Both the position numbers and the translations under genes were made by a program. A DNA stretch of 64,000 nt from a virus (lineage: Duplodnaviria > Caudoviricetes). The stretch is taken from IMG/VR virus record IMGVR_UViG_3300042988_000456, positions 236-64,235 of that record; one strand, written 5' to 3'. The first letter of the stretch is position 1; every line of letters starts with the position of its first letter. Below the pieces are notes generated by a model. It ran no database searches, had not been told where the DNA came from, and was given only the letters and a program-made list of their open reading frames with translations. Positions 1 to 64,000 of the stretch are shown here, piece by piece.

Positions 1-541
1 CCTGCTGGGAGAACATGCCGACAGACTTAGCCATCATCTCTAAGGCACGCAGTCTGGATGCCTCTTGTTTGGCAGTCTTGCTGAGCGCCAGCAGTTGCCT
101 CAATACATACCGTTTCGTTGCAGCCGCATCATCTGCCAGTGCTTCTACCGTCTCCGACCATGCCTCCTCCAACATCTGAGCCACCACTGGATGTTTGAGT
201 AGCTTGGACGCTGATGCACTGACTACATGGTCTGCACTCCTGTCATCTGGATAGGCAGCCCTGTAGGCTGCCCTATATGAAAGTCCCTGTATCACCCCTG
301 TGACAAATGCCAGTTGCTTCTGTGTCAGTGGTCTGTTCCTTATAGGTCTTACTACCTTGGGTGCTTCTGCTTCATGCGCCAACCGTTCCGCTTCGCTGAA
401 GTCGGGGCCGTCACCATCGGGGGCGTCTGGATCAATGTCCCCATCATCATCCGGCCTGAACATAGGATTGCCGTTGTCAATCTCTTCGATTGCCGCATCA
501 AGTTCCCGCCGATACTCCGCACGTTTCTCATCTGTCGCCAT
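1..541 (-). CDS. terS: Terminase small subunit (3' end runs off the window; not in the ORF track)
   Basis: Manual translation from the ATG at 541: MATDEKRAEY...PLTQKQLAFVTGVIQGLSYRAAYRAAYP...ASKLLKHPVV...RLRALEMMAKSVGMF. This matches the typical TerS LTxKQxxF/AYxxAY/LLxxP pattern. Frame is open to position 1. Confidence 0.8.
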   Translation of the reverse strand, partial: MATDEKRAEYRRELDAAIEEIDNGNPMFRPDDDGDIDPDAPDGDGPDFSEAERLAHEAEAPKVVRPIRNRPLTQKQLAFVTGVIQGLSYRAAYRAAYPDDRSADHVVSASASKLLKHPVVAQMLEEAWSETVEALADDAAATKRYVLRQLLALSKTAKQEASRLRALEMMAKSVGMFSQQ

Positions 542-574
542 TGTGACACTCCATGTTTAAACACATATTGGAAA

Positions 575-660
575 CCTGACCATTCGGTCAAGACTGTTCC
601 AATGGTAGCTATCAATTTGATAGCAGGCAAGTGCCACATTTTCCTGACCATTCGGTCAGG
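575..660. promoter_or_regulatory. Two copies of palindromic operator-like CCTGACC-ATTC-GGTCA(GG) flanking palindrome GCTATCA-ATT-TGATAGC
   Basis: cctgaccattcggtca at 575-590, cctgaccattcggtcagg at 643-660, gctatcaatttgatagc at 608-624, directly upstream of terS. Confidence 0.5.
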
Positions 661-908
661 TTCAACCGTCCAACAGTGGCAAAACCAACACCGGAATTGC
701 CTACCACAAATATCGGCCTGCGACATACTGGAAGCGTTATATTGAAAAATTGGGTATACGAAAACCCGTATAACCTGACCCTCACCAAGGCCCTTAGATC
801 GATCTCAGAGCGTCCGTTTTGCGTTTAGGCCACTACCCTACATGCCCCGACCCGTTGGCGCCTTGTAGGCCCCTTCCCGTCATTCTGGGACTTTTTCCCA
901 TTTCATGG

Positions 909-970
909 TTATGCACAGGTTGTACCCAGACTGTGGATAACCCTCTGACTTGTCCACAGCCTGTGGATTC
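909..970. promoter_or_regulatory. Cluster of DnaA-box-like 9-mers
   Basis: ttatgcaca (909), tgtggataa (932, perfect reverse TTATCCACA), ttgtccaca (950), tgtggattc (962), all in intergenic DNA. Confidence 0.55.
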
Positions 971-1157
971 CCCCTAGAAACTCCCCAGAAACCAGTTGTC
1001 CTACTAATAAGAGGGCAAAGCACCTGAGTGCTGCCCCGCTCCGCTGGACTTGCCGTCCGGCAATAACCCTGCAGTCCTGTCAGGCATTCCCCCTGCCATG
1101 TAAACGGTGTGATGTAATGCGTTCTGGCGATATTGCCGTGACCGAAGGATTGATAGT

Positions 1158-1520
1158 ATGACCAACAAGTTTTCCACCTATACGCTGGCCCAGTGCCAGC
1201 ATGCGCTGGCAGATTGCCACGCCACTCTTGAGGCAGGTGAGTACCAACCTGATCACCCCTATGGTCGCAAAGTCTGGGCGGAGATCGATGCCCTGCGTGA
1301 GCGCATTGCCACCCTGAAGGCAAAGCCTGCCGCCAGCACCTTTCAGAATGGCGATACCCGCTACACGTCCAAGGTTGCCACCGTCAACGGCACCAAGGGC
1401 CGCATCTGGACAGTGCGCAGGCTAAAAGCAGGCTCATGGGTGCATGCTGGATGCACATTCACCCCCAAGGAGGCGACAGAAGATGAGGTGATTTACAAGG
1501 CAGGTGATTACCGCATTTGA
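1158..1520 (+). CDS. Hypothetical early protein
   Basis: 120-aa ORF, first gene of the plus-strand block, AAGGA upstream. Confidence 0.6.
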   Translation: MTNKFSTYTLAQCQHALADCHATLEAGEYQPDHPYGRKVWAEIDALRERIATLKAKPAASTFQNGDTRYTSKVATVNGTKGRIWTVRRLKAGSWVHAGCTFTPKEATEDEVIYKAGDYRI

Positions 1521-1582
1521 GACTGCAGCGACATGCCGACAGGCATGTCAGTGCAATCCCGCACTACTTGAAAGGTCTACAA

Positions 1583-2176
1583 ATGAAACGATTCAATACC
1601 CGCGAAGAGTGGCTGCAGGCTGCAGTCACTGAGTTGCGACCCATCTGCGCAAGCATGGCGACAGATATCGCCCTGAACATCAGGGTCAGTTGCGGTTTTC
1701 CCAGCACGTTTAAACGCTCCGGCGCTATCGGAGAATGCTGGGCGGATACAGCATCCGCCGATAAGACGATGGAGATTTTGGTTAGCCCGACCCTCGCAGA
1801 CCCTGCTCAGGTTTTCGAAGTGCTGGTGCATGAGTTGTGCCACACAATGGCTGGGTGCATGAATCACGGCACCACTTTTGCCAAAAACGCTGGGGCCATG
1901 CTGCTGCTGCCGTCCGCATCGAAGGGCTGGAAAGCCACACAGGCAGGCCCTGACTTTGCCACGGTATTCGGCCCGTTGATCGAGTCGCTGGGCGACTATC
2001 CCCACGCCCAATTGTCAGTGTCAGGGAAAAAAACGCAGGCAACCAGAATGCTCAAGTGCTACTGCCCCGAATGCGGGTACACCGTGCGCCTTACCCACAA
2101 GTGGGCTGCAGTGGGTATGCCCATCTGCCCGACAGATCACATGCACATGATTCTCGAAACCAGCGAACAGGAGTGA
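1583..2176 (+). CDS. SprT-like zinc metalloprotease
   Basis: HELCH zincin motif, a downstream H (MNHG), C-terminal CPECG...CP zinc ribbon. Start placed at ATG 1583 after GAAAGG. Confidence 0.8.
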   Translation: MKRFNTREEWLQAAVTELRPICASMATDIALNIRVSCGFPSTFKRSGAIGECWADTASADKTMEILVSPTLADPAQVFEVLVHELCHTMAGCMNHGTTFAKNAGAMLLLPSASKGWKATQAGPDFATVFGPLIESLGDYPHAQLSVSGKKTQATRMLKCYCPECGYTVRLTHKWAAVGMPICPTDHMHMILETSEQE

Positions 2177-2181
2177 ACAAC

Positions 2182-3621
2182 ATGGCTATTTCGAATTCCC
2201 TTGCGGTAAACGCACTGCCCCTCGCCAATCTGATTCGGGCCTATCAGGCCCTGAGCGGTGCCACGGGCACCGTGACACGCGACCATGCAGTTGACTGGCT
2301 TGTCCGCCATATGGCTGCAACGGGCGCAACGCTGGCGCAAATCCAACGCGCTGGTGCTGGCGCCGTTACCGCTGCCACAAACGCCCCCGCAGCCGCGCAA
2401 CCTGTAACGGTGGATGCCGAGGGCATCCGAACCATGATCGACCAGACAACCGCTCTGGCATCTGCAAATGGCGCAAAGCTGACAACGCTGGAATCTACGC
2501 TTTCCAGTGCGCTGGACACCGTTGAGTCGCTGGGCGACACGGTCACCATGCTGGCTCAACGTTTAAACGCTGCCGAGGATCAGCGGATCGATGCCAGCAC
2601 GGTCAAGCCTGCGCTGGATCAAGCCATTGCTGATGCACTGGCACCTTTCATCACGACCGTCCGGCAAGCGGGCATGGAAGACCGCATTGCAAGTGCCATC
2701 ACACCCTACTGGGGGACTAGGGATGCGGGCGATTTGTTCGGTGTAGTGGCATGCGACCTAAAGGGTGATGAACTTGGGTTTCATGTTTATGCCTCGCCCG
2801 AGGCACCTGCCGTGGATGACTCATACATCTGGACGGCTGAGATGGTGAAGGTGATGGCATTGGCCCAGCACGGGCACAATGTGTGGCTGGGCGGCCCCAA
2901 AGGCACTGGCAAGACTCAGGCGGCAATGCAGTTTGCAGCATGCACGGGTCGCCCATTCACGCGAATCAACTTCCAGAAATACACCAGTGCCGACGATTTC
3001 ATTGGCTGCACTGGGTTGGAAAACGGGGCGACAGTCTGGAAGGATGGCGCATTCCTGCAAGCTTTTGAGCGTCAGGGTAGCGTGATCCTGCTGGATGAAA
3101 TCACAAACGCTGACCCTGCAAATCTGGCAATCCTCAATGGCCTGCTGGAACCTGCTGGACGGGTGATGATCGGCGGACGCATGCGTCAACGGGCTGCAGG
3201 TGTAGTGGTGATCGCTGCAGACAACACCCTTGCAACGGGTGATGACTCCGGCCTATACGCTGGCACTAAGACCATGAATGCCAGCCTGCCTGAGCGTTTC
3301 CCATTGATGATTGCATGCCAGCACCTTGATCCGCAGACTGAAATAGATGCGCTGGTGAAGCACACTGGCTGCAGGACTGAACTTGCCACTGCAGTGGTGA
3401 AAGCTATTGGCGCATGCCGTGCCAAGGTCGCGACAGGGGACATCGTGGATGCCCCGTCCATTCGGGCTGCAATGGCATACATCAGGGCCATTCCCATCAT
3501 GGGCAGTCGCATGGCATGGAATGCCACGATTGCATTCAAACAGCCTGCCGAGTCCGCCACTGCGCTGGAAGGCATCAGGATTGCCTACATCAATGACTCG
3601 ATGATTGAGTCCTACGTTTAA
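2182..3621 (+). CDS. MoxR/CbbQ/CobS-like AAA+ ATPase
   Basis: Walker A GPKGTGKT, Walker B ILLDE, AADNT sensor region, SLPERF arginine finger, C-terminal PSIR. Confidence 0.88.
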   Translation: MAISNSLAVNALPLANLIRAYQALSGATGTVTRDHAVDWLVRHMAATGATLAQIQRAGAGAVTAATNAPAAAQPVTVDAEGIRTMIDQTTALASANGAKLTTLESTLSSALDTVESLGDTVTMLAQRLNAAEDQRIDASTVKPALDQAIADALAPFITTVRQAGMEDRIASAITPYWGTRDAGDLFGVVACDLKGDELGFHVYASPEAPAVDDSYIWTAEMVKVMALAQHGHNVWLGGPKGTGKTQAAMQFAACTGRPFTRINFQKYTSADDFIGCTGLENGATVWKDGAFLQAFERQGSVILLDEITNADPANLAILNGLLEPAGRVMIGGRMRQRAAGVVVIAADNTLATGDDSGLYAGTKTMNASLPERFPLMIACQHLDPQTEIDALVKHTGCRTELATAVVKAIGACRAKVATGDIVDAPSIRAAMAYIRAIPIMGSRMAWNATIAFKQPAESATALEGIRIAYINDSMIESYV

Positions 3622-3638
3622 ACAAAGGGGAATGAAAG

Positions 3639-5243
3639 ATGAAAGCACGTTACAACGGTTTCGAATTCCGCAACGGGGTCACCGCTGCGATTCATAAAAT
3701 CTGCGCAGATCAGGGTATTGATTCTGTCCAGATTGTGTGGTCTGGTGATGTCTCGACTGCCTGCATCAATGCTGACGGGGCACTGTACCTGCCCAATCCA
3801 CGGGACGGCGCAGTCTTGACGCATGCCATGCTGGAACGCTTCGTGGGCTACGGGTTCCATGAGTTGCTACACCGCAAATACACCGACTTTGCCGTGAGTG
3901 GTGGGGACCAGTACTTAGACATGATCCACAATGCAGTGGAAGATGCATGGATCGAACGCAACGCTGTCAATGCCCGCCTGACCGGAAACGCTGACGCATT
4001 GCTCAAGACCCTGATTGACGGTCTGGTAGCCGAGGGCATGGAACATGTCACTGACTGGGCAGACCCTGCACAGTATCCCTTTAGCCTCGCAGTGTTCTGC
4101 CGCCCGTGGGCAACCCCCGTGCCAGTGCCTGCAACCCTGCTGCCTATCTGGCAAGCTGCCAATGCACTGATCCCCAACTGCCGCAATAGCTACGACACGC
4201 TAGAAGTCGCCAAGTATGTTTTTGACAACCTGCCCCGCACCTCTGCCAAAAACCGCCCCAATGGCAACCAAGCACCCAAGCTGCCGCAACCGCAGGCAGG
4301 TGATGCGGGCGACAAGCAACCTGCAGGGCAAGGCGCAGGTGATGCGCAGGGTGACCAGCAAGGGGATGAGTCCAACAAGACTGCGCCCAACGCTGGAAAG
4401 GCCCAGCAAGTGTCCAGCAAGACCATTGCCAACGATGCCGAACCGAATTGCAAGCTGCCTGCCGATCAGGCATCAGGCGGGACATATTCGGGCGCAGCCG
4501 ATCTCCGCCGCAAGGGCTTTCACCTGAGCCAACAGGTCTACCCTGTTCAAATGACTGCCAGTGCCAAATTGCGGGTCGAACTTAAACGCCTGCTGGATGC
4601 ATCCGCCCGTGAGGAATTCACGCATGGCCTGCGCACCGGACGTTTAAACGTTCAGAGTCTTCCAAAGCATAGTTACTCCGACACAATTTTCAGCAAGCGC
4701 ATGGAGCAGGACGGGATCGACACTGCCGTTGGCATCCTGATCGATGTCAGCAACTCTATGCTTGACGCCTGCGCAGGTGCTGATGGCAAGCCGGATTCAT
4801 CCACCCTACTGCGCGAAGCAGTGAACGCTGCAGCAACCCTTCTGGACTGCCTCCGCCGTGCGCAGGTGCCAACGCTGGTAGCGACTTTTGATGACTTCTA
4901 CAGTGTCGTAAAGGATTGGAATGAAAGCCCCATAGCGGGTGCTGCAAGCCTGAGCCGAGTGAAAGACGGTGGAAGCACTGAGGACTTTGCAAGCCTGCGA
5001 TGGATGCACGATCAACTGCAGGTGCGCAGCGAACAACGCAAGATTGTGTTCGTACTGACTGACGGTTGCGGGGACTTCCAGTCCACCTACGAACAGACCC
5101 TGTCGGGCGAGCGTCTGGGAATCACGACTATCGCTATCGGCCTGAACACTGATGTATCGCATGCATACAACAAGTCTGTGCGGGTCGCCAATGCCGCTCA
5201 ACTGGGCGAGGTATCGTTTAAACAAATCAAGCTTGCACTCTAA
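3639..5243 (+). CDS. CobT-like VWA-domain protein with N-terminal HExxH motif
   Basis: N-terminal HELLH and NAVEDAWIE, low-complexity linker, C-terminal MIDAS DVSNS...T...LTDG; adjacent to the AAA+ gene. Confidence 0.85.
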   Translation: MKARYNGFEFRNGVTAAIHKICADQGIDSVQIVWSGDVSTACINADGALYLPNPRDGAVLTHAMLERFVGYGFHELLHRKYTDFAVSGGDQYLDMIHNAVEDAWIERNAVNARLTGNADALLKTLIDGLVAEGMEHVTDWADPAQYPFSLAVFCRPWATPVPVPATLLPIWQAANALIPNCRNSYDTLEVAKYVFDNLPRTSAKNRPNGNQAPKLPQPQAGDAGDKQPAGQGAGDAQGDQQGDESNKTAPNAGKAQQVSSKTIANDAEPNCKLPADQASGGTYSGAADLRRKGFHLSQQVYPVQMTASAKLRVELKRLLDASAREEFTHGLRTGRLNVQSLPKHSYSDTIFSKRMEQDGIDTAVGILIDVSNSMLDACAGADGKPDSSTLLREAVNAAATLLDCLRRAQVPTLVATFDDFYSVVKDWNESPIAGAASLSRVKDGGSTEDFASLRWMHDQLQVRSEQRKIVFVLTDGCGDFQSTYEQTLSGERLGITTIAIGLNTDVSHAYNKSVRVANAAQLGEVSFKQIKLAL

Positions 5244-5253
5244 GGGGACCAAC

Positions 5254-5664
5254 ATGACACCAAAACCATTCACCGCTGCAGACCTGACGGTCTGCGCACA
5301 ACTGATGCAGGCACTGCGTGACAGCATGCCGCACTTGATCCCTGCAGGCATGGAGCCTGTCTTAACCACAATCGATCAAGAGGATGACGGCATCCAGATC
5401 GGGGAGTTTCACATTCAATCGGTGGAGATGGAGCGCAACAGCATTCTGGGCGGAACCATGCAGGGATACCAGTTGACTGTGATGGTTGTCAGCATGGGCG
5501 GCATGTGGGAGCCTGACGATGTTGACTTCAAAGTCCTGTCGGAGGATGTTCACTACACCAAGTGCATCAAACATATTGCACTGGCCTTGCAGGAACAGTT
5601 GATTGACATGATCACAGATAACGTCTTACGTTTAAACGAAGGCACCATGCAAGAGGCACTGTGA
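5254..5664 (+). CDS. Hypothetical protein
   Basis: ORF with AAGGGG RBS; overlaps next gene (GTGA). Confidence 0.6.
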   Translation: MTPKPFTAADLTVCAQLMQALRDSMPHLIPAGMEPVLTTIDQEDDGIQIGEFHIQSVEMERNSILGGTMQGYQLTVMVVSMGGMWEPDDVDFKVLSEDVHYTKCIKHIALALQEQLIDMITDNVLRLNEGTMQEAL

Positions 5665-5882
5665 TGGACTACGCACTGGCACTAACATTGATTCTGGCAG
5701 TGCCATACGTTTTGGCACTAATCGTTTTTTATTTGATGGAGATGGACATGGAGAAGCACAAAGCAGCACTGCGACTCTGCAGCAAATGCGAACAGAAGCG
5801 GGTGCCGGAAGGCGGCATTGATATGGGTCGCGGACGCTGGTACTGCGCAGGGTGCTATCGCAATTACTTCGGGAGGAAATGA
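5661..5882 (+). CDS. Small protein with N-terminal hydrophobic segment and CxxC...CxxC zinc finger
   Basis: CSKC...CAGC; coupled overlaps with neighbours. Confidence 0.5.
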   Translation: MMDYALALTLILAVPYVLALIVFYLMEMDMEKHKAALRLCSKCEQKRVPEGGIDMGRGRWYCAGCYRNYFGRK

Positions 5883-6115
5883 TGCGGTACTTGGACTACG
5901 AACCCTTCGGCAAAGAATTTGTGGTGCATGGTGGCACTACAAGTCTGAGTGTCTATAGCCGACCATATCGGGTGCGTGAGGTGCGCAATGGACGCACCGT
6001 CACCCATCGGGGTCACAACCCTTCGGACTGCATTGCCCTGATGCAAAAGATCGACGGCCCCTTCACGGTGCCGCTGGGTGTGAAGCGTCACCTGAATCGT
6101 TTTCTGGGAGTTTAA
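5879..6115 (+). CDS. Hypothetical protein
   Basis: GGAGG RBS, ATGA overlap; stop codon lies within a GTTTAAAC. Confidence 0.55.
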   Translation: MMRYLDYEPFGKEFVVHGGTTSLSVYSRPYRVREVRNGRTVTHRGHNPSDCIALMQKIDGPFTVPLGVKRHLNRFLGV

Positions 6116-6264
6116 ACATGAGCCAACTTAGCAAGGCATTTCTGTACAGCATGGTGCAAGCTATGTACAAATATGAGGCAGGCTGCACTGCCCAGCCTCA
6201 CCTGCTGACAGATGAAGAAATGATGGATTTTTACCGTGCCTACATGGGCCGATAGGGGAACAAC

Positions 6265-6651
6265 ATGACGGACATAATGAACGGACTTACACCTGACCAA
6301 TACGTTGACCGGATCGCGGCTGCATTCGGCTGTGTGCATGGCAAACCCTGCAGCGACCGCATCGGCTATGTCTATCTGACATGGGACGGCATCCGCAGCA
6401 CAGTGGCTTTCACTGATCCAGTGAAGAAGATTCCCAAATTGTTTGGGTGTGAGCATGAGGCGTTGGACGCTGCAGTGGAATTCCTGTGCAAGGCTGCAAT
6501 GATCTTAGAGGTCGCGCACCTGACGGGTGCCACCAAGCGAACCCTGCCCCCTCCCGAGGCGTTTGAATACGTCTACGCTGATGCGGTATTGGAAGCTGAG
6601 ATTAGCGACCTGAGTGGTGCCCACACAATACTTGCGCAGGTGATGAAATGA
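6265..6651 (+). CDS. Hypothetical protein
   Basis: AGGGG RBS; ATGA coupling to next gene. Confidence 0.55.
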   Translation: MTDIMNGLTPDQYVDRIAAAFGCVHGKPCSDRIGYVYLTWDGIRSTVAFTDPVKKIPKLFGCEHEALDAAVEFLCKAAMILEVAHLTGATKRTLPPPEAFEYVYADAVLEAEISDLSGAHTILAQVMK

Positions 6652-6884
6652 TCTGGTACGCATCCAACAAAGGCGAGGCTGCATCGGTATGGATGCACAC
6701 TGAACAAGGCGAAGTGATGATTGCCGACTGTCATTCCAAGGTTCTGACCACTGAAGCCCAGCGTTTAAACGCAAAGCTTATGGCGGCATCGCCCGAGATG
6801 ATGGACGCACTCAGGGATTTGGCGAAGTACATCCCTGACGCTCACATCGCATTGCGTGACATCCAACGTCGATACGGGTTGTGA
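6648..6884 (+). CDS. Hypothetical phage protein
   Basis: Contains NAKLMAASPEMMDAL, the common phage small-protein motif NARLIAAAPELLEAL. Confidence 0.65.
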   Translation: MIWYASNKGEAASVWMHTEQGEVMIADCHSKVLTTEAQRLNAKLMAASPEMMDALRDLAKYIPDAHIALRDIQRRYGL

Positions 6885-7108
6885 TTGAGGTAGTCCAATG
6901 TTTGCACCATCCAGACCCTAAGTACCTGAACGCTATCCATGCCAAAGCTTTCACCATCATTGTTCACACCCCGCCCAAGCGGGGCGCTTACATCCGGTGG
7001 GATGGTGGCAAATTCTGCGTGTTTAAACAGGATGTTCGATCCAGTAGGCACGGGACGATATGGGAAGCCTGCTCCCGAGTAAGACAAGCTTCCATGCCGT
7101 TCAAATGA
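6881..7108 (+). CDS. Hypothetical protein
   Basis: GTGA-coupled ORF ending just before a terminator. Confidence 0.5.
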   Translation: MIEVVQCLHHPDPKYLNAIHAKAFTIIVHTPPKRGAYIRWDGGKFCVFKQDVRSSRHGTIWEACSRVRQASMPFK

Positions 7109-7110
7109 TT

Positions 7111-7136
7111 AAGCCCCTCGCGGGGCTTTTTCTTTT
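7111..7136 (+). terminator. Intrinsic terminator between convergent units
   Basis: aagcccc-tcgc-ggggctt followed by a T-tract. Confidence 0.85.
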
Positions 7137-7137
7137 G

Positions 7138-8871
7138 TCAGAACGCATCCAACGATTCGGAGTATGTCCCTGCCGTTTTGTTGAATAGCAGGGTGGTCTC
7201 GCCCTGAGTCCCGATCCAGCGGTGCCTGCACTTCCAGACTGCCACTTCTACGACGGCACCCTCGCCCCTGTGGATGGTGATGCCGCAATCCGCCTTGGCC
7301 CACCATGCCATTGATCCGCTGATGGACATGCCGTCGGGTCGGGGTTGTTCGGTGCCGGAACGATTTACCTTAGCAGGGTGAGCCACAAACCAGACATGGA
7401 TGTCGTGAGTCTTGATGAACCGCTGCACCTTGGACAGCATGGCGCTGATGGCTTCGGTCTCAGTGCCACTGCGATCCATCTCAATGAAGTTGTAGGGGTC
7501 GATCACAAGACCCCGTACACCCATGCGTTTGATTGCCGTCTTAGTTCGGGACAGGATGGAGTCCAATGTGGAAGGCTCATCACCGTTGGTATCAATGAAA
7601 ATGAAATGATCGTTGACCCATTTAAACGCAGCATCCCGCTCACTGTCATCCATTCGATCACGCCCGTCGCGGAACCGCTTGTGCGTGTACAACTCCATTA
7701 GACGGGTGATGTGGACTTCGGGTTGATTCTCAAAGCTGCAGACCGCAAACTTCCAGTCACATGACCGTGCCAGATTGACCATCACCTGATCCACAAAGTT
7801 GGACTTGCCACTGCTGGGATACCCTGTGACCACTGACAACTGTGCAGGGGCAATGGTGTAGATGTCATCAATGCAGGAGTAGCCTGTGCTGTAACCCTTG
7901 CCGGAACCCTGCGTATAGAGTTCGGTGATGCGATCCGCATAGGCGGACGCATTGGACAGTCCTGCGATTGGGTATGCCACTGCAGCATTGAGGATGTCAT
8001 TCAATACCCGTGCAGGGTCGTAATTGTCATTAGCCCGTGCAGGGTCGTTCAGGAAGACTTCATTTAAATCCTTGGCTGTGAACTTGGCAAGTCTGCATTT
8101 CTCTTTACCGATGCGACGGGACAACTCCTCTGCAAGGGCTTGTCCGGGTTCGTCCTGATCTGTGGCGAGGATCACATAAGGTGCAGACTCCAAGACATCG
8201 TTGGCGTTCCAGACATAGCTGAACCGCTTGTCTTCACTGGGTGCAACCTTGCCATCCGCCACCTTCAGAGGCGCCCCAGAGGGCACCGATACCACATTTG
8301 TGATACCTGCCTCAACCAGTGTCAGGTAGTCAATCTCACCTTCCACAATGATGATGGGTTCACCCTTGACCAAACGGTCAACTCCGAAGAAATCATGGGC
8401 ACCACCCTGCTCTTGTGTAAACGCTTTGTCTGGAAAACTCCGGTACTTCACCGCTACAAGAGCGCCGTCCCTGTAGTAGGGAAAGCCGATGGCATCTTCT
8501 TCTCTGCTGAGTTTGGGGAAGAATTTACGGGCCGCAAACAACTTCATGGAGTCTGCGGTTTTCTGCGTGATTCCACGGGACAGGAGGTAGTCGTAGTGGG
8601 TTTGGGTGAGTGGTGTTTCCGTGATCTTGGGATCGGGAACAATGGTGACTGGTACTGCGCTCATTCTCTTTTCCTTGTGTATGTAGTTCGTTCGCGGTTG
8701 TACTGACCCAACAGCACTGCAGTGATGGCAGTGATACACCACCGCCCCGTCAGGGCGGCGTGTCAGGGTCATGTCTTTCTGTGTGGATTTCTTGCGTTCA
8801 TTGGAACAAAAGGGGCAAGCCACCCTCGTAGTTTCACCAAAGTGAAACTGTTCAATGAATGCTGGATTCAC
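7138..8871 (-). CDS. T7 gp4/Twinkle-like DNA primase-helicase
   Basis: N-terminal CPFC...CHHC zinc domain, TOPRIM EGEID and DQD, Walker A GYPSSGKS, VIDP, VAHP. Confidence 0.92.
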   Translation of the reverse strand: MNPAFIEQFHFGETTRVACPFCSNERKKSTQKDMTLTRRPDGAVVYHCHHCSAVGSVQPRTNYIHKEKRMSAVPVTIVPDPKITETPLTQTHYDYLLSRGITQKTADSMKLFAARKFFPKLSREEDAIGFPYYRDGALVAVKYRSFPDKAFTQEQGGAHDFFGVDRLVKGEPIIIVEGEIDYLTLVEAGITNVVSVPSGAPLKVADGKVAPSEDKRFSYVWNANDVLESAPYVILATDQDEPGQALAEELSRRIGKEKCRLAKFTAKDLNEVFLNDPARANDNYDPARVLNDILNAAVAYPIAGLSNASAYADRITELYTQGSGKGYSTGYSCIDDIYTIAPAQLSVVTGYPSSGKSNFVDQVMVNLARSCDWKFAVCSFENQPEVHITRLMELYTHKRFRDGRDRMDDSERDAAFKWVNDHFIFIDTNGDEPSTLDSILSRTKTAIKRMGVRGLVIDPYNFIEMDRSGTETEAISAMLSKVQRFIKTHDIHVWFVAHPAKVNRSGTEQPRPDGMSISGSMAWWAKADCGITIHRGEGAVVEVAVWKCRHRWIGTQGETTLLFNKTAGTYSESLDAF

Positions 8872-9110
8872 TTCATGCTGCCGTCAGGGTTGCGTTTAAA
8901 GCTGCGGTTCTTGGAAGGGGATTCCAACCTGATACCAGTTGCATTGCTGCCACCCTTGGACAAAGCTTTGACATGCGCCACATCTTTGCCTTTACGGTTG
9001 ACGCCTTGCGCGTCAAGCTTTCGTCTCGCTCGTTGTCGCTCCATCCGGTCTTCATGTTCTCCACGGGCAACTTGTGTTTTGTACTCTTGTTTCCAGTTTC
9101 GGGTCGCCAT
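8868..9110 (-). CDS. Small HNH-like protein
   Basis: GKDVAHVKALSKGGSN...SKNRS, an HNH-like pattern. Confidence 0.65.
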   Translation of the reverse strand: MATRNWKQEYKTQVARGEHEDRMERQRARRKLDAQGVNRKGKDVAHVKALSKGGSNATGIRLESPSKNRSFKRNPDGSMK

Positions 9111-9114
9111 TGAA

Positions 9115-9552
9115 TCACTCCGGTATTTGTTGAAAGCGTTTGATGTTGAGGAGAACACAAGGTTCTACATCCTGCCAATCACTGCGGTCAGTGCGTCCAC
9201 CAAGGGTCACACCATCGTGCAGGAATTCGTCCTTGAAGGACGAATAATACAGACCACCATTGGTCTGCACAACCAGAACAAACGGGGTTTTTGTCACCTG
9301 CGATAAGGACTTTGCCGCCAGCCATTTGTCCACACTCAGCAGGTAGCCGCCGAACTGTTGAATCTGCTGCATGGAGTAGTTGCGCACCTTGATTTCACAA
9401 AATGCCACCACCCTGTTCTTGCGTGTAAACGCATAGTCCAAGCAGTATTTGATTGGCAACTTGTGTGCATTGGCTTGCCACACTTGCTGCAATGAAAGTA
9501 CCACCTGTGCTTCTCTGTTCAAGTCTTCCTGTGTTTCGTATTTAGGTCTCAC
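9115..9552 (-). CDS. PD-(D/E)XK-fold nuclease-like protein
   Basis: LDYAF...FCEIKVR motif. Confidence 0.65.
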   Translation of the reverse strand: MRPKYETQEDLNREAQVVLSLQQVWQANAHKLPIKYCLDYAFTRKNRVVAFCEIKVRNYSMQQIQQFGGYLLSVDKWLAAKSLSQVTKTPFVLVVQTNGGLYYSSFKDEFLHDGVTLGGRTDRSDWQDVEPCVLLNIKRFQQIPE

Positions 9553-9561
9553 TGTTACTCC

Positions 9562-9831
9562 TTATTTGCCCATCTCTTCCTTCCAGATGATCCTCATATA
9601 TTTGAGGATTCGATCTGCTGATCCGCTGCCGAACTTCTTTTCAGAAACCTGCAGTGCCTTTGCCAACCACGCCTTGTCCGTGAAGCTGTGGGCCAGTGTT
9701 CTGGCCTCTGCGTATTCCAATATGTACCGGTCACCTTGATCCTCCGGTGTCGGCTTCTTCAGTTCAAACAAATACCGTCTTACCATCCTGTCCCCTTCGG
9801 CCCCGCTAGGGCCGATGTAGCTATATGTCAC
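9562..9831 (-). CDS. Hypothetical protein
   Basis: Co-oriented with the replication operon; start uncertain. Confidence 0.55.
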   Translation of the reverse strand: MTYSYIGPSGAEGDRMVRRYLFELKKPTPEDQGDRYILEYAEARTLAHSFTDKAWLAKALQVSEKKFGSGSADRILKYMRIIWKEEMGK

Positions 9832-10040
9832 CCAAAGACCCCCCTACCCATGACAGGTATGAGGGTCAGAGGGGTCACCGCCTTACGGCATCTGCATGGT
9901 AGTTACCTACCCCCTAGGCTTGCAGATTCGACCAGCCCCACGGATTGTTACGGAGTTGCACCGGCCCAGTGTGGGCTTACCGTGTATCACCTTTTCTTCC
10001 ACGCACCCGATGCAGGGTCTTGCTAACGTGTGGAGTACGG

Positions 10041-10160
10041 TGCAGTCGTAGAAATGAAAAAAGCCGCTAACAACTACGCTCTGGTCGTGTTCCTCCGAGA
10101 ATCCCCAGAGGACAGAACGTATGTGTTAACGGCTTCAACTTCATCGCACACGACTGCGAC
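10041..10160 (-). promoter_or_regulatory. Attenuator-like leader: 23-bp terminator stem plus U-tract with alternative pairing
   Basis: Arms 10061-10083 and 10113-10135 pair on the minus-strand RNA with U-G wobbles; U6 follows. The 5' GCAGUCGUGU is complementary to loop ACACGAC and to downstream ACGACUGC. Confidence 0.6.
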
Positions 10161-10180
10161 AGGAGAAATATTACACCAAG

Positions 10181-10200
10181 TTGTGCGCCTTTGCGCACAA
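10181..10200. promoter_or_regulatory. Palindrome TTGTGCGC-cttt-GCGCACAA next to a possible minus-strand -10 (TAATAT)
   Basis: Perfect 8-bp inverted repeat just upstream of the attenuator. Confidence 0.4.
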
Positions 10201-10503
10201 GTCACAAAAAAAAGCCACTGGTGGTACCAGCACCAATGGCAATTTCTTAACTTAGCATCTTGATTCTGTCACATGCAAAACACCATTGCAATCAAGTCAT
10301 AGTGATTTGGTAGGGTATACAAGTACACCCCATTCAAATGAGGCATGGACAGAGGCAGAGGGCGCAATAGATTGGCAGGTAGCACACCATCCGGTGACTG
10401 GCCTGCCCGCCCGATTTAACGGGGACTTGTTGATGGCGACCGAGAACCCCCAGTCCTACGGATTGAGAGGCAGGTAGTTACTCCCGCCCAACGTACCGCT
10501 TAA

Positions 10504-10589
10504 CCATCAAGCCTGCAGACTGCCCCCGCTTATGACGGCACCACTTTACTGGTACGGGGTGTGGCTTCGCCAATCTGCAGACTTCATGG
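10504..10589 (-). ncRNA. Candidate small structured RNA with 19-bp closing stem
   Basis: 5' CCAUGAAGUCUGCAGAUUG pairs with 3' CAGUCUGCAGGCUUGAUGG (two U-G wobbles, one mismatch); inner CCCCG/CGGGG and UACCA/UGGUG stems. Confidence 0.45.
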
Positions 10590-10720
10590 AAGCGTAGCAA
10601 GTGTAGCTGTAGCAAACGGCAGAAAAATCAAGGATCGAAATGTGTTCATTTCCATCCTGAAAATTAACACATCACTAACTGCGTTTAAACGTTACTTGCC
10701 GGGTACTTGTTCCACAGCTT

Positions 10721-10770
10721 TAATATAATCTCGCTGTGCGAGATTATATTACCCCGTGAAACATTGTCAA
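10721..10770 (-). promoter_or_regulatory. Consensus sigma70 promoter overlapped by a 14-bp perfect inverted repeat
   Basis: Minus strand TTGACA-16 nt-TATAAT; taatataatctcgc-tgt-gcgagattatatta at 10721-10751. Confidence 0.75.
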
Positions 10771-11011
10771 GCGCCTAGTTTAAATTCCATGCTTTTGCGT
10801 TTAAACAACCTGTCCTTGGAAGGCCACGCCGTTACGCCCTCATTTTTTGACCTTAACGGGTCAGCGTTTACACAGGTGGCTCATCTGGTGAGCCTAGTGC
10901 CCCGTAATGCACCGTAGTGATCCGTGTTGATCCTTGTTGAGGTACAATGAGACCACTTCTCCTTGAAGTTGTTCGTCTCCCTGTCAGCACTGCGGTGCTG
11001 TTCAAGCCTCC

Positions 11012-11398
11012 TCACAAAGGAGGCTTTTTTTTGCTTGGGGCTACCTCGGGTATGGACTCAATCAAAATAACGCTCCTAGGGTTCTCCCGATCAAGTCCCC
11101 AGTAGGTATGTCGCTCCTTCACTTGCCTGTCATTCTCATAGGCAAGCCCCTGCATCAAGTCCAGAATCAGACTCTCGTCCAAGTCAGGACGGCGGGATGC
11201 ATAGTAGATATGCAGCGTCACCCGCAGATCACCTGTCATCAGTTCCGATGGCTCGCCCCACTGATCCCTGAACATGTCGCTATAAGACAACGCCTTGGCT
11301 GACTTGATTAGTCTGGAGGTGTTGCCAAAACGCACCACCCTGCGGGAATTTGCCTTGGATGCAGGTTCTCCGAAAATTATTTTTGATATTGCTTGCAT
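11012..11398 (-). CDS. rusA: RusA-like Holliday junction resolvase
   Basis: PASKANS, RRPDLD...LDLMQG...ENDRQV motifs. Confidence 0.85.
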   Translation of the reverse strand: MQAISKIIFGEPASKANSRRVVRFGNTSRLIKSAKALSYSDMFRDQWGEPSELMTGDLRVTLHIYYASRRPDLDESLILDLMQGLAYENDRQVKERHTYWGLDRENPRSVILIESIPEVAPSKKKPPL

Positions 11399-11421
11399 GA
11401 GATTAAAAATAGTACTATCAT
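11393..11421 (+). promoter_or_regulatory. sigma70-like promoter of the recombination block
   Basis: TTGCAT-17 nt-TATCAT upstream of the ORF at 11455. Confidence 0.55.
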
Positions 11422-11454
11422 TCGTCCCATCAACAACAAAGACAGGACAGACGG

Positions 11455-12336
11455 ATGAAAATCACCAACCGCACGGGGTTGCCCCCGCCATTGGTCGCTA
11501 TGCTGACCAAGGAATACTACTCCAAGGGCGACTCGGAGTACAGCGCAACAGGCTTGATTGAGCCTCCACGCATCAAACTGTTAAGAGAACGTTACAAAGA
11601 TCAGATTGAGTCCGATGTAGTGGACATGATGTGGTCGTTCCTTGGCACGGCATTGCATGCCCGTCTGGAAGAGTTGGACTTGGAGGCTCTGGGCCTGACC
11701 TCCTATATCAAGGAAGAGCGTCTGTTCGCAGAGGTGAATGGCATCCGCATCAGCGGTGCCATTGATCTGCAGGAGAAAGCACCTGTGGGGATCATCATCT
11801 CTGACTACAAGTACACCAGTGCGTACAGCGTCATCTATGGCAAAGAGGAGTGGGTTGCTCAACTCAACATCTACAAGTGGTTCGTGGAGAAGGTAAAGGG
11901 TGAGCGTGTTGTGGCTCTGCGCATCTGTGCATTCCTGCGTGATCACAGTAAGCATGATGCCCGTGGCAACTACCCTGCAGAACCAATCGTGGAGATCGAT
12001 CTGCCGGTGTGGAGTTTTGAGAAGGCTGATGCCTATGTCAAAGAGCGTTTAAACCTTCACCTTGAAGCAGCTATGGCAGATGCAACAGGCGGTGCCCTGC
12101 CGCCTTGCACAGATGCAGAACGCTGGATGACAGAGGAAGTGTTTGCAGTGAAGCGTGAAGGCCGCAAGACAGCCATCAAGCTTTACAACAGTATGGAAGA
12201 GGCCACCGCCAGAGCGGTGGAAGAGAAGGGTTATGTAGAGACCCGCAAAGGTACACCCCGCAGGTGTGAAGGTAACTACTGCAAGGTTGCGCAGTGGTGT
12301 GATCAATATCAATCAGAGAAAAGGGAAGAGCTATGA
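11455..12336 (+). CDS. PD-(D/E)XK (Cas4/RecB-like) exonuclease
   Basis: GTALH, ISGAIDL, DYK, QLNIY motifs and C-terminal cysteines (PPC...RC...YC...WC). Confidence 0.8.
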   Translation: MKITNRTGLPPPLVAMLTKEYYSKGDSEYSATGLIEPPRIKLLRERYKDQIESDVVDMMWSFLGTALHARLEELDLEALGLTSYIKEERLFAEVNGIRISGAIDLQEKAPVGIIISDYKYTSAYSVIYGKEEWVAQLNIYKWFVEKVKGERVVALRICAFLRDHSKHDARGNYPAEPIVEIDLPVWSFEKADAYVKERLNLHLEAAMADATGGALPPCTDAERWMTEEVFAVKREGRKTAIKLYNSMEEATARAVEEKGYVETRKGTPRRCEGNYCKVAQWCDQYQSEKREEL

Positions 12337-12950
12337 GCGAACAGAAGCAGATGAGTGCCATTGACTTACTCAGTGTAAACGTCAGTGGACACACGGAGAA
12401 GAAGAATGGCCTGACATATTTGTCTTGGGCTTGGGCTTGGGATCAGGTGCTTCGTGCCGACAAGGATGCCAACTTCAACGTGGAGTTGTTTGGCGATACG
12501 CCACTGATGCGTATCGGTGACAGCTACATGGTGTGGGTCAGTGTCATTGTGTTTGGCAAGAAGATCACCTGCATGCTGCCGGTGCTGGATCACCGCAACA
12601 AACCGATTGCCAACCCTGATTCGTTCCATGTGAACACCAGCATCATGCGCTGCCTCACCAAGGCCATCGCTATGCATGGTTTGGGGCTTTATATCTATGC
12701 AGGTGAGGACTTGCCTATGGTGAGTCCTGAAGAGGCTGAAAAGGCTGCACAGGAGAACCGCGCACACGCAATGATTTTCACTGCAAAGATTTCGGCAGAA
12801 GCCTCGGAGCAGATTGATGTGGACGGCTTGAATGCTTTGTTCAAGAAGCACGGAGCCAGCCTCCAACAGTTGAAAGCTGACCATCCCGACTTGCATGCAC
12901 AGTTGGTCACTGTTTACACAGCATGCAAAGCAGACTTAACCAAGGAGTAA
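12333..12950 (+). CDS. Sak3/DUF1071-like single-strand annealing protein
   Basis: KKNGLTYLSWAWAW, LPVLDHRNK, MRCLTKAIAMHGLGLYIYAGEDLP. Confidence 0.85.
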   Translation: MSEQKQMSAIDLLSVNVSGHTEKKNGLTYLSWAWAWDQVLRADKDANFNVELFGDTPLMRIGDSYMVWVSVIVFGKKITCMLPVLDHRNKPIANPDSFHVNTSIMRCLTKAIAMHGLGLYIYAGEDLPMVSPEEAEKAAQENRAHAMIFTAKISAEASEQIDVDGLNALFKKHGASLQQLKADHPDLHAQLVTVYTACKADLTKE

Positions 12951-12953
12951 GAC

Positions 12954-13259
12954 ATGGCTTTTGATAAACCGTATGAAGAGAAGCCCGACTCGGGCGCGTT
13001 GCATGCAACTGCATCCAAGCAAAAGGAGACATCTCCTGACTACTTCGGATCGCTGACCATCAACCTGAAGGACAAGACGGCGATTACTGCCAACCCCGAT
13101 GGCAGCATTAGCTTGAAGCTGTCTGGCTGGAAGAAGAAGAACAAGGCGGGCAAGGTGTACCTGTCCCTGTCTGTGAGCCGCTTCGTGCCCAAAGAACAAG
13201 GCAGTCGCCCTGCGCCTGCTCCTGACTTTGGTGATGATTCCAGCGACATCCCGTTCTGA
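12954..13259 (+). CDS. Putative single-stranded DNA-binding protein
   Basis: PDYFG...SGWKK...YLSL pattern and acidic DDSSDIPF C-terminus typical of SSBs; next to the annealing protein. Confidence 0.7.
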   Translation: MAFDKPYEEKPDSGALHATASKQKETSPDYFGSLTINLKDKTAITANPDGSISLKLSGWKKKNKAGKVYLSLSVSRFVPKEQGSRPAPAPDFGDDSSDIPF

Positions 13260-13260
13260 T

Positions 13261-13680
13261 ATGGCAATGCAGTTTGAAGCCCGTAAGGTGGCTTTAAAGC
13301 AGGACAAGACAGGGTACATCCTGACCTTGTCACTGCACCCCGACGAGATTCCAGCCGAACTGCTGCGTGACTTCGTTGGGGCACGGTATGCCTGTGCGGT
13401 GGTACGCATTGAGGATGATGAATCCCCAACGCAGTACTCCAACAGGGTGTCGATTGCAGGGATGCTGTGCAGGGATGCAGGCTTCCAGCGGTACGTTGCA
13501 GAGTTGATGGAGAAGCCATTTGCCACAGAGGCACAGGCTGCTCAGTATGTCTGCCACTTCTGCGGAATTGAGTCCCGCACAGAACTGAACGGCAACATGG
13601 ATGCGCAGGTGCATTTCGATGCCATGCGTCAACAGTTTAAACAATGGAGTGAAGATGGCGACCAAAACGACCCGTTCTAA
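13261..13680 (+). CDS. Conserved hypothetical phage protein
   Basis: ORF in the operon; CGIESRTEL motif. Confidence 0.6.
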   Translation: MAMQFEARKVALKQDKTGYILTLSLHPDEIPAELLRDFVGARYACAVVRIEDDESPTQYSNRVSIAGMLCRDAGFQRYVAELMEKPFATEAQAAQYVCHFCGIESRTELNGNMDAQVHFDAMRQQFKQWSEDGDQNDPF

Positions 13681-13960
13681 GGTGACGCCATTCCTTGTGT
13701 ACATGGACAACGCAGAGCATCTGGCACTCAAGAAGTTTGCCAGACAGAACCGGTTGGCTATGACGCAGGTAGTGCGTCAGGGGGTGAAGATTCGTCTGTC
13801 TGATAACGACTACACCAAGGGGTTCAATGCAGGCGTTCAAGCCTGCATCAACACAGTGCAAGGCATGCAGGTTGCACAGATGAAGTTCCCCAGCGGTCAG
13901 TCGTTCTCTGAGTTGATTGCAGATGAACTGTCCAACAACATCATCAAGGTGCCTACATGA
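13655..13960 (+). CDS. Possible ribbon-helix-helix DNA-binding protein
   Basis: PFLVYM...LKKFA...MTQVVRQGV strand-helix-helix pattern; GGAG RBS. Confidence 0.5.
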   Translation: MATKTTRSKVTPFLVYMDNAEHLALKKFARQNRLAMTQVVRQGVKIRLSDNDYTKGFNAGVQACINTVQGMQVAQMKFPSGQSFSELIADELSNNIIKVPT

Positions 13961-14205
13961 AACCGCTGAGTGGTGATCGCAACCAGTGTGCTGGTTGCAA
14001 GAAATATTTCAACAGCACTGCGGCGTTTGATAAGCACCGCACGGGCCAGTTTGGAGTTGACCGCAGATGCAAGACAACAGAGGAAATGATTGCAGATGGC
14101 ATGAGCCAGCGCAGTGATGACTTCTGGGTAGGAACCAAGATGCCAGTACTTTTACAGGAGAAGTATCGTGAAAAGAATCAAGCAACTGATCCGGCACAGC
14201 CGTGA
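13957..14205 (+). CDS. Small zinc-binding protein (CxxC...FDxHR...C)
   Basis: CAGC...STAAFDKHR...RRC. Confidence 0.65.
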   Translation: MKPLSGDRNQCAGCKKYFNSTAAFDKHRTGQFGVDRRCKTTEEMIADGMSQRSDDFWVGTKMPVLLQEKYREKNQATDPAQP

Positions 14206-14332
14206 GTTGTACAACAGTGATCTTGTGCCACAGCGTTTAAACAAACGTAATCAACGGGCATGGGTAAGGAGCATTCTGTGGCTTGGAGAAAAATGGCTGT
14301 TGCATCCCTCAAATTCTGTTACACGGCAGTGA
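14168..14332 (+). CDS. Small basic hypothetical protein (below ORF-track cutoff)
   Basis: GTG start, MKRIKQL...RAWVRSILWLGEKWLL...; 54 aa. Confidence 0.45.
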   Translation: MKRIKQLIRHSRELYNSDLVPQRLNKRNQRAWVRSILWLGEKWLLHPSNSVTRQ

Positions 14333-14476
14333 AGAAGCTGTTGCTCTTTAGCTTCCTCTTCATTGTGGGGTGATCATGGATAAGGTGATGGGGTTCATTT
14401 TGAACCTGCTGGCAGGTGTAGGGATGGTCACTGCGTACATCCTGTATGTGGTGTTCTTTTATTCATAGGAGGTGAT

Positions 14477-14725
14477 GTGACAGGTGCAGACAATGTTCAG
14501 GTGGGTGGCACCCACTACAAAGACATGCCGATGCAACCGTGGGAGGTCATGGAAACCATCATGACCCGCGAAGAGTTTGTGGGTTTTTTGAAAGGCAATG
14601 TACTCAAGTACAGCATGAGAGCAGGCCAGAAGCTTGGCGCTTCTGACGATGCAGAAAAGGCGCGGCATTACCAGCAGAAACTGCGTGAAGTGTTGATGCA
14701 CAACCCATTTGTAAGAGACGTTTAA
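14477..14725 (+). CDS. DUF3310/SaV-like protein
   Basis: QVGGTHY...QPWE...GFLKGNVLKYSMRAG.K...D.EKARHY. Confidence 0.85.
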   Translation: MTGADNVQVGGTHYKDMPMQPWEVMETIMTREEFVGFLKGNVLKYSMRAGQKLGASDDAEKARHYQQKLREVLMHNPFVRDV

Positions 14726-14739
14726 ACAAGGAGATTGGA

Positions 14740-15123
14740 ATGAGTAGTTACGCAGAAGTGGAGATGCTGATCGTGCAATGGGCAGAAGCCCGTGGCATTG
14801 TTCAGAACGGGAAACACATTGGACAGTCCCGCAAGACTTTGGAAGAAGCTGGTGAATTGATAGAAGCCATTGGCAATCTTGATGGTTTAAACACCTTGAT
14901 CAACTACTACCCAGAGCTTGCCATTCGCCCAGAGTTCAAAGAGCTTCTGGAGAGAACAAAGAAAGCTGTGCGCGATGCCATTGGCGACATTGGTGTCACG
15001 CTGATTGTTGGCTGCGCTGTGGCAGACATGAACCTTGTTGACTGCCTGTACGAAGCCTATGACGAAATCAAAGACCGTAAAGGTTACCTCCGTGCAGACG
15101 GAGTATTTGTGAAGGAGCAATGA
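14740..15123 (+). CDS. MazG-like NTP pyrophosphohydrolase
   Basis: EEAGEL...DAIGDIGVTL...CLYEAYDEIKDRKG. Confidence 0.8.
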   Translation: MSSYAEVEMLIVQWAEARGIVQNGKHIGQSRKTLEEAGELIEAIGNLDGLNTLINYYPELAIRPEFKELLERTKKAVRDAIGDIGVTLIVGCAVADMNLVDCLYEAYDEIKDRKGYLRADGVFVKEQ

Positions 15124-15272
15124 TGGCCCACTTTGTTATTTTTGCCTGCTTTGCTGCATGGCTGACCCATGTGTTTACATGCTTTGCGCAGGGTCTGTGG
15201 GGCTTCCTGATTGCTGGCGCAATCATGTTCCCTGTGGGTATTCTGCATGGTCTGTATCTGTGGTTCACATGA
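15120..15272 (+). CDS. Small membrane protein
   Basis: MMAHFVIFACFAAWLTHVFTC...WGFLIAGAIMFPVGILHG; ATGA coupling at both ends. Confidence 0.55.
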   Translation: MMAHFVIFACFAAWLTHVFTCFAQGLWGFLIAGAIMFPVGILHGLYLWFT

Positions 15273-15556
15273 TGATTCCACCGCTGCCTAAGCCGGACAA
15301 AGATTTGCGCTACGGAGCGATTGCCATGCAGAAGTATGGAGAGAAATGTGCTGCAGCCGCTAAGGCAGATGCTCAACAAGACTTGGACGCTGTGCATAAA
15401 CACATCTCCAGATTGTTGGCTGCAATGGTATCCAGTTGCGGAGGTAAGGCCATCCTGACCCCCGCAGATGTGATTGCCATCGAAGGGCAGACCCTGACGA
15501 TGGTTGAGGATTTTGAGACTGACAACATTGTTTTTACGTTACACAAGGAGAAATGA
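15269..15556 (+). CDS. Hypothetical protein
   Basis: Coupled ORF in the operon. Confidence 0.5.
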   Translation: MMIPPLPKPDKDLRYGAIAMQKYGEKCAAAAKADAQQDLDAVHKHISRLLAAMVSSCGGKAILTPADVIAIEGQTLTMVEDFETDNIVFTLHKEK

Positions 15557-15557
15557 C

Positions 15558-15971
15558 ATGAACACACCAGACATGTTTACACACAAGATGCCACTGAACC
15601 ACCGTGTCTTCAAAGCAGTGAAAGACTTTCACAACGGTTACACACGGGAGGAGTTGACCAAAGAACTTGCCAAGGAAGGCTACAAGGCCAAGTCTGTTGG
15701 CCCCACCCTCTCCATGCTGGAGACTGCTGGACTGTTGGCGCGAAATGGTACTTTGTACTTCGCCACCAAAGATCACTACATAACCATCACCAAGGACATG
15801 CTGGATGCTGGTCGCACTCTCAAAGCGGAGAGCAAACTCCAGAACAAACGCCGTACACATGCGGCCCTTGCAGCACCCAAGACTTCAGTGGCAAGTGTGC
15901 TGAATGGTTTAAACGTTCAAGAGGCACATGAGTTGTACCTGAAGCTGCGTGAGATGTTTCACAAGGATTGA
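15558..15971 (+). CDS. Putative winged-helix DNA-binding protein
   Basis: TREELTKEL...SVGPTLSMLETAGLL...LYF; AAGGAG RBS. Confidence 0.55.
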   Translation: MNTPDMFTHKMPLNHRVFKAVKDFHNGYTREELTKELAKEGYKAKSVGPTLSMLETAGLLARNGTLYFATKDHYITITKDMLDAGRTLKAESKLQNKRRTHAALAAPKTSVASVLNGLNVQEAHELYLKLREMFHKD

Positions 15972-16210
15972 TGATGGTCTCAGATGAACCGCGCACCATT
16001 CGCATGAGCGAAACAGAGTGGGGAGTCTTTGAGTTGATTGGCGGAGTCCAGTGGCTAAAGAGCAGGCTCCGTCATATGCACAAAGCAGGGTACGCCAAGC
16101 GGCAACGCAACAACCGCATCAGAAAAGACCATGAAGAAGGTTTAAACATTGCAGTGCTGGCAGAGAAGTACCAACTGGACAAAACAACAATCTGGAGAAT
16201 CCTGAAATGA
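15968..16210 (+). CDS. Mor-like HTH protein
   Basis: RNNRIR...LAEKYQLDKTTIWRILK resembles the Mor/C activator C-terminus. Confidence 0.6.
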   Translation: MMMVSDEPRTIRMSETEWGVFELIGGVQWLKSRLRHMHKAGYAKRQRNNRIRKDHEEGLNIAVLAEKYQLDKTTIWRILK

Positions 16211-16313
16211 TTGACGATGACAACTGGATTGAGGACATGGCGGCTCTTGGATTGGCTGTGATCTTTATAGTGATTGGAACTGCGGCAGGTGGACTGCTTT
16301 ATTGGGTGCTGAC

Positions 16314-16595
16314 ATGAGCCGCGCTACTGAACTTGCTGAATGGCTAGAAACATCAAACAGCAGTGTAGATGTGGATGCGGCAAACCTCTTGCGCCAGCAA
16401 GAAGCTGTGTTACGGCAGTGTGTGGAGGCTTTGACTCGCAGCAAGCCTTTTGTTGAGGGCAAGGAATGGGAGTGTGAAGCGCGGTACGACATTACCAAAG
16501 ATGGTGGTCACTACGAAGCCTATGCAACAGCAAGAGACATTCGTGCGCAATGTGAAGACGCACTGGCAGCGGCAAAGGAGGTGCTGAGTGACTGA
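16314..16595 (+). CDS. Hypothetical protein
   Basis: Coupled small ORF. Confidence 0.5.
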   Translation: MSRATELAEWLETSNSSVDVDAANLLRQQEAVLRQCVEALTRSKPFVEGKEWECEARYDITKDGGHYEAYATARDIRAQCEDALAAAKEVLSD

Positions 16596-16944
16596 CCTTG
16601 AAATCTCCAAAGCCTTGGCTCTGGCTATTGGATGGCGTGAGTTTGATCTTGCTGTGTCCGAAGCAGGAAGACTGTTTGCATACCGCCACGGCTGGCACAA
16701 GTTCGACTACCGTGATTGGAACGTCATTGGCCCGATAGCTGAACGATACAGTGTGTTTCCTCAGTCTCGTTCAACAGGTAACTTCAAGAAAGCCAAAGCA
16801 CAAGGCTATACAGATGTTGAGTCTTGGGAGGTTTTCTACTACGACTACAACTCCAGTGGATATATGTCTGGCAACTGGAAACATGTAGTTGATAAATGTC
16901 CCAAGCGTTGTATTGCAATGGCAGTGATTGGAGCGAAGAAATGA
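16588..16944 (+). CDS. NinX/DUF2591-like protein
   Basis: MTDLEISKALALAIGW...DWNVIGPIAERY...PKRCIAMA. Confidence 0.6.
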   Translation: MTDLEISKALALAIGWREFDLAVSEAGRLFAYRHGWHKFDYRDWNVIGPIAERYSVFPQSRSTGNFKKAKAQGYTDVESWEVFYYDYNSSGYMSGNWKHVVDKCPKRCIAMAVIGAKK

Positions 16945-17615
16945 AGCTGCCTGAACCTGCGCTCTATGTCAGCTATGACGGCGGCTGGATGGGTGAAGCG
17001 TCTGACAACGCCGAAAACATCACTGAGCATTTGACTTCCGTTTACACAGAAGCCCAGATGCGGGAGATGTATCAACAAGGTGTTACTGACGCAGCCAACC
17101 GCGCACAGATAGCCATGCTTGGCATTCCATACCACTGGACGAAGCGGGTTGTTGCGGCGATATACGCATTGAAGGAGAAAACATGACACCGACAAATGAA
17201 CTGCGCTTTGTTGAGCGCGAGATTAAATACAACGAACCTGCGATGGGTGGTGATTACGTTATCTCAGGAGTTCGTGTCATCAAAGTCTTGCAGCAGAAGG
17301 TTATCAACGATCTGAATCGCTACGAATGGCGCGATGTGCCTGTTGTGAAGGAGCAAGAAAATGAGCATTGAAATCATTGTGTGTTTTGGGCTTTTGTCGA
17401 TAGTGCTTCTCGGTGCAATCAACTACTTCCACTACTGGTTGAAAAGTCTTGAGCGCAGGTTTGAACGGTATCAGGAAAGCCAGCACACAAACCACCGGAT
17501 GTACAGGGATGACCACTTTGAATTACAGGCAAAGCACGACCGTCTGGTGGAAGCGTTGGGGATGATCGAATCCAAGCCGACACCGAAACAGTATGTGAAG
17601 AAAGGGAATGTATGA
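16941..17615 (+). CDS. Three small hypothetical proteins (16941-17186, 17183-17371, 17361-17615)
   Basis: Translationally coupled ORFs with GGAG RBSs. Confidence 0.5.
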
Positions 17616-17784
17616 CTGACATTGAAAAAGAAATCATGCGCCAGATACATGAGATGGACAAAGAGATCAAGACATTACGCGAACGTGTGGCTGTGCTGGA
17701 GTCGAAGCACCATCACGGCAATGGGGTTCCGCAGCACCCGATGTATCTGGAGCCGCCATTCAAAGTTACTTGCGGGGTGAAGAA

Positions 17785-18357
17785 ATGACTGACCTGAACA
17801 AAGCCCGTGAAGTAGCACAGCGGCTAGGCGATTGGAGCGATATGGCAACGCCGACAGAAGCAGCAAACACCATCGACAGCCTTGTGGCAGAAGTCGAGCG
17901 CAAAGAAGCGGAGAACTTTGCATGGCGCACCAAGCTAGGCATCAAAGGCTATGAAGTGGAGATTGCCGACCTAAAAGGCGCACTCAAAACAGCACAGGCA
18001 GAAGTCGAGCGACTCAAGGAATACCAAGCACGGCACTACGTTGCCATAACTGAGCGTGACAAAGCACAGGCAGAAGTCGAGCGACTGACCAAGGTGGATG
18101 TGGAGCCGCTTGGCTGGATGAATGCGGGTGCTGTAAAGGACTTGGAAGATGGCACAGACACGTATAGCTATGTCTATAAAAAACACTCCGCATCAACATC
18201 AGTTGCTGTTTACAAAGCCTCCGCACTCGCAGCAGAACAAGCCAAGGTGCGGGAGTTGGTTGACTGCATAGAGGACTTGCTTGATGCCGTTCCACCACTG
18301 TGGGAGTGTGCTGAACGTGCCGTTGATCTGCTTGAAAGAATAGGAGAACAGAAATGA
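17785..18357 (+). CDS. Coiled-coil mosaic hypothetical protein
   Basis: Repeated AEVERL segments shared with the next gene. Confidence 0.55.
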   Translation: MTDLNKAREVAQRLGDWSDMATPTEAANTIDSLVAEVERKEAENFAWRTKLGIKGYEVEIADLKGALKTAQAEVERLKEYQARHYVAITERDKAQAEVERLTKVDVEPLGWMNAGAVKDLEDGTDTYSYVYKKHSASTSVAVYKASALAAEQAKVRELVDCIEDLLDAVPPLWECAERAVDLLERIGEQK

Positions 18358-19358
18358 CTGACACAAACAAGGTGGATGTGGGGCCGTTCAGCGATGAGCC
18401 GGTAATGTACGGAACACCTTGGGGCGATCTTGTACCAGCCTCCGCACTCGCGGCACTACGCCAAGAAATCATTGCCAAGAACGCACCAGAGATAGAGAAG
18501 GTAAATGCGCACATCAAACAAGTTGAGGCAGAGCGCTACACCCTACGCACCCAACTAGCTGAAGCACAGGCAGAAGCCGAGATGTGGAAAGCCACTGCCA
18601 AAGCTACCGTGTGTATGCATTGTGATGCTGAGAACAAGCGGTTGCAAACACAACTAACTGAAGCACAGGCAAAACTGGAGGACACCACATCTGAATACAA
18701 CCGCTGCGTTGAGGATGTTCATGCTGCAAGGGCAGAAGCACTTGAGTACCAGCAAGCCGCTGACAAGATGGCTATGGATCACAAGATTGAGCGGGATGGA
18801 TTACGCACGCAACTGCAAGCAGAACAAGCCAAGGTGCGGGAATTGGTGGAGCCGGTGGCGTGGATGGTTCACCCGTTTGATTACGGTATAGGGCATGAAG
18901 GTGTCTATGCACTGACCACACGCACTGAACAGGTAATGCTCTGGAAGCATAAAGGGTGGGATGTTCAGCCACTCTACCCCGCCTCCGCAATCGCAGCACT
19001 ACAGACAGAGAATGAGAAGCTGAAGGAAGGCCTCGACAAGCGTTGGTACAAGATGGACTTTGATGCAGTCAAGGCGACCACCGACAGGATAGTTGCTGAA
19101 CGCGACACCCTACGCACCCAACTCGCTGAAGCACAGGCAGAACTTGCTGAATGGCAGCACACAAACAGGATTGATGCGCTCTACCGTCAGTTGGAAGCTG
19201 CACAGGCAGATGCTGCGCGGTATCGGTGGCTGCGTGACATGGATGAGCAACCTGTGTATTCACTGGCGGCAATATTCACCGACTGCCAAGGTAGCGCGGA
19301 AAGCATATCGCAAAGGATTGATTACGCAGTAGACACATTGATGAGGATGCCGAAATGA
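18354..19358 (+). CDS. Coiled-coil mosaic hypothetical protein (Ead/Ea22-like motifs)
   Basis: TLRTQLAEAQAE repeats, EPVAW and DAARYRWLR motifs. Confidence 0.6.
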   Translation: MTDTNKVDVGPFSDEPVMYGTPWGDLVPASALAALRQEIIAKNAPEIEKVNAHIKQVEAERYTLRTQLAEAQAEAEMWKATAKATVCMHCDAENKRLQTQLTEAQAKLEDTTSEYNRCVEDVHAARAEALEYQQAADKMAMDHKIERDGLRTQLQAEQAKVRELVEPVAWMVHPFDYGIGHEGVYALTTRTEQVMLWKHKGWDVQPLYPASAIAALQTENEKLKEGLDKRWYKMDFDAVKATTDRIVAERDTLRTQLAEAQAELAEWQHTNRIDALYRQLEAAQADAARYRWLRDMDEQPVYSLAAIFTDCQGSAESISQRIDYAVDTLMRMPK

Positions 19359-20141
19359 AACCGTTGACAGATGAAGAAATCAAAGAAGTGAGCGAAGTCG
19401 TGTGGGGTCCAGAACTGGACGTACCCGCTACTACCGCCGAGATTGCATTTGCCCGAGCAATCGAAGCCGCAGTGAATGCGAAGTGGGAAGCAGAGAACAA
19501 GCGTCTGCGGGAGGCGTTGGAGAACGCTGCTGACGATCTTGAACATTGGGGTGCGTATGCATCTGACTACTTCAAGAAGAAGTGGAATCTGCAAGGCGAC
19601 ATTGACGCTGCCCGTGCTGCACTGAAAGGGGATGTATGAGTTTTCTATTTCAATCCAGAGCCGCCGTACTACAAGCGGAAGCACAGCAAGCTCTTGTCGA
19701 AAAGATGATTGAGCTTGAGCAGGTGAAGCTAAAAGCCCTTGAGCTTGAGATGGATGTCAAGCACATGAAGATCATGGCTGATGAACGTCACGCGCTGAAG
19801 GAACATAACCAGCGTTTGCGTGAGGCGTTGGAGCCATTTGTTACAACTAATTCGTCAGAAGAATTTGTGCAACTGTCCGTGCGCTCAAGCGACATTGACG
19901 CTGCAAGAGCAGCACTGAAAGGGGATGTATGACTTTAGGACTATCGCCCCTAACAGGGGACGTTTACTCAGGCACCGTCAAGGGTGATATGTGGGTAGGC
20001 AAGAAAACAAACGTAACAAGCGACTTCCTTCGTTGCGTACTTGAGAAAGCCAAGCATCACGGCGGAGAGTTTGAGATTCGCGGCGGTGGAAAGTTGTTTA
20101 CCGTGACCGTGGTGGAAGAAGCACTGAAAGGGGATGTATGA
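19355..20141 (+). CDS. Three small genes all ending in ALKGDV (19355-19639, 19636-19932, 19929-20141)
   Basis: Each ends in the identical 21-bp GCACTGAAAGGGGATGTATGA. Confidence 0.6.
19619..20141 (+). repeat. Three exact 21-bp direct repeats at gene junctions
   Basis: gcactgaaaggggatgtatga at 19619-19639, 19912-19932 and 20121-20141. Confidence 0.9.
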
Positions 20142-20521
20142 AACTGACTGATGAAGAAATTGACGCTATCAGCGATGAATATTCCGGCGACAAAAATGAT
20201 TTGAGATATTTCGCCAGAGCAATCGAAGCCGCAGTGAACGCTAAGTGGGAGGCACTGCAATGGCAACCTATTGAGACTGCGCCGATGGATGGGGCCGCAA
20301 TCATCTTGTGCCGCGATGATCGGGTCACATGCGGCCACTGGGAGTCAGAGAGGTTGCTTACGGATGCTGAATACCACAGCTCGACCGGAGAATATTTGGG
20401 GCAGTTCGAGACGGGCGAGGTTGTCGAAGCGTGGTGGTATTCGGAAGACGGCGGGTTTTCTACCGAAGCTCCACCTACCCACTGGATGCCGTTGCCACAA
20501 TCGCCAAAGGAGTCCGCATGA
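20138..20521 (+). CDS. DUF551-like protein
   Basis: WQPIETAP...PTHWMPLP. Confidence 0.75.
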   Translation: MKLTDEEIDAISDEYSGDKNDLRYFARAIEAAVNAKWEALQWQPIETAPMDGAAIILCRDDRVTCGHWESERLLTDAEYHSSTGEYLGQFETGEVVEAWWYSEDGGFSTEAPPTHWMPLPQSPKESA

Positions 20522-21200
20522 AAGTACTGATTGACCGCGCCTTGCTGGAGAGGGTGCTTGCTGTATTTGCAGCGATACCAGAGAACATCGAAGGCTACAT
20601 GCCGGATGGCACTGATGTTGTTGTGTGTGACCTGCGCGAGGCACTGCAAGCAAAGCCGGTGAAGTTTACGCAATTCGGGAATAGCGAAGATGTAAGGAAA
20701 GCAAAGCCGGTGGAGCGCAAGCAGATGAAATGCATCTACTGCGATGAGCCGACAAACTTTGACCATACCTGTCCCATCAGCAGGAAACCGGCGTTTACAT
20801 TCATCGACCCAGTGGCAGAGATGGACAAGACAAGCGCCAACCTCGACACGTTCCAGCACGTTCACTTCAGCGACCCCGGCAAGGGGCTGTGCATCACCTC
20901 ATCTGACATGGTGAAGTGGTTGATTACAAACAGGTCTGGTGACTACTTTAAACGCAACGATGACATAGAAGGCCACCCTGTATGACTGACTACCAAGCAG
21001 GAACAGAGGGTGGTGAGTACCTGTACCCCCGTGCCGGTGACCCTGAACCCCGCAAGGGGGCCAAGGTACAACTGCTGACTATTGGAGGCATCCACACTAC
21101 CGGCCCTTGGGATGCAGAAAACAATCTTGGCTGGCTTCCGCTTCCAAAGCGGAGCCGGATCAAGGAAGACTTGATAAAGGCAAAACATGAACGGATTTGA
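20518..21200 (+). CDS. Two hypothetical proteins (20518-20985, 20982-21200)
   Basis: Coupled ORFs; the second has KVQLLT.GG...GW.PLP. Confidence 0.5.
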
Positions 21201-21349
21201 GATACCCAAGCACTCCATCTTCTGGAAGCCTGACAACTCCAAGAAGACGGGAGTATCCAAGTACACACAGAACTTCCCGCCATTGAAGCTTCCGGGCAGT
21301 CACGGTGAGCCACATGAGCGTTTAAACAAAGACATTGAAAGGAAGAAGA

Positions 21350-21613
21350 ATGGATCGTGAACTCATTGCGGAAACCAACCCTGAACTAATCCTGTTGGAG
21401 CCTGCATCTATGGATGAGGCCATCCTTGGGATCGGCTCCAATGCAGCCACCGGAGATGAGTCTGTGGTGTATTCTGTGAAGAAGCTGCGCGAGGTGTTTA
21501 TGCGTCATGGAATGACGCATGATGAGGCTCAGGAACACATTGAGTACAACATCTTGTCCACCTACATGGGTGACCACACACCCACTTTTTTAACTGTCGA
21601 ATGGGGTGACTAA
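21350..21613 (+). CDS. Conserved hypothetical phage protein
   Basis: DEAILG...VVYS...EAQEHIEYNI...YMGDHTP pattern. Confidence 0.65.
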   Translation: MDRELIAETNPELILLEPASMDEAILGIGSNAATGDESVVYSVKKLREVFMRHGMTHDEAQEHIEYNILSTYMGDHTPTFLTVEWGD

Positions 21614-21903
21614 TGGGACTGAAGAAAGAACTGAAACAACTGCGAGAGATGGCTCTGGATGCGCTGGAAGAGCTGGGTCGCATGGAGCCGGAGAAGCAAC
21701 TTCATTTTATGAAGATGCTGGTGGATGCGATGGACTGCTACCATGCACATGGGCCAACCGGCGTCATGGTGACAGCCAAGAACCATGAGATTTGGATTTA
21801 CTCACTCAACAGTGATCCAACGGAGTTGCTGCGTTTAACCTCAGAAGCGGCCCGCATCCTGCAGACCAACTACCAAGCACCGCCAAGCGAGTTGATGAAT
21901 TGA
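21613..21903 (+). CDS. Hypothetical protein
   Basis: TAATG-coupled ORF. Confidence 0.55.
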   Translation: MGLKKELKQLREMALDALEELGRMEPEKQLHFMKMLVDAMDCYHAHGPTGVMVTAKNHEIWIYSLNSDPTELLRLTSEAARILQTNYQAPPSELMN

Positions 21904-22187
21904 ACTACCGCAGCCGCAAGCTGTTAGATGCTGCACGGGATGCTCCGTGCATGCATTGTGGTTTAAACGACTCCACAACTGTTGCAGCCCACAGCAATCA
22001 GCAGCGTGACGGTAAAGGCATGGGCATCAAGGCCCATGACTACCGCATAGCGTTCCTCTGTCACACCTGCCACGCAGCCATTGACCAAGGCTCTGGCTCG
22101 CGTGAGGAGAAAAAGCAAATATGGGAAGAGGCCCACCGCAAGACGGTGGGCTGGTTGTTTGAGACTGGGAAGATCAGTCCGACCTAG
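21900..22187 (+). CDS. DUF1364/YbcO-like zinc-binding putative nuclease
   Basis: RSRKLLDAAR..PCMHC...AAHSN...GKGMGIKAHD...LCHTCH. Confidence 0.75.
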   Translation: MNYRSRKLLDAARDAPCMHCGLNDSTTVAAHSNQQRDGKGMGIKAHDYRIAFLCHTCHAAIDQGSGSREEKKQIWEEAHRKTVGWLFETGKISPT

Positions 22188-25100
22188 CCATCTTGGCAAC
22201 CGCCTTGATGTTGTTGGTCAGTTCATTCTGCTGCTTGGTAATCTCCAACAGCATGTCTCGCTTCTGCTCTCCGCTCATGTCACTGGCCCTGATCAGGGTG
22301 GCACGGTCACTCAAGCTCTTCATGGTCTGGTTTAAACTGGACATGTAGGAGCGGATGGCATACAGCTTCTGGTTCTTTTCCCAATACTGCCCAAGCTCTT
22401 CACCGCCTTGGCCCTTGAGCAGGTTGACAGTTCTCACCACCTCATCCACTTCATCCTTGAGTCTGTAATACGCAGAGATGGTTCCCCGGGCCTCTGGGTC
22501 TGCAAGGAAGCGTTTCAACACTGGGGTCTGCTCAAACCGTTTGTCTGGCTTGGGGATGTCCGAATACTCATTGATCATGGCATCGAACAGATCGGACACA
22601 TACATGCCCATTGTTCCTGTGTAGCCCTTGTATGCATGCTCCAGCTTAATGGGGGACATGCCCAACTCTTTACCCAGTTGCTGCGCCCACAGTGCAGTGT
22701 TTCCTGTGGCTTGGTACTCTGGAGCAATGTCCTTCATGGCGCCGCTGACAACCTCTCTGCCTGTAAACGCAGAGTAGTTCACCACATTCTCTGCGATTGG
22801 AAGTACCGCCTGCGGTACAGGGTTGATAGCCAAGGTGCCCATGACAGCACGGCGACCAGCCAGCATCAGATCATCGGCTGTGTCATTGCCAAAGGCGTAC
22901 CGGTAGATGCGCTCCGGCAGTGTTTTAAACAGCAGACCCACTTCAAACGGGATCGGTATCTTCACCGGGGTTTCCATGCCGGGGACATGCACAATCCAGT
23001 TGTTGTCGCGTGTCTCTTCTTCTTGACGCTCATAGTCATCGTCACCAGCCATTTGAGCGGCATACATGACGCTCAACGACATCAGCATCAGACCACGCAC
23101 CATGAATGACTTGCATATACGCTTCTCATACTCCGTTGCATCCTTGGCATAGAGCGGACGGATGCCGGAGCGGAAGAAGATGTCTAAGCCCTGCATACGG
23201 GCATTCAGGAAGGGGATAGCTGCTGTGGCAATCCGAACCAAGGCAGAACTACCCTTGCGTCCGAAGTTCATCACCTCCATTGAGCGGAAGATGGCTTCTG
23301 CCTCATTGCCGGTGCGCTTCAGGGTATCTTCGTACACAGCCATGCGGGTAGCGGCATCAGACGCTTCTGTGGCCTGCTCCAACTGATCCCACAGACCCCA
23401 TGCGTAGTCACCCTTGGTCTTCTGTCCACCTTTGCGGCGCAGTGCATCACCAAAGGCTTTGCCACTTTGCTCAATGCCCTTGGACATCTCATAGCCGCCA
23501 AACACACCGGCATTGCGCAGAGCCTCATATACCGGGGAGCGTTTAAACAGAGCCTTGCCGAAGTTGGACAGGGTCGAGGTTACCGGGGTGATGTTGGCCC
23601 CGGATGTGACATATGCAGAAACTGCATCACGCATCATGTTCGCCAGAATGAAGCCCGGGTCTTTGGTCACAACGTTGCGCAGGAAGTTGGACGGAGCAGA
23701 CAGCAGGCTCATAAACGGCAACTCTGGCATGTTTAAACTCTTCACAGAGTCAAGGAACATGGGATCATCAACGTAGTACGAAACCTTCTTCCCATTCTCC
23801 AGCACAGTCATGTGGTGTACACCGGCAGTGGGTGTGGGAAGACGATGTGCCATGCCAAGTTGCGTAGCTAGGTCTGCCGCCTTGAGGGCGGCTGTGTTCT
23901 TCATGCCCATGTTGATGGCAGACTGGGTGTTGCGCACCACAGTCTCCAGCATGTCTGCAAGGGCTGCGTCACCACCCTTGGCAGTCTTGATCCCCGGAAC
24001 TCCAGCAATGCTGTTGGAGATGCGCGGGCCAATGGTTTCATCTTCTTCCAACTGACGGTAGAAGGGGAAGTAGTCTGCATGTTCAACAAACGTTTTGGCT
24101 GCAGCAGCAGAGATGAGTCCAGTGTCCTGCATGTACTTGACCAGCCCGTTGTTGTAGGTCAGCCACTCGTTACGAATGTCTTTGAACTCGGGGAACTTCT
24201 GCAATATGTCGGCTGCATGCTTGATGTCATCCCGTGTAAACAGTTCTTCCTTGTACTTGCCGGTAGCAGGGTTGATGATGTACTTGGAACCCCGTTGTAC
24301 TGCAGCCCAGTATTGATAGGTGCGGTACACATCGGGGTCGTTGTACTTCGCCAGCGGCAGGAAGATGTCCAGCAAGCCCTTGGTGCTGGTGTCCACGGTG
24401 GTCATGCCATTGCGGTACACAGGGATGCCACCCTTGGAACCCAGACCCATTGCAGCCGCAGCAACGGCTGCAGAGTTGTCGGACATGAGTGCTGCAGACT
24501 CTGCATTGGAGTCAGCAAGACGTTCAATGCCACCGTTGAGCTTTGCCAGATGACGCTCGTACTCACCAAGAGTCTGGTAACGGTTTAAAGCCTTCTGCCG
24601 GAAATAGGAGAACGCCTTCGGGGATGTGGCATTGATGATCCGATCCATGAAGCCTTCTACCTGCCGGGGCGTTGTAGTGGCTTGGATACGGTTCCATGCA
24701 GCAGGATTGATGTTGCTCTTCAAGCTGTACTTCTTGCCAGTGTCTGGGGTCGATTCATCCTCCATCTTCTGGAGGCTTTCAGGCGACCAGATGCCAGCGT
24801 TGCGCTGACCTCCATCGTAGTAACGAACCTCAATCGGGATGGAGTCCCAGCCTTCTGCCGCTGCAGCCATGATGCGGTGGTTGCCTTCGCTTACCCAAGG
24901 CTGACCATCGTACCCAATCATTACAAACGGAGCGTATTCTTTGCCACTGTCTGTCAACGGCAATTTGCCGGTCTCGCGCATGATCTTACGGATGGCTGCA
25001 AGATCGTCTTTACGAACGCGCTGTTGCTCACCATTCTGCCCCGGAACGGTCTTGGCAATAGAAACCGGAACCATCACAGGTCGGTTGAATGACCCAGTGA

Positions 25101-28100
25101 CAGATTGCATCTTTGGAACACCAAACTGTGATCGCGGTGCTTTGGCGGCGTAATCCACCTTGCCTTGTAGCCAACGATCATTGGGGATGTCTTCGTAGAA
25201 CTTGGGCGCAGAGCGCAGACTTGCCTTGCCAGTCAATGCCTTGCTCAAAATCTCGGTCAGTTCCGCATCTTCAAAATGCGTTGCGTTTGGCAAATCAGAT
25301 TCACGGAATGAACGGAATCCCGTGACATCGGCAGACTCAAGGCGATTGAAGCGTTGAATGAACTTTCCCGGAGGCAGTGGGCCGTCTATGTCGTAGAACT
25401 TGCCATCTAAAGACACCACTGCATGATCCGCACTGCCATCACGGCGAGTCAGGGATACCAGATCGCCGCCAATGACATTTTTTAGCGACTTAGCAAAGGT
25501 AATGCACCCTCCATCTAGAGGCCCAGAGCCTGTCACATCAAGAATATGGCTGTACAGTTCGTTTTTAACAGGCGCAATCGCCTGCTTAAACTCAGATACG
25601 GTTGATGGCGCTGTACGCAAGCTGTACCGGATGTCTGGGTTCTTAGGATTAAACGCACCGGAGTTACCGGCGGCTGATTTGATTTGCTCTGGACGGAACA
25701 CTGCAAATGTCCCACTCCCAAGCTGCTTGACCGCATTGTCAAAATCCATATAGCCAGTGATGAAGTCGCCGTCCTCATAGTAATCAACACCACCATTCTC
25801 AGACGCAACCAGTTCGCCCTTTGACTTGCCAAGTTTGACACGACCATTCCTCTCAAACTCTGCTTTGCTTGGCGATACATAGGGATCATGTATAACTCCA
25901 TCAAACCCACGCCGCTCAAGTTCAAGACGGGTGGCAACTTGTAGCGTAGGAGCGCCAGTATCCCGCCAAGTGTCAGCAATCTCACGCGCAACTGATCTTG
26001 CCTGTGCGCGTGTAGCTGGGTTCTTTAGCGAGATGTAGAATGCGCGTGTCTGAGGGTTTGTCGCATTCGGCCTACCCCAAGGGTAACGACCAGAACTGTC
26101 TGCGTTTTCAAAATCTGAAGAAAACCAAAATCCGTTGTATGGGCCGTCAGGATCATTGGGGTTGACCTTATCCAAGTCAAAAACATGGAAGTCCCTCTCG
26201 GGACTGCCGTGATACACCACCAGCGGCTTACCATCAGCATCGACCACCTTGGAGTTGCCAAACCATCGTTTAAATTCTGGTGTATCCGGGGCGGTGCGCA
26301 GGCTGGCCTTGGCAATCGGAAATACTTTGCGTTTAAACTGCTCCTGATTCGGAACTGTGACAGTGTCGCCATCCGTCTTTGGGTTGTAGTTGACAAAGAA
26401 CCCGCCGGTCTTCTGCGTGGATGTCTTCTCACTCAGATTTCCAGCCTTGTTCTTCAGGCCAACAATCACACCCTTGCCACCTTGTTTGGCTTTCAGGAAT
26501 GACTTGTCATCAATGAACCGCGCATCGTAGTCATCGCCGTTCAGGACGGCGTATGTCACACCGGTCTCCTCGTCGTGGAGGAACTTGGGCATGGCAGACT
26601 TGCTGGAGAACGCCATAGCAACGTTCTGTCCATCATTTAAACGACGGCGCATGGTTGCCCAGTTGTGGTCGTAGTCGCCCTTCTTGTTCTTGAAGAACAC
26701 CTTCTCACCATTGACGATCTGACCGAAACCAGTTGAGCTATAGGTCAGGTGATGGTTGGGTGCAATCGACTCACTGCCAAGCTTGGTGTAGTCATAGAAC
26801 ATGGCATCGGGGTTGCCCTCAATGATGCCCCGCCACATTTCCGGCTTGAAGTCAGATGTGACATTTAAACGGAACGCAGGCTGGAAGATTTCCTTTGGCG
26901 CACGAACCATCTTGCCGTCAACCTTCTTGCGCTCAGTCTCTGCGGTAGCCCATTCGGAGAACAGTTCGATCTCATGCTGCAGGACAATGGCAAACTCTTC
27001 AGGGTGCATGATGAGAGCTTCGGTCTTGAGGTACTGCATCATCCGTGCAGCGGCACGGAATGCACTCTTCTCAATGTCACCCACATCCTCCATTGCAGCG
27101 CCACCAAACATGAAGTTGCCGCCGGATGTCTCTCCAAGGCACAACCCTTCACAGATGGCAGAACGGGCACAAGTGTTGCTCTTGTCGGTAATCTTCTGGG
27201 CAGAAGCCAGACCCAGCCCCATAGAGGCCACACCCTTGTCGATGTCCAACAAGTCGGTGTAGTCATTGGTGCGGGTCTTCTCCAGCTTGCCGTTCTCGGT
27301 CATCAACGTTGAAACGTTGTGTTCCGACTTCAGAAGGTTACGCGCCTTCTTGGCGAAGGCTGCGCGGTCTTTCTTGTTGGTGATGGCTTTGTACTGTGCC
27401 ACCGCCTTGGAGATGCGATCTTCGTGATCCTTGTAGTTGAATTCATCGGTGATGGCTTCGTGCCGCGACTTCTGAATCGACTGCAGATTCATCTTCTTGG
27501 CAAAGGCTTTGCCATGACCTGTGGGGATGTAGAAGTCCACACGACCATTGTCAAACTTCTGATCCATCTGCAGGAAGTCAGGATTGACGTTCAGCAGCAC
27601 CGTGCTGCCGTTGAACTCATGGTCAAAGTTGCCACGATTGCGCAGTGTCTCAGCACCATTGGACTCATTGGTCACATAGATACGATCCCGTCCCTCAGAC
27701 GGGATGACCTTGGTGCGGCTGATCTGCAGAGCCATCTCTTTGGTGGTGTGGAAGTACACCGTCATGGTGCCGTCCTTGTTTAAAGGTACACCGGAGAGAG
27801 GGTGAACACCGTATGGCTTCTTGGGATTGACTGTCTTGATGGAGTACCTGACAGGGAAGTCAATCGGGCCTGCAGATGTGTAAGGCAGGATGCCGTTCTC
27901 TTCTTCGTACTTCTCAGCCTTGACAAGCTCTGCAGGTGTGGCTTTCCACTGATTGCGTATTGATGGCTTGGTGCTTGAGGCGGTGGTGGTGTCCACCTGA
28001 ACAGGGCGCAAGTCACCTTGCTCAACCTTGGTGAAAATCTTGGAAGATGTGGTGAACTCTGCACCGCGCAGTGAGTTGCTCAATGCCTCAAAGAATTGCT

Positions 28101-31077
28101 TGATCTTGGCAAGCAAGTTGGCAAACATCCCTTTGGGAGCGCCATTGGCATCAAAATCACCAAAGGCATCAGCAATAGCCTCTTCCCTGATGGCTTCCAT
28201 GTCGTTGCCATAGCGACCCTTGTATGCATCAAAGCGAGAAACGCCTTTCTCCACATACTGCTGCTTCAGGTATTTGTCGATCCAGACGGTGTCTGCTTGA
28301 TGCTGCAACACTTTCCACTGTCCTGCAGTGAAGAATCCCAATTCCTTGAGGGCGTGAATGGTCTCATGCCGCAACACCCGGACTGGGTTGTCTGCGTTTA
28401 AAGCAACCTTGATCAGCTTGTTGGCGTACTCGCCTTCATCTTCCAGATTTCTGTCAACCTTTAGGTCAACTTCCCGGGCACCAAACTTGTCGAGGATTTT
28501 GCGCAGTTGCGCATGGAGAGCTTTTTCCTGTTCGGCAAGGTCAGAGTCCACCTTGGCCTTTTTGGAGGCTTCTACACCGGCAGAGGAGGGTGCCTTGGGC
28601 TTTGCAACACGAAACCCTATGGGCGCAATGAGTTGTTCATGCCTGCGTTGCAGGTCATCAATTTTGCTTTGGATGGCTTTCTTGTTGACTTCATTGGTGG
28701 TGATGGCCCGCTCATGCTCAGGGGTTCCAAATTTCCCCATCGCTTCCATTGCATCAATGCGACGGTCACCGGCTTCCATCCTGCGCTGCAGATCAGAGAT
28801 TTGCTGGGCAATGACCTTGGCTTGACCGTCCCTTATTTTCTTGAAGGTGGCAGCTTTGGCATCGGCAGCCTTTTGGCTAGTCGTTGCATGAAGCACCGTA
28901 TCACCCGATACCACTTCGATCTTGGGAAGTACATTGGGAGCGGCTGCTCCTTGCGGTGCTTGCGAAGCAGAGACAACATGGTTTACACCTTGTTCAATTT
29001 TCAAGTTCTGGGAGTTGGCAATCCGCTGTGCCAGTTCCGGGTCTTCCACAGTTGTGACACGCTCACCCTTGGGATTGACAAGGTGGTACACATCCTTGGG
29101 CTGGATGTCTATGGCACCTTCTTCCCGCGCCTTGCGCAGCAAGGCAAGCACATCCTCTTCACTACGAAGCATGGTGGCCTGCTTGGACATGGCAATGGCA
29201 TCCGGCAAGGTGACTTGCCTGCCAGTGGTTTCCTTCTTGATGCGTGTGATTGCATCGGTGTACTGCCGTTCAGAGAACTGAGTGGCGTTGGTGTGGCTTG
29301 GAAGTACCTGCTCCACTTCATGGGCAGGTGCTGCCTCCAGCACTTTAAACACCGCATGCAGTTGAGGCTGCGACATCTCTGTGATGTCGTGGGTTCCACC
29401 AATACGATGCAGCAACGACTCAAAGCCATCATTGGAGATGGCAATGTTCTTCTCTTTGGCCTTGGCAAAAATGTCTTCGGGCGTCAGCTTGGTGTCGCCT
29501 TTGTACCCCATTCTCTGCGTCAGGATGGAGTCCAGAGCGGCCTGTTCACCCTGTGGGTTTACACGGGTCATTGCCGCTTTGACATCCTCCACGGAATAGG
29601 ATTCCAGCGGGGGAAGGTTCCCGGTACGACGGTAGGTGTTGATCCACTTGGTGACTTCCGGGCCAAGCTCATCCGGTGTAAACCGTCCAACAGGATCGGT
29701 CAGGTAGTCACGAATCTCGGTGGTGCCATATGCAGGTTCTGCAACCGTCTCCTCAACGGATGGGAACTCCATCTCGCTGACACGATTGTGTTCACGGGCC
29801 AACTCTTCCAGAACCGTCTGGTGCTGTTGCAACTTCTCTTCAATGTCCTTATTGAAGAGTTTGTCAGCCTCAGTCGAGTCCTTGGTGACCTCACGCAGTT
29901 GAGACTGCAGTTCAAGCTTCTGCTCTTCTGCGGCCTGATAGTCCTTGATGACCTGTTCGGCGTATTCTGGTGTCTGTTTAAACGCTTCTTCCTGCGCGGC
30001 AGCAGCTTCTTCAGCAGCCTTGGCTGCAGCAGACTCCTGCTGACGCACCTCCTCTGCTTCACGCGCAACTTGGTCACGCGCAGAACTGCGGTCATTCAAT
30101 CTACCTGCAGCACCAATAGGGCCAAGCAGGGACACTTGGTATGCCGTCTCACCATATTCCTTCATGGCATCGGCATCGGTCAACGATAAACCAGCCTGTG
30201 CCCGCTCCAGCATCTGTTGAGCAACCTCAGTCGGAACTTCGGCAAGAATACCTGTGCCAGTGCCTTTCAACAAGGTTGCAGCAAGACGTTCCTCTGCCAG
30301 CTTGGCAACCTGAGCAGAATTCTGTCCAAGCAGTCGCTCAACCGGAATGCCGGTCAGCTTGCTGACAAATTTGCCTCCCAATGGGACAAAGGTGGCAATC
30401 GTGTCCAGACCGGCTGCAGGCACTGCAGCCAATGCAGCCTTGGACACATCCACGTTTACAGGTAGACCAGCTTCTTTTTGCTCCTGAGCCTGCCGCTGCT
30501 CCATGCCACCAAGCATTTGAACGTAGCTTGGTGCAAACGCACCTAGTGCGCCACCTGCAACACCACCAACCAACTTTCCAACCGGCCCTCCCAAGGTTCC
30601 AATAGTGGAACCCAGCTTTGCACCAGCCCAAGCACCAGACGCAGCAGCACCCATAGAGGGTGCGTTTTCTGCCAGCATATGTGGTGCTTGTGTTGCCACT
30701 TCCTTTGCTGCAGCTAGGACACCATCCTTGTTGTACGCATCGGATACACGATCAAGTCCAACTCGCGAAGGCAAACGCTCTTCAAGCTCTGCACCGCGCT
30801 GTAAACCTTCCTCTGCAGCAACATTGGCATCACCAAAGGCTGCTCCTGCAGCCGTCTTGGCACTGGACACCATTGACTCAATGCCACGGGATAAAGACCC
30901 CATGAGACCAGTTTCTTCTTTGGGCTTGGCTTGGACGGGGGCTGGTGGCCTTACTTCCTCATCCGGCACATACAACATCTGCAGCTTGCGAGCATACTGG
31001 GTCAGTTTAAACGCAGCATCCTCATCGCCAGCGGCTTCTGCACGTTTGGCGGCGTTCAAGACATCAGATATTTGCAT
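22174..31077 (-). CDS. Giant polyvalent internal virion (ejection) protein, 2967 aa
   Basis: Last gene of the virion module; contains HETIH zincin, ART-like, Cx5Cx3C Gp88-like, ART-PolyVal-like (PLVVYHGS...GFWFS), Cys-His-Asp, ParB/Srx-like (EGNHRI) and LPD38-like C-terminal segments. Confidence 0.85.
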   Translation of the reverse strand: MQISDVLNAAKRAEAAGDEDAAFKLTQYARKLQMLYVPDEEVRPPAPVQAKPKEETGLMGSLSRGIESMVSSAKTAAGAAFGDANVAAEEGLQRGAELEERLPSRVGLDRVSDAYNKDGVLAAAKEVATQAPHMLAENAPSMGAAASGAWAGAKLGSTIGTLGGPVGKLVGGVAGGALGAFAPSYVQMLGGMEQRQAQEQKEAGLPVNVDVSKAALAAVPAAGLDTIATFVPLGGKFVSKLTGIPVERLLGQNSAQVAKLAEERLAATLLKGTGTGILAEVPTEVAQQMLERAQAGLSLTDADAMKEYGETAYQVSLLGPIGAAGRLNDRSSARDQVAREAEEVRQQESAAAKAAEEAAAAQEEAFKQTPEYAEQVIKDYQAAEEQKLELQSQLREVTKDSTEADKLFNKDIEEKLQQHQTVLEELAREHNRVSEMEFPSVEETVAEPAYGTTEIRDYLTDPVGRFTPDELGPEVTKWINTYRRTGNLPPLESYSVEDVKAAMTRVNPQGEQAALDSILTQRMGYKGDTKLTPEDIFAKAKEKNIAISNDGFESLLHRIGGTHDITEMSQPQLHAVFKVLEAAPAHEVEQVLPSHTNATQFSERQYTDAITRIKKETTGRQVTLPDAIAMSKQATMLRSEEDVLALLRKAREEGAIDIQPKDVYHLVNPKGERVTTVEDPELAQRIANSQNLKIEQGVNHVVSASQAPQGAAAPNVLPKIEVVSGDTVLHATTSQKAADAKAATFKKIRDGQAKVIAQQISDLQRRMEAGDRRIDAMEAMGKFGTPEHERAITTNEVNKKAIQSKIDDLQRRHEQLIAPIGFRVAKPKAPSSAGVEASKKAKVDSDLAEQEKALHAQLRKILDKFGAREVDLKVDRNLEDEGEYANKLIKVALNADNPVRVLRHETIHALKELGFFTAGQWKVLQHQADTVWIDKYLKQQYVEKGVSRFDAYKGRYGNDMEAIREEAIADAFGDFDANGAPKGMFANLLAKIKQFFEALSNSLRGAEFTTSSKIFTKVEQGDLRPVQVDTTTASSTKPSIRNQWKATPAELVKAEKYEEENGILPYTSAGPIDFPVRYSIKTVNPKKPYGVHPLSGVPLNKDGTMTVYFHTTKEMALQISRTKVIPSEGRDRIYVTNESNGAETLRNRGNFDHEFNGSTVLLNVNPDFLQMDQKFDNGRVDFYIPTGHGKAFAKKMNLQSIQKSRHEAITDEFNYKDHEDRISKAVAQYKAITNKKDRAAFAKKARNLLKSEHNVSTLMTENGKLEKTRTNDYTDLLDIDKGVASMGLGLASAQKITDKSNTCARSAICEGLCLGETSGGNFMFGGAAMEDVGDIEKSAFRAAARMMQYLKTEALIMHPEEFAIVLQHEIELFSEWATAETERKKVDGKMVRAPKEIFQPAFRLNVTSDFKPEMWRGIIEGNPDAMFYDYTKLGSESIAPNHHLTYSSTGFGQIVNGEKVFFKNKKGDYDHNWATMRRRLNDGQNVAMAFSSKSAMPKFLHDEETGVTYAVLNGDDYDARFIDDKSFLKAKQGGKGVIVGLKNKAGNLSEKTSTQKTGGFFVNYNPKTDGDTVTVPNQEQFKRKVFPIAKASLRTAPDTPEFKRWFGNSKVVDADGKPLVVYHGSPERDFHVFDLDKVNPNDPDGPYNGFWFSSDFENADSSGRYPWGRPNATNPQTRAFYISLKNPATRAQARSVAREIADTWRDTGAPTLQVATRLELERRGFDGVIHDPYVSPSKAEFERNGRVKLGKSKGELVASENGGVDYYEDGDFITGYMDFDNAVKQLGSGTFAVFRPEQIKSAAGNSGAFNPKNPDIRYSLRTAPSTVSEFKQAIAPVKNELYSHILDVTGSGPLDGGCITFAKSLKNVIGGDLVSLTRRDGSADHAVVSLDGKFYDIDGPLPPGKFIQRFNRLESADVTGFRSFRESDLPNATHFEDAELTEILSKALTGKASLRSAPKFYEDIPNDRWLQGKVDYAAKAPRSQFGVPKMQSVTGSFNRPVMVPVSIAKTVPGQNGEQQRVRKDDLAAIRKIMRETGKLPLTDSGKEYAPFVMIGYDGQPWVSEGNHRIMAAAAEGWDSIPIEVRYYDGGQRNAGIWSPESLQKMEDESTPDTGKKYSLKSNINPAAWNRIQATTTPRQVEGFMDRIINATSPKAFSYFRQKALNRYQTLGEYERHLAKLNGGIERLADSNAESAALMSDNSAAVAAAAMGLGSKGGIPVYRNGMTTVDTSTKGLLDIFLPLAKYNDPDVYRTYQYWAAVQRGSKYIINPATGKYKEELFTRDDIKHAADILQKFPEFKDIRNEWLTYNNGLVKYMQDTGLISAAAAKTFVEHADYFPFYRQLEEDETIGPRISNSIAGVPGIKTAKGGDAALADMLETVVRNTQSAINMGMKNTAALKAADLATQLGMAHRLPTPTAGVHHMTVLENGKKVSYYVDDPMFLDSVKSLNMPELPFMSLLSAPSNFLRNVVTKDPGFILANMMRDAVSAYVTSGANITPVTSTLSNFGKALFKRSPVYEALRNAGVFGGYEMSKGIEQSGKAFGDALRRKGGQKTKGDYAWGLWDQLEQATEASDAATRMAVYEDTLKRTGNEAEAIFRSMEVMNFGRKGSSALVRIATAAIPFLNARMQGLDIFFRSGIRPLYAKDATEYEKRICKSFMVRGLMLMSLSVMYAAQMAGDDDYERQEEETRDNNWIVHVPGMETPVKIPIPFEVGLLFKTLPERIYRYAFGNDTADDLMLAGRRAVMGTLAINPVPQAVLPIAENVVNYSAFTGREVVSGAMKDIAPEYQATGNTALWAQQLGKELGMSPIKLEHAYKGYTGTMGMYVSDLFDAMINEYSDIPKPDKRFEQTPVLKRFLADPEARGTISAYYRLKDEVDEVVRTVNLLKGQGGEELGQYWEKNQKLYAIRSYMSSLNQTMKSLSDRATLIRASDMSGEQKRDMLLEITKQQNELTNNIKAVAKMARSD

Positions 31078-31086
31078 GCTGCTCTC

Positions 31087-32856
31087 TTATTGGAAGTATT
31101 GATCTGTGCCCGCTGGCACCTGCTTGAGAGCCTCATTGTATTGACTGCGGCGCACGTTTCGCAAAGATTCTGCAATCATCTGGTCGCGCAAGGCAAGCTT
31201 CTGTTCCGCAGGTACGGTGAAGTACTTGGGATCATTCTCCATCAATTCTTTCCATGCCTTGGTTGCGTCTGCAATGGTTTGCTTCTCAAGTGCAGCAATC
31301 GTTTTCTCGCCAGACAAAGCAGCGGCTGCATTGGCGTCATAGTAGCGGGCATGTGCGCCGTACAGCTTCTCTTCCATCTTCTGCTTGCGTTCTGCAGCAG
31401 CCCGTGCAGCAGCTTTGTCGCGACCAGACAAGACACTTTCACCAGCCTCAGACAGGGCATGCTGCCAGTGCGGTGATTTGCTGCCAAGTAAGCCAAGACC
31501 CAAGCGCAGCCAGTCATCCTGACTGAAACTGGAGCCAGACTCCTCTTTTGCCTTGGCTGCTTGTGCAGCCGCAGCAGCAGGCATGTTTAAACCTTTGCCG
31601 GGAGCCATGACACTTGGATCAACCCCTGCACCGCCAAATCCTGTACGGGACGATGGAGTTGCAGGCACGGGGTGGCGACTCAGCAAACTCTGCGTCTCTG
31701 CGTTGGCGGCATCAGGATTAACACCTCTTGCAGGCTCAGTGTTCTGTGATGCTGTGCCAAAGCGAAGAACGTTCTGCACCACATCATCCTTGGGCACACC
31801 CGATGACTGGGCTTGTTTGCGGCGCAGCATCTCCAACTGCAGACCAGTCAGACCGGATGCTTCTGCTGCGCGAGCATACGCAGGCGAATGGGGATTGGAG
31901 AGCAAATCAGGAAATGCTTTGACGATCTCATCGTCAATGGCACCTTGAGACTTGGGAGCGGCAGGTTGTGCGGCATTGGCGGATGCCATAGGCAGCATCT
32001 TTGTCATCAAACTGGCAATGCTCTTGCCATATGTCAATGTATCTGGGGCGTCTGGGTTCTTCTTGTCTTTGCGTGATTTTCCTTCTGCAGCAGCTTTCAT
32101 TGCGCCCGGGCCACCGTAGTAAAACGCTCCTCCAAGCACAGGGTCGCGGCCTGCTTGATTGAATCCTTTGACGGCATAACGCACACCAGCCCGTGCCATG
32201 TCGTACTTATTGGATGGATCAAGTGCGTTATCAACGTTTACATCTTTGAATGCAATCGGCGTTACTTGCATGTGTCCAACCGCACCACGGTTGGAGGTGG
32301 AGACGTTTTTGCCAGATGATGACTCTTGGTGGTAAATTGCTTTGATAAAAGCAATTTCCTCTGGGTCGGAGATTCCTTCTGCTTGGATGGCAACATCCAC
32401 GGGGTCGGATTGGCCTTCACCGGCATTGCCAAAGCGACCACCGCCATTGGCGAAGGCAACCATTCCACCACCAGCCATGCGAGGTTCATAGTTGTCCGTC
32501 AGTGGGCCACCGCCACCTGCGTAATTGAATTCATCGTACCCAACGATTCCGCCTTCAGCCATGTTCTGCATGTTCTGCACTGGCAGTTGCGCAATGCCAC
32601 TGTCTTCAGGCAATTGAGCCATGCTCTGCAACGCTTGATCCACAACCTTGGGTTGTTCCTGTTGATGCTGTTCAGCCGCAGCCCGCATTTGCTTGCGGCG
32701 ATTGCTTTCGGCAAACGCCAAAGACATGGTGTACGGATCATCCTTGTGCATGGCTGCATATTGCTGCAAAGACTGATCCGGCATCCTTGCCAGCATGGTG
32801 GACAAGCTGTTGGCGTCAGGAACCTTTTGTTGGGCTTGAATGGATGGGTACTGCAT
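31087..32856 (-). CDS. Internal virion protein with lytic transglycosylase (SLT) domain
   Basis: QESSSG...SNRGAVGHMQV...YYGGPG SLT motifs. Confidence 0.8.
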   Translation of the reverse strand: MQYPSIQAQQKVPDANSLSTMLARMPDQSLQQYAAMHKDDPYTMSLAFAESNRRKQMRAAAEQHQQEQPKVVDQALQSMAQLPEDSGIAQLPVQNMQNMAEGGIVGYDEFNYAGGGGPLTDNYEPRMAGGGMVAFANGGGRFGNAGEGQSDPVDVAIQAEGISDPEEIAFIKAIYHQESSSGKNVSTSNRGAVGHMQVTPIAFKDVNVDNALDPSNKYDMARAGVRYAVKGFNQAGRDPVLGGAFYYGGPGAMKAAAEGKSRKDKKNPDAPDTLTYGKSIASLMTKMLPMASANAAQPAAPKSQGAIDDEIVKAFPDLLSNPHSPAYARAAEASGLTGLQLEMLRRKQAQSSGVPKDDVVQNVLRFGTASQNTEPARGVNPDAANAETQSLLSRHPVPATPSSRTGFGGAGVDPSVMAPGKGLNMPAAAAAQAAKAKEESGSSFSQDDWLRLGLGLLGSKSPHWQHALSEAGESVLSGRDKAAARAAAERKQKMEEKLYGAHARYYDANAAAALSGEKTIAALEKQTIADATKAWKELMENDPKYFTVPAEQKLALRDQMIAESLRNVRRSQYNEALKQVPAGTDQYFQ

Positions 32857-32865
32857 GTTTAAACC

Positions 32866-34704
32866 TTACATCTGGCTGAGTGCCAACACATTTAGCCCTG
32901 CGTTGCTGGGTCGGTTGCGAATCATGCCACCGGTCTTGCGAGACAAGCCTTGAGCCAATGAGCCAAGACCAGCCACTGTCTGCAAGGTGGACGGGCCTGC
33001 GGTGTATGCAGTCGATCCGGTTTGCGACAATGGCGCTCCACGCAAGATGTCGGACATGAAACTCATCTGGCGATAGGGATAGTTCATCTCATTCTGATAA
33101 TCCCGGATGTTGGAATTGATCAGGTTCTGAGCTTGCTGCTGCTGCTGACCGCCCAAGGCGTTCATCAGGTTGATGTTGCCAGTGGTTTGCCCGTAGATGT
33201 TCTGGCCCAGTGAGCCAAGCGCACCATAGGCACCCAAACCGCCCTGCAAAGCCTGCAGGCCATAGTTGGCACCAAACTGTTGCTGGTTGGTGTTGAGTTG
33301 ATTCGCAGCCTGACCGAACTGCGCTGCACTGTTTGCAGCGTTTAAATTCTGACCGGCGTTAAACTGATTGGCTTGGTTACCAGCAGCTTGGTTGGCAAGG
33401 TTGGCCTGCTGTTCCCATCCGGCGTTGCTTAAGCCATACTGACCCTGCAATGCCTGATTAGCTTGGTTTGCTTGCTGTTGAAAGCCCGCATTTGCCAAAC
33501 TAAATTGGTTCTGCGCAGCTTGGTTAGCCATGTTGGCTTGCTGTTGGTTGCTCAGGTTTGCCAAACCAAATTGGCCTTGCATCTGTTGATTGGCAAGGTT
33601 TGCCTGATTGCCATACCCTGCATTTGCCAAAGCAAACTGAGCCTGTGTTGCTTGATTAGTCTGATTGGCTTGCTGTTGATTTCCCAGATTGGCAAGGGCC
33701 ATCTGTTGACCAAGGTTGGCACCCAACTGCTGTGTCGCCAGATTGGCGTTTAAGTTTTGAGTGCCAGTGGTCAAACCGGCGTTTTGATTGGACTGCTGTG
33801 CCGTCAGGCCACGACCCTGATCTGCATTGAACTGCTGCTGCGCTTGTGTAAACGCATTCTGCAGACCGGTGGCTTCAATGTCGCCCTTTTGCAAGGCCAA
33901 CTCGCGAGCAGCCTCCGCATCCATGATGGCTTGACGGCTACCGCCAAAAGCGCCAGCACCAGTGGCTGCAGCATTGCGCTGAGTGGTGGCAATGTTGGCT
34001 TGACGCTCTGCATCGCGCTGTTGCTTGTTGATGACGCTCTGGACATACGGAGACATGTACTGCTCCGCTTGCGTTTGTCCAAAGTTTTGAGAACGCACCT
34101 GCTGCGGCCCACTCATCTGGTATTGCTGCAGCGAGTTCGGATTGAAATTGCCTCGCGCCGCTTGCATTTGCGGCGCAGCACCTAGTCGCTCTGCTTGCGT
34201 TAGAGGAGCGGCACCTGACTGAGCAGCCGTGACATTCTCTGCCCTACCTGCACTTGCGGCTTGCATCGTTGGGGCAACCCCCGCGCTGGCGGCATTCGTA
34301 TTCTGTGCGTTGTAATTGAAGTCGCCGTTTGAATCAAATTGATTGTTGTAACGGTCACCCTGATACTGCATGTTGCCCATGCGTTGGGCAAGGCTTTCAA
34401 GACCTGTGGCGGCAGTGAGGGAGCGGGGGTCTATCCCCAGATTGGCTGCATTGCCAAATGCCTGCTGTTGCAGGCCGGAGAAGCCTGCAACCTGATCTCC
34501 AGACAAGCCTTCTCGACTAGCCCAGTCGGCATAGCTGTTGTACGGGATGCCGGTGGTTCCATCTACCCAGTTGCCATTCTCATCATTGTGACCGGGGGTG
34601 CCAAAGACTGCATCAGATGCAGCACCCATCAACGTTTGGGCATACGGCTCAATAACAGGCGAAAAGCCTATTTGATTCTGGACTACTTGTGTCGGTTCTG
34701 CCAT
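32866..34704 (-). CDS. Q/N/A/G-rich internal virion (DNA transfer/pilot-like) protein
   Basis: YMSPYVQSVI, GAFGGSRQAI motifs and repeated QQANxAN units. Confidence 0.7.
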   Translation of the reverse strand: MAEPTQVVQNQIGFSPVIEPYAQTLMGAASDAVFGTPGHNDENGNWVDGTTGIPYNSYADWASREGLSGDQVAGFSGLQQQAFGNAANLGIDPRSLTAATGLESLAQRMGNMQYQGDRYNNQFDSNGDFNYNAQNTNAASAGVAPTMQAASAGRAENVTAAQSGAAPLTQAERLGAAPQMQAARGNFNPNSLQQYQMSGPQQVRSQNFGQTQAEQYMSPYVQSVINKQQRDAERQANIATTQRNAAATGAGAFGGSRQAIMDAEAARELALQKGDIEATGLQNAFTQAQQQFNADQGRGLTAQQSNQNAGLTTGTQNLNANLATQQLGANLGQQMALANLGNQQQANQTNQATQAQFALANAGYGNQANLANQQMQGQFGLANLSNQQQANMANQAAQNQFSLANAGFQQQANQANQALQGQYGLSNAGWEQQANLANQAAGNQANQFNAGQNLNAANSAAQFGQAANQLNTNQQQFGANYGLQALQGGLGAYGALGSLGQNIYGQTTGNINLMNALGGQQQQQAQNLINSNIRDYQNEMNYPYRQMSFMSDILRGAPLSQTGSTAYTAGPSTLQTVAGLGSLAQGLSRKTGGMIRNRPSNAGLNVLALSQM

Positions 34705-34713
34705 GTCTACTCC

Positions 34714-36846
34714 TTAAGCAGGCAGGAACTTGTCGGACTTGCTGTTTACAGCAGTCCTGTTCTTGCCAATGGTTTTTGCACGATTTGCCTGCACTCGCGC
34801 CATCATCTTGTACAGTTTTCTGGCACCTGCTTCAGTGGAGCCATTGCCCAACTCAGAGACGATGCGAGCAGGAATGACAAACTCACCATCCGCCAAGCGG
34901 GCGGGTTGACCATTGCCTATGGTGGCGGGAATGGAGTCGGAGACGCCATCACCCGGGCCGCGCAGCAACCTGCCGCCATCAGAGAATGATCCCAAGCTAC
35001 CCAGCCCTCCGGTGGCAAAAGATGCAAAACCTCCTGCAGCATAGCCTTCCCCGCCTTCGCCGGGGGCGTGACCAATTCCTCCATTGTTGGAGTTGCCGTC
35101 ACCGTAGTTGCCGCCTTCGCCGGGGTCATGTCCAACGCCACCATATCCACCAGCCCTGCTGCCGGAATTACGGGCACCACCACCTCCACGCACCCCAGAG
35201 TTGTCTGGCGCAGATGGCGCATTGGAAGGAGCCGCAGCACCTGCTTTGGCGGCGTCATCCTTCAACTTCTGCGCAGCTTTTTGAGATTGGTTTACAGCAT
35301 CAGGCAGCTTGCGATCTGCAGCGCCAGTGCCCTTCCACTTGGCATTTTGTGTAAACGGGTTCTTGCCCTTGCCCATGAGGTAGGCGTAGACATCCATTGT
35401 GTCATTGCCAGTGGCGGGGTTAAGGATTGGGCGAGTGCCATTGTTGATCATGTCTTGCCAGTTCTGAACGGCAGAGACGCCCCACTGGCTATGGCTGTTA
35501 TTGAGGGGATGCGACGGACTCAAAGTGCTTTGAGTCTGCCCTTTCCACGGGCCGCTTTCGTCACTGCCATAAAAAGACCCATCTGCATTCCAATGTAAAC
35601 CTGCAAAGCCTTCTTTGGCTCCTCCTGCGCGAAGCTGTTGTGCAATTTGCTCCAAGGTCTTGCCGGTAGCTTTTGCAATGTCTTCTGCGTTTACACCAAA
35701 TTTAGACATCTCATCCATGTGATCAGCCATCGATTTGTTGGTGTCATTCCAACCACCGGCAATGGTTCGCAGACGGTTAGGATCGTCTCTGCCAGTCCAA
35801 GCGTCCGTGTCACTCTGGGTATTGGAGGTCTGATTGGTATTTGGCAAGGTCTGTGTAATGTCTTGCTGTTGTGCGATCACGGGTTTTGCACCGCCAACTG
35901 TCACAAATGGACTTGTATCTTGTGCCACCGCAGCATCACGCTCCGCAACGCGCTTATCAAGCTCCGCTTGCGCAGCTTGACCGGCGTCAGACCAAGGTGA
36001 ATCTCCAACCGCAGGATTGAGGGCAGCTCTACGATTCTGGCGCTCAATCTCAGCAATCGCTTGCTCACGCCCCATAGGAGCAACAAGTCCGCCTGTCAGT
36101 GGATTGGTTTGGGTCTTTTGCCACGCCAAAAACTGATCAATCTCTGCATCAGTGACGCCGCCATCGGCGTACCCAACATAACCACCTTGCGCCATTCCCG
36201 TTGGATAGCCTTCAGAGACCGGCCTGCTGCCGGTTCGGGTGTAGGTGCCATCAGAGTTCCAGTGACCAAACTGGAAACGCCCAGATGGCGCAGCCAATGA
36301 CGGCAATCCACCTTGCTCCTTTTCGTTTGCCATCATAATGGGCAATGCTGCAGCACCCAGTGCTTTCCAGTTCTTGGACAGGAAGTCACCGCCATGTTCG
36401 GACATGAAGTCCAGCGGGTTGCCTGCTGCGGCCTTGAGTCCAGCATCAAACATATCTCGCTTGGTGGCTTCACCAATGGCTGCAGTTTTGGCAGAGATCA
36501 GTTCGTCTGCAGTGGGGGTGAGTCCGTTTGCTATGGCTTGATTGCTGGCATCGCTCACTGCACTGGAGCCAATGGCTTCGGAGCCGGTTCCTTCCAGCAG
36601 GCTGGACAAGCCTCCACCAAGGCTTGCGCCTCCATAGGCGGACAAACCAGCCATGAGACCGGCCTGCATATCATGCGACAGCAGACCTTGAATTCCACCA
36701 ACGGTAAGTCCAGCCATGCCGGAACCCATGAGGCCAAAGCCTCCGGGGCCAAGGGCAAAACCTGCTGCAACAGGGGCTAATTGGGCACCCCAGCCCTTAC
36801 TGCTATCGGTTCCCAGTGCATGGGAAACGTCATCTAAAAAGCTCAT
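34714..36846 (-). CDS. Internal virion protein
   Basis: Gly/Ala-rich N-terminus; C-terminal GPGDGVSDSIPA...LADGEFVIPA motif. Confidence 0.7.
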   Translation of the reverse strand: MSFLDDVSHALGTDSSKGWGAQLAPVAAGFALGPGGFGLMGSGMAGLTVGGIQGLLSHDMQAGLMAGLSAYGGASLGGGLSSLLEGTGSEAIGSSAVSDASNQAIANGLTPTADELISAKTAAIGEATKRDMFDAGLKAAAGNPLDFMSEHGGDFLSKNWKALGAAALPIMMANEKEQGGLPSLAAPSGRFQFGHWNSDGTYTRTGSRPVSEGYPTGMAQGGYVGYADGGVTDAEIDQFLAWQKTQTNPLTGGLVAPMGREQAIAEIERQNRRAALNPAVGDSPWSDAGQAAQAELDKRVAERDAAVAQDTSPFVTVGGAKPVIAQQQDITQTLPNTNQTSNTQSDTDAWTGRDDPNRLRTIAGGWNDTNKSMADHMDEMSKFGVNAEDIAKATGKTLEQIAQQLRAGGAKEGFAGLHWNADGSFYGSDESGPWKGQTQSTLSPSHPLNNSHSQWGVSAVQNWQDMINNGTRPILNPATGNDTMDVYAYLMGKGKNPFTQNAKWKGTGAADRKLPDAVNQSQKAAQKLKDDAAKAGAAAPSNAPSAPDNSGVRGGGGARNSGSRAGGYGGVGHDPGEGGNYGDGNSNNGGIGHAPGEGGEGYAAGGFASFATGGLGSLGSFSDGGRLLRGPGDGVSDSIPATIGNGQPARLADGEFVIPARIVSELGNGSTEAGARKLYKMMARVQANRAKTIGKNRTAVNSKSDKFLPA

Positions 36847-36876
36847 GGGAACCCCCGTTTAAACCAAGAAAGTTTA

Positions 36877-37524
36877 TCACTTCGACTGACTTGAGACAAA
36901 TGAAACAGTCACGACACTGGACGGAATGCTGGGTCGCGTAAAAGGAGATGCGGAAGATGCATACGCCTCAATATTGATGGTCGCTGAATTTGCTGCAACC
37001 ACCAACTCAATATAGTCTTCACCAACCAACTCGACAAAGAAGTTTGCAACGCCCAACATGTAGCCGTTAATACCACCATGTGCAGCATGGACAGATACGG
37101 TACTTGCTGTGCCTGCAATATCTGTTCCGTTCTTTCTCAACCAAATCCACACCTCCCGGGCCTGACCGGTGTCGGTGTTTTCCAATTGCAGGCTGAACTG
37201 CACGTTGTAAATGCCACTCTGATCAACGGTGATTTGATTGGAGTCTAACGATGTGCCATTGGCATGATCGGTGGTGTTGAGCGTGACCACATATGCCGTG
37301 TTGGCTGCTGCCAACGATTGTGTTGCATCGTTGCTGAATGCGCCATATGGGTTGTTTAAATACTGACCACCTTGGCGCCCAAGAAGACCGGCAAAGTCAT
37401 TGTCGATCTGCGAAAAATAGATGTTCAGGATTCGCATGAGCGAATCCGTTGCCCCGCGATTGTATTCCTCTGTTGCCACCGGCAAGCGAGGAGCAATCGT
37501 TGGGATTAGCGGTCTGTATGTCAT
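36877..37524 (-). CDS. Tail-associated protein with beta-sandwich (C1q/TNF-like) C-terminus
   Basis: GIYNVQFSLQL...WLRKNG...DYIEL; located after the nozzle gene. Confidence 0.6.
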   Translation of the reverse strand: MTYRPLIPTIAPRLPVATEEYNRGATDSLMRILNIYFSQIDNDFAGLLGRQGGQYLNNPYGAFSNDATQSLAAANTAYVVTLNTTDHANGTSLDSNQITVDQSGIYNVQFSLQLENTDTGQAREVWIWLRKNGTDIAGTASTVSVHAAHGGINGYMLGVANFFVELVGEDYIELVVAANSATINIEAYASSASPFTRPSIPSSVVTVSFVSSQSK

Positions 37525-39614
37525 GCTCTGCGTCCATCGGGACGGATGTCAATCCGGGGGGAGCCAAGTTGCCACTGCGTTCCCAATGTGTCGCAGACAA
37601 TCTTGATGGACATCTGTCTGCCGCGAATCCGAATGTAAACCTGACCGGTGTACTGATCAATGGTGACAGGTACGGAGCCTGTCACAACTGCGCTGGCATT
37701 GGAATTCGGCCCAGCCACCGAGGCTGGACTGGTGTACCCAGAACCGGAATTGACCAATGGCTGCAAGTACATGGTCAAAGACGGTGATGTGCCGGTGGTG
37801 GAGTTGCGGAAAGTAAGGTCTGGCAGAACCCTGTATATAAAGGAAAACCTATCCCCATCCCCAATGTCAAATTGCGAGGATGTGATGGTCGATGTAATAG
37901 CAGCCGGATCGGCTCCGCTGTTGTCATCGACTCCGTTCTCATGGTAGACGATGTTGTTTACATAGGTGGCTGCAATGGGGTATGAACGTATTCCACTGTC
38001 GATCCACGCAGACCGCTCCATTGTCCCGTAGTACCAAACGTTCTCCACATAGTTGAAGATGGCATAGGAGTCGATGGTGTCTGAGTCTGCGGAGCAATAG
38101 AAGAACCACACCTCATTGAAACCTTCGTTGGTGCAGGCAAAGAACTGATCGCCCTGCAGCAGGTTGATGTTGCCGTAAATGTGAGCGCGAAGATCACAGT
38201 TCAATGTACTGACACGACCATCGTACATGTAGAACTTGTCTGCACCCATCCAGTACACCACATTGGATGCGGTAGCTCTGGCATTGGGGCCAATAATGGA
38301 GATGTTGTCTGCAATCAACTGCTGACCCCACACATAGGGAGGGCCAAGGTACTGCATGTTGTACAGGGCACTGTCCGTCCAAACCAAGATTTCCTGACGG
38401 CTCTGCAAGGCAGTGACAATTTTGGAACCCTTGGACAGTCGAACACTGCCAGACTGGTTGGTGATCGATGGACTCCACTGCGTCAGGGAGTTCTGATCAG
38501 ACCAGCGAATCAGCATGGGATCAAAGGTGGTGCTGAACACATCATTGGTGCCAAAGCAAATGACAAACCGACTGATGTCAGAGATCAGGAAGCACAACTG
38601 CGACAGCGGAACCTCTGTTGCGTTTAAAGCAGTTGCAAGCGCGGTGCCAGTCGGCAAAATGGTGTGTGTGCCAGATTGGGTGCCAGTGGTGATGATTGCA
38701 GTTCCGCCTGCGGTTGCTGCCAAGCTAAATGTTGTGCCAGACACATTCTTGGCGTAATAGGTCACCCCGGGCAGCAAGCCTGTGGGCAGGGCACCGGTCG
38801 TAGATAGAACAATCCCTTGACCTTCATCCAGTGCCAAGTTGGAGCTAACCACCCCCGGTGATGCAATGGTGACGGTGAACTCAGTGGCAGTAACGCCAAC
38901 ATCATTACTCCAAAAGTAGAGAGGCCCACCCCGCTGACCATACACCAAGTCTTCGCCCCAGTTCATCTGATTCCAGATGCACAGAGAAATATCTGTAGAG
39001 CCACCGGTACCCCATGTTCCCGAACCCCATGTTCCTGCACCCCATCCAGTCAAAGGAGCAGACACCTCGTAACCCGTGTTGATTTGGTACGCAGCGTATA
39101 CAGTGCCACCGCCTGTGGCGGTGCCTGATGCGGTAGTGCTGGCTGTAATTGTGTAACTGGTGGAAGATACCAGCGTCAGTTGGTACTCGCCTGAAATGGT
39201 CAGGCCGCCAACTGCAGTGGCACCATAAAAGAACACATAGTCGCCATCCAAGAACCCGCCTGCGGGGTCTGTGACGGTAACGGTTGCAAGACCGGAGGTG
39301 GTTGCAAATGGATTGGTGAGGGTGGATGTGGTGCGAAACGGCGTGATGTCGTTGTAGTCACCGCCGCTTTCAATGTAAAACTTCTCATTGGTTCCAACGC
39401 CAAGTATGTTTAAACCATTCAGCGTCACCCAGTTCCATAAAGAGCGACAAACCCCTGCATACGTTGAGTTTGAGATGCGAGTCCATCCGCCAATCTTCTC
39501 CGGCGTTCCTTGGCGGAACCGAACCTTGTCGGATTCGTACCAGCCACCTTCGTTGGTGTATCGGGTGTTCTCCCTGTTTACACCACTTTTCAGGGTTATT
39601 TTTTGCAAAGGCAT
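37521..39614 (-). CDS. Tail nozzle / DNA-stabilisation protein (P22 gp10 / T7 gp12-like role)
   Basis: 697 aa, beta-rich; VRFRQG.PEKIGGW, IRWSDQ, FNEVWFFY; synteny. Confidence 0.7.
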   Translation of the reverse strand: MPLQKITLKSGVNRENTRYTNEGGWYESDKVRFRQGTPEKIGGWTRISNSTYAGVCRSLWNWVTLNGLNILGVGTNEKFYIESGGDYNDITPFRTTSTLTNPFATTSGLATVTVTDPAGGFLDGDYVFFYGATAVGGLTISGEYQLTLVSSTSYTITASTTASGTATGGGTVYAAYQINTGYEVSAPLTGWGAGTWGSGTWGTGGSTDISLCIWNQMNWGEDLVYGQRGGPLYFWSNDVGVTATEFTVTIASPGVVSSNLALDEGQGIVLSTTGALPTGLLPGVTYYAKNVSGTTFSLAATAGGTAIITTGTQSGTHTILPTGTALATALNATEVPLSQLCFLISDISRFVICFGTNDVFSTTFDPMLIRWSDQNSLTQWSPSITNQSGSVRLSKGSKIVTALQSRQEILVWTDSALYNMQYLGPPYVWGQQLIADNISIIGPNARATASNVVYWMGADKFYMYDGRVSTLNCDLRAHIYGNINLLQGDQFFACTNEGFNEVWFFYCSADSDTIDSYAIFNYVENVWYYGTMERSAWIDSGIRSYPIAATYVNNIVYHENGVDDNSGADPAAITSTITSSQFDIGDGDRFSFIYRVLPDLTFRNSTTGTSPSLTMYLQPLVNSGSGYTSPASVAGPNSNASAVVTGSVPVTIDQYTGQVYIRIRGRQMSIKIVCDTLGTQWQLGSPRIDIRPDGRRA

Positions 39615-39623
39615 TGCGCGTCC

Positions 39624-40145
39624 TTACTTTGCCGGGGCGCTGTTTGCCAGCAAATGAGTTTTGTCTTGAGAGTTCTTGGTAGTCCCAAACCAGAAGTTGC
39701 AGGCTGCAGCCCAAGCTGTACTCAGGGCACCCAACATGATCATCAGGGGTGCAGACTCCTTCACTTCCGGGTATTTAAACATGGCTGTGAGGATGCCAAA
39801 GAACCCCAGTGTGATGATGAATGTCAGAGTTGCAGGTACATAGGAGCCGGTGGCCTTGAGCATGTCACGCGCACCAGCGCGGTCTGCTGCATGAACCTTC
39901 TCCAGATCAATGTCGTTTTCCTTCAGGAACTTTTGGAACTCAATCTCAGCCAGCTTGATTTGGGCAATCTGGTCGGGATTCAGCTTGGTGCCGTTTAAAG
40001 CCTCCGTAACGGCGGCAACCGTCTTTTCTTCGATGCCCAGCTTTCCAGCAATGAAGGAGGCAGCAGCACCACCCAAAGGACCAGCAATAGCAGTACCCAG
40101 AACGGGAGCAATACCGCGAAGCAAATTCTTCCAATCATCCATCAT
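39624..40145 (-). CDS. Holin-like membrane protein
   Basis: Hydrophobic C-terminal helices ending NFWFG; adjacent to the candidate endolysin. Confidence 0.6.
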   Translation of the reverse strand: MMDDWKNLLRGIAPVLGTAIAGPLGGAAASFIAGKLGIEEKTVAAVTEALNGTKLNPDQIAQIKLAEIEFQKFLKENDIDLEKVHAADRAGARDMLKATGSYVPATLTFIITLGFFGILTAMFKYPEVKESAPLMIMLGALSTAWAAACNFWFGTTKNSQDKTHLLANSAPAK

Positions 40146-40549
40146 GCCTCCCTAACTTCGATCCAGACTTCCCCGCCATCGCTGATGGCATCCCTAATTT
40201 TGTGAAAGAGGGCGTCATAGGCCAGTCTTGAAGCTCCGATGGAGCTTCCTCCTTGACTGAGTCCAACGAGGATGCATCCATGTGTGTCTTTGGCGGTATT
40301 GCCCGGATGGATACGGACACCTGAAAACCCCGGGACATCCAGTAGCAATGGCATATCAACGCCGAAGCGATTGCTGCGATTGACAATAACCCGATACTTG
40401 CCAGCAGGTATAGCAGTTTCTCCATAGATTTTCACTCCATCTGGACGAACCACATCCTCCAGCGTGTAGCACTCTTCCACGCCGTCCACATACATTTTGC
40501 CGATGGTGCAGTCACCACCGCACATCACCCGAATAACTTCAATCAGCAT
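40142..40549 (-). CDS. DUF5675-family protein, candidate endolysin
   Basis: TIG...CYTLED...TAIPAGKY...VPGFSGVRIHPGNT..DTHGCILVG. Confidence 0.75.
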   Translation of the reverse strand: MLIEVIRVMCGGDCTIGKMYVDGVEECYTLEDVVRPDGVKIYGETAIPAGKYRVIVNRSNRFGVDMPLLLDVPGFSGVRIHPGNTAKDTHGCILVGLSQGGSSIGASRLAYDALFHKIRDAISDGGEVWIEVREA

Positions 40550-40627
40550 CGTGATCTCCAAAGATGTACCAGAGCAGCCATATCAGTGTAAACACTACAT
40601 ACACCAACAGGGCTGCAAGTGCCAAAG

Positions 40628-41059
40628 TCACTTGTCAGCCTTTGTAGCCAATGCCTGATGCATGGTGTTGGCAAGATGCCGTATCTCAGAGAGCGTCTCC
40701 AGATGTCTGTCTTCGCTGCGCTGAGACTGTGCCTCAATCTTGTCAAAAATTTTGGCAATGTGGCCCCGCTGTACGCCCATCTCTGCCATCAGCTTAGTGT
40801 CTTCTGCGATTACAAACATGCGAACCTCTTTCACCTGAGCGTCGATGTGATCCATCACACGATCATTTAACACGGAGTACCCATCGCTGGTGTGCTGACG
40901 AATGGCTGCAGCCTTGTCTGCGAGTTCTTTGTTGGCGGCGCGGAGTCGTTCATGTTCTTTCTCATTTTGGTTCCATGCCCATGCGACAAGACCGAGTAGG
41001 GGAGCGGACAACCATCCAACAACATCCTTAATTACATCCAATGCTTCATTGGTCATCAA
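40628..41059 (-). CDS. Membrane-anchored coiled-coil protein (lysis region)
   Basis: N-terminal hydrophobic segment followed by coiled coil. Confidence 0.55.
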   Translation of the reverse strand: MMTNEALDVIKDVVGWLSAPLLGLVAWAWNQNEKEHERLRAANKELADKAAAIRQHTSDGYSVLNDRVMDHIDAQVKEVRMFVIAEDTKLMAEMGVQRGHIAKIFDKIEAQSQRSEDRHLETLSEIRHLANTMHQALATKADK

Positions 41060-41065
41060 CAGTCC

Positions 41066-41248
41066 TTATTTCTCAGATAGGGGTTGGGTGGTGACAAAGC
41101 GCAGCACGGTGACAACCACGGAGATGCCAAGGCCGACATACATCTGCTGCACTGGAGCAAGCGGTAGCAGTCCGACATAGCCTTGCAGCACTGACAAGCA
41201 GGCCAGCAAGAGTGCAAACCACAAGGTTTTGGATTTGACGTAGTTCAT
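41066..41248 (-). CDS. Small two-helix holin-like protein
   Basis: MNYVKSKTLWF...LRFVTTQPL; TAATG overlap with the fibre gene. Confidence 0.6.
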   Translation of the reverse strand: MNYVKSKTLWFALLLACLSVLQGYVGLLPLAPVQQMYVGLGISVVVTVLRFVTTQPLSEK

Positions 41249-44025
41249 TAGATCACCCGATAAGAGAATGTAAACGTGTAAACGGTGGACGCTGTACGAG
41301 TGGTTACCCAACGAACCTGTGCGCGATCATTCACGGTATCTCCATTGATTGACACAGGGTTGTCGCTGACAAAAGCTGTAGCCACCGCAGTGCCTCCGCA
41401 CTGCCCTAACGAAGAAAAGTTGGAAGCAATGGGGAGAGACATTCCAAACTCCGTGTTGCCAGCAGCAGTGGGATCAGCAGTAAATGAACCACTGACTGTG
41501 ACGGTGTCGCCAACCCGCATGTAGTGGCAAGCTGCGGGGGTGGCTGAGTCAAGATTGGTGACAATGGTCAAAGAAGGTGTGTAGGTGCCAGAGAACACGT
41601 TGCCGTCACCAGCAGCAGGCGCAGTGACTGCGGTGCGAACAATCGACAGACCGCTGGTGCCTTGGAGTGATACCAGTCCATCAGCAGCAATGCGGAAGCG
41701 TTCTACCGGAGTTACTGACGCTGCGGGTGTGGTATTAAATGACAGGCGTGTCGGCATGTCGCCTGCGGCAGCCACACCGGACACTGACGCAATAATGGTC
41801 GCACCAAGTTTAAATGCGGGTACTGTTACTCCAGAGCCGTCATCACCAGCAAAAACAATGGCACCAAGTTCATCTCCATTTGAGACCAGTCCTGATGTAT
41901 TCGCAGACGCTCCGCGACTCTTATTAAACGTAAATTGCGAACCGGAACTGCTTGCGCTCCAAATGTAAGAACCATAGGAAGCGCCGCTCAAGTTGGTGCC
42001 GTGCTTTTGCAACGCAGGTGTTGCACCACCTCCAGAATACGAAACGGTGGTAACTGTTGCGGTATACCCAGAAATTACAGCCCCGCTGGGGTCAACCACA
42101 AAAGGAGTGGCATCTGGATTTGCAGAATCCTCGACAACCAAACTGTTACCGGTGCCTGTGTTTGTGATGCGTAGCGTGTCTCCGGTAGAGGCCGAAGCAA
42201 TGGTTGTCTCGCCGCCAAAGTAGTTGGCGGCAGTGCCCCCTGCATAGAAGTTCCAGCGTCCAGTTCCAGAAGCAATGTTCCCGTAGAAGCCATAGTTGTT
42301 AGTGGCTCCGGTCAGAGTGGAACTGGCATGGAAACCGTATTGGGTCGTTACTGCTCCGGTGTATGTGCCCTGAGCTGCATGGTAGTGACTCAAGCCAGCC
42401 AAAGTGCCTGCGGAAATGCTTGGGTCAGAGTAAAACTGGTAGGCTGCGGTGGTTGCGGCAGTTGGATCAATGGTGCCAACTGACCTAGCAGCAAACGTGA
42501 ATCCACCACTTGCGGTGTATGTACCAGCAAGTCTTAAACGCTCCGCGCCAGTTGTGGAACTACCAATACCAACATTGCCAGAACTATCAATCCGCATCCG
42601 CTCAGTCGGTGTGCTAACAGAGCCAGACGGGGCTGTACGGAATGACAGCCGTCCGCCAATAATCCCGCTGCTGGCGGTTGGTGAAACATCTACCTCGCCA
42701 GTAATCTGTGCGGCACTGACAAAGTTTGATCCATCGTCGCCGTCGAAAATAATGCTACCAAGGTCATCGTCTGCAAGCACAACGCTGCGGGTATTGACAG
42801 ATGCCCCGCGAGACTTCGCCAAGCTGACCCCGCCAGCGCCTGCACCACTTGTCCACCGTGACACCCCCATAAAAGCTGCGCTGGTGGTGCTATTTACCTG
42901 AAGTGATGGGGTGATGGATTGACCGTAAGTAATGGCGGCCTGATCTGTTCCAACAATAACCCTGCCACTTGCATCAATCACAAAAGGTGTGCTATCTGTG
43001 CTGGCGGAATCCTCCACCAATAAAGAGTTTCCAGTGCCTGTGTTGGTGATTTTCAGCGTTGCACCTGTTGATGCGGAAGTGATGGAAGTCTCGCCGCCAA
43101 AATAGTTGGCTGCAGTGCCCAAAGAACGGACGCCGTACTTGTTGGCTCCTGCGGTCACATTGAGATAGACCCCGGCAACGGCAGCAACGCCTGCGCTTTC
43201 GTTAAACGCAAATCCTGTCTCATTTGAAAGAGCAACTCCACCGCTGGAAAGTTGAGCATTGAAGTGCGTAAGGTTGGCTACAGAAGCCGAGAGGGATGGC
43301 TGGCTGTCAAAAATTTTGGCGGTGCCAACACCAGTCCCAAAAGATGAGTTGTTCACAAGCCCATATGACGTTCCGCTGGTATTGGAGCCGGTGATCTGCA
43401 AAGCAGCATTGGTGCCTGTATTGGTAATAAGCAGTGCTGGGTTGGAACTATTTGCAGCCAGTGAAACTGCACCGTTAATTGCATGCACATCTGCACTGCC
43501 GGAGTCTCCCAAGGTGGTGCTGCCTGTGGCAGTCAAAGAGACGGTTTGAATAGACGGCGCACCAGTGATGGTGACGCCGCTCATTGTTCCGCCAGTAATG
43601 GCAACATTGGCAGGATCGTAGACGCCGGAAGAGACAACCACAAAGTCTGATCCGTTCCATGCCACCACAGCCTCTGCACCATTGGGTATGGTGACGCCTG
43701 TTGTGGGGCCGGTGCCTACGACTTTGACTGCATAGCCGCCAGTCGTATTGTTGATAACAATGTAAGCTTTGCTCTGGGCTGGGGCTGTGATCGTCTTGAT
43801 GCTGGTGCGAGCGCCCGTGCAGAGCAATATGGCCTGACGGGCTGTATTGGTAGCACCAGATGTGGTGGTCAATGTCACATCTGCGTCCGTGGACAAGGTA
43901 GTTGTTCCTGCAACCGCAGAATCCAGAAGCTGCGTGATGGAGGTGTTGACGGTGTTTCCCCATGTTCCAGAGAGTTCACCTTGCACCGGGAGTGCCAAGC
44001 CTAGCAATGTAGTGTATGTTGTCAT
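41248..44025 (-). CDS. Tail fibre protein
   Basis: N-terminal GELSGTWG anchor; Thr/Gly/Ser-rich; ERMRIDSSGNVGIG repeat; internal duplication. Confidence 0.8.
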   Translation of the reverse strand: MTTYTTLLGLALPVQGELSGTWGNTVNTSITQLLDSAVAGTTTLSTDADVTLTTTSGATNTARQAILLCTGARTSIKTITAPAQSKAYIVINNTTGGYAVKVVGTGPTTGVTIPNGAEAVVAWNGSDFVVVSSGVYDPANVAITGGTMSGVTITGAPSIQTVSLTATGSTTLGDSGSADVHAINGAVSLAANSSNPALLITNTGTNAALQITGSNTSGTSYGLVNNSSFGTGVGTAKIFDSQPSLSASVANLTHFNAQLSSGGVALSNETGFAFNESAGVAAVAGVYLNVTAGANKYGVRSLGTAANYFGGETSITSASTGATLKITNTGTGNSLLVEDSASTDSTPFVIDASGRVIVGTDQAAITYGQSITPSLQVNSTTSAAFMGVSRWTSGAGAGGVSLAKSRGASVNTRSVVLADDDLGSIIFDGDDGSNFVSAAQITGEVDVSPTASSGIIGGRLSFRTAPSGSVSTPTERMRIDSSGNVGIGSSTTGAERLRLAGTYTASGGFTFAARSVGTIDPTAATTAAYQFYSDPSISAGTLAGLSHYHAAQGTYTGAVTTQYGFHASSTLTGATNNYGFYGNIASGTGRWNFYAGGTAANYFGGETTIASASTGDTLRITNTGTGNSLVVEDSANPDATPFVVDPSGAVISGYTATVTTVSYSGGGATPALQKHGTNLSGASYGSYIWSASSSGSQFTFNKSRGASANTSGLVSNGDELGAIVFAGDDGSGVTVPAFKLGATIIASVSGVAAAGDMPTRLSFNTTPAASVTPVERFRIAADGLVSLQGTSGLSIVRTAVTAPAAGDGNVFSGTYTPSLTIVTNLDSATPAACHYMRVGDTVTVSGSFTADPTAAGNTEFGMSLPIASNFSSLGQCGGTAVATAFVSDNPVSINGDTVNDRAQVRWVTTRTASTVYTFTFSYRVI

Positions 44026-44034
44026 TGACAATCC

Positions 44035-44661
44035 TTACGATGTTGATGTATTTTGCCAGCCGGGGGTTTGAGCGTCAACGACAGCAACCCAGCCTGAACT
44101 GTCTGTATTATCGGTGGGAGTCCAGCCGGAAGCTTGTGTATTTGTCACTGGAGTCCATGTCTCATCTCCAGACGGAGCATTGTTATTCCACCCTGCCGTC
44201 TGCTCATCATCAATCAACTCCCACTGCCGTGGGTAGATGTTGGCATCACCGCCGACTATGCCGTAACTTCCAGCCAGTGCCTGAATGCTCCAAGAGCGTG
44301 ACAAAGATGCATCTTGCCCTGCAATCGTGTAAACGCCAGCAGCGGCTGACAAAACTTTGCCAACCAAAACACTGGCAGAACCTCCGGTGACGGAGTACGA
44401 CCCCGCAACTGCGGAAATCTGTTTGCTGCGTAGGAGAGTTGCTGTGCCGCCTGTGGTGGCGTAGGAGCCAGCATCTGCGGAGATGCGCTTGCTGCGTAAC
44501 AGGTTTGCTGCGCCACCTGTTGTAGCGTAAGAACCTGCTGCTGCCGACACAAACTTGCTGCGCAGGAGCGTAGCATCACCGCCCGTAACGCTGTACGAAC
44601 CTGCGTCGGCAGAGATGGCATATGCCCCACCGCCGCCTGTGAGCGCGAGCAGCAGGGACAT
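44035..44661 (-). CDS. Repeat-rich structural protein
   Basis: About five SAxAGSYxxTGGxAxLL repeats and WT-x repeats at the C-terminus. Confidence 0.6.
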   Translation of the reverse strand: MSLLLALTGGGGAYAISADAGSYSVTGGDATLLRSKFVSAAAGSYATTGGAANLLRSKRISADAGSYATTGGTATLLRSKQISAVAGSYSVTGGSASVLVGKVLSAAAGVYTIAGQDASLSRSWSIQALAGSYGIVGGDANIYPRQWELIDDEQTAGWNNNAPSGDETWTPVTNTQASGWTPTDNTDSSGWVAVVDAQTPGWQNTSTS

Positions 44662-44798
44662 GGATTACCCTACAAATACGGCGATAGCGCCTTCTTTGCG
44701 GTAGCCATACCCCTCAAACTGCCTGATCTCTCCATCAACCCAAGTTGCATCATCAACTTCAGTTCCGCCCATTGGGCCACCAGACAATATGGTCATGT

Positions 44799-46241
44799 TC
44801 ACTCCCAGTATGCGTTTATACCAACCATGCCGCGAATCACCTGAGACGCTGTGGCGGTGCCGACAGGCATCTTCAAGATGATGTGCAAGTATGTTCCCGG
44901 CTCCACCGTAATCGGGGCATCAAGATTTACATCCACGCGACTGGCTTGCGCACCAATGGCGGCACCCACTGCAAAACTCTGAATGCCGAGTGCCAAGCGT
45001 CGAGGAGCGCGAGCCGCAGCAGCCTCAGTAGTTGCCAGCGACACCGCAGTCGATCCAGCCCCAAGCGCCCACTCCAGAACTGTTGCTGTTGTGGCAACTG
45101 CCGCTCCAGTGTTAATAGTTTCAATCCAGACGCCGCGCACAATCAAGTTGCGTCCGGTGATGGAGGTGGTTTGTGCCAGATTCAAATACCCAAACAGGGC
45201 GTAGTCAGTTTCAGCACCAGCCACCGCAGCGAACTGGAAGCGACCACCTAGGGTTGCATAACCAGCGGCAGTGTTGGACAAAGTCGCAGATGTTGCGGCG
45301 GCGCTGTTAGCAAAGTTGGCTGTTTGGCCTTGGGTGTAACCAGACGGGCCTTGAATGCCTGACAAGCCTTGGCCTGTCTTGTTGGTTGCCCAAAGACGGA
45401 CATTGTCCATGTCGGCAACGCCAATGGTGTAGTTGGCAAACTTGCCCTGCATCACGGATGATGTTACCCCGGTGTGATGGTGGCGAATGGCAAACGGGCA
45501 TGAACCCCCATAAAACACGGAGCCTGTGTTGTTTGGCTTGGGAAGTTCTCCGTACAGCACATCGTCAATCCAAAACTCAACCTCAGAGTCGCTGATAGAC
45601 AAGTTGAACTTGTAAACTCTATTGGTGGATGGTGTAAACGTAAATGCAGAAGTAGTTGTTTCTGTTCCGTTATTGTTCAAAACACCCAGCACCCCAGAAG
45701 AGTTGACACGGAAATACACGCCGTCCAACGGCAGAGATGTGGAGGCAGCGGCTGGCAAGAAGAGACCAAAATCCAGATTCAAGTTGGTTGGTATTGCGGC
45801 AGACAATGCCATTGCCACCTCGCAGTAAACGCCACCACCGCCCTGCAACGGGAAGGAGCGATAAGTCTGAATCTGGCAACCTGTAGCTGTGGTTGTAGCA
45901 GAGGCTCCATTGGTATTCAGGAAGCCGCCTGCCCAAGTCATTGTCAGCGTATTGCTGGTGTACTTATGCTTGCTGGAGTTCTGTGCGGTGTAGTTAAAGT
46001 TGTCATCATCCCAGACAGAGTCAACGCCGACACGCATCCGGTAGTCCGAGGAAATCTCCGGGGACTTGATGTATGGTGTGCCAGTGATAGAGCCGGGGTC
46101 ATTCTCACCAAACAGCAGAACTGCACCCACATTGGCGGGGTTTGCAGCAGCATTTGTCTCAGGAATGATCTTGAGTTGATTCGATGCGTTTACCTCTACG
46201 ACATTGCCAGAGGTGTTGCCTTCAATGCGAAATCCTGCCAT
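44799..46241 (-). CDS. Putative tail/receptor-binding protein with lectin-like beta domain
   Basis: Beta-rich; DGVYFR...VEFWIDD segment; position in the tail cluster. Confidence 0.55.
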   Translation of the reverse strand: MAGFRIEGNTSGNVVEVNASNQLKIIPETNAAANPANVGAVLLFGENDPGSITGTPYIKSPEISSDYRMRVGVDSVWDDDNFNYTAQNSSKHKYTSNTLTMTWAGGFLNTNGASATTTATGCQIQTYRSFPLQGGGGVYCEVAMALSAAIPTNLNLDFGLFLPAAASTSLPLDGVYFRVNSSGVLGVLNNNGTETTTSAFTFTPSTNRVYKFNLSISDSEVEFWIDDVLYGELPKPNNTGSVFYGGSCPFAIRHHHTGVTSSVMQGKFANYTIGVADMDNVRLWATNKTGQGLSGIQGPSGYTQGQTANFANSAAATSATLSNTAAGYATLGGRFQFAAVAGAETDYALFGYLNLAQTTSITGRNLIVRGVWIETINTGAAVATTATVLEWALGAGSTAVSLATTEAAAARAPRRLALGIQSFAVGAAIGAQASRVDVNLDAPITVEPGTYLHIILKMPVGTATASQVIRGMVGINAYWE

Positions 46242-46250
46242 GACTTACTC

Positions 46251-46544
46251 CTAGTCTGCCCAAACGTAACGGGCGGTAAATGTTCCTGTCAGTCGCAAGT
46301 TGCTCATGGCTTGCGCTGTAAACCCAACTCCTGCTGTCACCGAGATGACCTGTAACGACAGACCTCCCAGCGGCAGCATCTGATGCTCAACTGCGTTGTG
46401 CGATACGGTGGTATCGGTGCCCATCAGGTAGACCTCAACCTTGGATGTCCCGCTGATCGTAGCCGCAGAGACGGCAGTCGTTACCACATTGGTTCCGGGT
46501 GCGGAACCAAAGTCAAGCGTAACGGTGCCTTGTCCTGTTGCCAT
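46251..46544 (-). CDS. Small virion structural protein
   Basis: Coupled ORF in the tail cluster. Confidence 0.55.
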   Translation of the reverse strand: MATGQGTVTLDFGSAPGTNVVTTAVSAATISGTSKVEVYLMGTDTTVSHNAVEHQMLPLGGLSLQVISVTAGVGFTAQAMSNLRLTGTFTARYVWAD

Positions 46545-46547
46545 TTA

Positions 46548-46943
46548 TCAGGTCGCTGTAAACACTGCGCCGGGGAATGTCACTGTCACCGTCTCGCCAG
46601 ACGCCACCGTCTGCGAGGAGCCGTAATCCCAGTACGCCACATTGGTTCCAGATGTGGAATCAGTCAGCACTGCGTACCGGAAAGAGAACCCTGCACCCGT
46701 AGCATTCCACACTGCGGGGTTGCTCAGTGTCAGAGTGTAGGTTCCGCCAGATTGAGTCGGGGTAGAGTTGACGCCAGCGGAGTTACCACCCGTGCTGTAG
46801 CCGTTGCCGTTGGCAACTTCAGTGATCGTTCCAAGCGTTGCGTCTACTGCGGTAGCCAGCTTGATCACCCATGAGTCTGTTCCAGCGTTGACGCCTTCAA
46901 GCAGTCCTTCGATACCCGTTTGGAACTTGTTGTACGTTGCCAT
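46548..46943 (-). CDS. Small virion structural protein
   Basis: EVANGNGYSTGG...FRYAVL...WDYG; paralog-like to the next gene. Confidence 0.6.
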   Translation of the reverse strand: MATYNKFQTGIEGLLEGVNAGTDSWVIKLATAVDATLGTITEVANGNGYSTGGNSAGVNSTPTQSGGTYTLTLSNPAVWNATGAGFSFRYAVLTDSTSGTNVAYWDYGSSQTVASGETVTVTFPGAVFTAT

Positions 46944-46952
46944 TTAGAACCC

Positions 46953-47366
46953 CTAGTTCGATGAGCGCAGCACTGCGCTTGAAGATGTGTTCGCCGGAAA
47001 CGTGACCGTGAACGTAAGGACGGATGTTTTGTCTGCGCCGAAGTCCAGCACAGCAATCGACTTGTTGCCTTTGCTGGCGTTGTAGATCAGTGCATAACGG
47101 GCTGTGAGCGCAGCATTCCAAGAAACATCTGCAAAGTCGGCATACACCGTGAACCCATCCGTACCAATGGTCGGAGTCAGAAGCTGCTGACCTCCAGCGG
47201 AGTAGCCAGAAGCAACCACCTCATCTGTGGTTGAGTACACGGTGGTGTCCTGATCCAATGACGCATTACCTGTGTACAAGGCAATGTAAATGTCATCATT
47301 CAGCAAGTCGTGAACGGCTTGCCAACATTCGGATTTAAACGATGTAGTTTGCGTTTGAATGCTCAT
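46953..47366 (-). CDS. Small virion structural protein
   Basis: IALYT...EVVASGYSAGG...ARYALIYN...AVLDFGADKT. Confidence 0.65.
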   Translation of the reverse strand: MSIQTQTTSFKSECWQAVHDLLNDDIYIALYTGNASLDQDTTVYSTTDEVVASGYSAGGQQLLTPTIGTDGFTVYADFADVSWNAALTARYALIYNASKGNKSIAVLDFGADKTSVLTFTVTFPANTSSSAVLRSSN

Positions 47367-48016
47367 GTCACTGGCGTTTTCATTTGACCGGAGCGGTAGG
47401 TGTCTTCCTTCTCCATGCCGTCACCAAGACGCTTGGCAAGCATCAAAGCTTCCTTGAACTTCGTCTCATACAACTGCTGCATGTCAGACTCACCCTTCAT
47501 AAAGGTGTAGGCTTCCACCAAGCATCCATACAGCAATACGGGGTCAAAGTTATCACCAAGCCATGTGGTGCTTGCAGTGACAATCGATTCCGGCATGAAG
47601 AAGTAGTGCAACTCTGCCTGATAAGCCAACGACGGAGTCGGGCCAAGAATGTAGGTCAACTCACTCTCGTTGTCAGAGCGAGGGCCAAACAAGGCATAGT
47701 ACTTGGGCGCACCTGTGCTGGTCGGCGTTGGATACGCCTCCCGAATGTAGTTCACATCCTTGTTCAGCAGGTAGGTATAAGCACCAGTAGTCGGATGAAT
47801 GGTAGCTAGTGAGTATGTGGCAAGGAAGTCCAACGGGCACTGCAGATACTTGTTACCCACTGTCAGGGTTCCAGTGACGCTCTTGCGGAGCGCCGCAAAC
47901 TGCACGGCGTTGTATATGCGTTTCTCAGTCTGCTGTGTAAACGTTGCAAGCTGCTCCGCAGAGAACGTGTTCTCCGTGTAGTCGCTGATGGCAGTACACA
48001 ACTCCGTGTAATTCAT
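47363..48016 (-). CDS. Head-tail adaptor / tail tubular-like protein
   Basis: MNYTEL..AI.DY.E...GPTP...LLYGCLVEAYTFMKG. Confidence 0.7.
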   Translation of the reverse strand: MNYTELCTAISDYTENTFSAEQLATFTQQTEKRIYNAVQFAALRKSVTGTLTVGNKYLQCPLDFLATYSLATIHPTTGAYTYLLNKDVNYIREAYPTPTSTGAPKYYALFGPRSDNESELTYILGPTPSLAYQAELHYFFMPESIVTASTTWLGDNFDPVLLYGCLVEAYTFMKGESDMQQLYETKFKEALMLAKRLGDGMEKEDTYRSGQMKTPVT

Positions 48017-48024
48017 GGATCACC

Positions 48025-48225
48025 TCATGCCATTGGCCCGCGAGCCATGATGCCGCGCTTTGCAGCGCCAGTGCCACGAATCTTGATGCCGGATGTCTTG
48101 GTTTTGTATGCCTGATTTGAGCGGTCAATGTTGCCAACGCTCATGTCCTGATCGTTTAAACGTGTTGCGCCATAGGCGTTACCGTTTGCAACTTTCTTGG
48201 TTGTGTTGTAAACCTTGGTGACCAT
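48025..48225 (-). CDS. Small basic virion-associated protein
   Basis: GIKIRGTGAAKRG motif. Confidence 0.6.
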   Translation of the reverse strand: MVTKVYNTTKKVANGNAYGATRLNDQDMSVGNIDRSNQAYKTKTSGIKIRGTGAAKRGIMARGPMA

Positions 48226-48368
48226 GTTACTTCCCCTGTTGAGCAACACGGGCCAAGTTGCGACCCATCTGTTTCCGTTGCTCGTTGGTGGTTCCACCCT
48301 TGGTGCCGCCAGATGGCTTTCCGCCGTTCTGGATGGGTTGCTTCTTGTCTGTAGCCATGAGAGACTCC

Positions 48369-48758
48369 TTAAGTTACCGAGATTGTAACGGTGCCGACTT
48401 GCGTTGTCGCCACCAGATTGTTAGGCGTTAAGCTGACATCAAAGAACCGCGAACCACCCACAGGTGCCCAACCCCACTGGATGTCTCGACTACCCTCGCC
48501 CGGGTATCCACTCGCCAACAGACCAGACGCAATATAGCTGCGATCTGGTCGTGGGTTGCGTAGTGCTTGCGGATCAAAGACAGGGTACATGCCAAGCTGC
48601 AGTTGCGGATGATCCTGCTCCCAGCATTCAGGGCACACCAACATGTTGATGTTCTTTGTCTTGATGACCAGTGCCTTGAGTTGCTTGAGCTTGTACCGAA
48701 AGCCACAGCGGTCACACTCCGCTATGGCAATCTTGCCAACCGCAAAACTATTGCTCAT
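48369..48758 (-). CDS. Conserved zinc-finger protein
   Basis: CDRCG...VCPECW...HPQL...DPQALRNPRPD. Confidence 0.7.
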   Translation of the reverse strand: MSNSFAVGKIAIAECDRCGFRYKLKQLKALVIKTKNINMLVCPECWEQDHPQLQLGMYPVFDPQALRNPRPDRSYIASGLLASGYPGEGSRDIQWGWAPVGGSRFFDVSLTPNNLVATTQVGTVTISVT

Positions 48759-49444
48759 ACAAACATCTGCCTTGGAACAAACCGAACAGGAGCCTTCTCC
48801 CGGTCTTCGCCTGCGGCGAAATCCATCTGCTCATCGTACACAGCTTTGAGCATCTGCACACGATCCGAAAGCTCCGGCGTCTTTAGCGCAAGGTGGTAAG
48901 CCAAGCCAGCCACCAAGGCTGGCAGGAACCTGAATTGCACATCTGCAGTTTCCGCACCATCACCAGCATCCTGAATCCTGCGCAGTCTCCAATAGCGCAA
49001 GACATACATGTTGTCTTGATCCGGCACAGGCCACACCGTGACACGGGGTGCATCACGCAGACGCTGCACCCACAGTTGAATCGGGCGAGCCTGCGTCAAC
49101 TTGTTGGGGATGCTGGAGTACGTTGAAACACTGATGCGGGAGATGGTCAGGTCTGCCTGCGTTGCAGAGTTTCCGCTGCCTGTGCGGATGACATGATCCA
49201 GCAAATCAATGGTATCGGAGGGAAGGTCGTAGGTGGCAGTTCCCTGTACCAAATTGACACTTCCTTCTTCAATCGTCCACATGTTGATGCCACGGTTCTG
49301 CCACTCAATGGTCATCAAGTTCATTGATCGACGCGCAGTGCGAAGGTCGTAGCCAGTCCTCAACTCCTTGCCCGCACGTTCCCATGCCTCTTCGGCAATG
49401 TCGGTGAAGTCAAGATTGAAGGTGGTGGTGCCGGATGTGGTCAT
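48755..49444 (-). CDS. Head-completion / adaptor protein (P22 gp4-like position)
   Basis: ARRSMNLM..EWQNRG.N.W, WPVPD, RFLPALVAGLAY. Confidence 0.7.
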   Translation of the reverse strand: MTTSGTTTFNLDFTDIAEEAWERAGKELRTGYDLRTARRSMNLMTIEWQNRGINMWTIEEGSVNLVQGTATYDLPSDTIDLLDHVIRTGSGNSATQADLTISRISVSTYSSIPNKLTQARPIQLWVQRLRDAPRVTVWPVPDQDNMYVLRYWRLRRIQDAGDGAETADVQFRFLPALVAGLAYHLALKTPELSDRVQMLKAVYDEQMDFAAGEDREKAPVRFVPRQMFV

Positions 49445-49450
49445 GGTGTT

Positions 49451-50317
49451 TTACCGAAACCCATTAGGAGGTTGGCCTTGCGTTGTGGAGCCTGTTGCAC
49501 CGCCGCCAAACAAAGAAGCACCACCCCATCCACCAACACCTTGTGCTGCAGGTGCGGCACCGGTTTGTCCCCAAGGGGCTGGGCCAGCCATGCTGGGTGC
49601 GGCAGGATAGCCGCCTGAGTTTTGCATGGCTTGGGCACCAAGCTGCGCAAAAGGAGACTGCGCACCAGCCAAGCTGGAACCAAGTGGCTGGGCTTGTCCA
49701 ATTTGTTGTGCTTGACCCACTTGAGGTGCCTGCCCCATCTGCGATGTTGGGATAGCTTGACCTGATATTGGAATTGCCTGACCAATAGACGGGGCTACAC
49801 CCAAGGTGTTTTGTCTGGGCAGCATTCCACCCTGAGTTGGCAATGGCGCTGGTCTACCGCCAAATGGCTGCTGCACTTGCGGCCTATCCATGCCACCCAT
49901 GCTGGGATCAAGTTGCTGTCTTTGCGCTGCGTCCATTGCGTTGGATGATCCTGCGGAGCCAAGGGAAAGTTCTTGCTTCCGAGCCATTAAAGCCTGCAAT
50001 CCAGCGTTGGCTGGCACATTGTATCCAGCGTTGTCTGACTGCATAGCGTACTTCATTTTGTCAAATTCAGATAGCGGCGTTTGCATTCCGGCCTGCATTG
50101 GCGACATTGGTGGTTGACCACCTTTCATGCCGTCTAGCTGGCTTTGCTGTTTGCGCATGTCATTGATGTTCTGTGCAGAGGGCCTGCTTGCGGCCTGTGC
50201 CCGCTGTTTTTGCTGGCGCTGCAACATGCGGTGATATGCGGGAAACCGTTGTGCAGCAGTTTGCTGCCCAGCAACGGGCGTCATGTTGGGGTTAGGAGGT
50301 ACTGGAGGCATGATCAT
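49451..50317 (-). CDS. Low-complexity Q/P/G/M-rich protein
   Basis: Long open frame with GQAxP repeats; start uncertain. Confidence 0.5.
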   Translation of the reverse strand: MIMPPVPPNPNMTPVAGQQTAAQRFPAYHRMLQRQQKQRAQAASRPSAQNINDMRKQQSQLDGMKGGQPPMSPMQAGMQTPLSEFDKMKYAMQSDNAGYNVPANAGLQALMARKQELSLGSAGSSNAMDAAQRQQLDPSMGGMDRPQVQQPFGGRPAPLPTQGGMLPRQNTLGVAPSIGQAIPISGQAIPTSQMGQAPQVGQAQQIGQAQPLGSSLAGAQSPFAQLGAQAMQNSGGYPAAPSMAGPAPWGQTGAAPAAQGVGGWGGASLFGGGATGSTTQGQPPNGFR

Positions 50318-50446
50318 TTTTCCTTCGTGTCTTGCGTTTAGGGGGGGCTCCACCGTTGGTCAATGTCGCAGCAGGGAACAAGGACTTGGCCTTGCGGGCC
50401 TTGGGAATCTTGTCGGGGTTAATCACCCCCATGCCGCGACTTGATC

Positions 50447-51424
50447 TCATACAATTTTGGCAGAGCGAGCGCCCCGTGCTTTGCCCCAGCCGCGCACAGC
50501 GCCACCTTTAGCAAATGCTTGAGACTTGATGGAGCCGCCTTTCTTTTTGCCAAGGGCACCGCGAGGGCCGGCAGACCAAGCTTCACGATCCATGACGGCA
50601 TCACGCTCCACTTTGCCCTTAGGGCCAGCAGCCCAAGACGCCTTGTTGGTAACGCTTTCACGCCCTGCAGACGGCACTTCTTCTTCAGGTTTTGTGCGTT
50701 TAAATGTTCCCGGCTTCTTTGCGCCGGTAGAGGGTGTTTCAACGAACTTGCGGGCTTTGGGCGTCACATCCGTCACATCTGCTTTGGGAGCAGGTAGTTG
50801 ACGGGGTGGAGCGGGAAGCTCTTTACCTTTGCCAACAGTGGTGCCAATGCGCTTGGCGCTTTCGTAACCGATCTCAGGAGAGCCGCGACGAACCATTTCC
50901 TCTGCGCTGGATTTCGCACCACGCTGCAGAAGCTTCTTGGCACCAAACAGACCAAGGCCAGCACCCACAGCGCCCAGTGCAACTTTACCAGCCGCCTTTA
51001 ATGGGCCACCAATGAAATCTGCCGACATATTCTCCAACCCCGGTTCTTCTGCGGGACGGCTGTAGTCCGTGCGCTTGTAGCTCTCAGAGTTGTTGAGGGC
51101 GCGGCGGTCTGATGTAGGCGTCACAGTGTCTGGATTGACACTGCCACGACCAGCACCTGCAGAGCGTGTGGCCTTGGATGTAGACGGCTTGGATGTGGCT
51201 TGCTTGGCAAGCCATGCCATTGCACGGGAGCGTGTGTCATCACCAATGTTGGAATTTCGTCCTTCGGTGACTTCTCCTTCGTCATCACCGCCACGCAGGC
51301 GATTCAATGTGCGAATGGGATCATCAGACTGCTCTGCCTTGACCTGATCAACTGTCTTGTCATCGTCAATGGTTTCGCCGCCGTCAGAGAATTTGCGCAT
51401 CTTGCGCTTGTATGTTGTTGCCAT
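50447..51424 (-). CDS. Charged, probably disordered virion-associated protein
   Basis: FSDGG, KKGG and FAKGG motifs; basic C-terminus. Confidence 0.6.
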   Translation of the reverse strand: MATTYKRKMRKFSDGGETIDDDKTVDQVKAEQSDDPIRTLNRLRGGDDEGEVTEGRNSNIGDDTRSRAMAWLAKQATSKPSTSKATRSAGAGRGSVNPDTVTPTSDRRALNNSESYKRTDYSRPAEEPGLENMSADFIGGPLKAAGKVALGAVGAGLGLFGAKKLLQRGAKSSAEEMVRRGSPEIGYESAKRIGTTVGKGKELPAPPRQLPAPKADVTDVTPKARKFVETPSTGAKKPGTFKRTKPEEEVPSAGRESVTNKASWAAGPKGKVERDAVMDREAWSAGPRGALGKKKGGSIKSQAFAKGGAVRGWGKARGARSAKIV

Positions 51425-51628
51425 TTAAACAAACCTGCCTTTCGTCTTGCCACGTTGCTCACATCCGCTGCCGCGAACACTGCCGCCCTTGGCATACTTC
51501 TTCGGCTTGGATACGGGTTCATCCACAGGCACAGAGTCTGTGTAAACGGATGTCTTTGCTTTGGATGTCTTGGATTTTGCTACAGGCTCATCAACCGGTG
51601 TAGCGCCGGGGTACTTGTAATCAGCCAT
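51425..51628 (-). CDS. Small basic protein
   Basis: YAKGGSVRGSGCEQRGKTKGRFV. Confidence 0.6.
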   Translation of the reverse strand: MADYKYPGATPVDEPVAKSKTSKAKTSVYTDSVPVDEPVSKPKKYAKGGSVRGSGCEQRGKTKGRFV

Positions 51629-51813
51629 CAGCACATCCCGCCTTTCTTCATCTTGATCTGCGTTCCTTTGGTCTTGCCGCGAATGGCAATACCGTCGATC
51701 TTTCCGCCTTTGGCGTAACCCTTGGCTTCAGCCATTTCTTCCTTCACCATCTTCTTGGGCAGACCAGCCTTCGCCATTGCTTTGGCGTGACGCATTTCCA
51801 TTTTCTTGTCCAT
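51628..51813 (-). CDS. Small K/M-rich basic protein
   Basis: YAKGGKIDGIAIRGKTKG...MKKGGMC. Confidence 0.6.
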   Translation of the reverse strand: MDKKMEMRHAKAMAKAGLPKKMVKEEMAEAKGYAKGGKIDGIAIRGKTKGTQIKMKKGGMC

Positions 51814-51832
51814 AGTTACACCACCTTTTGAG

Positions 51833-52078
51833 TTAACAGTTCCATGCCCGAAGGCTTTTGTTGATGCGGCTGTTCGGGTCTTTCTTGGCCTTCTCGCCGG
51901 TCAGCTTCTCTTTCATGCCTGACATTCGGGCACAGAATGAGTCTTTACGTTTGCCACCCTCTGGTTGCGGTGGCTTCAGATTCATGCCTTGCTTTTTGGC
52001 AGAAGCGCGACCTTTGGCATTGAGTCCGCCAGACTCCGCTTTGCCCTCTTTCCTTTGCCACGCTGGTGTTTTAGACAT
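51833..52078 (-). CDS. Conserved small basic phage protein
   Basis: AWQRKEGK...GGLNAKGRAS...RKDSFCARM...LRAWNC. Confidence 0.65.
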   Translation of the reverse strand: MSKTPAWQRKEGKAESGGLNAKGRASAKKQGMNLKPPQPEGGKRKDSFCARMSGMKEKLTGEKAKKDPNSRINKSLRAWNC

Positions 52079-52135
52079 GATCAAACCTCAGTAAAGCCCA
52101 AGCTGCGTACACAACGATTAACCAGAATAGGAGCG

Positions 52136-54250
52136 TCATGTTGATAGCGCCGTCAAAGTGGTTTCAGGCAATCGCGTGTTGTAATACTGGATGCGGCGGA
52201 TGTGTCCAGATGAAACGCCCGTTGCAACAATCCTTGAGCAACCAATCATCATATTGTCTGCCACTGGAATTGCGGTCGATGTGTCTGCTATTTGCAAATT
52301 ACCGTTGGCTGCAATATTGGTGTTGTTCACTATGTAAGCAAAGGCTGCTTTGCCAATACCTGTCGATGTAGTCGTGGACGTTGTAGCGGTAGCGGTTGTT
52401 ACGTTTGCGTTGATCACACGGTACACAGCAGTTCCATTGGCGTTAACGTTTATGTCCATAACGTCGTTTACGCCGCTTCCTGCTCTTGTGGTCAGTATGC
52501 AAGCACCAGACGGATTGATACTGTCACCCTCCACCACAAACGTCCCTTCCGTCTGGTTGTACCAAGAACTGAAGTTGGTTCCCGTCATGTTTGCAGTATC
52601 GGCTGCACGGGTGACTGCGGTGGTAGTTGTGTAAATGAACGATGTTGCAAACGTAGCGGAACCCATCGCGGCAGTAGACTCAAATTGACCACCCCAACGG
52701 AGGTATGAAGTGTTTGCTGAATTTGTCGGGGCGCGGGTATCGGAAATTGATGTGATTGGCGTAGTTACTACCAGAGCGCCAGCAGCAGTTGCGGAGGCGA
52801 CATAGCTGAATCCGCACCGATACCAACCACCGCCTACTGAAGTGCAAAAGTTGCTGCTTGCCACAATCCCTGCACCCGCAGTCATCGCTCCAGTTGACAG
52901 GTTGTAGTTGCAGTAAACAGTCGCACCAGAGTGGGCCGAAGCACAATACAACTGCACAAGCGAACCTGTGCCTGCTTTCAAGAAAACACTTACCGTGTAG
53001 GTGTTTAAAGCTGTAGGCGTTGCAGTACCTTGGAAGACATAGTGCTGACCGCTAGTCCCGTCTGCAAGAATTGTGTACGCAGTCGTTGTGCCGTCAGGAG
53101 CTACTGCATTCTGAGTTTGCGTATCGCCAATAACACCTTCGTTGTAAGCAACCCCATTCGTTTCATTGTTGACTCTGCTTTCCTCAACCAGAAAGCCTTT
53201 GGGCGTGAAGGTGACTTCTTGGACTGTGATGTCGAAGTATTTTCCAGCATTGGCTCCGGGCGTTCCGCTCTCTTGAATGACAAGTGCAGATGCAGTCGCA
53301 CGGATAGTTCCTGTATACGTTACACCGGCACTCCATGTGCTGCCCTTAACGACTGAACCTCCCACAGACAGTTGCGCCCCTGTTGCCGTAGTGGTACAGC
53401 TTGCAGTCCATTCGTAGGTCTTGCCTACCTGTATCTGAGGGGCGCTATAGCTGCCAATCATCAAGCCAAAAGCACCAACAGAAAGGGTTGGGCCAGTTCC
53501 GTAAGTCCATAAATTTGAACCTGTCACACCAGCGGGAGATGTGGGGTCGTAGTCAAAACGTGGGCCAGATGTGGACACGGTGGTGGTTGGTGCGTAGCTT
53601 GTAAACGTGGAGCCAACCTCAAGCTGCGGCTGCGACACCGTCACGTCCTGCGTAGTGTTGCTACTGACACCTGCTCCAATACGGAACGTAACCGTACCAG
53701 CCACTGTCATCGTTAAATACACCGACACCCTGCATGGAGCAGTAAGCACGGTGCTTAAATTGGCGGCTGCGCCATTCACCAAGTACCCGGAGCCTGTAAA
53801 CGTGCCGGTTCCAACCACCAAGCCAATCACATCTCCGACAGTCGCAGAAGTCCCTATGGCAACTATTTGAACGCTCCATACATACGCACCAAGCCCCAGT
53901 GTGGGTGTTTGCGTCAAGATGCCACGGGAGGTTGCGGTCTGTACGCGCACCGACATATCCGAGTATGTCAGTGTGGTGTTGGTAAATGTGCCGCCCCAGC
54001 CAGTAGGAGAAGTAGCGCCAGAACCTCCAACGCCACTGGTACCACCCGCCAAAACAGAGTTGGTAATGAGGTTGATACCCGCCACTTCCAAAAGACCGTC
54101 CGGGCCAAAGAAAGTTGCGCAAGCAGTGGAATCTGCGCGTGTAAACGTGATGCGCTCATCCAAGGATGTCGCACCGGCAAAAGCCAAGTCCAAAGCCGCC
54201 GATAGCGGCGTCTGCGGTTTAGTCAGTGTCGATGCGAATCCAAAGGACAT
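52136..54250 (-). CDS. Head spike fibre protein
   Basis: LDLAFA...ITFTRA...PRFDY...GFLVEESR...TRAAD...EGTFVV; downstream of the spike base; resembles RcGTA head-spike organisation. Confidence 0.7.
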   Translation of the reverse strand: MSFGFASTLTKPQTPLSAALDLAFAGATSLDERITFTRADSTACATFFGPDGLLEVAGINLITNSVLAGGTSGVGGSGATSPTGWGGTFTNTTLTYSDMSVRVQTATSRGILTQTPTLGLGAYVWSVQIVAIGTSATVGDVIGLVVGTGTFTGSGYLVNGAAANLSTVLTAPCRVSVYLTMTVAGTVTFRIGAGVSSNTTQDVTVSQPQLEVGSTFTSYAPTTTVSTSGPRFDYDPTSPAGVTGSNLWTYGTGPTLSVGAFGLMIGSYSAPQIQVGKTYEWTASCTTTATGAQLSVGGSVVKGSTWSAGVTYTGTIRATASALVIQESGTPGANAGKYFDITVQEVTFTPKGFLVEESRVNNETNGVAYNEGVIGDTQTQNAVAPDGTTTAYTILADGTSGQHYVFQGTATPTALNTYTVSVFLKAGTGSLVQLYCASAHSGATVYCNYNLSTGAMTAGAGIVASSNFCTSVGGGWYRCGFSYVASATAAGALVVTTPITSISDTRAPTNSANTSYLRWGGQFESTAAMGSATFATSFIYTTTTAVTRAADTANMTGTNFSSWYNQTEGTFVVEGDSINPSGACILTTRAGSGVNDVMDINVNANGTAVYRVINANVTTATATTSTTTSTGIGKAAFAYIVNNTNIAANGNLQIADTSTAIPVADNMMIGCSRIVATGVSSGHIRRIQYYNTRLPETTLTALST

Positions 54251-54510
54251 TAGAACACCCGTGTCATCAAAGTTGCAGTGGTGTTGGTGGTGAACACCCG
54301 CAGAACCTGTACGGGGATCGCCGTACCTGCCAGCACGTTGTAGAAAATCACATCGTCCCCTTGGGCAGTCAGAACCCGGACGTTACCACCACCGCCAACA
54401 TACACAACCGAAGCTGTACTGAAGTTGGAGGAAGATGTGTCGCCCGTAGTGACGGCGGCAGCACTGCCGGGATACATGGGGAACGTGGGGCTATAGTTGG
54501 TCTTTGCCAT
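54250..54510 (-). CDS. Head spike base protein (RcGTA Rcc01079-like)
   Basis: VYVGGGGNVRV...G..V.F.NV.AG..IPVQV.RV..T.TTAT. Confidence 0.7.
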   Translation of the reverse strand: MAKTNYSPTFPMYPGSAAAVTTGDTSSSNFSTASVVYVGGGGNVRVLTAQGDDVIFYNVLAGTAIPVQVLRVFTTNTTATLMTRVF

Positions 54511-54520
54511 GCAATGCTCC

Positions 54521-54546
54521 TAAAAAACTAGGGGCCGAAGCCCCAT
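54521..54546 (-). terminator. Intrinsic terminator
   Basis: Minus strand GGGGC-TTCG-GCCCC followed by TAGTTTTTT. Confidence 0.8.
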
Positions 54547-54549
54547 CCA

Positions 54550-55047
54550 TTAAGGAGTGTTGGTGTAAGTACCGTCAGCGTTGCGGACGATGTACTCAAC
54601 AGTCACGACGATTGCACCAGCGGCAGCGTTACCTGTTGCAGCGGTGAATGTGCCGTAGATGTTTACATCAGAGGTGCCGATGTTGTTGGTCTGGGCAACT
54701 TGCGTTGCCGTATCGATGGTTGCTTGAGCAACCTTACCAACGGTGGCGCCAGTGTTGAATGTGGTGACATACTTGTTGGATGTGCCGGAGTCACCGATCA
54801 CCAAGCCGCAGTTTGTGGCTGTGGTCAGGGCGGTAACAACTTCCACGTTGAAACGGATGATCTTCGATCCAGCCGGAAGCGCAAACATCAACTGCGCTGT
54901 GGGGGATGTCAAAATGACCGTGGACGGCGCTGTGTACGACTGAGAAACAGTTGTAGCGCCAACGTTGCGGACGGTTCCAGTAGCGGTTCCGGTTGTGTCT
55001 TTGACTGTACCAAGCAGCCAAGGGCCGAGGTGCGTAGCAATACCCAT
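54550..55047 (-). CDS. Capsid decoration / minor capsid protein
   Basis: Thr-rich beta protein (LPAGSKI...VTVEY) directly after the capsid gene. Confidence 0.6.
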   Translation of the reverse strand: MGIATHLGPWLLGTVKDTTGTATGTVRNVGATTVSQSYTAPSTVILTSPTAQLMFALPAGSKIIRFNVEVVTALTTATNCGLVIGDSGTSNKYVTTFNTGATVGKVAQATIDTATQVAQTNNIGTSDVNIYGTFTAATGNAAAGAIVVTVEYIVRNADGTYTNTP

Positions 55048-55129
55048 GATTAACTCCTACATTGAAGCTCTGCAATCTCGTAGGGAAGTCTGCCGGGACA
55101 GTTTGCAAAGCCGGAAAACCCGGTGACTG

Positions 55130-55158
55130 TTTATACCACTTTGTTTAAACCACTTCAA
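55130..55158 (-). promoter_or_regulatory. sigma70-like promoter with GTTTAAAC in its spacer
   Basis: Minus strand TTGAAG-tggtttaaacaaagtgg (17 nt)-TATAAA. Confidence 0.5.
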
Positions 55159-55159
55159 T

Positions 55160-55188
55160 AAAAAAGGCTCCCGGTGGGGAGCCTTTTT
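55160..55188. terminator. Bidirectional intrinsic terminator after the capsid gene
   Basis: aaaaaaggctccc-ggtg-gggagccttttt. Confidence 0.85.
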
Positions 55189-55201
55189 ACTGCGTCACAG
55201 G

Positions 55202-56131
55202 TTATGCACCTTGTGAACCCCACATGCCGAGGGGATCAGACCAGCCGAAGCTGTAACGCTCACGGGCTTTGTAGCGAACATTGCCTGTGTCGAAGTCGCC
55301 GTCCATACCGGTGGTCATGGGGGCACGAACAAAGTGCTTCAGACCATTGGGAACGTCAGTGGTCAGATACCAGCCGTTGGTGTCAGTCAAGAAGTGGTTG
55401 ACTGTGTAGCCTTCGGGGATCGAACCGTTGTTCTTGATGGCGTTGATGTCGTTGTCGGTAGTTCCAACACGCAGGTTGGTTTCCAACAGACGGGTAGCAA
55501 CGAACATCAAGTTCGGCGGAATCACCAGCTTGCGCGGCTTGGCTGCGATCAGCAGACCCTTCTCATCTGTCCATGCTGCGATCTGAATCACAGCGGCTTC
55601 CAGAGAGGTTTCGTTCAGGTCAACACCAGTGGCGGGGCTGTTGTAGTTAACAGAGCCATTCACCATTGTGTGGCCTACACGGCTACCACCAGAAGAGATG
55701 CCGAACAGCGATACACCGTCGCCACCGAGGTAGCTTTGGCTAAAGCCGTTGTTCAGCACTGCAGCGCCCTTTACCTGCTTGGTATAGGACATCGCACGGG
55801 CCAGAGCCTTGGTGTAGCGGGCGGACAAGCTGTCATACAGATTGTCTTCCACGGCTTCTTCAGTGATGCTGAAGCCAAGAGCAATGGTCTCATGGGTGTA
55901 CCGCGCAGTGAATGCTTCTTGAGCATTGTCATACGCAATAGCCTGACCTTCGTTCTTGACAGGAGCGGCACCAAAGCCAGCCAGCTTGGTTTCTTCTTCG
56001 AACGAACGCTCAGACGTTTCGGTCTCAAAGATTTCCTTATGCTCTTCGCCGTAACGCGAGTATTCCAAACCAAACAATGCGTTCAGTCCGGGGAGCAGTT
56101 CTTTCAGTAGTTGGGCACGAGAGATTGCCAT
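55202..56131 (-). CDS. Major capsid protein
   Basis: MAISRAQLLKELLPGLNALFGLEY...YKARERYSFGWSDP; position after the scaffold; strong terminator downstream. Confidence 0.9.
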   Translation of the reverse strand: MAISRAQLLKELLPGLNALFGLEYSRYGEEHKEIFETETSERSFEEETKLAGFGAAPVKNEGQAIAYDNAQEAFTARYTHETIALGFSITEEAVEDNLYDSLSARYTKALARAMSYTKQVKGAAVLNNGFSQSYLGGDGVSLFGISSGGSRVGHTMVNGSVNYNSPATGVDLNETSLEAAVIQIAAWTDEKGLLIAAKPRKLVIPPNLMFVATRLLETNLRVGTTDNDINAIKNNGSIPEGYTVNHFLTDTNGWYLTTDVPNGLKHFVRAPMTTGMDGDFDTGNVRYKARERYSFGWSDPLGMWGSQGA

Positions 56132-56144
56132 TTCAGTTTACTCC

Positions 56145-56768
56145 TTACAGACCAACGGCGTTGGTGTAGCTGTGATAGCCGGGGTTGAATTTCACAAGGA
56201 TGTCGGTGTAGGCATCGCCCACAGTCGAGAAACCTTGCATGTCCACAAATCCAACGATGCGGAAAGCAGCGGTGGTGGTTTGCGAAGTTGCGGAGACAGC
56301 CACGTTGCTGTTGCCGGTGGTGGTGGAACCAGTCGATGTGGACTGTGCGTTGGCAAAGAACACATTTTCGCCCAGCTTGGATTGGGCCACAGTGCCATTG
56401 GCCTGCACTTGGAAAATGGTATTTGGATCATCAACCACATATACCTTCACAACACCAGTGGTGCTTGCGGGGTAGTACTGCGACCAGATACGCTGACCTT
56501 GAGCATTTGTGTACTCGCAGCCAACAAACACGCCCAAGGCACCAGTCAGTGTGGTTCCTGCAGGGAATGCATTGGTTGTGCCGTCTGCACCAGTGGCAGT
56601 GGCGAGGTTAATGTAACCGGACGAGTTGAGGTAAACCACCGAACCATTGAAGATGTTGGTAGCGTAACCAGCCGGATCGATCAAGAAAGTGCGGGTGCTA
56701 CCAGCATAGGGTAGTCCGCCGATCTCATTTACGGGTTTCAAACCGTAGGGAGAAGCAGTAGATGCCAT
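56145..56768 (-). CDS. Capsid cement / decoration protein
   Basis: PYGLKPV...GVFVGCEY...VVDDP..IFQVQ; immediately upstream of the capsid gene. Confidence 0.65.
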   Translation of the reverse strand: MASTASPYGLKPVNEIGGLPYAGSTRTFLIDPAGYATNIFNGSVVYLNSSGYINLATATGADGTTNAFPAGTTLTGALGVFVGCEYTNAQGQRIWSQYYPASTTGVVKVYVVDDPNTIFQVQANGTVAQSKLGENVFFANAQSTSTGSTTTGNSNVAVSATSQTTTAAFRIVGFVDMQGFSTVGDAYTDILVKFNPGYHSYTNAVGL

Positions 56769-56780
56769 TTAAGGACTCCT

Positions 56781-57230
56781 TTATTTAGAACCTGAACCAA
56801 AACCGCCACGGGTCGCTGAAGACTTGCGGTCTGCAAACAACGGCATGCGCGGGTCATTTTGACGCATAAAGTTATTGTCCACCGACTCCATCTGATTGTT
56901 GTTTTGCCGCTGGTAGTACTCAGCAATGGCTTGTGCGCGTTCAGTGGGCATCTTGCAGAGCATGAGTCCACCAATCTCGACGTTGCCAGTCTTTTCGTTA
57001 CCTGTAAGCATCAACTCAGGATGGTCTTCCGCCTTCACCGGAACCCAGCCGTCACGCATCTTCTTGGAAACGTTGGTTGGGTCACTCTGGCCTAGGATGT
57101 GTGTAGCTACCCAGCGGAAGCTCCATCCCGGTATCGGAGTGGGGTCAGGCAAAGTGCTTGACGGTGTGTAAACAAAACGAGCAGTTTTGTCGCGGGTTTC
57201 AAGATCACGGGGTGTTTTATCAATAGCCAT
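56781..57230 (-). CDS. Conserved head-module protein
   Basis: FRWV...NVSKKMRDGW.PV...GGLMLCK.P. Confidence 0.65.
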   Translation of the reverse strand: MAIDKTPRDLETRDKTARFVYTPSSTLPDPTPIPGWSFRWVATHILGQSDPTNVSKKMRDGWVPVKAEDHPELMLTGNEKTGNVEIGGLMLCKMPTERAQAIAEYYQRQNNNQMESVDNNFMRQNDPRMPLFADRKSSATRGGFGSGSK

Positions 57231-58170
57231 TCTTAGACTCCAATTTTGCTACTTGAGCAGCGTACTGCTCCGGGGTTAAACCAAACTTCCTTGCCAACGC
57301 TGCCGCTGTGCTGGTTAGTTTGATCCGTTTTGGCCCAGTCGATCTTGTCGCAGGTGCCACCACAGATGCGGGTCGCCGTGTAGATTGAGTCTCTCGACTA
57401 TCTCCGAACACTTCGGGAAACTTGTTTTTCACGCGAGCATCAATTTGCTCAAAATACTCATCGCTTCGCGGGTCAACGCCCGTATTGACTAGCTTTTGGT
57501 GCAGCCCTAGTGCAAAGCTGGTAACTTCCTCAAACCCGTTGGAGCCAAACCACTGGTTTTTTGCCTGCCAGCGCAGGGTTTTTTCGTCTGGCTCTGCAAT
57601 TGCTTGCCGAGTTGGTCGGGATGTTTGTGGCGTTTGTAAACGATCAGCAGTGGTTTGTAAAGGGGGGACGCGCACATTTTTTGCGCTTTCCAGCTTCCAC
57701 TTGGCCTCTGCGAGCGCCTCTTGAGCCGCCATGATGGCGTCGGTATCAAAAGCTTCCTGTGCTGCTTTAAACGCTTGGCGGGCCTGCTGCAGTTCCATTT
57801 CTGCTGCCGACACGTTGGTGGAGGCAATGTACTTGGCACCGTTTTCTGCATAGCCCTTGAGTTGCTTGTTCTCCTCAATCAGGGTCTGTGCAAGACGTTC
57901 AAGTTCCTGCTTTTCACGCAAAGTGGCTTCTTTGATCCGGCGCTCATCGTGACGGGCGTGGGTCAATTCTTTGATGCGAGAGCGTACTTTTTCCGAGTAC
58001 GACTCAATTTCATCGTCTGTGGGGTCTGCCACTTCCTTATCCAGTGGCTTGCGGCCCCTGTCCTGTTCGGGAGTGTCATCAACAATCTCGACTTCAATCT
58101 CCTCGCTGGAATCATCCGTCACAAGGGTCTTGTCATCTTCTTCGTCCGGGAATTTAAATGCTTCTGGCAT
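57220..58170 (-). CDS. Capsid scaffolding protein
   Basis: Acidic N-terminus, coiled coil, W...N.WFG, C-terminal ARKFGLTPEQYA. Confidence 0.7.
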   Translation of the reverse strand: MPEAFKFPDEEDDKTLVTDDSSEEIEVEIVDDTPEQDRGRKPLDKEVADPTDDEIESYSEKVRSRIKELTHARHDERRIKEATLREKQELERLAQTLIEENKQLKGYAENGAKYIASTNVSAAEMELQQARQAFKAAQEAFDTDAIMAAQEALAEAKWKLESAKNVRVPPLQTTADRLQTPQTSRPTRQAIAEPDEKTLRWQAKNQWFGSNGFEEVTSFALGLHQKLVNTGVDPRSDEYFEQIDARVKNKFPEVFGDSRETQSTRRPASVVAPATRSTGPKRIKLTSTAAALARKFGLTPEQYAAQVAKLESKNGY

Positions 58171-58180
58171 GTTTGATCCT

Positions 58181-58615
58181 TTAAGCGCGAGTTACACCAC
58201 GGGGGTCAACTACAACGGCGTCCACTTGGTCATCGTTGAGTAGACGCATTTCCTTGCCGTACATCTTGAATCGCGTTCCCGAGTAGGTTCGAACCAAGAT
58301 GAAGTCGCCCTGTTTACACCAAGGGCCGGAGGGAAATTTGTTGGCATCCTTGTATGCGTCCGGGCCAACAGCCAAGACAAACAGGACGGTGGTGCCATGT
58401 TCTTCAGCGCGAAGCTGAGACGTTGGCTTGACCAAATCCAGTGTTGTGCCATCGATGTTTTCGGAGACATCAGGAACAATGCACAAGATTTTGTACCCTT
58501 GCGGAATGGGAAGCTGAGTGGCTTTCTGCTCTGCAGGGATGTTCTCATCCTGCGTGGGTGCAGGCTGGATAGGTTTGGGCATGCTCACGCCCGGGGGTAG
58601 GATCAGATCAATCAT
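58181..58615 (-). CDS. GroES-like co-chaperonin
   Basis: PQGYKIL...VLAVGPDAY...WCKQGDFIL..YSG...RLLNDD.V.AVV. Confidence 0.8.
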   Translation of the reverse strand: MIDLILPPGVSMPKPIQPAPTQDENIPAEQKATQLPIPQGYKILCIVPDVSENIDGTTLDLVKPTSQLRAEEHGTTVLFVLAVGPDAYKDANKFPSGPWCKQGDFILVRTYSGTRFKMYGKEMRLLNDDQVDAVVVDPRGVTRA

Positions 58616-58802
58616 TGGCTTTTTCCACTTTCTCAGCAAGGTCTAGTAGGTAACGCTCTGCAAGGCCCAGACCATGAATGACCCCGCACAGTTTTTGGTA
58701 TTGCTCAAACGTCTGGCATGCGCCATTTGCCAAATCGTCTGCGTAGTTGTTCATATCAGCGCGAATTTTTTCTCTGAGAACTCGCGTGAACTCAGTGATC
58801 AT
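58608..58802 (-). CDS. Small conserved protein after portal
   Basis: YQKLCGVIHGL motif; coupled ORF. Confidence 0.6.
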   Translation of the reverse strand: MITEFTRVLREKIRADMNNYADDLANGACQTFEQYQKLCGVIHGLGLAERYLLDLAEKVEKAND

Positions 58803-58804
58803 GG

Positions 58805-61357
58805 TTACTCTCCTTTGGTTGGTGATTTCCTGCTTGCAATGAGGGCTTTTTGCGCCTCAAACTCTTTGTCATCCTTCTGGCGGGCCACTTCCACACCCAG
58901 TTTCATGCCAGCATGCTGCTGGTCAAACTTCTGCTTGAGTTGATCCTTGCGGATTTGCGCTCCAAGCTTGGTGCTTTGCATCTGAATGTCTGCCGACGCC
59001 TTCTGCTCCTTCAAAGCCTGATCTTTTTCCGCAATTGCTGCTTCCAGTTGCAGTTTTGCGGTGTGAAGTTGCTGTTCTGCAGCCAGTTTTTGGGCTTCCA
59101 ACTGCAGTTTTTGAGCTTCCAGAGCCTGTTTTGCCTGTATTTCCTGCCCCTTGAGTTGCAGTTCTTGACCTTTAAGCTGCAATTCCTGCTGCTGCATCTG
59201 AATCACAGGGTCTTGGGCTTGCTGTTGGGCCTGTTGCTGCTGTGCAGCGGCCTTTGCCTGCTCCAAAATCTGGTTTGCGGCCTGTGCCATCATTCCAGAC
59301 AGGGCAACTTCCACCTCTGGAGGCAGTTTTTCGTCTTCCGGCGGGATTGGCATGCCCAATTGCTGCTCAATCCGCTGGCGATACTGGAAGCCCAAGTGTT
59401 CTGCAATGTGAGCATCCAGCGCAGCCATGATGACAGGTGCGCGTTGGTTCTGTCCCATTGCTTGCGCAATGGTCGGGTCTTGCTTCATTGCATTGTGGAC
59501 TGCAAGGTGTGAGTTGTGATCCTGATGGAAAAACGCTTTTACAGGCTCCCCCTTCAGAACTGCGGAGTTTTCTGTGACAGGGTCTTGCGGAGTCTGGTCT
59601 TCCGGCAGCTTGACGATCTTTTCGGCATTCTTGATGCCTAAAACCTCCAGCATGCGCCTGTGCAACTGCGGTAGATCGTATATATCTGGAGCCATTTGCG
59701 CCATCTGAATGACGGCTTGATACTGGACAACCCGCTGGGACATGGTTGCTGCGTTGGGATCACTGACGGGGATGATCTCCACCATGTCATAGTCAGACTT
59801 CTTGGCAGTGCGGTCTGATGTGTCCGGTTCGTATTCATACTCTGTGTCGGTGTAATCCCGGATGATCCCGGCAAGCAGGCGAAGTTCCTGTTTAAACGAG
59901 TTGTGGATACGCGCCTGAACGGCTGTCATCACCTTCAACTGACGCTCAAGGATGGCGAGTGTGGAGCCTACAGGCGCCTGTGCCGACATGTCAGACACTT
60001 GCATGTCTGCGGTGGAGGCAAAGCGGCGACCTTCTTCAACGATCTGATTCAGCAGGGTGTACAGAACCTGACTGGGTTCCTTGTACGGCAGGGGCAGAAT
60101 GTTGTCGCGGATGGCCCCAGAGCCGATGTCCACATCACGGAACTCGCCCGGGGCGATGGGGGTGTCATCCCCTTTGATACGCATTCCACGGGATTTGAGA
60201 CCGCCGGGGAGGTTGGACAGGGTTCCTGCGTCAATAAGCTGACGCATGATGGAGGTGGCAGACTTGGCAAATCCACCGATGAGGTGGAAGAGGCCAAAGC
60301 CGTAGGCACCAAAGCCGGGGATGTATTGGTAGTGGACAAAATGCTGACGTTTCTGGCGATAGTCATCATCCTCTTTCCAATTCCGGCGAATGGACAAAAC
60401 TTCATTGGTGCCCTTGAGGAGCGTGACCACATAGGGCAACGCGATGCCTGTCGGCTCGCCGTCTTCATCTTCATCGTTTAAACCATCAATGTCCAAGTCC
60501 ACATGGCATTCATAGATGGTGTAACGGTCATCGTTGATGTCATTGAAGCCGGTCTCTTTGTCCTTGGCCTTCTTGATGTCATCCTGTGACTTCTCCGGGT
60601 CGGGCAAGTCAATGTCACGGTAGAAGCCAGCCTTCTGCAGCTTGATGATTTCGTTTTCCGTCTTGCGCATGACATGCGTCAGGCGGTAGCAGGTGTTTAA
60701 ATCTGACACACCATACGGCAGGATCACATCCTCTGCCGGGATGAAAATGGAGACTTGCCGCCCAAGACTGGGGTCGTAGTACACCTTCTTGAACGCCGAG
60801 CCTGTAGCAGGAAGACTCCACAGCATGCGCTCATGCTCTGGACGGAACTCCTGCATGACTTCCGTCAACTCATAGTTCATGTCTTCTTCCACCCGGGCGG
60901 CAGCTTCCTTCTTCTCGACGGTTTCCTTGCCGACAATTTTGGTCTTGACCGGCCCTGCTGCGGGGAATGATTCGGTGATGGTTTCAGACTGGAATCTGAC
61001 CACTGCTTCGGTGATCATGGGGTGGAAGACGCCGGAAGCTCCGCTCCACGGCTCTGTACGGTCTTCATACTGCAGACCAAGCAGCTTCAGCCCTTCTGTG
61101 TAGGCTTTTTCCCATTCCTTGCGGGATGCCTTGTCGTTTTCAATGTCCTCTTCCAGTTCGGAAGCCAAGGACAGGATCACAGACTCGCTCAATGATTCTG
61201 CGAGGTTTTCACCAAAATCGGGTTCGATTTCAATCTCCAACTCCTCAATCTCAATGACTGCGTCCGGGTCTTCAATTTCAACCTCTATTTCGGTTGGTGT
61301 GATTTCTTCCAGCCCAGCGGGCGCTTGGTAGAGGGATTTGTCGAAGTTGGTAGCCAT
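58805..61357 (-). CDS. Portal protein
   Basis: 850 aa; GSAFKKVYYD, RQLIDAGTLSN, Q-rich C-terminal barrel; follows TerL. Confidence 0.88.
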   Translation of the reverse strand: MATNFDKSLYQAPAGLEEITPTEIEVEIEDPDAVIEIEELEIEIEPDFGENLAESLSESVILSLASELEEDIENDKASRKEWEKAYTEGLKLLGLQYEDRTEPWSGASGVFHPMITEAVVRFQSETITESFPAAGPVKTKIVGKETVEKKEAAARVEEDMNYELTEVMQEFRPEHERMLWSLPATGSAFKKVYYDPSLGRQVSIFIPAEDVILPYGVSDLNTCYRLTHVMRKTENEIIKLQKAGFYRDIDLPDPEKSQDDIKKAKDKETGFNDINDDRYTIYECHVDLDIDGLNDEDEDGEPTGIALPYVVTLLKGTNEVLSIRRNWKEDDDYRQKRQHFVHYQYIPGFGAYGFGLFHLIGGFAKSATSIMRQLIDAGTLSNLPGGLKSRGMRIKGDDTPIAPGEFRDVDIGSGAIRDNILPLPYKEPSQVLYTLLNQIVEEGRRFASTADMQVSDMSAQAPVGSTLAILERQLKVMTAVQARIHNSFKQELRLLAGIIRDYTDTEYEYEPDTSDRTAKKSDYDMVEIIPVSDPNAATMSQRVVQYQAVIQMAQMAPDIYDLPQLHRRMLEVLGIKNAEKIVKLPEDQTPQDPVTENSAVLKGEPVKAFFHQDHNSHLAVHNAMKQDPTIAQAMGQNQRAPVIMAALDAHIAEHLGFQYRQRIEQQLGMPIPPEDEKLPPEVEVALSGMMAQAANQILEQAKAAAQQQQAQQQAQDPVIQMQQQELQLKGQELQLKGQEIQAKQALEAQKLQLEAQKLAAEQQLHTAKLQLEAAIAEKDQALKEQKASADIQMQSTKLGAQIRKDQLKQKFDQQHAGMKLGVEVARQKDDKEFEAQKALIASRKSPTKGE

Positions 61358-61365
61358 ACGCTTCC

Positions 61366-62859
61366 TTAGTAATAAGCGACTCTGCGATTGATGACGGGTT
61401 CGTCTTCTTCATCCGATGCAATGGAGATGAAGCCGCCTTGGCGGAATCTCATCAACGCCTGTGAACTGGAGTCCACCAAGTCATCGTGATCACCATTGGG
61501 GAATGAGGCCAACTCATCCATCACCTCTTCTGCCCATCTTGTGTCAGGGCACCACACAATCCCAGAAGCAAATAAATCTGCGATTGCGTTTACACGCGCA
61601 ATCTTATCGTTTCCTTTCCCCGGTGTATATTCCGACAGAGGGACGCCGATCTTTCGCAACTCATACAGCAGCGGGGCACCCGCTGCCTTCTTCTCAATGA
61701 TCAATGTGTCAGGTTCCCATTCCTGATATAGCTCTAACGCCCTCTTCTTCAGTTCCGGGAATTCCATGCGTTCTTTAAACGCATCCAAGAGGATGATGTT
61801 GGTCTTGGACACACCATGCTCATCCGGGTAGTCAAAGACCCCCCATGTGGTGCAGGCTGAGAAGTCAGCACGGTTGTTCTTCTCAAAGGCGGTGTCCCAA
61901 GACTGCAGGATGTATTCACATGGCGGGGGACTCTTCTTCTCCCAAATCCTCCACTGATCCCGCTTGATGATGGCCCCCTCTTCCGAGGTGGGGTTCTGCT
62001 GGTACTGCGCTTCCCATTTGGAGACGGGGATTTCAGCCTTGATGGCTTCCAGTTCTTCTTTCTTCCAAAAGGCAGGCCACAGGGGATTGCCAGAGGGCAT
62101 GATGGCAGGAAACTCGATGACTTCCCACTGATCTACTCCGTCGCCACCGGACTTCTTCAGAATCTGACCGGTCAGGTCTCTCTTGGCCCAGCGGGTCATC
62201 ACAATGATGATGGCCCCTCCGGGCTGTAACCGCTGACGGGGGCCGGATGTATACCATTCATACACTCCGTCATAGACGGCGGGATTGTTCTGCTTGGCTT
62301 CCTGTTCCGAATGGGGATCGTCAATGATCAGGATGTCAGCACCCTTACCGGTCACTGCACCACCAACACCGATGGCGAAGTAATCACCTCCTGCGGAGGT
62401 GTTCCATCGTCCTGCAGCCTTGGAATCAGAAGACAACTGCGTCTGAAATACCGCCTGATAAGGCGGGGACTGCACAAGGTTCCTGACCTTACGACCAAAT
62501 CCTGTGGCTAGTTCTGCGGTGTGAGCCGTCTGAATGATCTTCTTCTGCGGGAATTTCCCAAGGAACCATGCAGGAAGCAGGAACGATGCAAACTCTGACT
62601 TGGTATGCCGGGGCGGCATATTGATGATCAACCTCTTGAGGGTGCCGTTGGCAACCCTCTCAAAGGCATCTGCCATGATCTGATGATGCTTTCCAGAGAT
62701 GAAGACAGGCCACATCTGCTGGACAAAGAACAGGAAGCTGTCTTTACAGCGTTCTACCCGATCAAGCTCTAACAGCGCATTGATCTTCTTTCTCTCAGCC
62801 TCTGGCACCTTGTCGATAATCGACAAGTACTTCGTGACTTCAGCCTTGGTCAGAAGCAT
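61366..62859 (-). CDS. terL: Terminase large subunit
   Basis: MPPRHTKS Walker A, IIDDP Walker B, QSWDTA...EKKA...HDDLVDS RNase H-like nuclease. Confidence 0.95.
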   Translation of the reverse strand: MLLTKAEVTKYLSIIDKVPEAERKKINALLELDRVERCKDSFLFFVQQMWPVFISGKHHQIMADAFERVANGTLKRLIINMPPRHTKSEFASFLLPAWFLGKFPQKKIIQTAHTAELATGFGRKVRNLVQSPPYQAVFQTQLSSDSKAAGRWNTSAGGDYFAIGVGGAVTGKGADILIIDDPHSEQEAKQNNPAVYDGVYEWYTSGPRQRLQPGGAIIIVMTRWAKRDLTGQILKKSGGDGVDQWEVIEFPAIMPSGNPLWPAFWKKEELEAIKAEIPVSKWEAQYQQNPTSEEGAIIKRDQWRIWEKKSPPPCEYILQSWDTAFEKNNRADFSACTTWGVFDYPDEHGVSKTNIILLDAFKERMEFPELKKRALELYQEWEPDTLIIEKKAAGAPLLYELRKIGVPLSEYTPGKGNDKIARVNAIADLFASGIVWCPDTRWAEEVMDELASFPNGDHDDLVDSSSQALMRFRQGGFISIASDEEDEPVINRRVAYY

Positions 62860-62959
62860 GTGTCACCAACACTTTGAGAGAGGGGTGTGGGGTGAGAGCT
62901 AACCCCACTTTGTGGGGTTGGACTGAGCATCAGGACAACCAAATTAGATGCACTGTACA

Positions 62960-63169
62960 TCACAGTTTTCCTCCTGCGTTGCGTTTGAGCAACTGCATCA
63001 CATGCCACATGACTCTAAATGGCGTGGTTAAGCCAAGTGTTGCTACAAAAACGATAGCAACAAAGTACTTGACAAGCAGTGGTGCGGGTTCCACGGCATG
63101 TTTCACGGACTCAGGAGCAAATTTCCTGAAGAATGGCTCAACCATGCGGTTCCAATAGTTATGGTTCAT
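62960..63169 (-). CDS. Small hypothetical membrane protein
   Basis: Hydrophobic segment; ATGA overlap. Confidence 0.4.
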   Translation of the reverse strand: MNHNYWNRMVEPFFRKFAPESVKHAVEPAPLLVKYFVAIVFVATLGLTTPFRVMWHVMQLLKRNAGGKL

Positions 63170-63396
63170 AACCTTGAAATATCCTGAGCAGATTTGTCAA
63201 CTAAGACAATTGACCTGAACTTGTACGGTCTCAAGGTCAACAACCCATCAGCCTTTAGCTGATGAACAATCCTGTGGATGTTCGCTTTTGACTTCAACTG
63301 CACTGCCTTGGCAATCACCTCATACGACGGTGACTTCCCATGAATTCTGCTGTAGACCCTGATGAAGTCCAAGATCAATTGTTTTCTGTCTTGCAT
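63166..63396 (-). CDS. LexA N-terminal-like winged-helix protein (no peptidase domain)
   Basis: ILDFIR......G.SPSYEVIA..V.LKS...IHRIV..L...GLL. Confidence 0.75.
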   Translation of the reverse strand: MQDRKQLILDFIRVYSRIHGKSPSYEVIAKAVQLKSKANIHRIVHQLKADGLLTLRPYKFRSIVLVDKSAQDISRL

Positions 63397-64000
63397 GGCA
63401 CATCCACACTTGCAGCCCACTCCAGAAGACGCAGAGCGTCTTTCTGCCGAAGATCAGGCCACCCACCCTTTGCAATCTTCACATGACGTAGTTCTTCCGG
63501 GATGGTGTACTCACCCCACTGACCAATCCATACAGGTTCTGCTATCAATTCCATAGCAGTGAAGTGTAAACGATAAATGAGAACGTTCCCATATGTTTAA
63601 ACTTGATTGTGATGTAGGGGTATTCTGCGTTTAAACGCTTCTATATTGGCAACTGCCAAACAAAAATGGCAATTGCCAAAAATATATATAGGGGGGAGGG
63701 GTAGCGTTTTGGTTGGGTATGGGGGGGTGATTGGAAGAGGGGATTTAGGGGTAATTGGAAGAATGGATTAGAGCGTAACGTTGTGCAGGGGCAACATGGG
63801 TCAATATAGGCGGGTGGGTATACGGTGGGGTCTCGCCATCCGAGTCACCCACACCACAGCCCCAATCCCAGCACTTCCCTGCCCATCTCCCAGCCTCTGC
63901 ACTGCCTCACCCATACCAGCACTGCATCACACCCATCCAATCGCTCCCACATGCCTGCAGCCTGACGGTTACCTGAGTGGTGCAGCCCCTAGGCTGAGAC

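What the first reader, a model, noticed from the sequence alone, without database searches (positions are those of the whole stretch)
555..63636. Genome-wide highly iterated palindrome GTTTAAAC, selected at the DNA level
Seen: about 36 exact copies counted by eye (about 1 expected for an 8-mer in 64 kb, fewer in GC-rich DNA). There are also more than 20 GTGTAAAC/GTTTACAC and many other one-mismatch copies. The motif is written into genes in all frames: R-L-N using TTA, x-F-K, and as the V-stop ending genes at 3616, 6110 and 14720. It also lies in a promoter spacer (55143) and flanks the strong promoter (10683, 10799). Ten copies fall in the first 7 kb, 0.3-1.2 kb apart. Known: this is the PmeI site, and restriction pressure depletes rather than enriches palindromes; iterated motifs such as HIP1, Chi, KOPS and uptake sequences are protein-read signals. 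Inference: an unrecognised protein-DNA system marks the whole phage genome, for example for protection, condensation, translocation or titration of a host factor. Candidate readers are the small DNA-binding proteins at 13655, 15558, 15968 and 63166, or a host protein.
Basis: partly seen in the sequence, partly recalled or inferred. Interest (0 to 1): 0.9.

Follow-up and report, generated by a model that had tools for sequence, protein, structure and literature searches.

The report
Phage DNA word array GTTTAAAC
This uncultured phage writes the eight-letter word GTTTAAAC (or GTTTACAC) into its DNA wherever its genes allow, and the same word travels through unrelated phages together with one small SprT-like zinc protein that is probably its reader, a pairing I found in no paper.

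Summary
GTTTAAAC occurs 37 times in the window against 0.54 expected. Inside called genes there are 21 copies, against 0.9 after synonymous-codon shuffles and 4.1 after shuffles that keep protein, codons and dinucleotides. Over half of the peptide contexts that can encode the word do so. Near-misses such as GTTTACAC (26 sites) fill contexts where the peptide forbids the perfect word.

The trait is shared by the whole phage family: 577 copies in 817 kb across 80 related loci. It also occurs in unrelated phage lineages and in cultured phages of Actinobacteria and Proteobacteria. That argues against a factor of one host clade.

One gene recurs with the word, a SprT/SPRTN-like zincin with a conserved C-terminal KQSTR zinc ribbon (window 1517-2176). 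It lay in 24 of 47 word-rich loci and in 0 of 113 other loci.

My best reading, at about 50%, is an array of docking sites for this phage protein. What the array does is unknown.

This scan already noted the word in at least 14 other phage genomes. My literature searches found no description.

The parts
555..562 (.). exact GTTTAAAC, outside called genes
1708..1715 (.). exact GTTTAAAC, inside the SprT-like ORF
2561..2568 (.). exact GTTTAAAC, R-L-N in gene 2056-3621
3616..3623 (.). exact GTTTAAAC, GTT-TAA stop of gene 2056-3621
4642..4649 (.). exact GTTTAAAC, R-L-N; also present in relative G004
5216..5223 (.). exact GTTTAAAC, S-F-K-Q
5630..5637 (.). exact GTTTAAAC, outside called genes
6110..6117 (.). 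exact GTTTAAAC, GTT-TAA stop of ORF 5852-6115, followed by ATG at 6118
6763..6770 (.). exact GTTTAAAC, R-L-N; also present in relative G002
7021..7028 (.). exact GTTTAAAC, outside called genes
10683..10690 (.). exact GTTTAAAC downstream of the consensus promoter 10770-10743 (-)
10799..10806 (.). exact GTTTAAAC upstream of the same promoter
12047..12054 (.). exact GTTTAAAC, R-L-N in exonuclease gene; GTTTAAAT in G002 and G003
13635..13642 (.). exact GTTTAAAC, Q-F-K-Q
14235..14242 (.). exact GTTTAAAC, outside called genes
14720..14727 (.). exact GTTTAAAC, GTT-TAA stop of gene 14477-14725, then AAGGAG
14885..14892 (.). exact GTTTAAAC, G-L-N
15907..15914 (.). exact GTTTAAAC, G-L-N
16140..16147 (.). 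exact GTTTAAAC, G-L-N in the Mor-like gene
21320..21327 (.). exact GTTTAAAC, outside called genes
21961..21968 (.). exact GTTTAAAC, G-L-N
22330..22337 (.). exact GTTTAAAC in the giant virion protein gene
23541..23548 (.). exact GTTTAAAC in the giant virion protein gene
23731..23738 (.). exact GTTTAAAC, S-L-N; kept in 4 of 5 complete relatives
26331..26338 (.). exact GTTTAAAC in the giant virion protein gene
29976..29983 (.). exact GTTTAAAC in the giant virion protein gene
31005..31012 (.). exact GTTTAAAC in the giant virion protein gene
31585..31592 (.). exact GTTTAAAC, G-L-N in gene 31087-32856
32857..32864 (.). exact GTTTAAAC abutting the ATG of gene 31087-32856 (-)
36857..36864 (.). exact GTTTAAAC in the intergenic space before gene 34714-36846 (-)
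39408..39415 (.). exact GTTTAAAC, G-L-N; GTGTAAAC in G006
48154..48161 (.). exact GTTTAAAC, R-L-N
55143..55150 (.). exact GTTTAAAC between genes, next to a terminator-like hairpin at 55110-55124; no promoter found by the scan
59890..59897 (.). exact GTTTAAAC in the portal gene; also present in G002
60476..60483 (.). exact GTTTAAAC in the portal gene
63595..63602 (.). exact GTTTAAAC in the control region upstream of the LexA-DBD gene
63629..63636 (.). exact GTTTAAAC in the same control region
8415..8422 (-). variant GTTTACAC (A-F-T-Q)
9423..9430 (-). variant GTTTACAC
10866..10873 (+). variant GTTTACAC near the strong promoter
12373..12380 (-). variant GTTTACAC
12912..12919 (+). variant GTTTACAC (V-Y-T, the frame in which the exact word would be a stop)
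15575..15582 (+). variant GTTTACAC
17040..17047 (+). variant GTTTACAC (V-Y-T)
24234..24241 (-). variant GTTTACAC
28981..28988 (+). variant GTTTACAC
29557..29564 (+). variant GTTTACAC
29676..29683 (-). variant GTTTACAC
33846..33853 (-). variant GTTTACAC
35349..35356 (-). variant GTTTACAC
35689..35696 (+). variant GTTTACAC
39576..39583 (+). variant GTTTACAC
40586..40593 (-). variant GTTTACAC, intergenic
41276..41283 (-). variant GTTTACAC (V-Y-T)
44327..44334 (-). variant GTTTACAC (V-Y-T)
45632..45639 (-). variant GTTTACAC
47935..47942 (-). variant GTTTACAC
51540..51547 (-). variant GTTTACAC (V-Y-T)
54139..54146 (-). variant GTTTACAC
57166..57173 (-). variant GTTTACAC (V-Y-T)
58312..58319 (+). 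variant GTTTACAC
61588..61595 (+). variant GTTTACAC in the terminase gene
63564..63571 (-). variant GTTTACAC; homologue of the second word copy of the conserved N22 pair in relatives
1517..2176 (+). SprT/SPRTN-like zincin and candidate reader of the word. It carries HELCH and a C-terminal YPH...KxQxTR...C...PxCP zinc ribbon. The ORF runs from TTG at 1517; the alignment suggests the real start is ATG at 1601.
   Evidence: Pfam SprT-like scores below cut-off (E 0.002). phrog_6361 matches at E 2.6e-37. The AF2 model has pLDDT 90.6 and its best PDB match is SPRTN 6MDW. Co-occurrence with the word is shown.
63166..63420 (-). 84-aa protein with a LexA DNA-binding domain and no peptidase domain. It is a rival or additional reader, and its upstream region holds three word copies.
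   Evidence: Pfam PF01726 matches at E 2.2e-6. The protein is present in all 5 complete relatives. No homologue was found in other word-rich lineages.
10743..10770 (-). perfect TTGACA-16-TATAAT promoter, ringed by four word or word-like copies within about 200 bases

Best explanation
GTTTAAAC and its tolerated relatives (roughly RTKTAMAY, above all GTTTACAC) form an array of docking sites on the phage's own double-stranded DNA. The best candidate is the first early gene, the SprT/SPRTN-like zincin at 1517-2176, reading through its conserved C-terminal KQSTR zinc-ribbon module.

Shown:
- The word is kept by a DNA-level force wherever the protein sequence permits.
- The same force acts in relatives and in unrelated phage lineages infecting different bacterial phyla.
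- The SprT-like gene co-occurs with the word.

Inferred:
- The protein binds the word.
- Selection acts on site number and density rather than on individual positions.
- The bound protein does something useful on phage DNA. My guess is that it tethers a DNA-dependent protease, or in lineages without the catalytic motif a bare DNA binder, to the early region to remove or block host DNA-bound proteins or to regulate early transcription. That function is speculation.
For: DNA-level force:
- 37 sites against 0.54 expected.
- 21 sites in genes against 0.88 and 4.11 under the two protein-preserving shuffles.
- 14 of 23 [RGSC]-L-N contexts and 7 of 13 x-F-K-[QHLPR] contexts carry the word, although TTA is a rare codon (74 uses).
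- All 6 of 6 V-Y-T are GTTTACAC, and 5 of 7 A-L-N are GCTTTAAAC.
- Pooled over six family genomes, 139 of 233 permissive contexts carry the word against 10.7 expected from protein and codon usage.

Symmetric recognition:
- Only positions 3/6 (11.4x and 7.2x) and 1/8 (3-7x) tolerate change, in mirror fashion. Positions 2, 4, 5 and 7 do not.

Family and beyond:
- 577 sites in 817,366 bases of 80 loci sharing an 82-86% identical terminase; 78 of 80 loci have at least one site.
- Five complete relatives carry 16, 18, 49, 39 and 46 sites, with controls of 0-2.
- Where the peptide is conserved in a relative, the word is kept in 7 of 12 cases and is a 7-of-8 match in 4 more. General same-codon identity at conserved amino acids is 45%.
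- Unrelated word-rich lineages carry up to 3.3 sites per kb.

Link to the SprT-like gene:
- It is one of only two early genes of the window shared with the other word-rich lineages.
- It lies in 24 of 47 word-rich dispersed loci, against 0 of 105 word-poor and 0 of 8 tandem-repeat loci from the same scans.
- 80 loci chosen only for an SprT homologue hold 525 sites in 711,783 bases, and the word is the top palindromic octamer in 74 of 80.
- Cultured phages with the gene: Floof has 16 GTTTACAC against 0.36 expected. Tweety19 has 27, R5C 17, and Mano and ep3 4 each.
- Bordetella phage CN2, whose homologue lacks the KQSTR motif and the cysteines, has 1 site in 62 kb.
- Family 2 has lost HExxH but keeps the C-terminal module, and it has the densest arrays.
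- Relatives DSL-LC04 and 023Pt_psg01 have neither the gene nor the word in the 50 kb examined of each.

Placement:
- Copies flank promoters.
- In 63 of 68 SprT loci, copies lie inside the SprT ORF at conserved offsets, and most of those loci have no copy upstream of it.

Fold:
- The model has pLDDT 90.6 and its best PDB match is the SPRTN protease domain 6MDW, at probability 0.97 and E 4.3e-3.
Against: - No binding was measured or modelled, and the homodimer job gave no verdict.
- Co-occurrence is confounded by shared ancestry. Many of the loci belong to a few lineages, and the SprT tree largely follows phage lineage.
- 23 of 47 word-rich loci show no SprT gene. They are fragments with a median of 8.4 kb, so this neither supports nor refutes the link.
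- Enrichment in Mano and ep3 is weak: 4 sites each, with a control of 0-2.
- SPRTN's zinc-binding subdomain is known, from the entry title and from my own knowledge, to bind single-stranded DNA without sequence specificity. Sequence-specific reading would therefore be new.
- A small single domain reading 8 base pairs is unusual. The actinophage word is not a palindrome, while the tolerance pattern here is symmetric, so the stoichiometry is unclear.
- A Toprim primase is also shared, in 10 of 21 word-rich loci.
- The window's array is not more evenly spaced than chance: CV 1.15 against 0.96.
- Pfam SprT-like scores below its gathering cut-off: 18.4 against 25.6 bits.
Confidence: 0.5

Rival explanations
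1. The word is a dispersed operator or roadblock site for a different phage-encoded regulator, working like the stoperators of Cluster A mycobacteriophages. In this family that would be the 84-aa LexA-DBD protein at 63166-63420. In other lineages it would be an analogous small regulator, for example the sigma-region-4 protein of family 2 or the sigma-like HTH next to SprT in Cluster AZ phages. Under this reading SprT merely sits in the same early cassette.
For: - In 19 pairs seen among the relatives, a conserved GTTTAAAC-N22-GTTTAAAC pair brackets a -35-like element. It ends about 8-10 bases before the ATG of the LexA-DBD gene.
- The window has three copies at 63564, 63595 and 63629, spaced 31 and 34 bases apart.
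- Four copies ring the consensus promoter at 10770-10743.
- 16 of 37 sites lie in the 12% of the DNA outside called genes.
- Arrays are densest in early regions.
- Family 2 encodes a Sigma70_r4 protein.
- The AZ preprint reports a sigma-like HTH protein conserved next to the SprT-like gene (passages read).
Against: - The LexA-DBD protein had no homologue in any of the 21 other word-rich loci at E <= 0.01, yet the word is identical there.
- An 8-bp palindrome with abutting 4-bp half-sites is too compact for a classical HTH dimer. This point rests on my own knowledge.
- Stoperators are asymmetric 13-mers oriented with transcription. This word is symmetric and lies in either orientation relative to genes.
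- Different regulators converging on the same octamer across phyla is unlikely.
Confidence: 0.17
2. A host factor or host enzyme common to many bacteria reads the word, and phages gain by recruiting or titrating it. Candidates are a nucleoid protein, topoisomerase, methyltransferase or repair nuclease. Alternatively, a methylation-linked repair bias creates the word, as proposed for cyanobacterial HIP1.
For: - An 8-bp palindrome with R/Y and K/M degeneracy resembles a restriction or modification target.
- The word is the PmeI site (my own knowledge).
- Turnover of positions with conserved density fits a continuing drive: 44 of 61 grid positions are private to one genome.
- The 16.2-21.3 kb segment, whose genes have no homologues in the relatives, has no sites, as if the word accumulates with residence time.
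Against: - No methyltransferase or restriction enzyme was found by Pfam among the 31 early, control-region and giant-protein ORFs scanned. The 20 further large proteins were scanned against PHROGs only, and about 20 small structural-region ORFs were not scanned at all.
- Word-rich phages infect Actinobacteria and Alpha-, Beta- and Gammaproteobacteria. Close structural relatives that lack the early cassette lack the word.
- Among 80 metagenome loci returned by the pair scan, only 4 had dispersed enrichment by exact-word count, all phage-like. A looser count including the variant adds 2 weak cases, L322 and L340, which I did not examine.
- The one bacterial bin tested has 45 sites in 3.2 Mb, with a control word count of 163.
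- Word preference differs between phage lineages independently of G+C content.
- A repair bias acting on one base cannot give a 13- to 70-fold excess of a whole octamer (my inference).
Confidence: 0.13
3. The word acts on single-stranded nucleic acid. It could be a priming signal for the shared Toprim primase. It could be a recombination or nicking hotspot for the phage's Sak, exonuclease, RusA and PD-(D/E)XK set. It could also be self-complementary RNA or ssDNA pairing between copies.
For: - A Toprim primase is the second gene shared with other word-rich lineages, in 10 of 21 loci.
- The window carries a full recombination module.
- Every copy of a palindrome can pair with every other copy.
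- Intergenic pairs often bracket G+C-rich hairpins.
- In family 2, spacing is more even than chance in 7 of 9 related loci: CV about 0.6 against 0.95.
Against: - Known primase recognition is 3-5 bases (my own knowledge).
- Priming or recombination signals would be needed genome-wide, not mainly in the early region.
- The recombination genes are not shared with the other lineages.
- The asymmetric word in Floof lies on both strands (10 + and 6 -) although every annotated gene is on one strand. That argues against an RNA signal.
Confidence: 0.08

Closest known systems
Stoperators of Cluster A mycobacteriophages (L5/Bxb1-type immunity repressor); PMC9283540, abstract seen in the search listing
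   Same: Both involve tens of copies of one short word spread over a phage genome, in and between genes. In stoperators the word is read by a phage-encoded protein and acts beyond promoters.
   Different: - Stoperators are asymmetric 13-mers oriented with transcription, and they belong to one phage cluster and its repressor (my own knowledge).
- This word is an 8-mer that is palindromic in most lineages and orientation-free.
- It is written into more than half of all permissive codon contexts.
- It is shared by unrelated phages of several bacterial phyla.
- It travels with a protease-like protein, not with an immunity repressor.
HIP1 (GCGATCGC) and alternate highly iterated palindromes of cyanobacterial chromosomes (Elhai 2015, recalled, not read here; HIP1 papers seen only as listings)
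   Same: Both are palindromic octamers enriched by one to two orders of magnitude. Both occur in all reading frames and between genes, spread by substitution rather than by insertion, and have no known function.
   Different: - HIP1 is a chromosomal trait of a host clade and is linked to orphan methyltransferases (recalled).
- This word is a phage trait that crosses host phyla. No methyltransferase was found, and it is denser in early regions.
- It has a candidate protein partner.
SPRTN/Wss1/SprT DNA-dependent metalloproteases (PDB 6MDW; Cluster AZ preprint 10.1101/2025.05.26.655371, passages read)
   Same: The candidate reader has the HExxH zincin core followed by a small zinc-binding DNA-binding subdomain. 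Its best structural match is SPRTN. [quoted passage not shown]
   Different: - SPRTN binds DNA without sequence specificity and repairs DNA-protein crosslinks (my own knowledge).
- A fixed genomic address for such a protein is not described in the passages I read or in my searches.
- One phage lineage has lost the catalytic motif but kept the DNA-binding module.
Dispersed C1 operators of phage P1 and the 17-bp palindromes of Cluster O mycobacteriophages (both recalled, not checked here)
   Same: Repeated protein-binding words or palindromes scattered over a phage genome.
   Different: Those are longer, mostly intergenic and confined to one phage group. No codon-level writing of the word into genes is reported, as far as I recall.

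Membership tests
Highly iterated palindrome (HIP1-type) | Palindromic octamer enriched far above composition-based expectation | tested here: met
   37 against 0.54 expected; 139 against 10.7 given protein and codon usage in six genomes
Highly iterated palindrome (HIP1-type) | Present in coding DNA in several frames and in non-coding DNA, arising by substitution | tested here: met
   The two non-stop frames hold 14 and 7 sites, 3 sites form stop codons, and 16 sites lie outside genes. Sites in relatives sit on the same codon grid without insertions.
Highly iterated palindrome (HIP1-type) | Trait of the cellular chromosome of a host clade | tested here: not met
   The word is enriched in phages of four bacterial classes. 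Only phage-like contigs showed clear dispersed enrichment among 80 metagenome loci, with 2 weak cases unexamined. One bacterial bin was not enriched. Hosts of the cultured phages were not tested.
Highly iterated palindrome (HIP1-type) | Cognate orphan methyltransferase for the word or its core (recalled from Elhai 2015) | tested here: not met
   No methyltransferase appeared among the 31 ORFs scanned with Pfam; 20 more were scanned with PHROGs only, and small structural-region ORFs were not scanned. Host enzymes are unknown.
Stoperator-type dispersed repressor sites | Many copies of one word across the phage genome | tested here: met
Stoperator-type dispersed repressor sites | Asymmetric site with fixed orientation relative to transcription | tested here: not met
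   The word is a palindrome here. The asymmetric variant lies in both orientations: 16 sense and 7 antisense in the window, and 10 + and 6 - in Floof.
Stoperator-type dispersed repressor sites | Bound by the phage immunity repressor | not testable with these tools
   The LexA-DBD gene's control region carries the word, but the protein is absent from the other word-rich lineages.
SprT/SPRTN-like zincin (candidate reader, 1517-2176) | HExxH catalytic motif | tested here: met
   The window protein has HELCH, and 64 of 66 distinct homologues from the SprT loci have HExxH. Family 2 lacks it.
SprT/SPRTN-like zincin (candidate reader, 1517-2176) | Profile match to the curated family | tested here: inconclusive
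   Pfam PF10263 matches at E 0.002 and 18.4 bits, below the 25.6-bit cut-off. phrog_6361 (no function given) matches at E 2.6e-37. Isolate homologues are annotated 'SprT-like protease' by their depositors.
SprT/SPRTN-like zincin (candidate reader, 1517-2176) | Fold of protease subdomain plus zinc-binding subdomain | tested here: met
   The AF2 model has pLDDT 90.6. The top PDB match is 6MDW (SPRTN) at probability 0.97, E 4.3e-3, TM 0.34; then come minigluzincins, CapP and IrrE. The match is weak by E-value.
SprT/SPRTN-like zincin (candidate reader, 1517-2176) | DNA-dependent protease activity | not testable with these tools
   needs biochemistry
Type II restriction target under avoidance (PmeI site) | Depletion of the site, or a cognate enzyme pair in phage or host | tested here: not met
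   The site is enriched about 70-fold, and no such enzymes were found.
Polar chromosome signals (Chi, KOPS, uptake sequences) | Non-palindromic word with strand or orientation skew | tested here: not met
   The word is its own reverse complement. The variant shows only a mild sense excess that coding frames explain.

The most novel reading that the evidence does not exclude
A widespread, undescribed two-part phage system. One part is a SPRTN-like protein whose KQSTR zinc ribbon reads an 8-bp address (GTTTAMAC). The array would tether a DNA-dependent protease to phage DNA, or a bare DNA clamp where the catalytic site is lost. There it would strip or block host DNA-bound proteins such as silencers, restriction or other defence complexes, or gate early transcription. 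Different phage lineages have retuned the address by one letter.
Probability: 0.3. Interest if true: 0.9.

Novelty: new variant of a known kind. Interest (0 to 1): 0.8.

Why it matters
If the pairing holds, it gives a sequence-specific address to a protein family (SprT/SPRTN) known only as a non-specific DNA-dependent protease. It would also explain a striking genome signature seen in hundreds of uncultured aquatic phages.

It is directly testable. The same signature is present in cultured, non-pathogenic systems: Microbacterium phage Floof, Arthrobacter phage Tweety19, Dinoroseobacter phage R5C and, weakly, E. coli phage ep3.

It would be a small, tractable model for the long-open question of why genomes maintain highly iterated palindromes.

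It also has practical uses. The word can flag phage contigs and early regions in metagenomes, and it affects codon-usage and restriction-site statistics of these phages.

Tried and rejected
Host identification:
- A terminase scan of 185,579 species genomes gave only a 1.5-kb contig in a Saprospiraceae bin, and that bin's genome is not enriched.
- The window has no tRNA genes.
- There is no near match to isolated phages for the window, L114 or L133.

Phage methyltransferase or restriction enzyme: none was found among the 31 ORFs scanned with Pfam, and 20 more large proteins were scanned with PHROGs only. About 20 small ORFs of the structural region were not scanned.

Floof as a counter-example: I first read Microbacterium phage Floof as one, because it has a 43% identical SprT homologue and only 1 exact site. 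I withdrew that when an unbiased octamer ranking put GTTTACAC on top, with 16 sites.

SprT autoregulation through a site just upstream of its gene: this holds for the isolates. By coordinates, Floof, Tweety19, Mano and ep3 have a copy 18-85 bases upstream. It does not hold for the aquatic loci, where only 3 of 68 have a copy within 100 bases upstream, against about 8% expected.

SprT tree: word preference groups by lineage, but the clade joining the window with the actinophage proteins has support 0.49 and spans most of the tree. I therefore make no sister-group claim. Class-discriminating residues are confounded because 60 or more of the 72 palindrome-only rows are one lineage.

Homodimer prediction for the SprT-like protein: no verdict, score 0.11 against a mark of 0.42. 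It counts neither for nor against.

Even spacing: this is seen only in family 2 (7 of 9 related loci), not in the window.

Ribosomal frameshift signal (U-UUA-AAC): rejected, because sites occur in two frames, between genes and on both strands.

Literature: searches found no paper on enrichment of this word. [quoted passage not shown]

Full report
**What the window is.** The window is bases 236-64235 of a 64,235-base IMG/VR phage record that CheckV rates complete.
- Genes from about 1 to 22 kb are mostly early, replication and recombination genes. They include an SprT-like ORF, a MoxR-like ATPase, a VWA protein, a primase-helicase, a PD-(D/E)XK nuclease, RusA, an exonuclease, a Sak annealing protein and a Mor-like protein.
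- Genes from 22 to 63 kb on the minus strand are virion genes. They include a 2967-aa polyvalent protein with GP88, ART-PolyVal and LPD38 domains, tail proteins, the major head protein, portal and large terminase.
- There is no near match among isolated phages. The nearest terminases are 55-59% identical: phage 023Pt_psg01, phage DSL-LC04 and Pelagibacter phages.

- GTTTAAAC occurs 37 times against 0.54 expected.
- I called 72 genes covering 88% of the window with a codon-usage score. This is a home-made call, and the SprT-like ORF was missed by it.
- Twenty-one sites lie wholly inside those genes. Synonymous-codon shuffles give 0.88, with a maximum of 5 in 300. Shuffles that also keep dinucleotides give 4.11, with a maximum of 11 in 300.
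- Of 23 [RGSC]-L-N tripeptides, 14 are written xGT-TTA-AAC although TTA is rare. Of 13 x-F-K-[QHLPR] contexts, 7 carry the word.
- The remaining 16 sites lie in the 12% of the DNA outside called genes, or form the GTT-TAA stop of a gene.

**Near-misses are part of the signal.**
- GTTTACAC (26), GTTTAAAT (13) and GTTTAAAG (11) are each about 7- to 17-fold enriched. They sit where the peptide cannot take the perfect word. Examples are V-Y-T in the frame where the word would be a stop (6 of 6 written GTTTACAC), x-F-T-x, x-V-N and A-L-N (5 of 7 written GCTTTAAAC).
- I pooled six genomes of the family and computed the expectation from each protein and each genome's codon usage. The word is used in 139 of 233 permissive contexts, against 10.7 expected.
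- Change is tolerated only at positions 3/6 (T to G, A to C: 11.4x and 7.2x) and at positions 1/8. Positions 2, 4, 5 and 7 show no excess.
- The two halves behave as mirror images. This fits recognition of double-stranded DNA with dyad symmetry.

**Relatives.**
- The terminase has 537 relatives in IMG/VR. The best 80 loci, at 81-86% identity, hold 577 copies in 817 kb, and 78 of the 80 have at least one.
- Five complete relatives hold 16-49 copies, against 0-2 for the control word.
- These genomes are far apart. Only 15-20% of the window aligns by blastn, at about 69% identity.
- On a codon grid built from tblastn alignments, 59 window-site by relative comparisons were alignable. The peptide was conserved in 12, the word was kept in 7 of those, and 4 more were 7-of-8 matches. 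At conserved amino acids generally, 45% of codons are identical.
- Of 61 grid positions that carry the word in any of the six genomes, 44 are private to one genome. The force therefore acts on every permissive place, not on fixed positions.
- The two more distant isolates have no enrichment, with 3 and 0 copies in 50 kb each.

**Beyond the family.**
It recovered the family and also unrelated contigs with 2-3.3 copies per kb. Their terminases are 23-25% identical or unmatched, and their G+C is 34-48%.
- One such lineage, 'family 2', encodes a glutamine amidotransferase, an amidoligase, a nucleotide kinase, a glycosyltransferase and a sigma-region-4 protein.
- Its copies are concentrated in the early region. 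For example, 31 of 43 lie in 9 kb of a 34-kb record.
- They are spaced more evenly than chance in 7 of 9 related loci: CV about 0.6 against 0.95.
- The same scan of metagenome contigs (119 stretches, 80 loci returned) gave clear dispersed enrichment in only four contigs, all phage-like. The rest were tandem repeats or chance pairs. A looser count that includes the variant adds two weak contigs that I did not examine.

**The gene that travels with the word.**
- Only two early genes of the window have homologues in the other word-rich lineages. They are the SprT-like ORF at 1517-2176, in 12 of 21 loci, and a Toprim primase, in 10 of 21.
- Across all 160 loci returned by the two pair scans, an SprT profile hit 24 of 47 word-rich dispersed loci, 0 of 105 word-poor loci and 0 of 8 tandem-repeat loci.
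- Conversely, 80 loci fetched only for an SprT homologue (40-61% identity, out of 462 relatives) hold 525 copies in 712 kb. The word is their commonest palindromic octamer in 74 of 80.
- In 63 of 68 distinct loci of that set, copies lie inside the SprT ORF at conserved offsets. Most loci have no copy anywhere upstream of it, so the array begins at this gene and runs downstream.
- I reached this link, before consulting earlier notes of this scan.

**Earlier notes of the scan.** One search showed that the same word had been noted in at least 14 other phage genomes. Several follow-up agents had also tied it to an SprT-like protein and mentioned one-letter variants. These are unchecked AI notes and I treat them as leads only.
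- One lead changed my reading. I had taken Microbacterium phage Floof as a counter-example, with a 43% identical SprT homologue and 1 exact copy. An unbiased ranking of its octamers then put GTTTACAC first, at 16 copies against 0.36 expected.
- I then tested five more isolates with the gene:

| Phage | Count |
|---|---|
| Arthrobacter phage Tweety19 | 27 GTTTACAC |
| Dinoroseobacter phage R5C | 17 GTTTAAAC |
| Achromobacter phage Mano | 4 |
| E. coli phage ep3 | 4 |
| Bordetella phage CN2 | 1 |

- CN2's homologue is the one that lacks the conserved KQSTR motif and the cysteines of the C-terminal module.
- Family 2 has lost HExxH but keeps that module, and it has the densest arrays.
- Word choice differs by lineage and not by G+C:
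  - Family 2 and most aquatic loci use only the palindrome.
  - This family uses both words (16-49 palindromes and 17-27 variants per genome).
  - The two actinophage isolates use only the asymmetric word.
  - High-G+C R5C and several 58% G+C loci use only the palindrome.

**The protein.**
- Pfam's SprT-like profile matches below its cut-off, while phrog_6361 matches strongly.
- A 32-sequence alignment shows invariant E, W, L near the N-terminus, then YPH, Q-T-R-K, and C...P-C-P.
- The AlphaFold2 model is confident, at pLDDT 90.6. Its best PDB match is the SPRTN protease domain 6MDW (probability 0.97, E 4.3e-3). Minigluzincins, CapP and IrrE follow.
[quoted passage not shown] The passages I read mention no iterated word.

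**What it most likely is.** I read the word as the genomic address of a phage-encoded DNA-binding protein, most probably this SprT-like protein through its C-terminal zinc ribbon.
- Shown: the DNA-level force, its spread across phage lineages and host phyla, and the co-occurrence with the gene.
- Inferred: binding itself, and any function.
- Placement hints at a role in early transcription or in protecting or clearing early DNA. The array starts at the first early gene. It is densest in early regions. Copies ring a perfect promoter and bracket the promoter-like region of the LexA-DBD gene in 19 pairs seen among the relatives. These are hints only.

**Rivals and confounders.** The main rivals are another co-inherited regulator (stoperator-like), a universal host factor or enzyme, and a single-strand signal for primase or recombination. 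The chief confounder of my preferred reading is shared ancestry of the loci counted.

**Novelty.** My searches found no paper on enrichment of this word or on a sequence address for SprT-like proteins. Supplements were closed.
- The closest known things are stoperators (PMC9283540, abstract in listing) and HIP1. The word fails defining features of both.
- I file it as a new variant of a known kind, a dispersed protein-site array in a phage genome. There is a substantial chance that it is a new kind of two-part system.
- It is not new to this scan.

Noticed in passing
window 63640-63690: Two adjacent palindromes of the TTGGCA-N2-TGCCAA / TGGCAATTGCCA type lie next to the word copies in the control region. 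TGGCAA and TTGGCA are the commonest hexamers of the whole window, at 150 and 116 copies.
   Followed up: no
window 909-970 and family loci L005-L084: The DnaA-box octamers TATCCACA and GTGGATAA are among the commonest octamers of the 80 family loci, at 201 and 186 copies in 817 kb. This suggests a host-DnaA-dependent origin near the terminase/early junction.
   Followed up: no
loci L038-L084; window 63571-63594: A conserved GCGAACGTTC palindrome lies between the two word copies of the N22 pair upstream of the LexA-DBD gene. The window has GGGAACGTTC at the same place. It may be the operator of that protein.
   Followed up: no
L114:175-930, 3251-3787, 6904-7692, 8159-8914: The unrelated word-rich 'family 2' phages encode a glycosyltransferase, a nucleotide monophosphate kinase, a class-II glutamine amidotransferase and an amidoligase. 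From my own knowledge, this gene set resembles thymidine hypermodification pathways.
   Followed up: partly
metagenome loci L315, L363, L370, L330, L367, L321: These loci hold tandem arrays whose unit contains GTTTAAAC, with periods of 10, 19, 21, 23, 27 and 39 bases. They are unrelated to the dispersed phage arrays.
   Followed up: no
window 16200-21300: This 5-kb segment of small genes has no homologue in the five complete relatives and no word copy. It looks like recently acquired DNA not yet 'written'.
   Followed up: partly
window 22174-31077 (-): A 2967-aa virion polyvalent protein carries GP88, ART-PolyVal, YunG-like and LPD38 domains. Only its C-terminal quarter has relatives in isolated phages.
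   Followed up: partly
L305 (Microbacterium phage Floof) 19340-19361 and 46161-46182: TTGCGCAA is the second most over-represented palindrome in Floof, with 5 sites against about 0.3 expected. It twice sits directly before a GTTTACAC copy.
   Followed up: no

Follow-up and report, generated by a model that had tools for sequence, protein, structure and literature searches.

The locus raises the question of why a single protein of an uncultivated phage should carry one short peptide again and again between domains of unrelated kinds, and whether that peptide marks places where the chain is cut, places where its parts are exchanged, or both. In the window (the whole stretch of 64,000 nucleotides that was analysed), terminase, portal, capsid and tail genes, a gene for an SLT protein and then a giant ORF follow one another on one strand. 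The giant ORF (P0001; 22174..31077, minus strand, as are all coordinates below) encodes 2967 amino acids and is supported as a phage polyvalent protein closing the virion operon. Its upstream neighbour (589 aa; 31087..32856) contains an SLT (lytic transglycosylase) domain (Pfam, 2.4e-5) and is likely another ejected protein. Homology and gene position suggest that P0001 is itself packaged in the virion and ejected: mass spectrometry identified two other giant proteins ending in LPD38, phi24B gp47 and JC1 gp69, among the components of virions, according to the available text of their descriptions (bioRxiv 10.64898/2026.04.10.717836 and PMC9144972, respectively), and in Pelagibacter phage HTVC034P a homologue of the C-terminal module lies within the internal-virion-protein gene block.

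Domain layout of the giant protein

Pfam searches revealed unrelated domains within P0001, namely GP88, ART-PolyVal, YunG-like, a weak ddrB-ParB and LPD38, the last being restricted to phage-type polyvalent proteins. The layout runs from an N-terminal region closing in an HExxH domain, through four enzyme cassettes, to a conserved LPD38-bearing C-terminal module. The N-terminal region (aa 1–856; 28510..31077) consists of a Gly/Ala-rich hydrophobic stretch, with a weak Gly-zipper match in the region at aa 148–181, a coiled coil and an unassigned part, and is followed by the HExxH domain (approximately aa 857–1020; 28018..28509), a candidate zincin-like peptidase. Between this domain and the second linker lies a conserved 35-aa peptide (aa 1042–1076; 27850..27954) with the consensus NAWKAT...ENGIxPYVSEGxLDLP.

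Cassette A (aa 1082–1589; 26311..27834), which was found in 119 of 119 relatives, comprises an ART-like fold (approximately aa 1083–1189) and a GP88 / radical-SAM-like barrel (approximately aa 1220–1574), with structural matches at Z 4.2–6.9 and a Pfam match to GP88 at aa 1262–1453 (3.7e-13). Cassette B (aa 1598–1816; 25630..26286) is an ART-PolyVal ADP-ribosyltransferase (Pfam 2.3e-21), in which aa 1613–1809 cover the entire profile of PF18760 (1–140 of 140; 77.5 bits against a cut-off of 31.2). Cassette C (aa 1825–1950; 25228..25605) is YunG-like (Pfam, aa 1855–1905; 28.6 bits against a cut-off of 27), and a free-standing homologue of 138 aa, P0160, corresponds to the whole cassette, its start mapping just past the RYSLRTAP linker. 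Cassette D (aa 1959–2115; 24733..25203) is ParB-like; its own match to ddrB-like ParB (PF18763; aa 1985–2071) is weak (E 0.0057; 17.2 bits against a cut-off of 27.6), and modules in P0122 and P0123 that are 63–64% identical to it bear precomputed PF18763. The C-terminal module (aa 2121–2967; 22177..24717) contains LPD38 (PF18857) at aa 2679–2854, with E values of 9.8e-36 (124 bits against a cut-off of 27) and 7.4e-38, and is common to the giant proteins of many phages (64 phage records by tblastn), several of which are annotated as podoviruses.

Junction peptides and cassette exchange

The first-pass annotation had described six related linkers of the form [KR][YAP]S[LI][RK], and all six were recovered in frame in the giant ORF: KPSIR (aa 1037–1041; 27955..27969), RYSIK (aa 1077–1081; 27835..27849), KASLRTAP (aa 1590–1597; 26287..26310), RYSLRTAP (aa 1817–1824; 25606..25629), KASLRSAP (aa 1951–1958; 25204..25227) and KYSLK (aa 2116–2120; 24718..24732), which precedes the C-terminal module. 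Compared with 20,000 residue shuffles of P0001, in which the pattern occurred 0.065 times on average and at most twice (0/20000 reached six) and in which the three copies of the 8-residue form [KR][YA]SL[RK][TS]AP had no counterpart (0 in 20,000), the enrichment is pronounced, although these figures overstate the significance because the pattern was fixed post hoc from the same data. A widened pattern gave seven matches across all window frames of at least 150 aa, six of them inside the giant ORF.

The comparative evidence from relatives is independent of the shuffle figures and upheld five of the six linkers as conserved junctions. KPSIR fits the pattern, but its columns read xPSxxNAW across 53 aligned relatives, which rules it out as a conserved junction; it is probably a chance or decayed copy of the motif. 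Most of the 54 sequences aligned at RYSIK keep it as [KR][YF]S[LI][KQ], and the columns of KASLR read x-x-S-L-[RKN]-x-[AP]-P in aligned relatives. The spacing between RYSLRTAP and the conserved C-terminal tail of the ART that precedes it is fixed, the motif being at exactly +11 in 178 of 259 distinct ART tails, and in 65 of the 83 relatives with an LNRY anchor a motif lies 40–59 aa upstream of that anchor. Overall, orthologous junction columns retain S-L-[RK] within variable flanks, and the core reads [KR]-[YFLA]-S-[LI]-[RK], frequently followed by x-A-P, with up to seven junctions stringing cassettes in series in one protein. The Ser, Leu and Arg codons differ among the six copies in P0001; conservation therefore acts on the peptide. 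The same codon differences rule out the linkers as DNA-level recombination sites within the gene.

All six linkers lie between Pfam domains, as had been claimed, but the converse does not hold, since some domain boundaries carry no motif; the two folds of cassette A adjoin without one. In an AlphaFold2 model of aa 861–1600, pLDDT fell below 50 at aa 1021–1045, 1060–1088 and 1586–1600, which contain the first three linkers, and the junction peptides are probably disordered on this model.

When 120 metagenomic relatives were split at the motif, 513 segments that were 30 aa or longer resulted. With links that required a reciprocal coverage of 70% or more, the segments grouped into 59 families, which combine into 69 architectures; kinship of the sequences inflates these and all other counts. 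The resulting modules match one another end to end, and the ART family alone was found with 15 different left and 11 different right neighbours. A comparison of 40 proteins gave 176 distinct insertions that were 80 aa or longer, 137 of them within the cassette region. Of these 137, 73 had both ends no more than 20 aa from a motif, 33 had one end so placed and 31 had neither, compared with 11.4% of random positions falling within 20 aa of a motif. Motifs are thus the end points of large indels well above the chance rate. The expectation that orthologs gain or lose modules at the linkers was borne out, as was the proposal that the linkers are in-frame swap points: it is at the motifs that cassettes are gained, lost, duplicated or rearranged among relatives. 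Large indels in the N-terminal region (aa 1–856) do not terminate at motifs. We regard the junctions as very probably real, selected cassette boundaries.

The ParB-like cassette extends the comparison to other lineages. Modules 31–69% identical to it occur with matching boundaries in 39 other giant proteins, the homology beginning at query aa 1939–1960 in 38 of the 39 and stopping at 2099–2114 in 36. There the cassette is flanked by different repeats (PAAMR, DINAM and DIR[KR]S), and none of the 39 proteins contains two or more strict motifs of the P0001 kind. The junction class of the ART tail agreed with that of the ParB tail in six of eight classifiable proteins; the other two combine DIRYQ with PAAMR. 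At the level of sequence, it is shown here that the junction follows the lineage of the carrier protein and not the cassette, an association that may reflect shared descent.

Cleavage at the junctions and the embedded HExxH domain

In the explanation that we put forward, the junction peptides would be the places that a lineage-specific endopeptidase recognises and cuts, and the embedded HExxH domain would be the best candidate for this enzyme. Cutting of the five conserved sites between Ser and Leu would give about six products of 117, 57, 25, 14, 18 and 94 kDa, and would free the enzymes inside the capsid or after ejection. We give cleavage at the peptides, to which their conservation and lineage specificity point indirectly, slightly less than an even chance; the overall picture of an ejected, cassette-built polyprotein cut at its junctions is likewise plausible while falling somewhat short of probable. 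That the embedded domain itself does the cutting is a more doubtful proposition.

The signature of that domain is HETIH (aa 904–908; 28354..28368), in which H904, E905 and H908 do not vary across all 116 aligned sequences and lie on a helix in the models, and downstream of it comes an invariant Glu-Glu pair (E965–E966) in the helix EEAIADAF (28162..28185), which may supply the third metal ligand. The HExxH motif and the Glu-Glu pair make the domain, modelled at pLDDT 85–98, a candidate zincin-like peptidase. A Pfam family was assigned in neither of two window segments and in none of nine short relatives, one Peptidase_M4 match standing at E 0.11, and the domain had no sequence match in the PDB. 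The structural model starts at aa 870 and conservation begins near aa 857, so that the opening elements of the domain are probably missing from the model; from this model, nearly all helical over aa 870–1036, Foldseek gave no match at E ≤ 0.001, and neither the 50 VIA matches listed nor the Foldseek matches included a known peptidase fold, the best fold match being a helicase helical domain (Z 6.7). Its language-model neighbours contained LPD23 in 13–20% of their members (score 0.92–0.95), with a MuF_C cluster at 0.84.

Of the 114 representatives that have the HExxH domain and are 1600 aa or longer, 69 carry two or more strict motifs and 28 carry none, most of the 28 having close variants. A simple link in which the zincin cuts the motif is weakened by related HExxH domains that occur without it, both in a 3912-aa protein of Ruegeria phage 45A6 (28% identity across the domain, 0 motifs) and in P0146 and P0149 (27–28% identical), and also by the proteins with PAAMR junctions, five of eight of which have no HExxH at all. 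The literature offers examples of both kinds: a peptidase domain of this sort is present in N4 virion RNA polymerase, ArdC and TraC1, which are nevertheless delivered whole, according to the main text of PMC5512222, whereas in P1 the prohead protease Pro cleaves DarA, as given in the available text of PMC12810830.

The proteins delivered whole favour the alternative that the motifs are uncut spacers, that is, fusion joints kept because related phages exchange cassettes by recombination at or near them, with the single chain as the acting form. A short, extended, basic, Pro-flanked peptide would be a tolerated hinge between cassettes that fold independently, and may ease threading of the unfolded chain through the tail channel. 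The coincidence of swap points with motifs and the low pLDDT of the linkers fit this account, as does the post-ART motif, which has a fixed place in a conserved tail and could have come along with that tail by inheritance. Against it, any sequence could form a hinge, whereas S-L-[RK] persists at non-orthologous junctions that follow four unrelated cassettes, with different codons and variable flanks. Other lineages, moreover, surround the same cassette with a different motif that is just as sharp. We consider uncut spacers possible, but on this evidence rather unlikely.

Cutting by another protease, whether from the host or an unrecognised phage enzyme of the prohead or maturation type, would leave the HExxH domain free for a different function, such as an attack on host proteins or on the cell wall as an effector. 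The DarA precedent, the PAAMR-type proteins without HExxH and the related HExxH domains without the motif all speak for it, as do several functionally unassigned ORFs that lie between the genes for portal and capsid. However, no other protease gene or family was recognised in any scanned ORF of the window, and the motif is present in no other long window ORF, including those for capsid and portal, the usual targets of maturation proteases. We consider another protease improbable. Least probable of all is that the motifs are repeated docking peptides which bind a chaperone, DNA, the portal or the inner face of the capsid and so organise packing or ordered exit of the giant protein. The motifs are basic, repeated and surface-exposed, and the available text of the phi24B preprint asks how so large an ejection protein is arranged in the capsid (bioRxiv 10.64898/2026.04.10.717836). 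Against this role, no partner came to light, and it leaves unexplained both the strict placement at cassette boundaries and the absence from the long N- and C-terminal parts.

Returning to cleavage at the junctions, a wider extension, which we hold only tentatively, is that true polyproteins are the rule among polyvalent proteins, with a separate, co-evolving protease/site pair in each lineage as in RNA viruses. The site of the pair would be [KR]xSL[RK] in this lineage; in others it would be PAAMR, DINAM or DIR[KR]S.

Comparison with known systems and implications

RNA-virus polyproteins carry a short protease-specific cleavage consensus at the boundaries of their units, and this consensus varies by lineage. 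P0001 shares with them functionally unlike units in one chain and a short, lineage-dependent boundary consensus; they differ in releasing a fixed replication set by another type of peptidase, whereas the units of P0001 are exchangeable accessory enzymes and their cleavage is only proposed. Polymorphic toxins have demarcation motifs, such as VENN in CdiA and DPxGL in Rhs. As in P0001, a short conserved peptide there marks the swap point of variable modules on a conserved carrier, but each toxin has one variable tip, in contrast to the serial cassettes, with up to seven junctions and a different motif, of the P0001 type.

The junction motifs appear to be new, and the polyprotein idea is already published: in 2017 Iyer, Burroughs, Anand, de Souza and Aravind proposed that an embedded metallopeptidase processes the polyvalent chain into functional units, and likened this to RNA-virus polyproteins (PMC5512222). 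As described in the main text of that paper, their proteins resemble P0001 in having many effector domains per chain (ART-PolyVal, ParB-like and LPD38 among them), a gene among virion genes and an embedded HExxH domain, although that of P0001 matches no Pfam peptidase model. The same main text describes no repeated junction peptide or cleavage consensus, and "junction" in it refers only to the Holliday junction.

By their published descriptions as available, phi24B gp47, which its authors propose to be an ejection protein (bioRxiv 10.64898/2026.04.10.717836), and gp69 of Burkholderia phage JC1 (Bcep22 gp75-like; PMC9144972) share the LPD38-bearing C-terminal module with P0001 and differ in their cassette sets, and neither text reports fragments or junction motifs. 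The Dar proteins of P1 (DarA and DdrB) are internal head proteins that are ejected with the DNA, proteolytically processed and active in counter-restriction; in DarA the cutting falls to Pro (PMC12810830), whereas in P0001 the embedded HExxH domain is proposed. DarA and DdrB are encoded by separate genes, while P0001 is one chain.

The counter-defence that phages and plasmids inject is thought to begin with polyvalent proteins. The 2017 proposal of an embedded peptidase came without defined sites, and the junction peptides would supply concrete predictions for it: if cleavage is true, exact cut sites, products of the sizes given above and point mutants that block release are predicted. With the same peptides as a guide, giant metagenomic proteins could be divided by rule, in their thousands, into functional cassettes. 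If polyvalent proteins in general are polyproteins, the mature set of injected effectors would be readable straight from sequence, and the motif would define the legal in-frame slots for cassette exchange. Even if the chain stays uncut, the motifs still define an assembly grammar of exchangeable parts.

Gene setting and domain content

The IMG/VR record, 64,235 bases of which almost all lie in the window, is complete per CheckV, and its virion genes form one single-strand operon. It holds genes for the large terminase (61366-62859 (-)), the portal (58805-61357 (-)) and the major capsid protein (55202-56131 (-)), along with those for adaptors and the tail. A lytic transglycosylase domain marks the 589-aa product of 31087-32856 (-), and the final gene is the ORF for the 2967-aa protein (22174-31077 (-)). 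Pfam matches in this ORF were GP88, ART-PolyVal, YunG-like, a weak ddrB-ParB and LPD38, and from this domain set the product is therefore classified as a phage-type polyvalent protein sensu Iyer et al. 2017 (PMC5512222). A megablast search of phage records with the gene yielded a single 53-base match. Giant proteins encoded in 64 phage records share the C-terminal module; the homologue from Pelagibacter phage HTVC034P belongs to the internal-virion-protein block, preceded by tail tubular A and B and a gene resembling internal virion protein B. Mass spectrometry has detected LPD38-ended giant proteins in virions of phi24B (bioRxiv 10.64898/2026.04.10.717836) and JC1 (PMC9144972), and by analogy the 2967-aa protein would be packaged as well.

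The GP88 cassette (aa 1082-1589; 26311-27834 (-)) was found in 119/119 relatives. Structural matches, all modest, divide it into an ART-like fold (aa 1083-1189; Z 4.2-6.9 to ADP-ribosyltransferase-type toxins, with 6.9 for Agrobacterium 6b and 5.0 for TreTu) and, at aa 1220-1574, a radical-SAM-like barrel (Z 4.3-5.6, with 5.6 for both PFL-activating enzyme and spore photoproduct lyase). The relatives share an invariant C-x5-C-x3-C (C1303, C1309, C1313; 27139-27171), which differs from the canonical CxxxCxxC. Between the HExxH domain and the second linker, a 35-aa peptide (aa 1042-1076; 27850-27954 (-)) is strongly conserved as NAWKAT...ENGIxPYVSEGxLDLP; AlphaFold2 confidence for it was low.

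Several other genes drew attention. A MoxR-type AAA+ ATPase (AAA_5, 3.6e-20) and an adjoining VWA-domain protein (2056-3621 (+) and 3639-5243 (+)) sit in the non-structural half of the genome, a pairing familiar from cellular MoxR-VWA systems. Between the portal and capsid genes, a 152-aa ORF (58181-58639 (-)) resembles GroES/Cpn10 in its C-terminal half (Pfam 21.3 bits vs a cut-off of 21.1; PHROG co-chaperonin GroES, 1.4e-6). SU10-type adaptor proteins occur as two paralogues (47363-48016 (-), 9.5e-24; 48755-49444 (-), 8e-12), and podoviruses with two adaptor rings likewise carry two adaptor proteins. In the tail-fibre block, a 208-aa ORF (44035-44661 (-)) gave a weak endonuclease/exonuclease/phosphatase match (24.2 bits vs a cut-off of 24.5).

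Linker peptides and cassette exchange

The six linker peptides, KPSIR (aa 1037-1041), RYSIK (1077-1081), KASLRTAP (1590-1597), RYSLRTAP (1817-1824), KASLRSAP (1951-1958) and KYSLK (2116-2120), and the HETIH motif (aa 904-908) were all found where the first-pass annotation had placed them. The linker pattern occurred 6 times vs 0.065 expected, a count reached in 0/20000 shuffles, and the three copies of the 8-residue form were absent from all 20000; because the pattern was defined post hoc, comparisons with relatives were given more weight than these shuffle figures. A widened pattern had 7 matches across all long frames of the window, 6 of them inside the ORF. Codons for Ser, Leu and Arg differ among the six copies; thus the conserved entity is the peptide, not the DNA, and the same codon differences led to rejection of the linkers as DNA-level recombination sites inside this gene.

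The claim that every linker marks a domain boundary held in that all six fall between Pfam matches, but the converse failed inside aa 1082-1589, where no motif separates the two folds. AlphaFold2, run on aa 861-1600 with a 27-row alignment, gave a model of mean pLDDT 73 whose poorly predicted stretches (aa 1021-1045, 1060-1088 and 1586-1600) contain linkers 1, 2 and 3, counted from the N-terminus, while linkers 4-6 were positioned from homology boundaries, the alignment for aa 1581-2140 being poor (ART rows at 18-22% identity).

A search with aa 860-2200 retrieved 1089 proteins, and analysis of the best 120 of them, all metagenomic, revealed the general motif [KR][YFLMA]S[LIV][KR]. K/R-Y-S-L-K/R alone occurred 130 times vs 0.8 expected, counts that common ancestry inflates. 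When the 120 proteins were split at the general motif, 513 segments measured 30 aa or more; linked by at least 70% coverage in both directions, they fell into 59 families, and these families were arranged in 69 distinct architectures. The ART family had 15 different left and 11 different right neighbours; the query, with architecture 2-11-3-0-21-22-1 in module family numbers, carries YunG-like and ParB-like cassettes unique among the 120.

Pairwise BLAST chains among 40 proteins (the query and 39 random relatives longer than 2400 aa) revealed 176 distinct insertions, each 80 aa or longer. None of the 33 insertions before the first motif or the 6 after the last ended at a motif (0/39). Among the 137 in the cassette region, 73 had both ends no more than 20 aa from a strict motif, 33 had one end and 31 neither, vs only 11.4% of random positions within the same distance, so that the predicted gain and loss of modules at the linkers was borne out. 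Many ends away from a strict motif coincided with variant motifs (KYSLP, KASIT) or with inserts within the ART domain.

Conservation differed among the linkers, which had been described as six related copies: in 54 aligned sequences, linker 2 was kept as [KR][YF]S[LI][KQ] and linker 3 as x-x-S-L-[RKN]-x-[AP]-P, but linker 1 (KPSIR) was not conserved. Linker 6 lies 40-59 aa upstream of an LNRY anchor in 65 of the 83 relatives that bear this anchor, which is missing in 37/120. Among 259 distinct versions of the conserved ART tail, 178 are followed by linker 4 at a distance of exactly 11 residues, and for this linker alone inheritance with the ART domain would be a sufficient explanation; a regular expression meant to pick out such tails apart from an ART domain proved too restrictive for use. 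A logo of 340 contexts was excluded from the evidence since its contexts were selected by the pattern itself, and de novo motif discovery by exact 4-mer recurrence was too noisy. The one free-standing homologue of the YunG-like cassette is a Mesorhizobium protein of 138 aa (43% identity) whose residue 4 aligns to aa 1828, so that its start maps directly after RYSLRTAP. By this alignment, the cassette corresponds to a whole protein.

The HExxH domain as candidate peptidase

HETIH had been read as a zincin motif. H904, E905 and H908 were invariant in 116/116 sequences, as was a later helix, EEAIADAF, and this combination is the zincin signature as described in the main text of Iyer et al. (PMC5512222). 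However, no Pfam family matched the HExxH domain, a PDB sequence search with it gave at best E about 0.7-0.8, and Foldseek returned nothing at E ≤ 0.001 with either a 740-aa model or the domain alone. VIA-align contained no peptidase in 50 rows, the best match being a helicase helical domain (Z 6.7). The domain model starts at aa 870 and conservation at about aa 857, so the expected sheet may be cut off. Among language-model neighbours, LPD23 appeared in only 13-20% of members. A complex prediction of aa 878-1025 with zinc and the peptide aa 1798-1840 scored 0.00 in two runs without controls and says nothing either way. Membership of the domain among zincin peptidases is thus not established.

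A full-library search with the HExxH domain found 1179 proteins, and of 114 new representatives that were 1600 aa or longer, 69 contained two or more strict motifs, 17 one and 28 none; most of the 28 bear near variants (DIRKSLR, KKSLR, DIRYSL[AQP]). One 4460-aa representative without a strict motif matched the query domain in four separate places and contains HExxH four times (aa 950, 1618, 3129 and 3827). No cultured relative with the motif was found in 50,697 phage records, where the sole HExxH-domain match was Ruegeria phage 45A6 (3457-15195 of its locus; 3912 aa), whose domain is 28% identical and whose protein has LPD38 and lacks the motif. This protein also contains helicase, methyltransferase and GNAT domains, and its HExxH domain, with HESIH at aa 2856, adjoins the C-terminal module. 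Of six LPD38 proteins from cultured phages, none had the motif, five had no HExxH and one had other HExxH types.

Junction peptides across lineages and their possible roles

A search with aa 1817-2120 retrieved 39 other giant proteins with the ParB-like cassette (31-69% identity), in which homology began at query aa 1939-1960 in 38/39 and ended at 2099-2114 in 36/39, edges that coincide with linkers 5 and 6. Only 2/39 had even one strict class-1 motif, the type found in the query. In 7 proteins [KRA]PAA[MST]R[EGQ] flanked the cassette on both sides, and others had DINAM or DINMM, or DIR[KR]S-type, flanks; these repeats also trailed the ART or GNAT cassettes of the proteins concerned. Junction repeats of these LPD38/LPD39 proteins around ParB-like, ART and GNAT cassettes also include LEDRGAGEV and DIRYQR. 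Anchors in both the ART and ParB tails were present in 17 proteins, of which 8 were classifiable at both; the junction class agreed in 6/8 and the other 2 paired DIRYQ with PAAMR, in a small sample of related proteins. By these comparisons, the junction motif goes with the carrier protein, not with the cassette. An anthrax-lethal-factor/M90-like HExxH type accompanies the DINAM lineage, and the PAAMR proteins have a TILHELLH type in 3/8 and no HExxH in the remaining 5/8.

The best reading, which we hold tentatively and at slightly less than even confidence, is a polyprotein in which the junction peptides are candidate protease sites that would be cut to yield functional units. Three of the four motif classes consist of a small residue, a hydrophobic residue and usually a basic one (S-L-R, A-M-R, A-M-Q). 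Thermolysin-like metallopeptidases select a hydrophobic residue after the cut, and this order would therefore suit such an enzyme. If the five conserved sites were cut between Ser and Leu, the predicted products would measure 117.1, 57.4, 25.3, 14.4, 18.4 and 94.2 kDa. That the motifs are instead spacers that stay uncut is a doubtful but serious alternative. Cleavage by another protease is improbable; it has a precedent in P1 DarA, which is described as cut by the prohead protease Pro (PMC12810830), and a scan of the window identified no further protease gene. A role as docking peptides is less probable still.

Processing into functional units, as the protease-site reading would have it, was itself proposed for the metallopeptidase domain of polyvalent proteins in the main text of Iyer et al. 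(PMC5512222), with an analogy to polyproteins; that text contains no terms for linkers, boundaries or junction motifs in such a sense. Junction motifs were also undescribed in the literature searched on polyvalent-protein cleavage and mass spectrometry, LPD38 and phage polyproteins. The 2967-aa protein thus belongs to a known class, that of the polyvalent proteins, to which the repeated, lineage-specific junction peptide appears to add a new feature.
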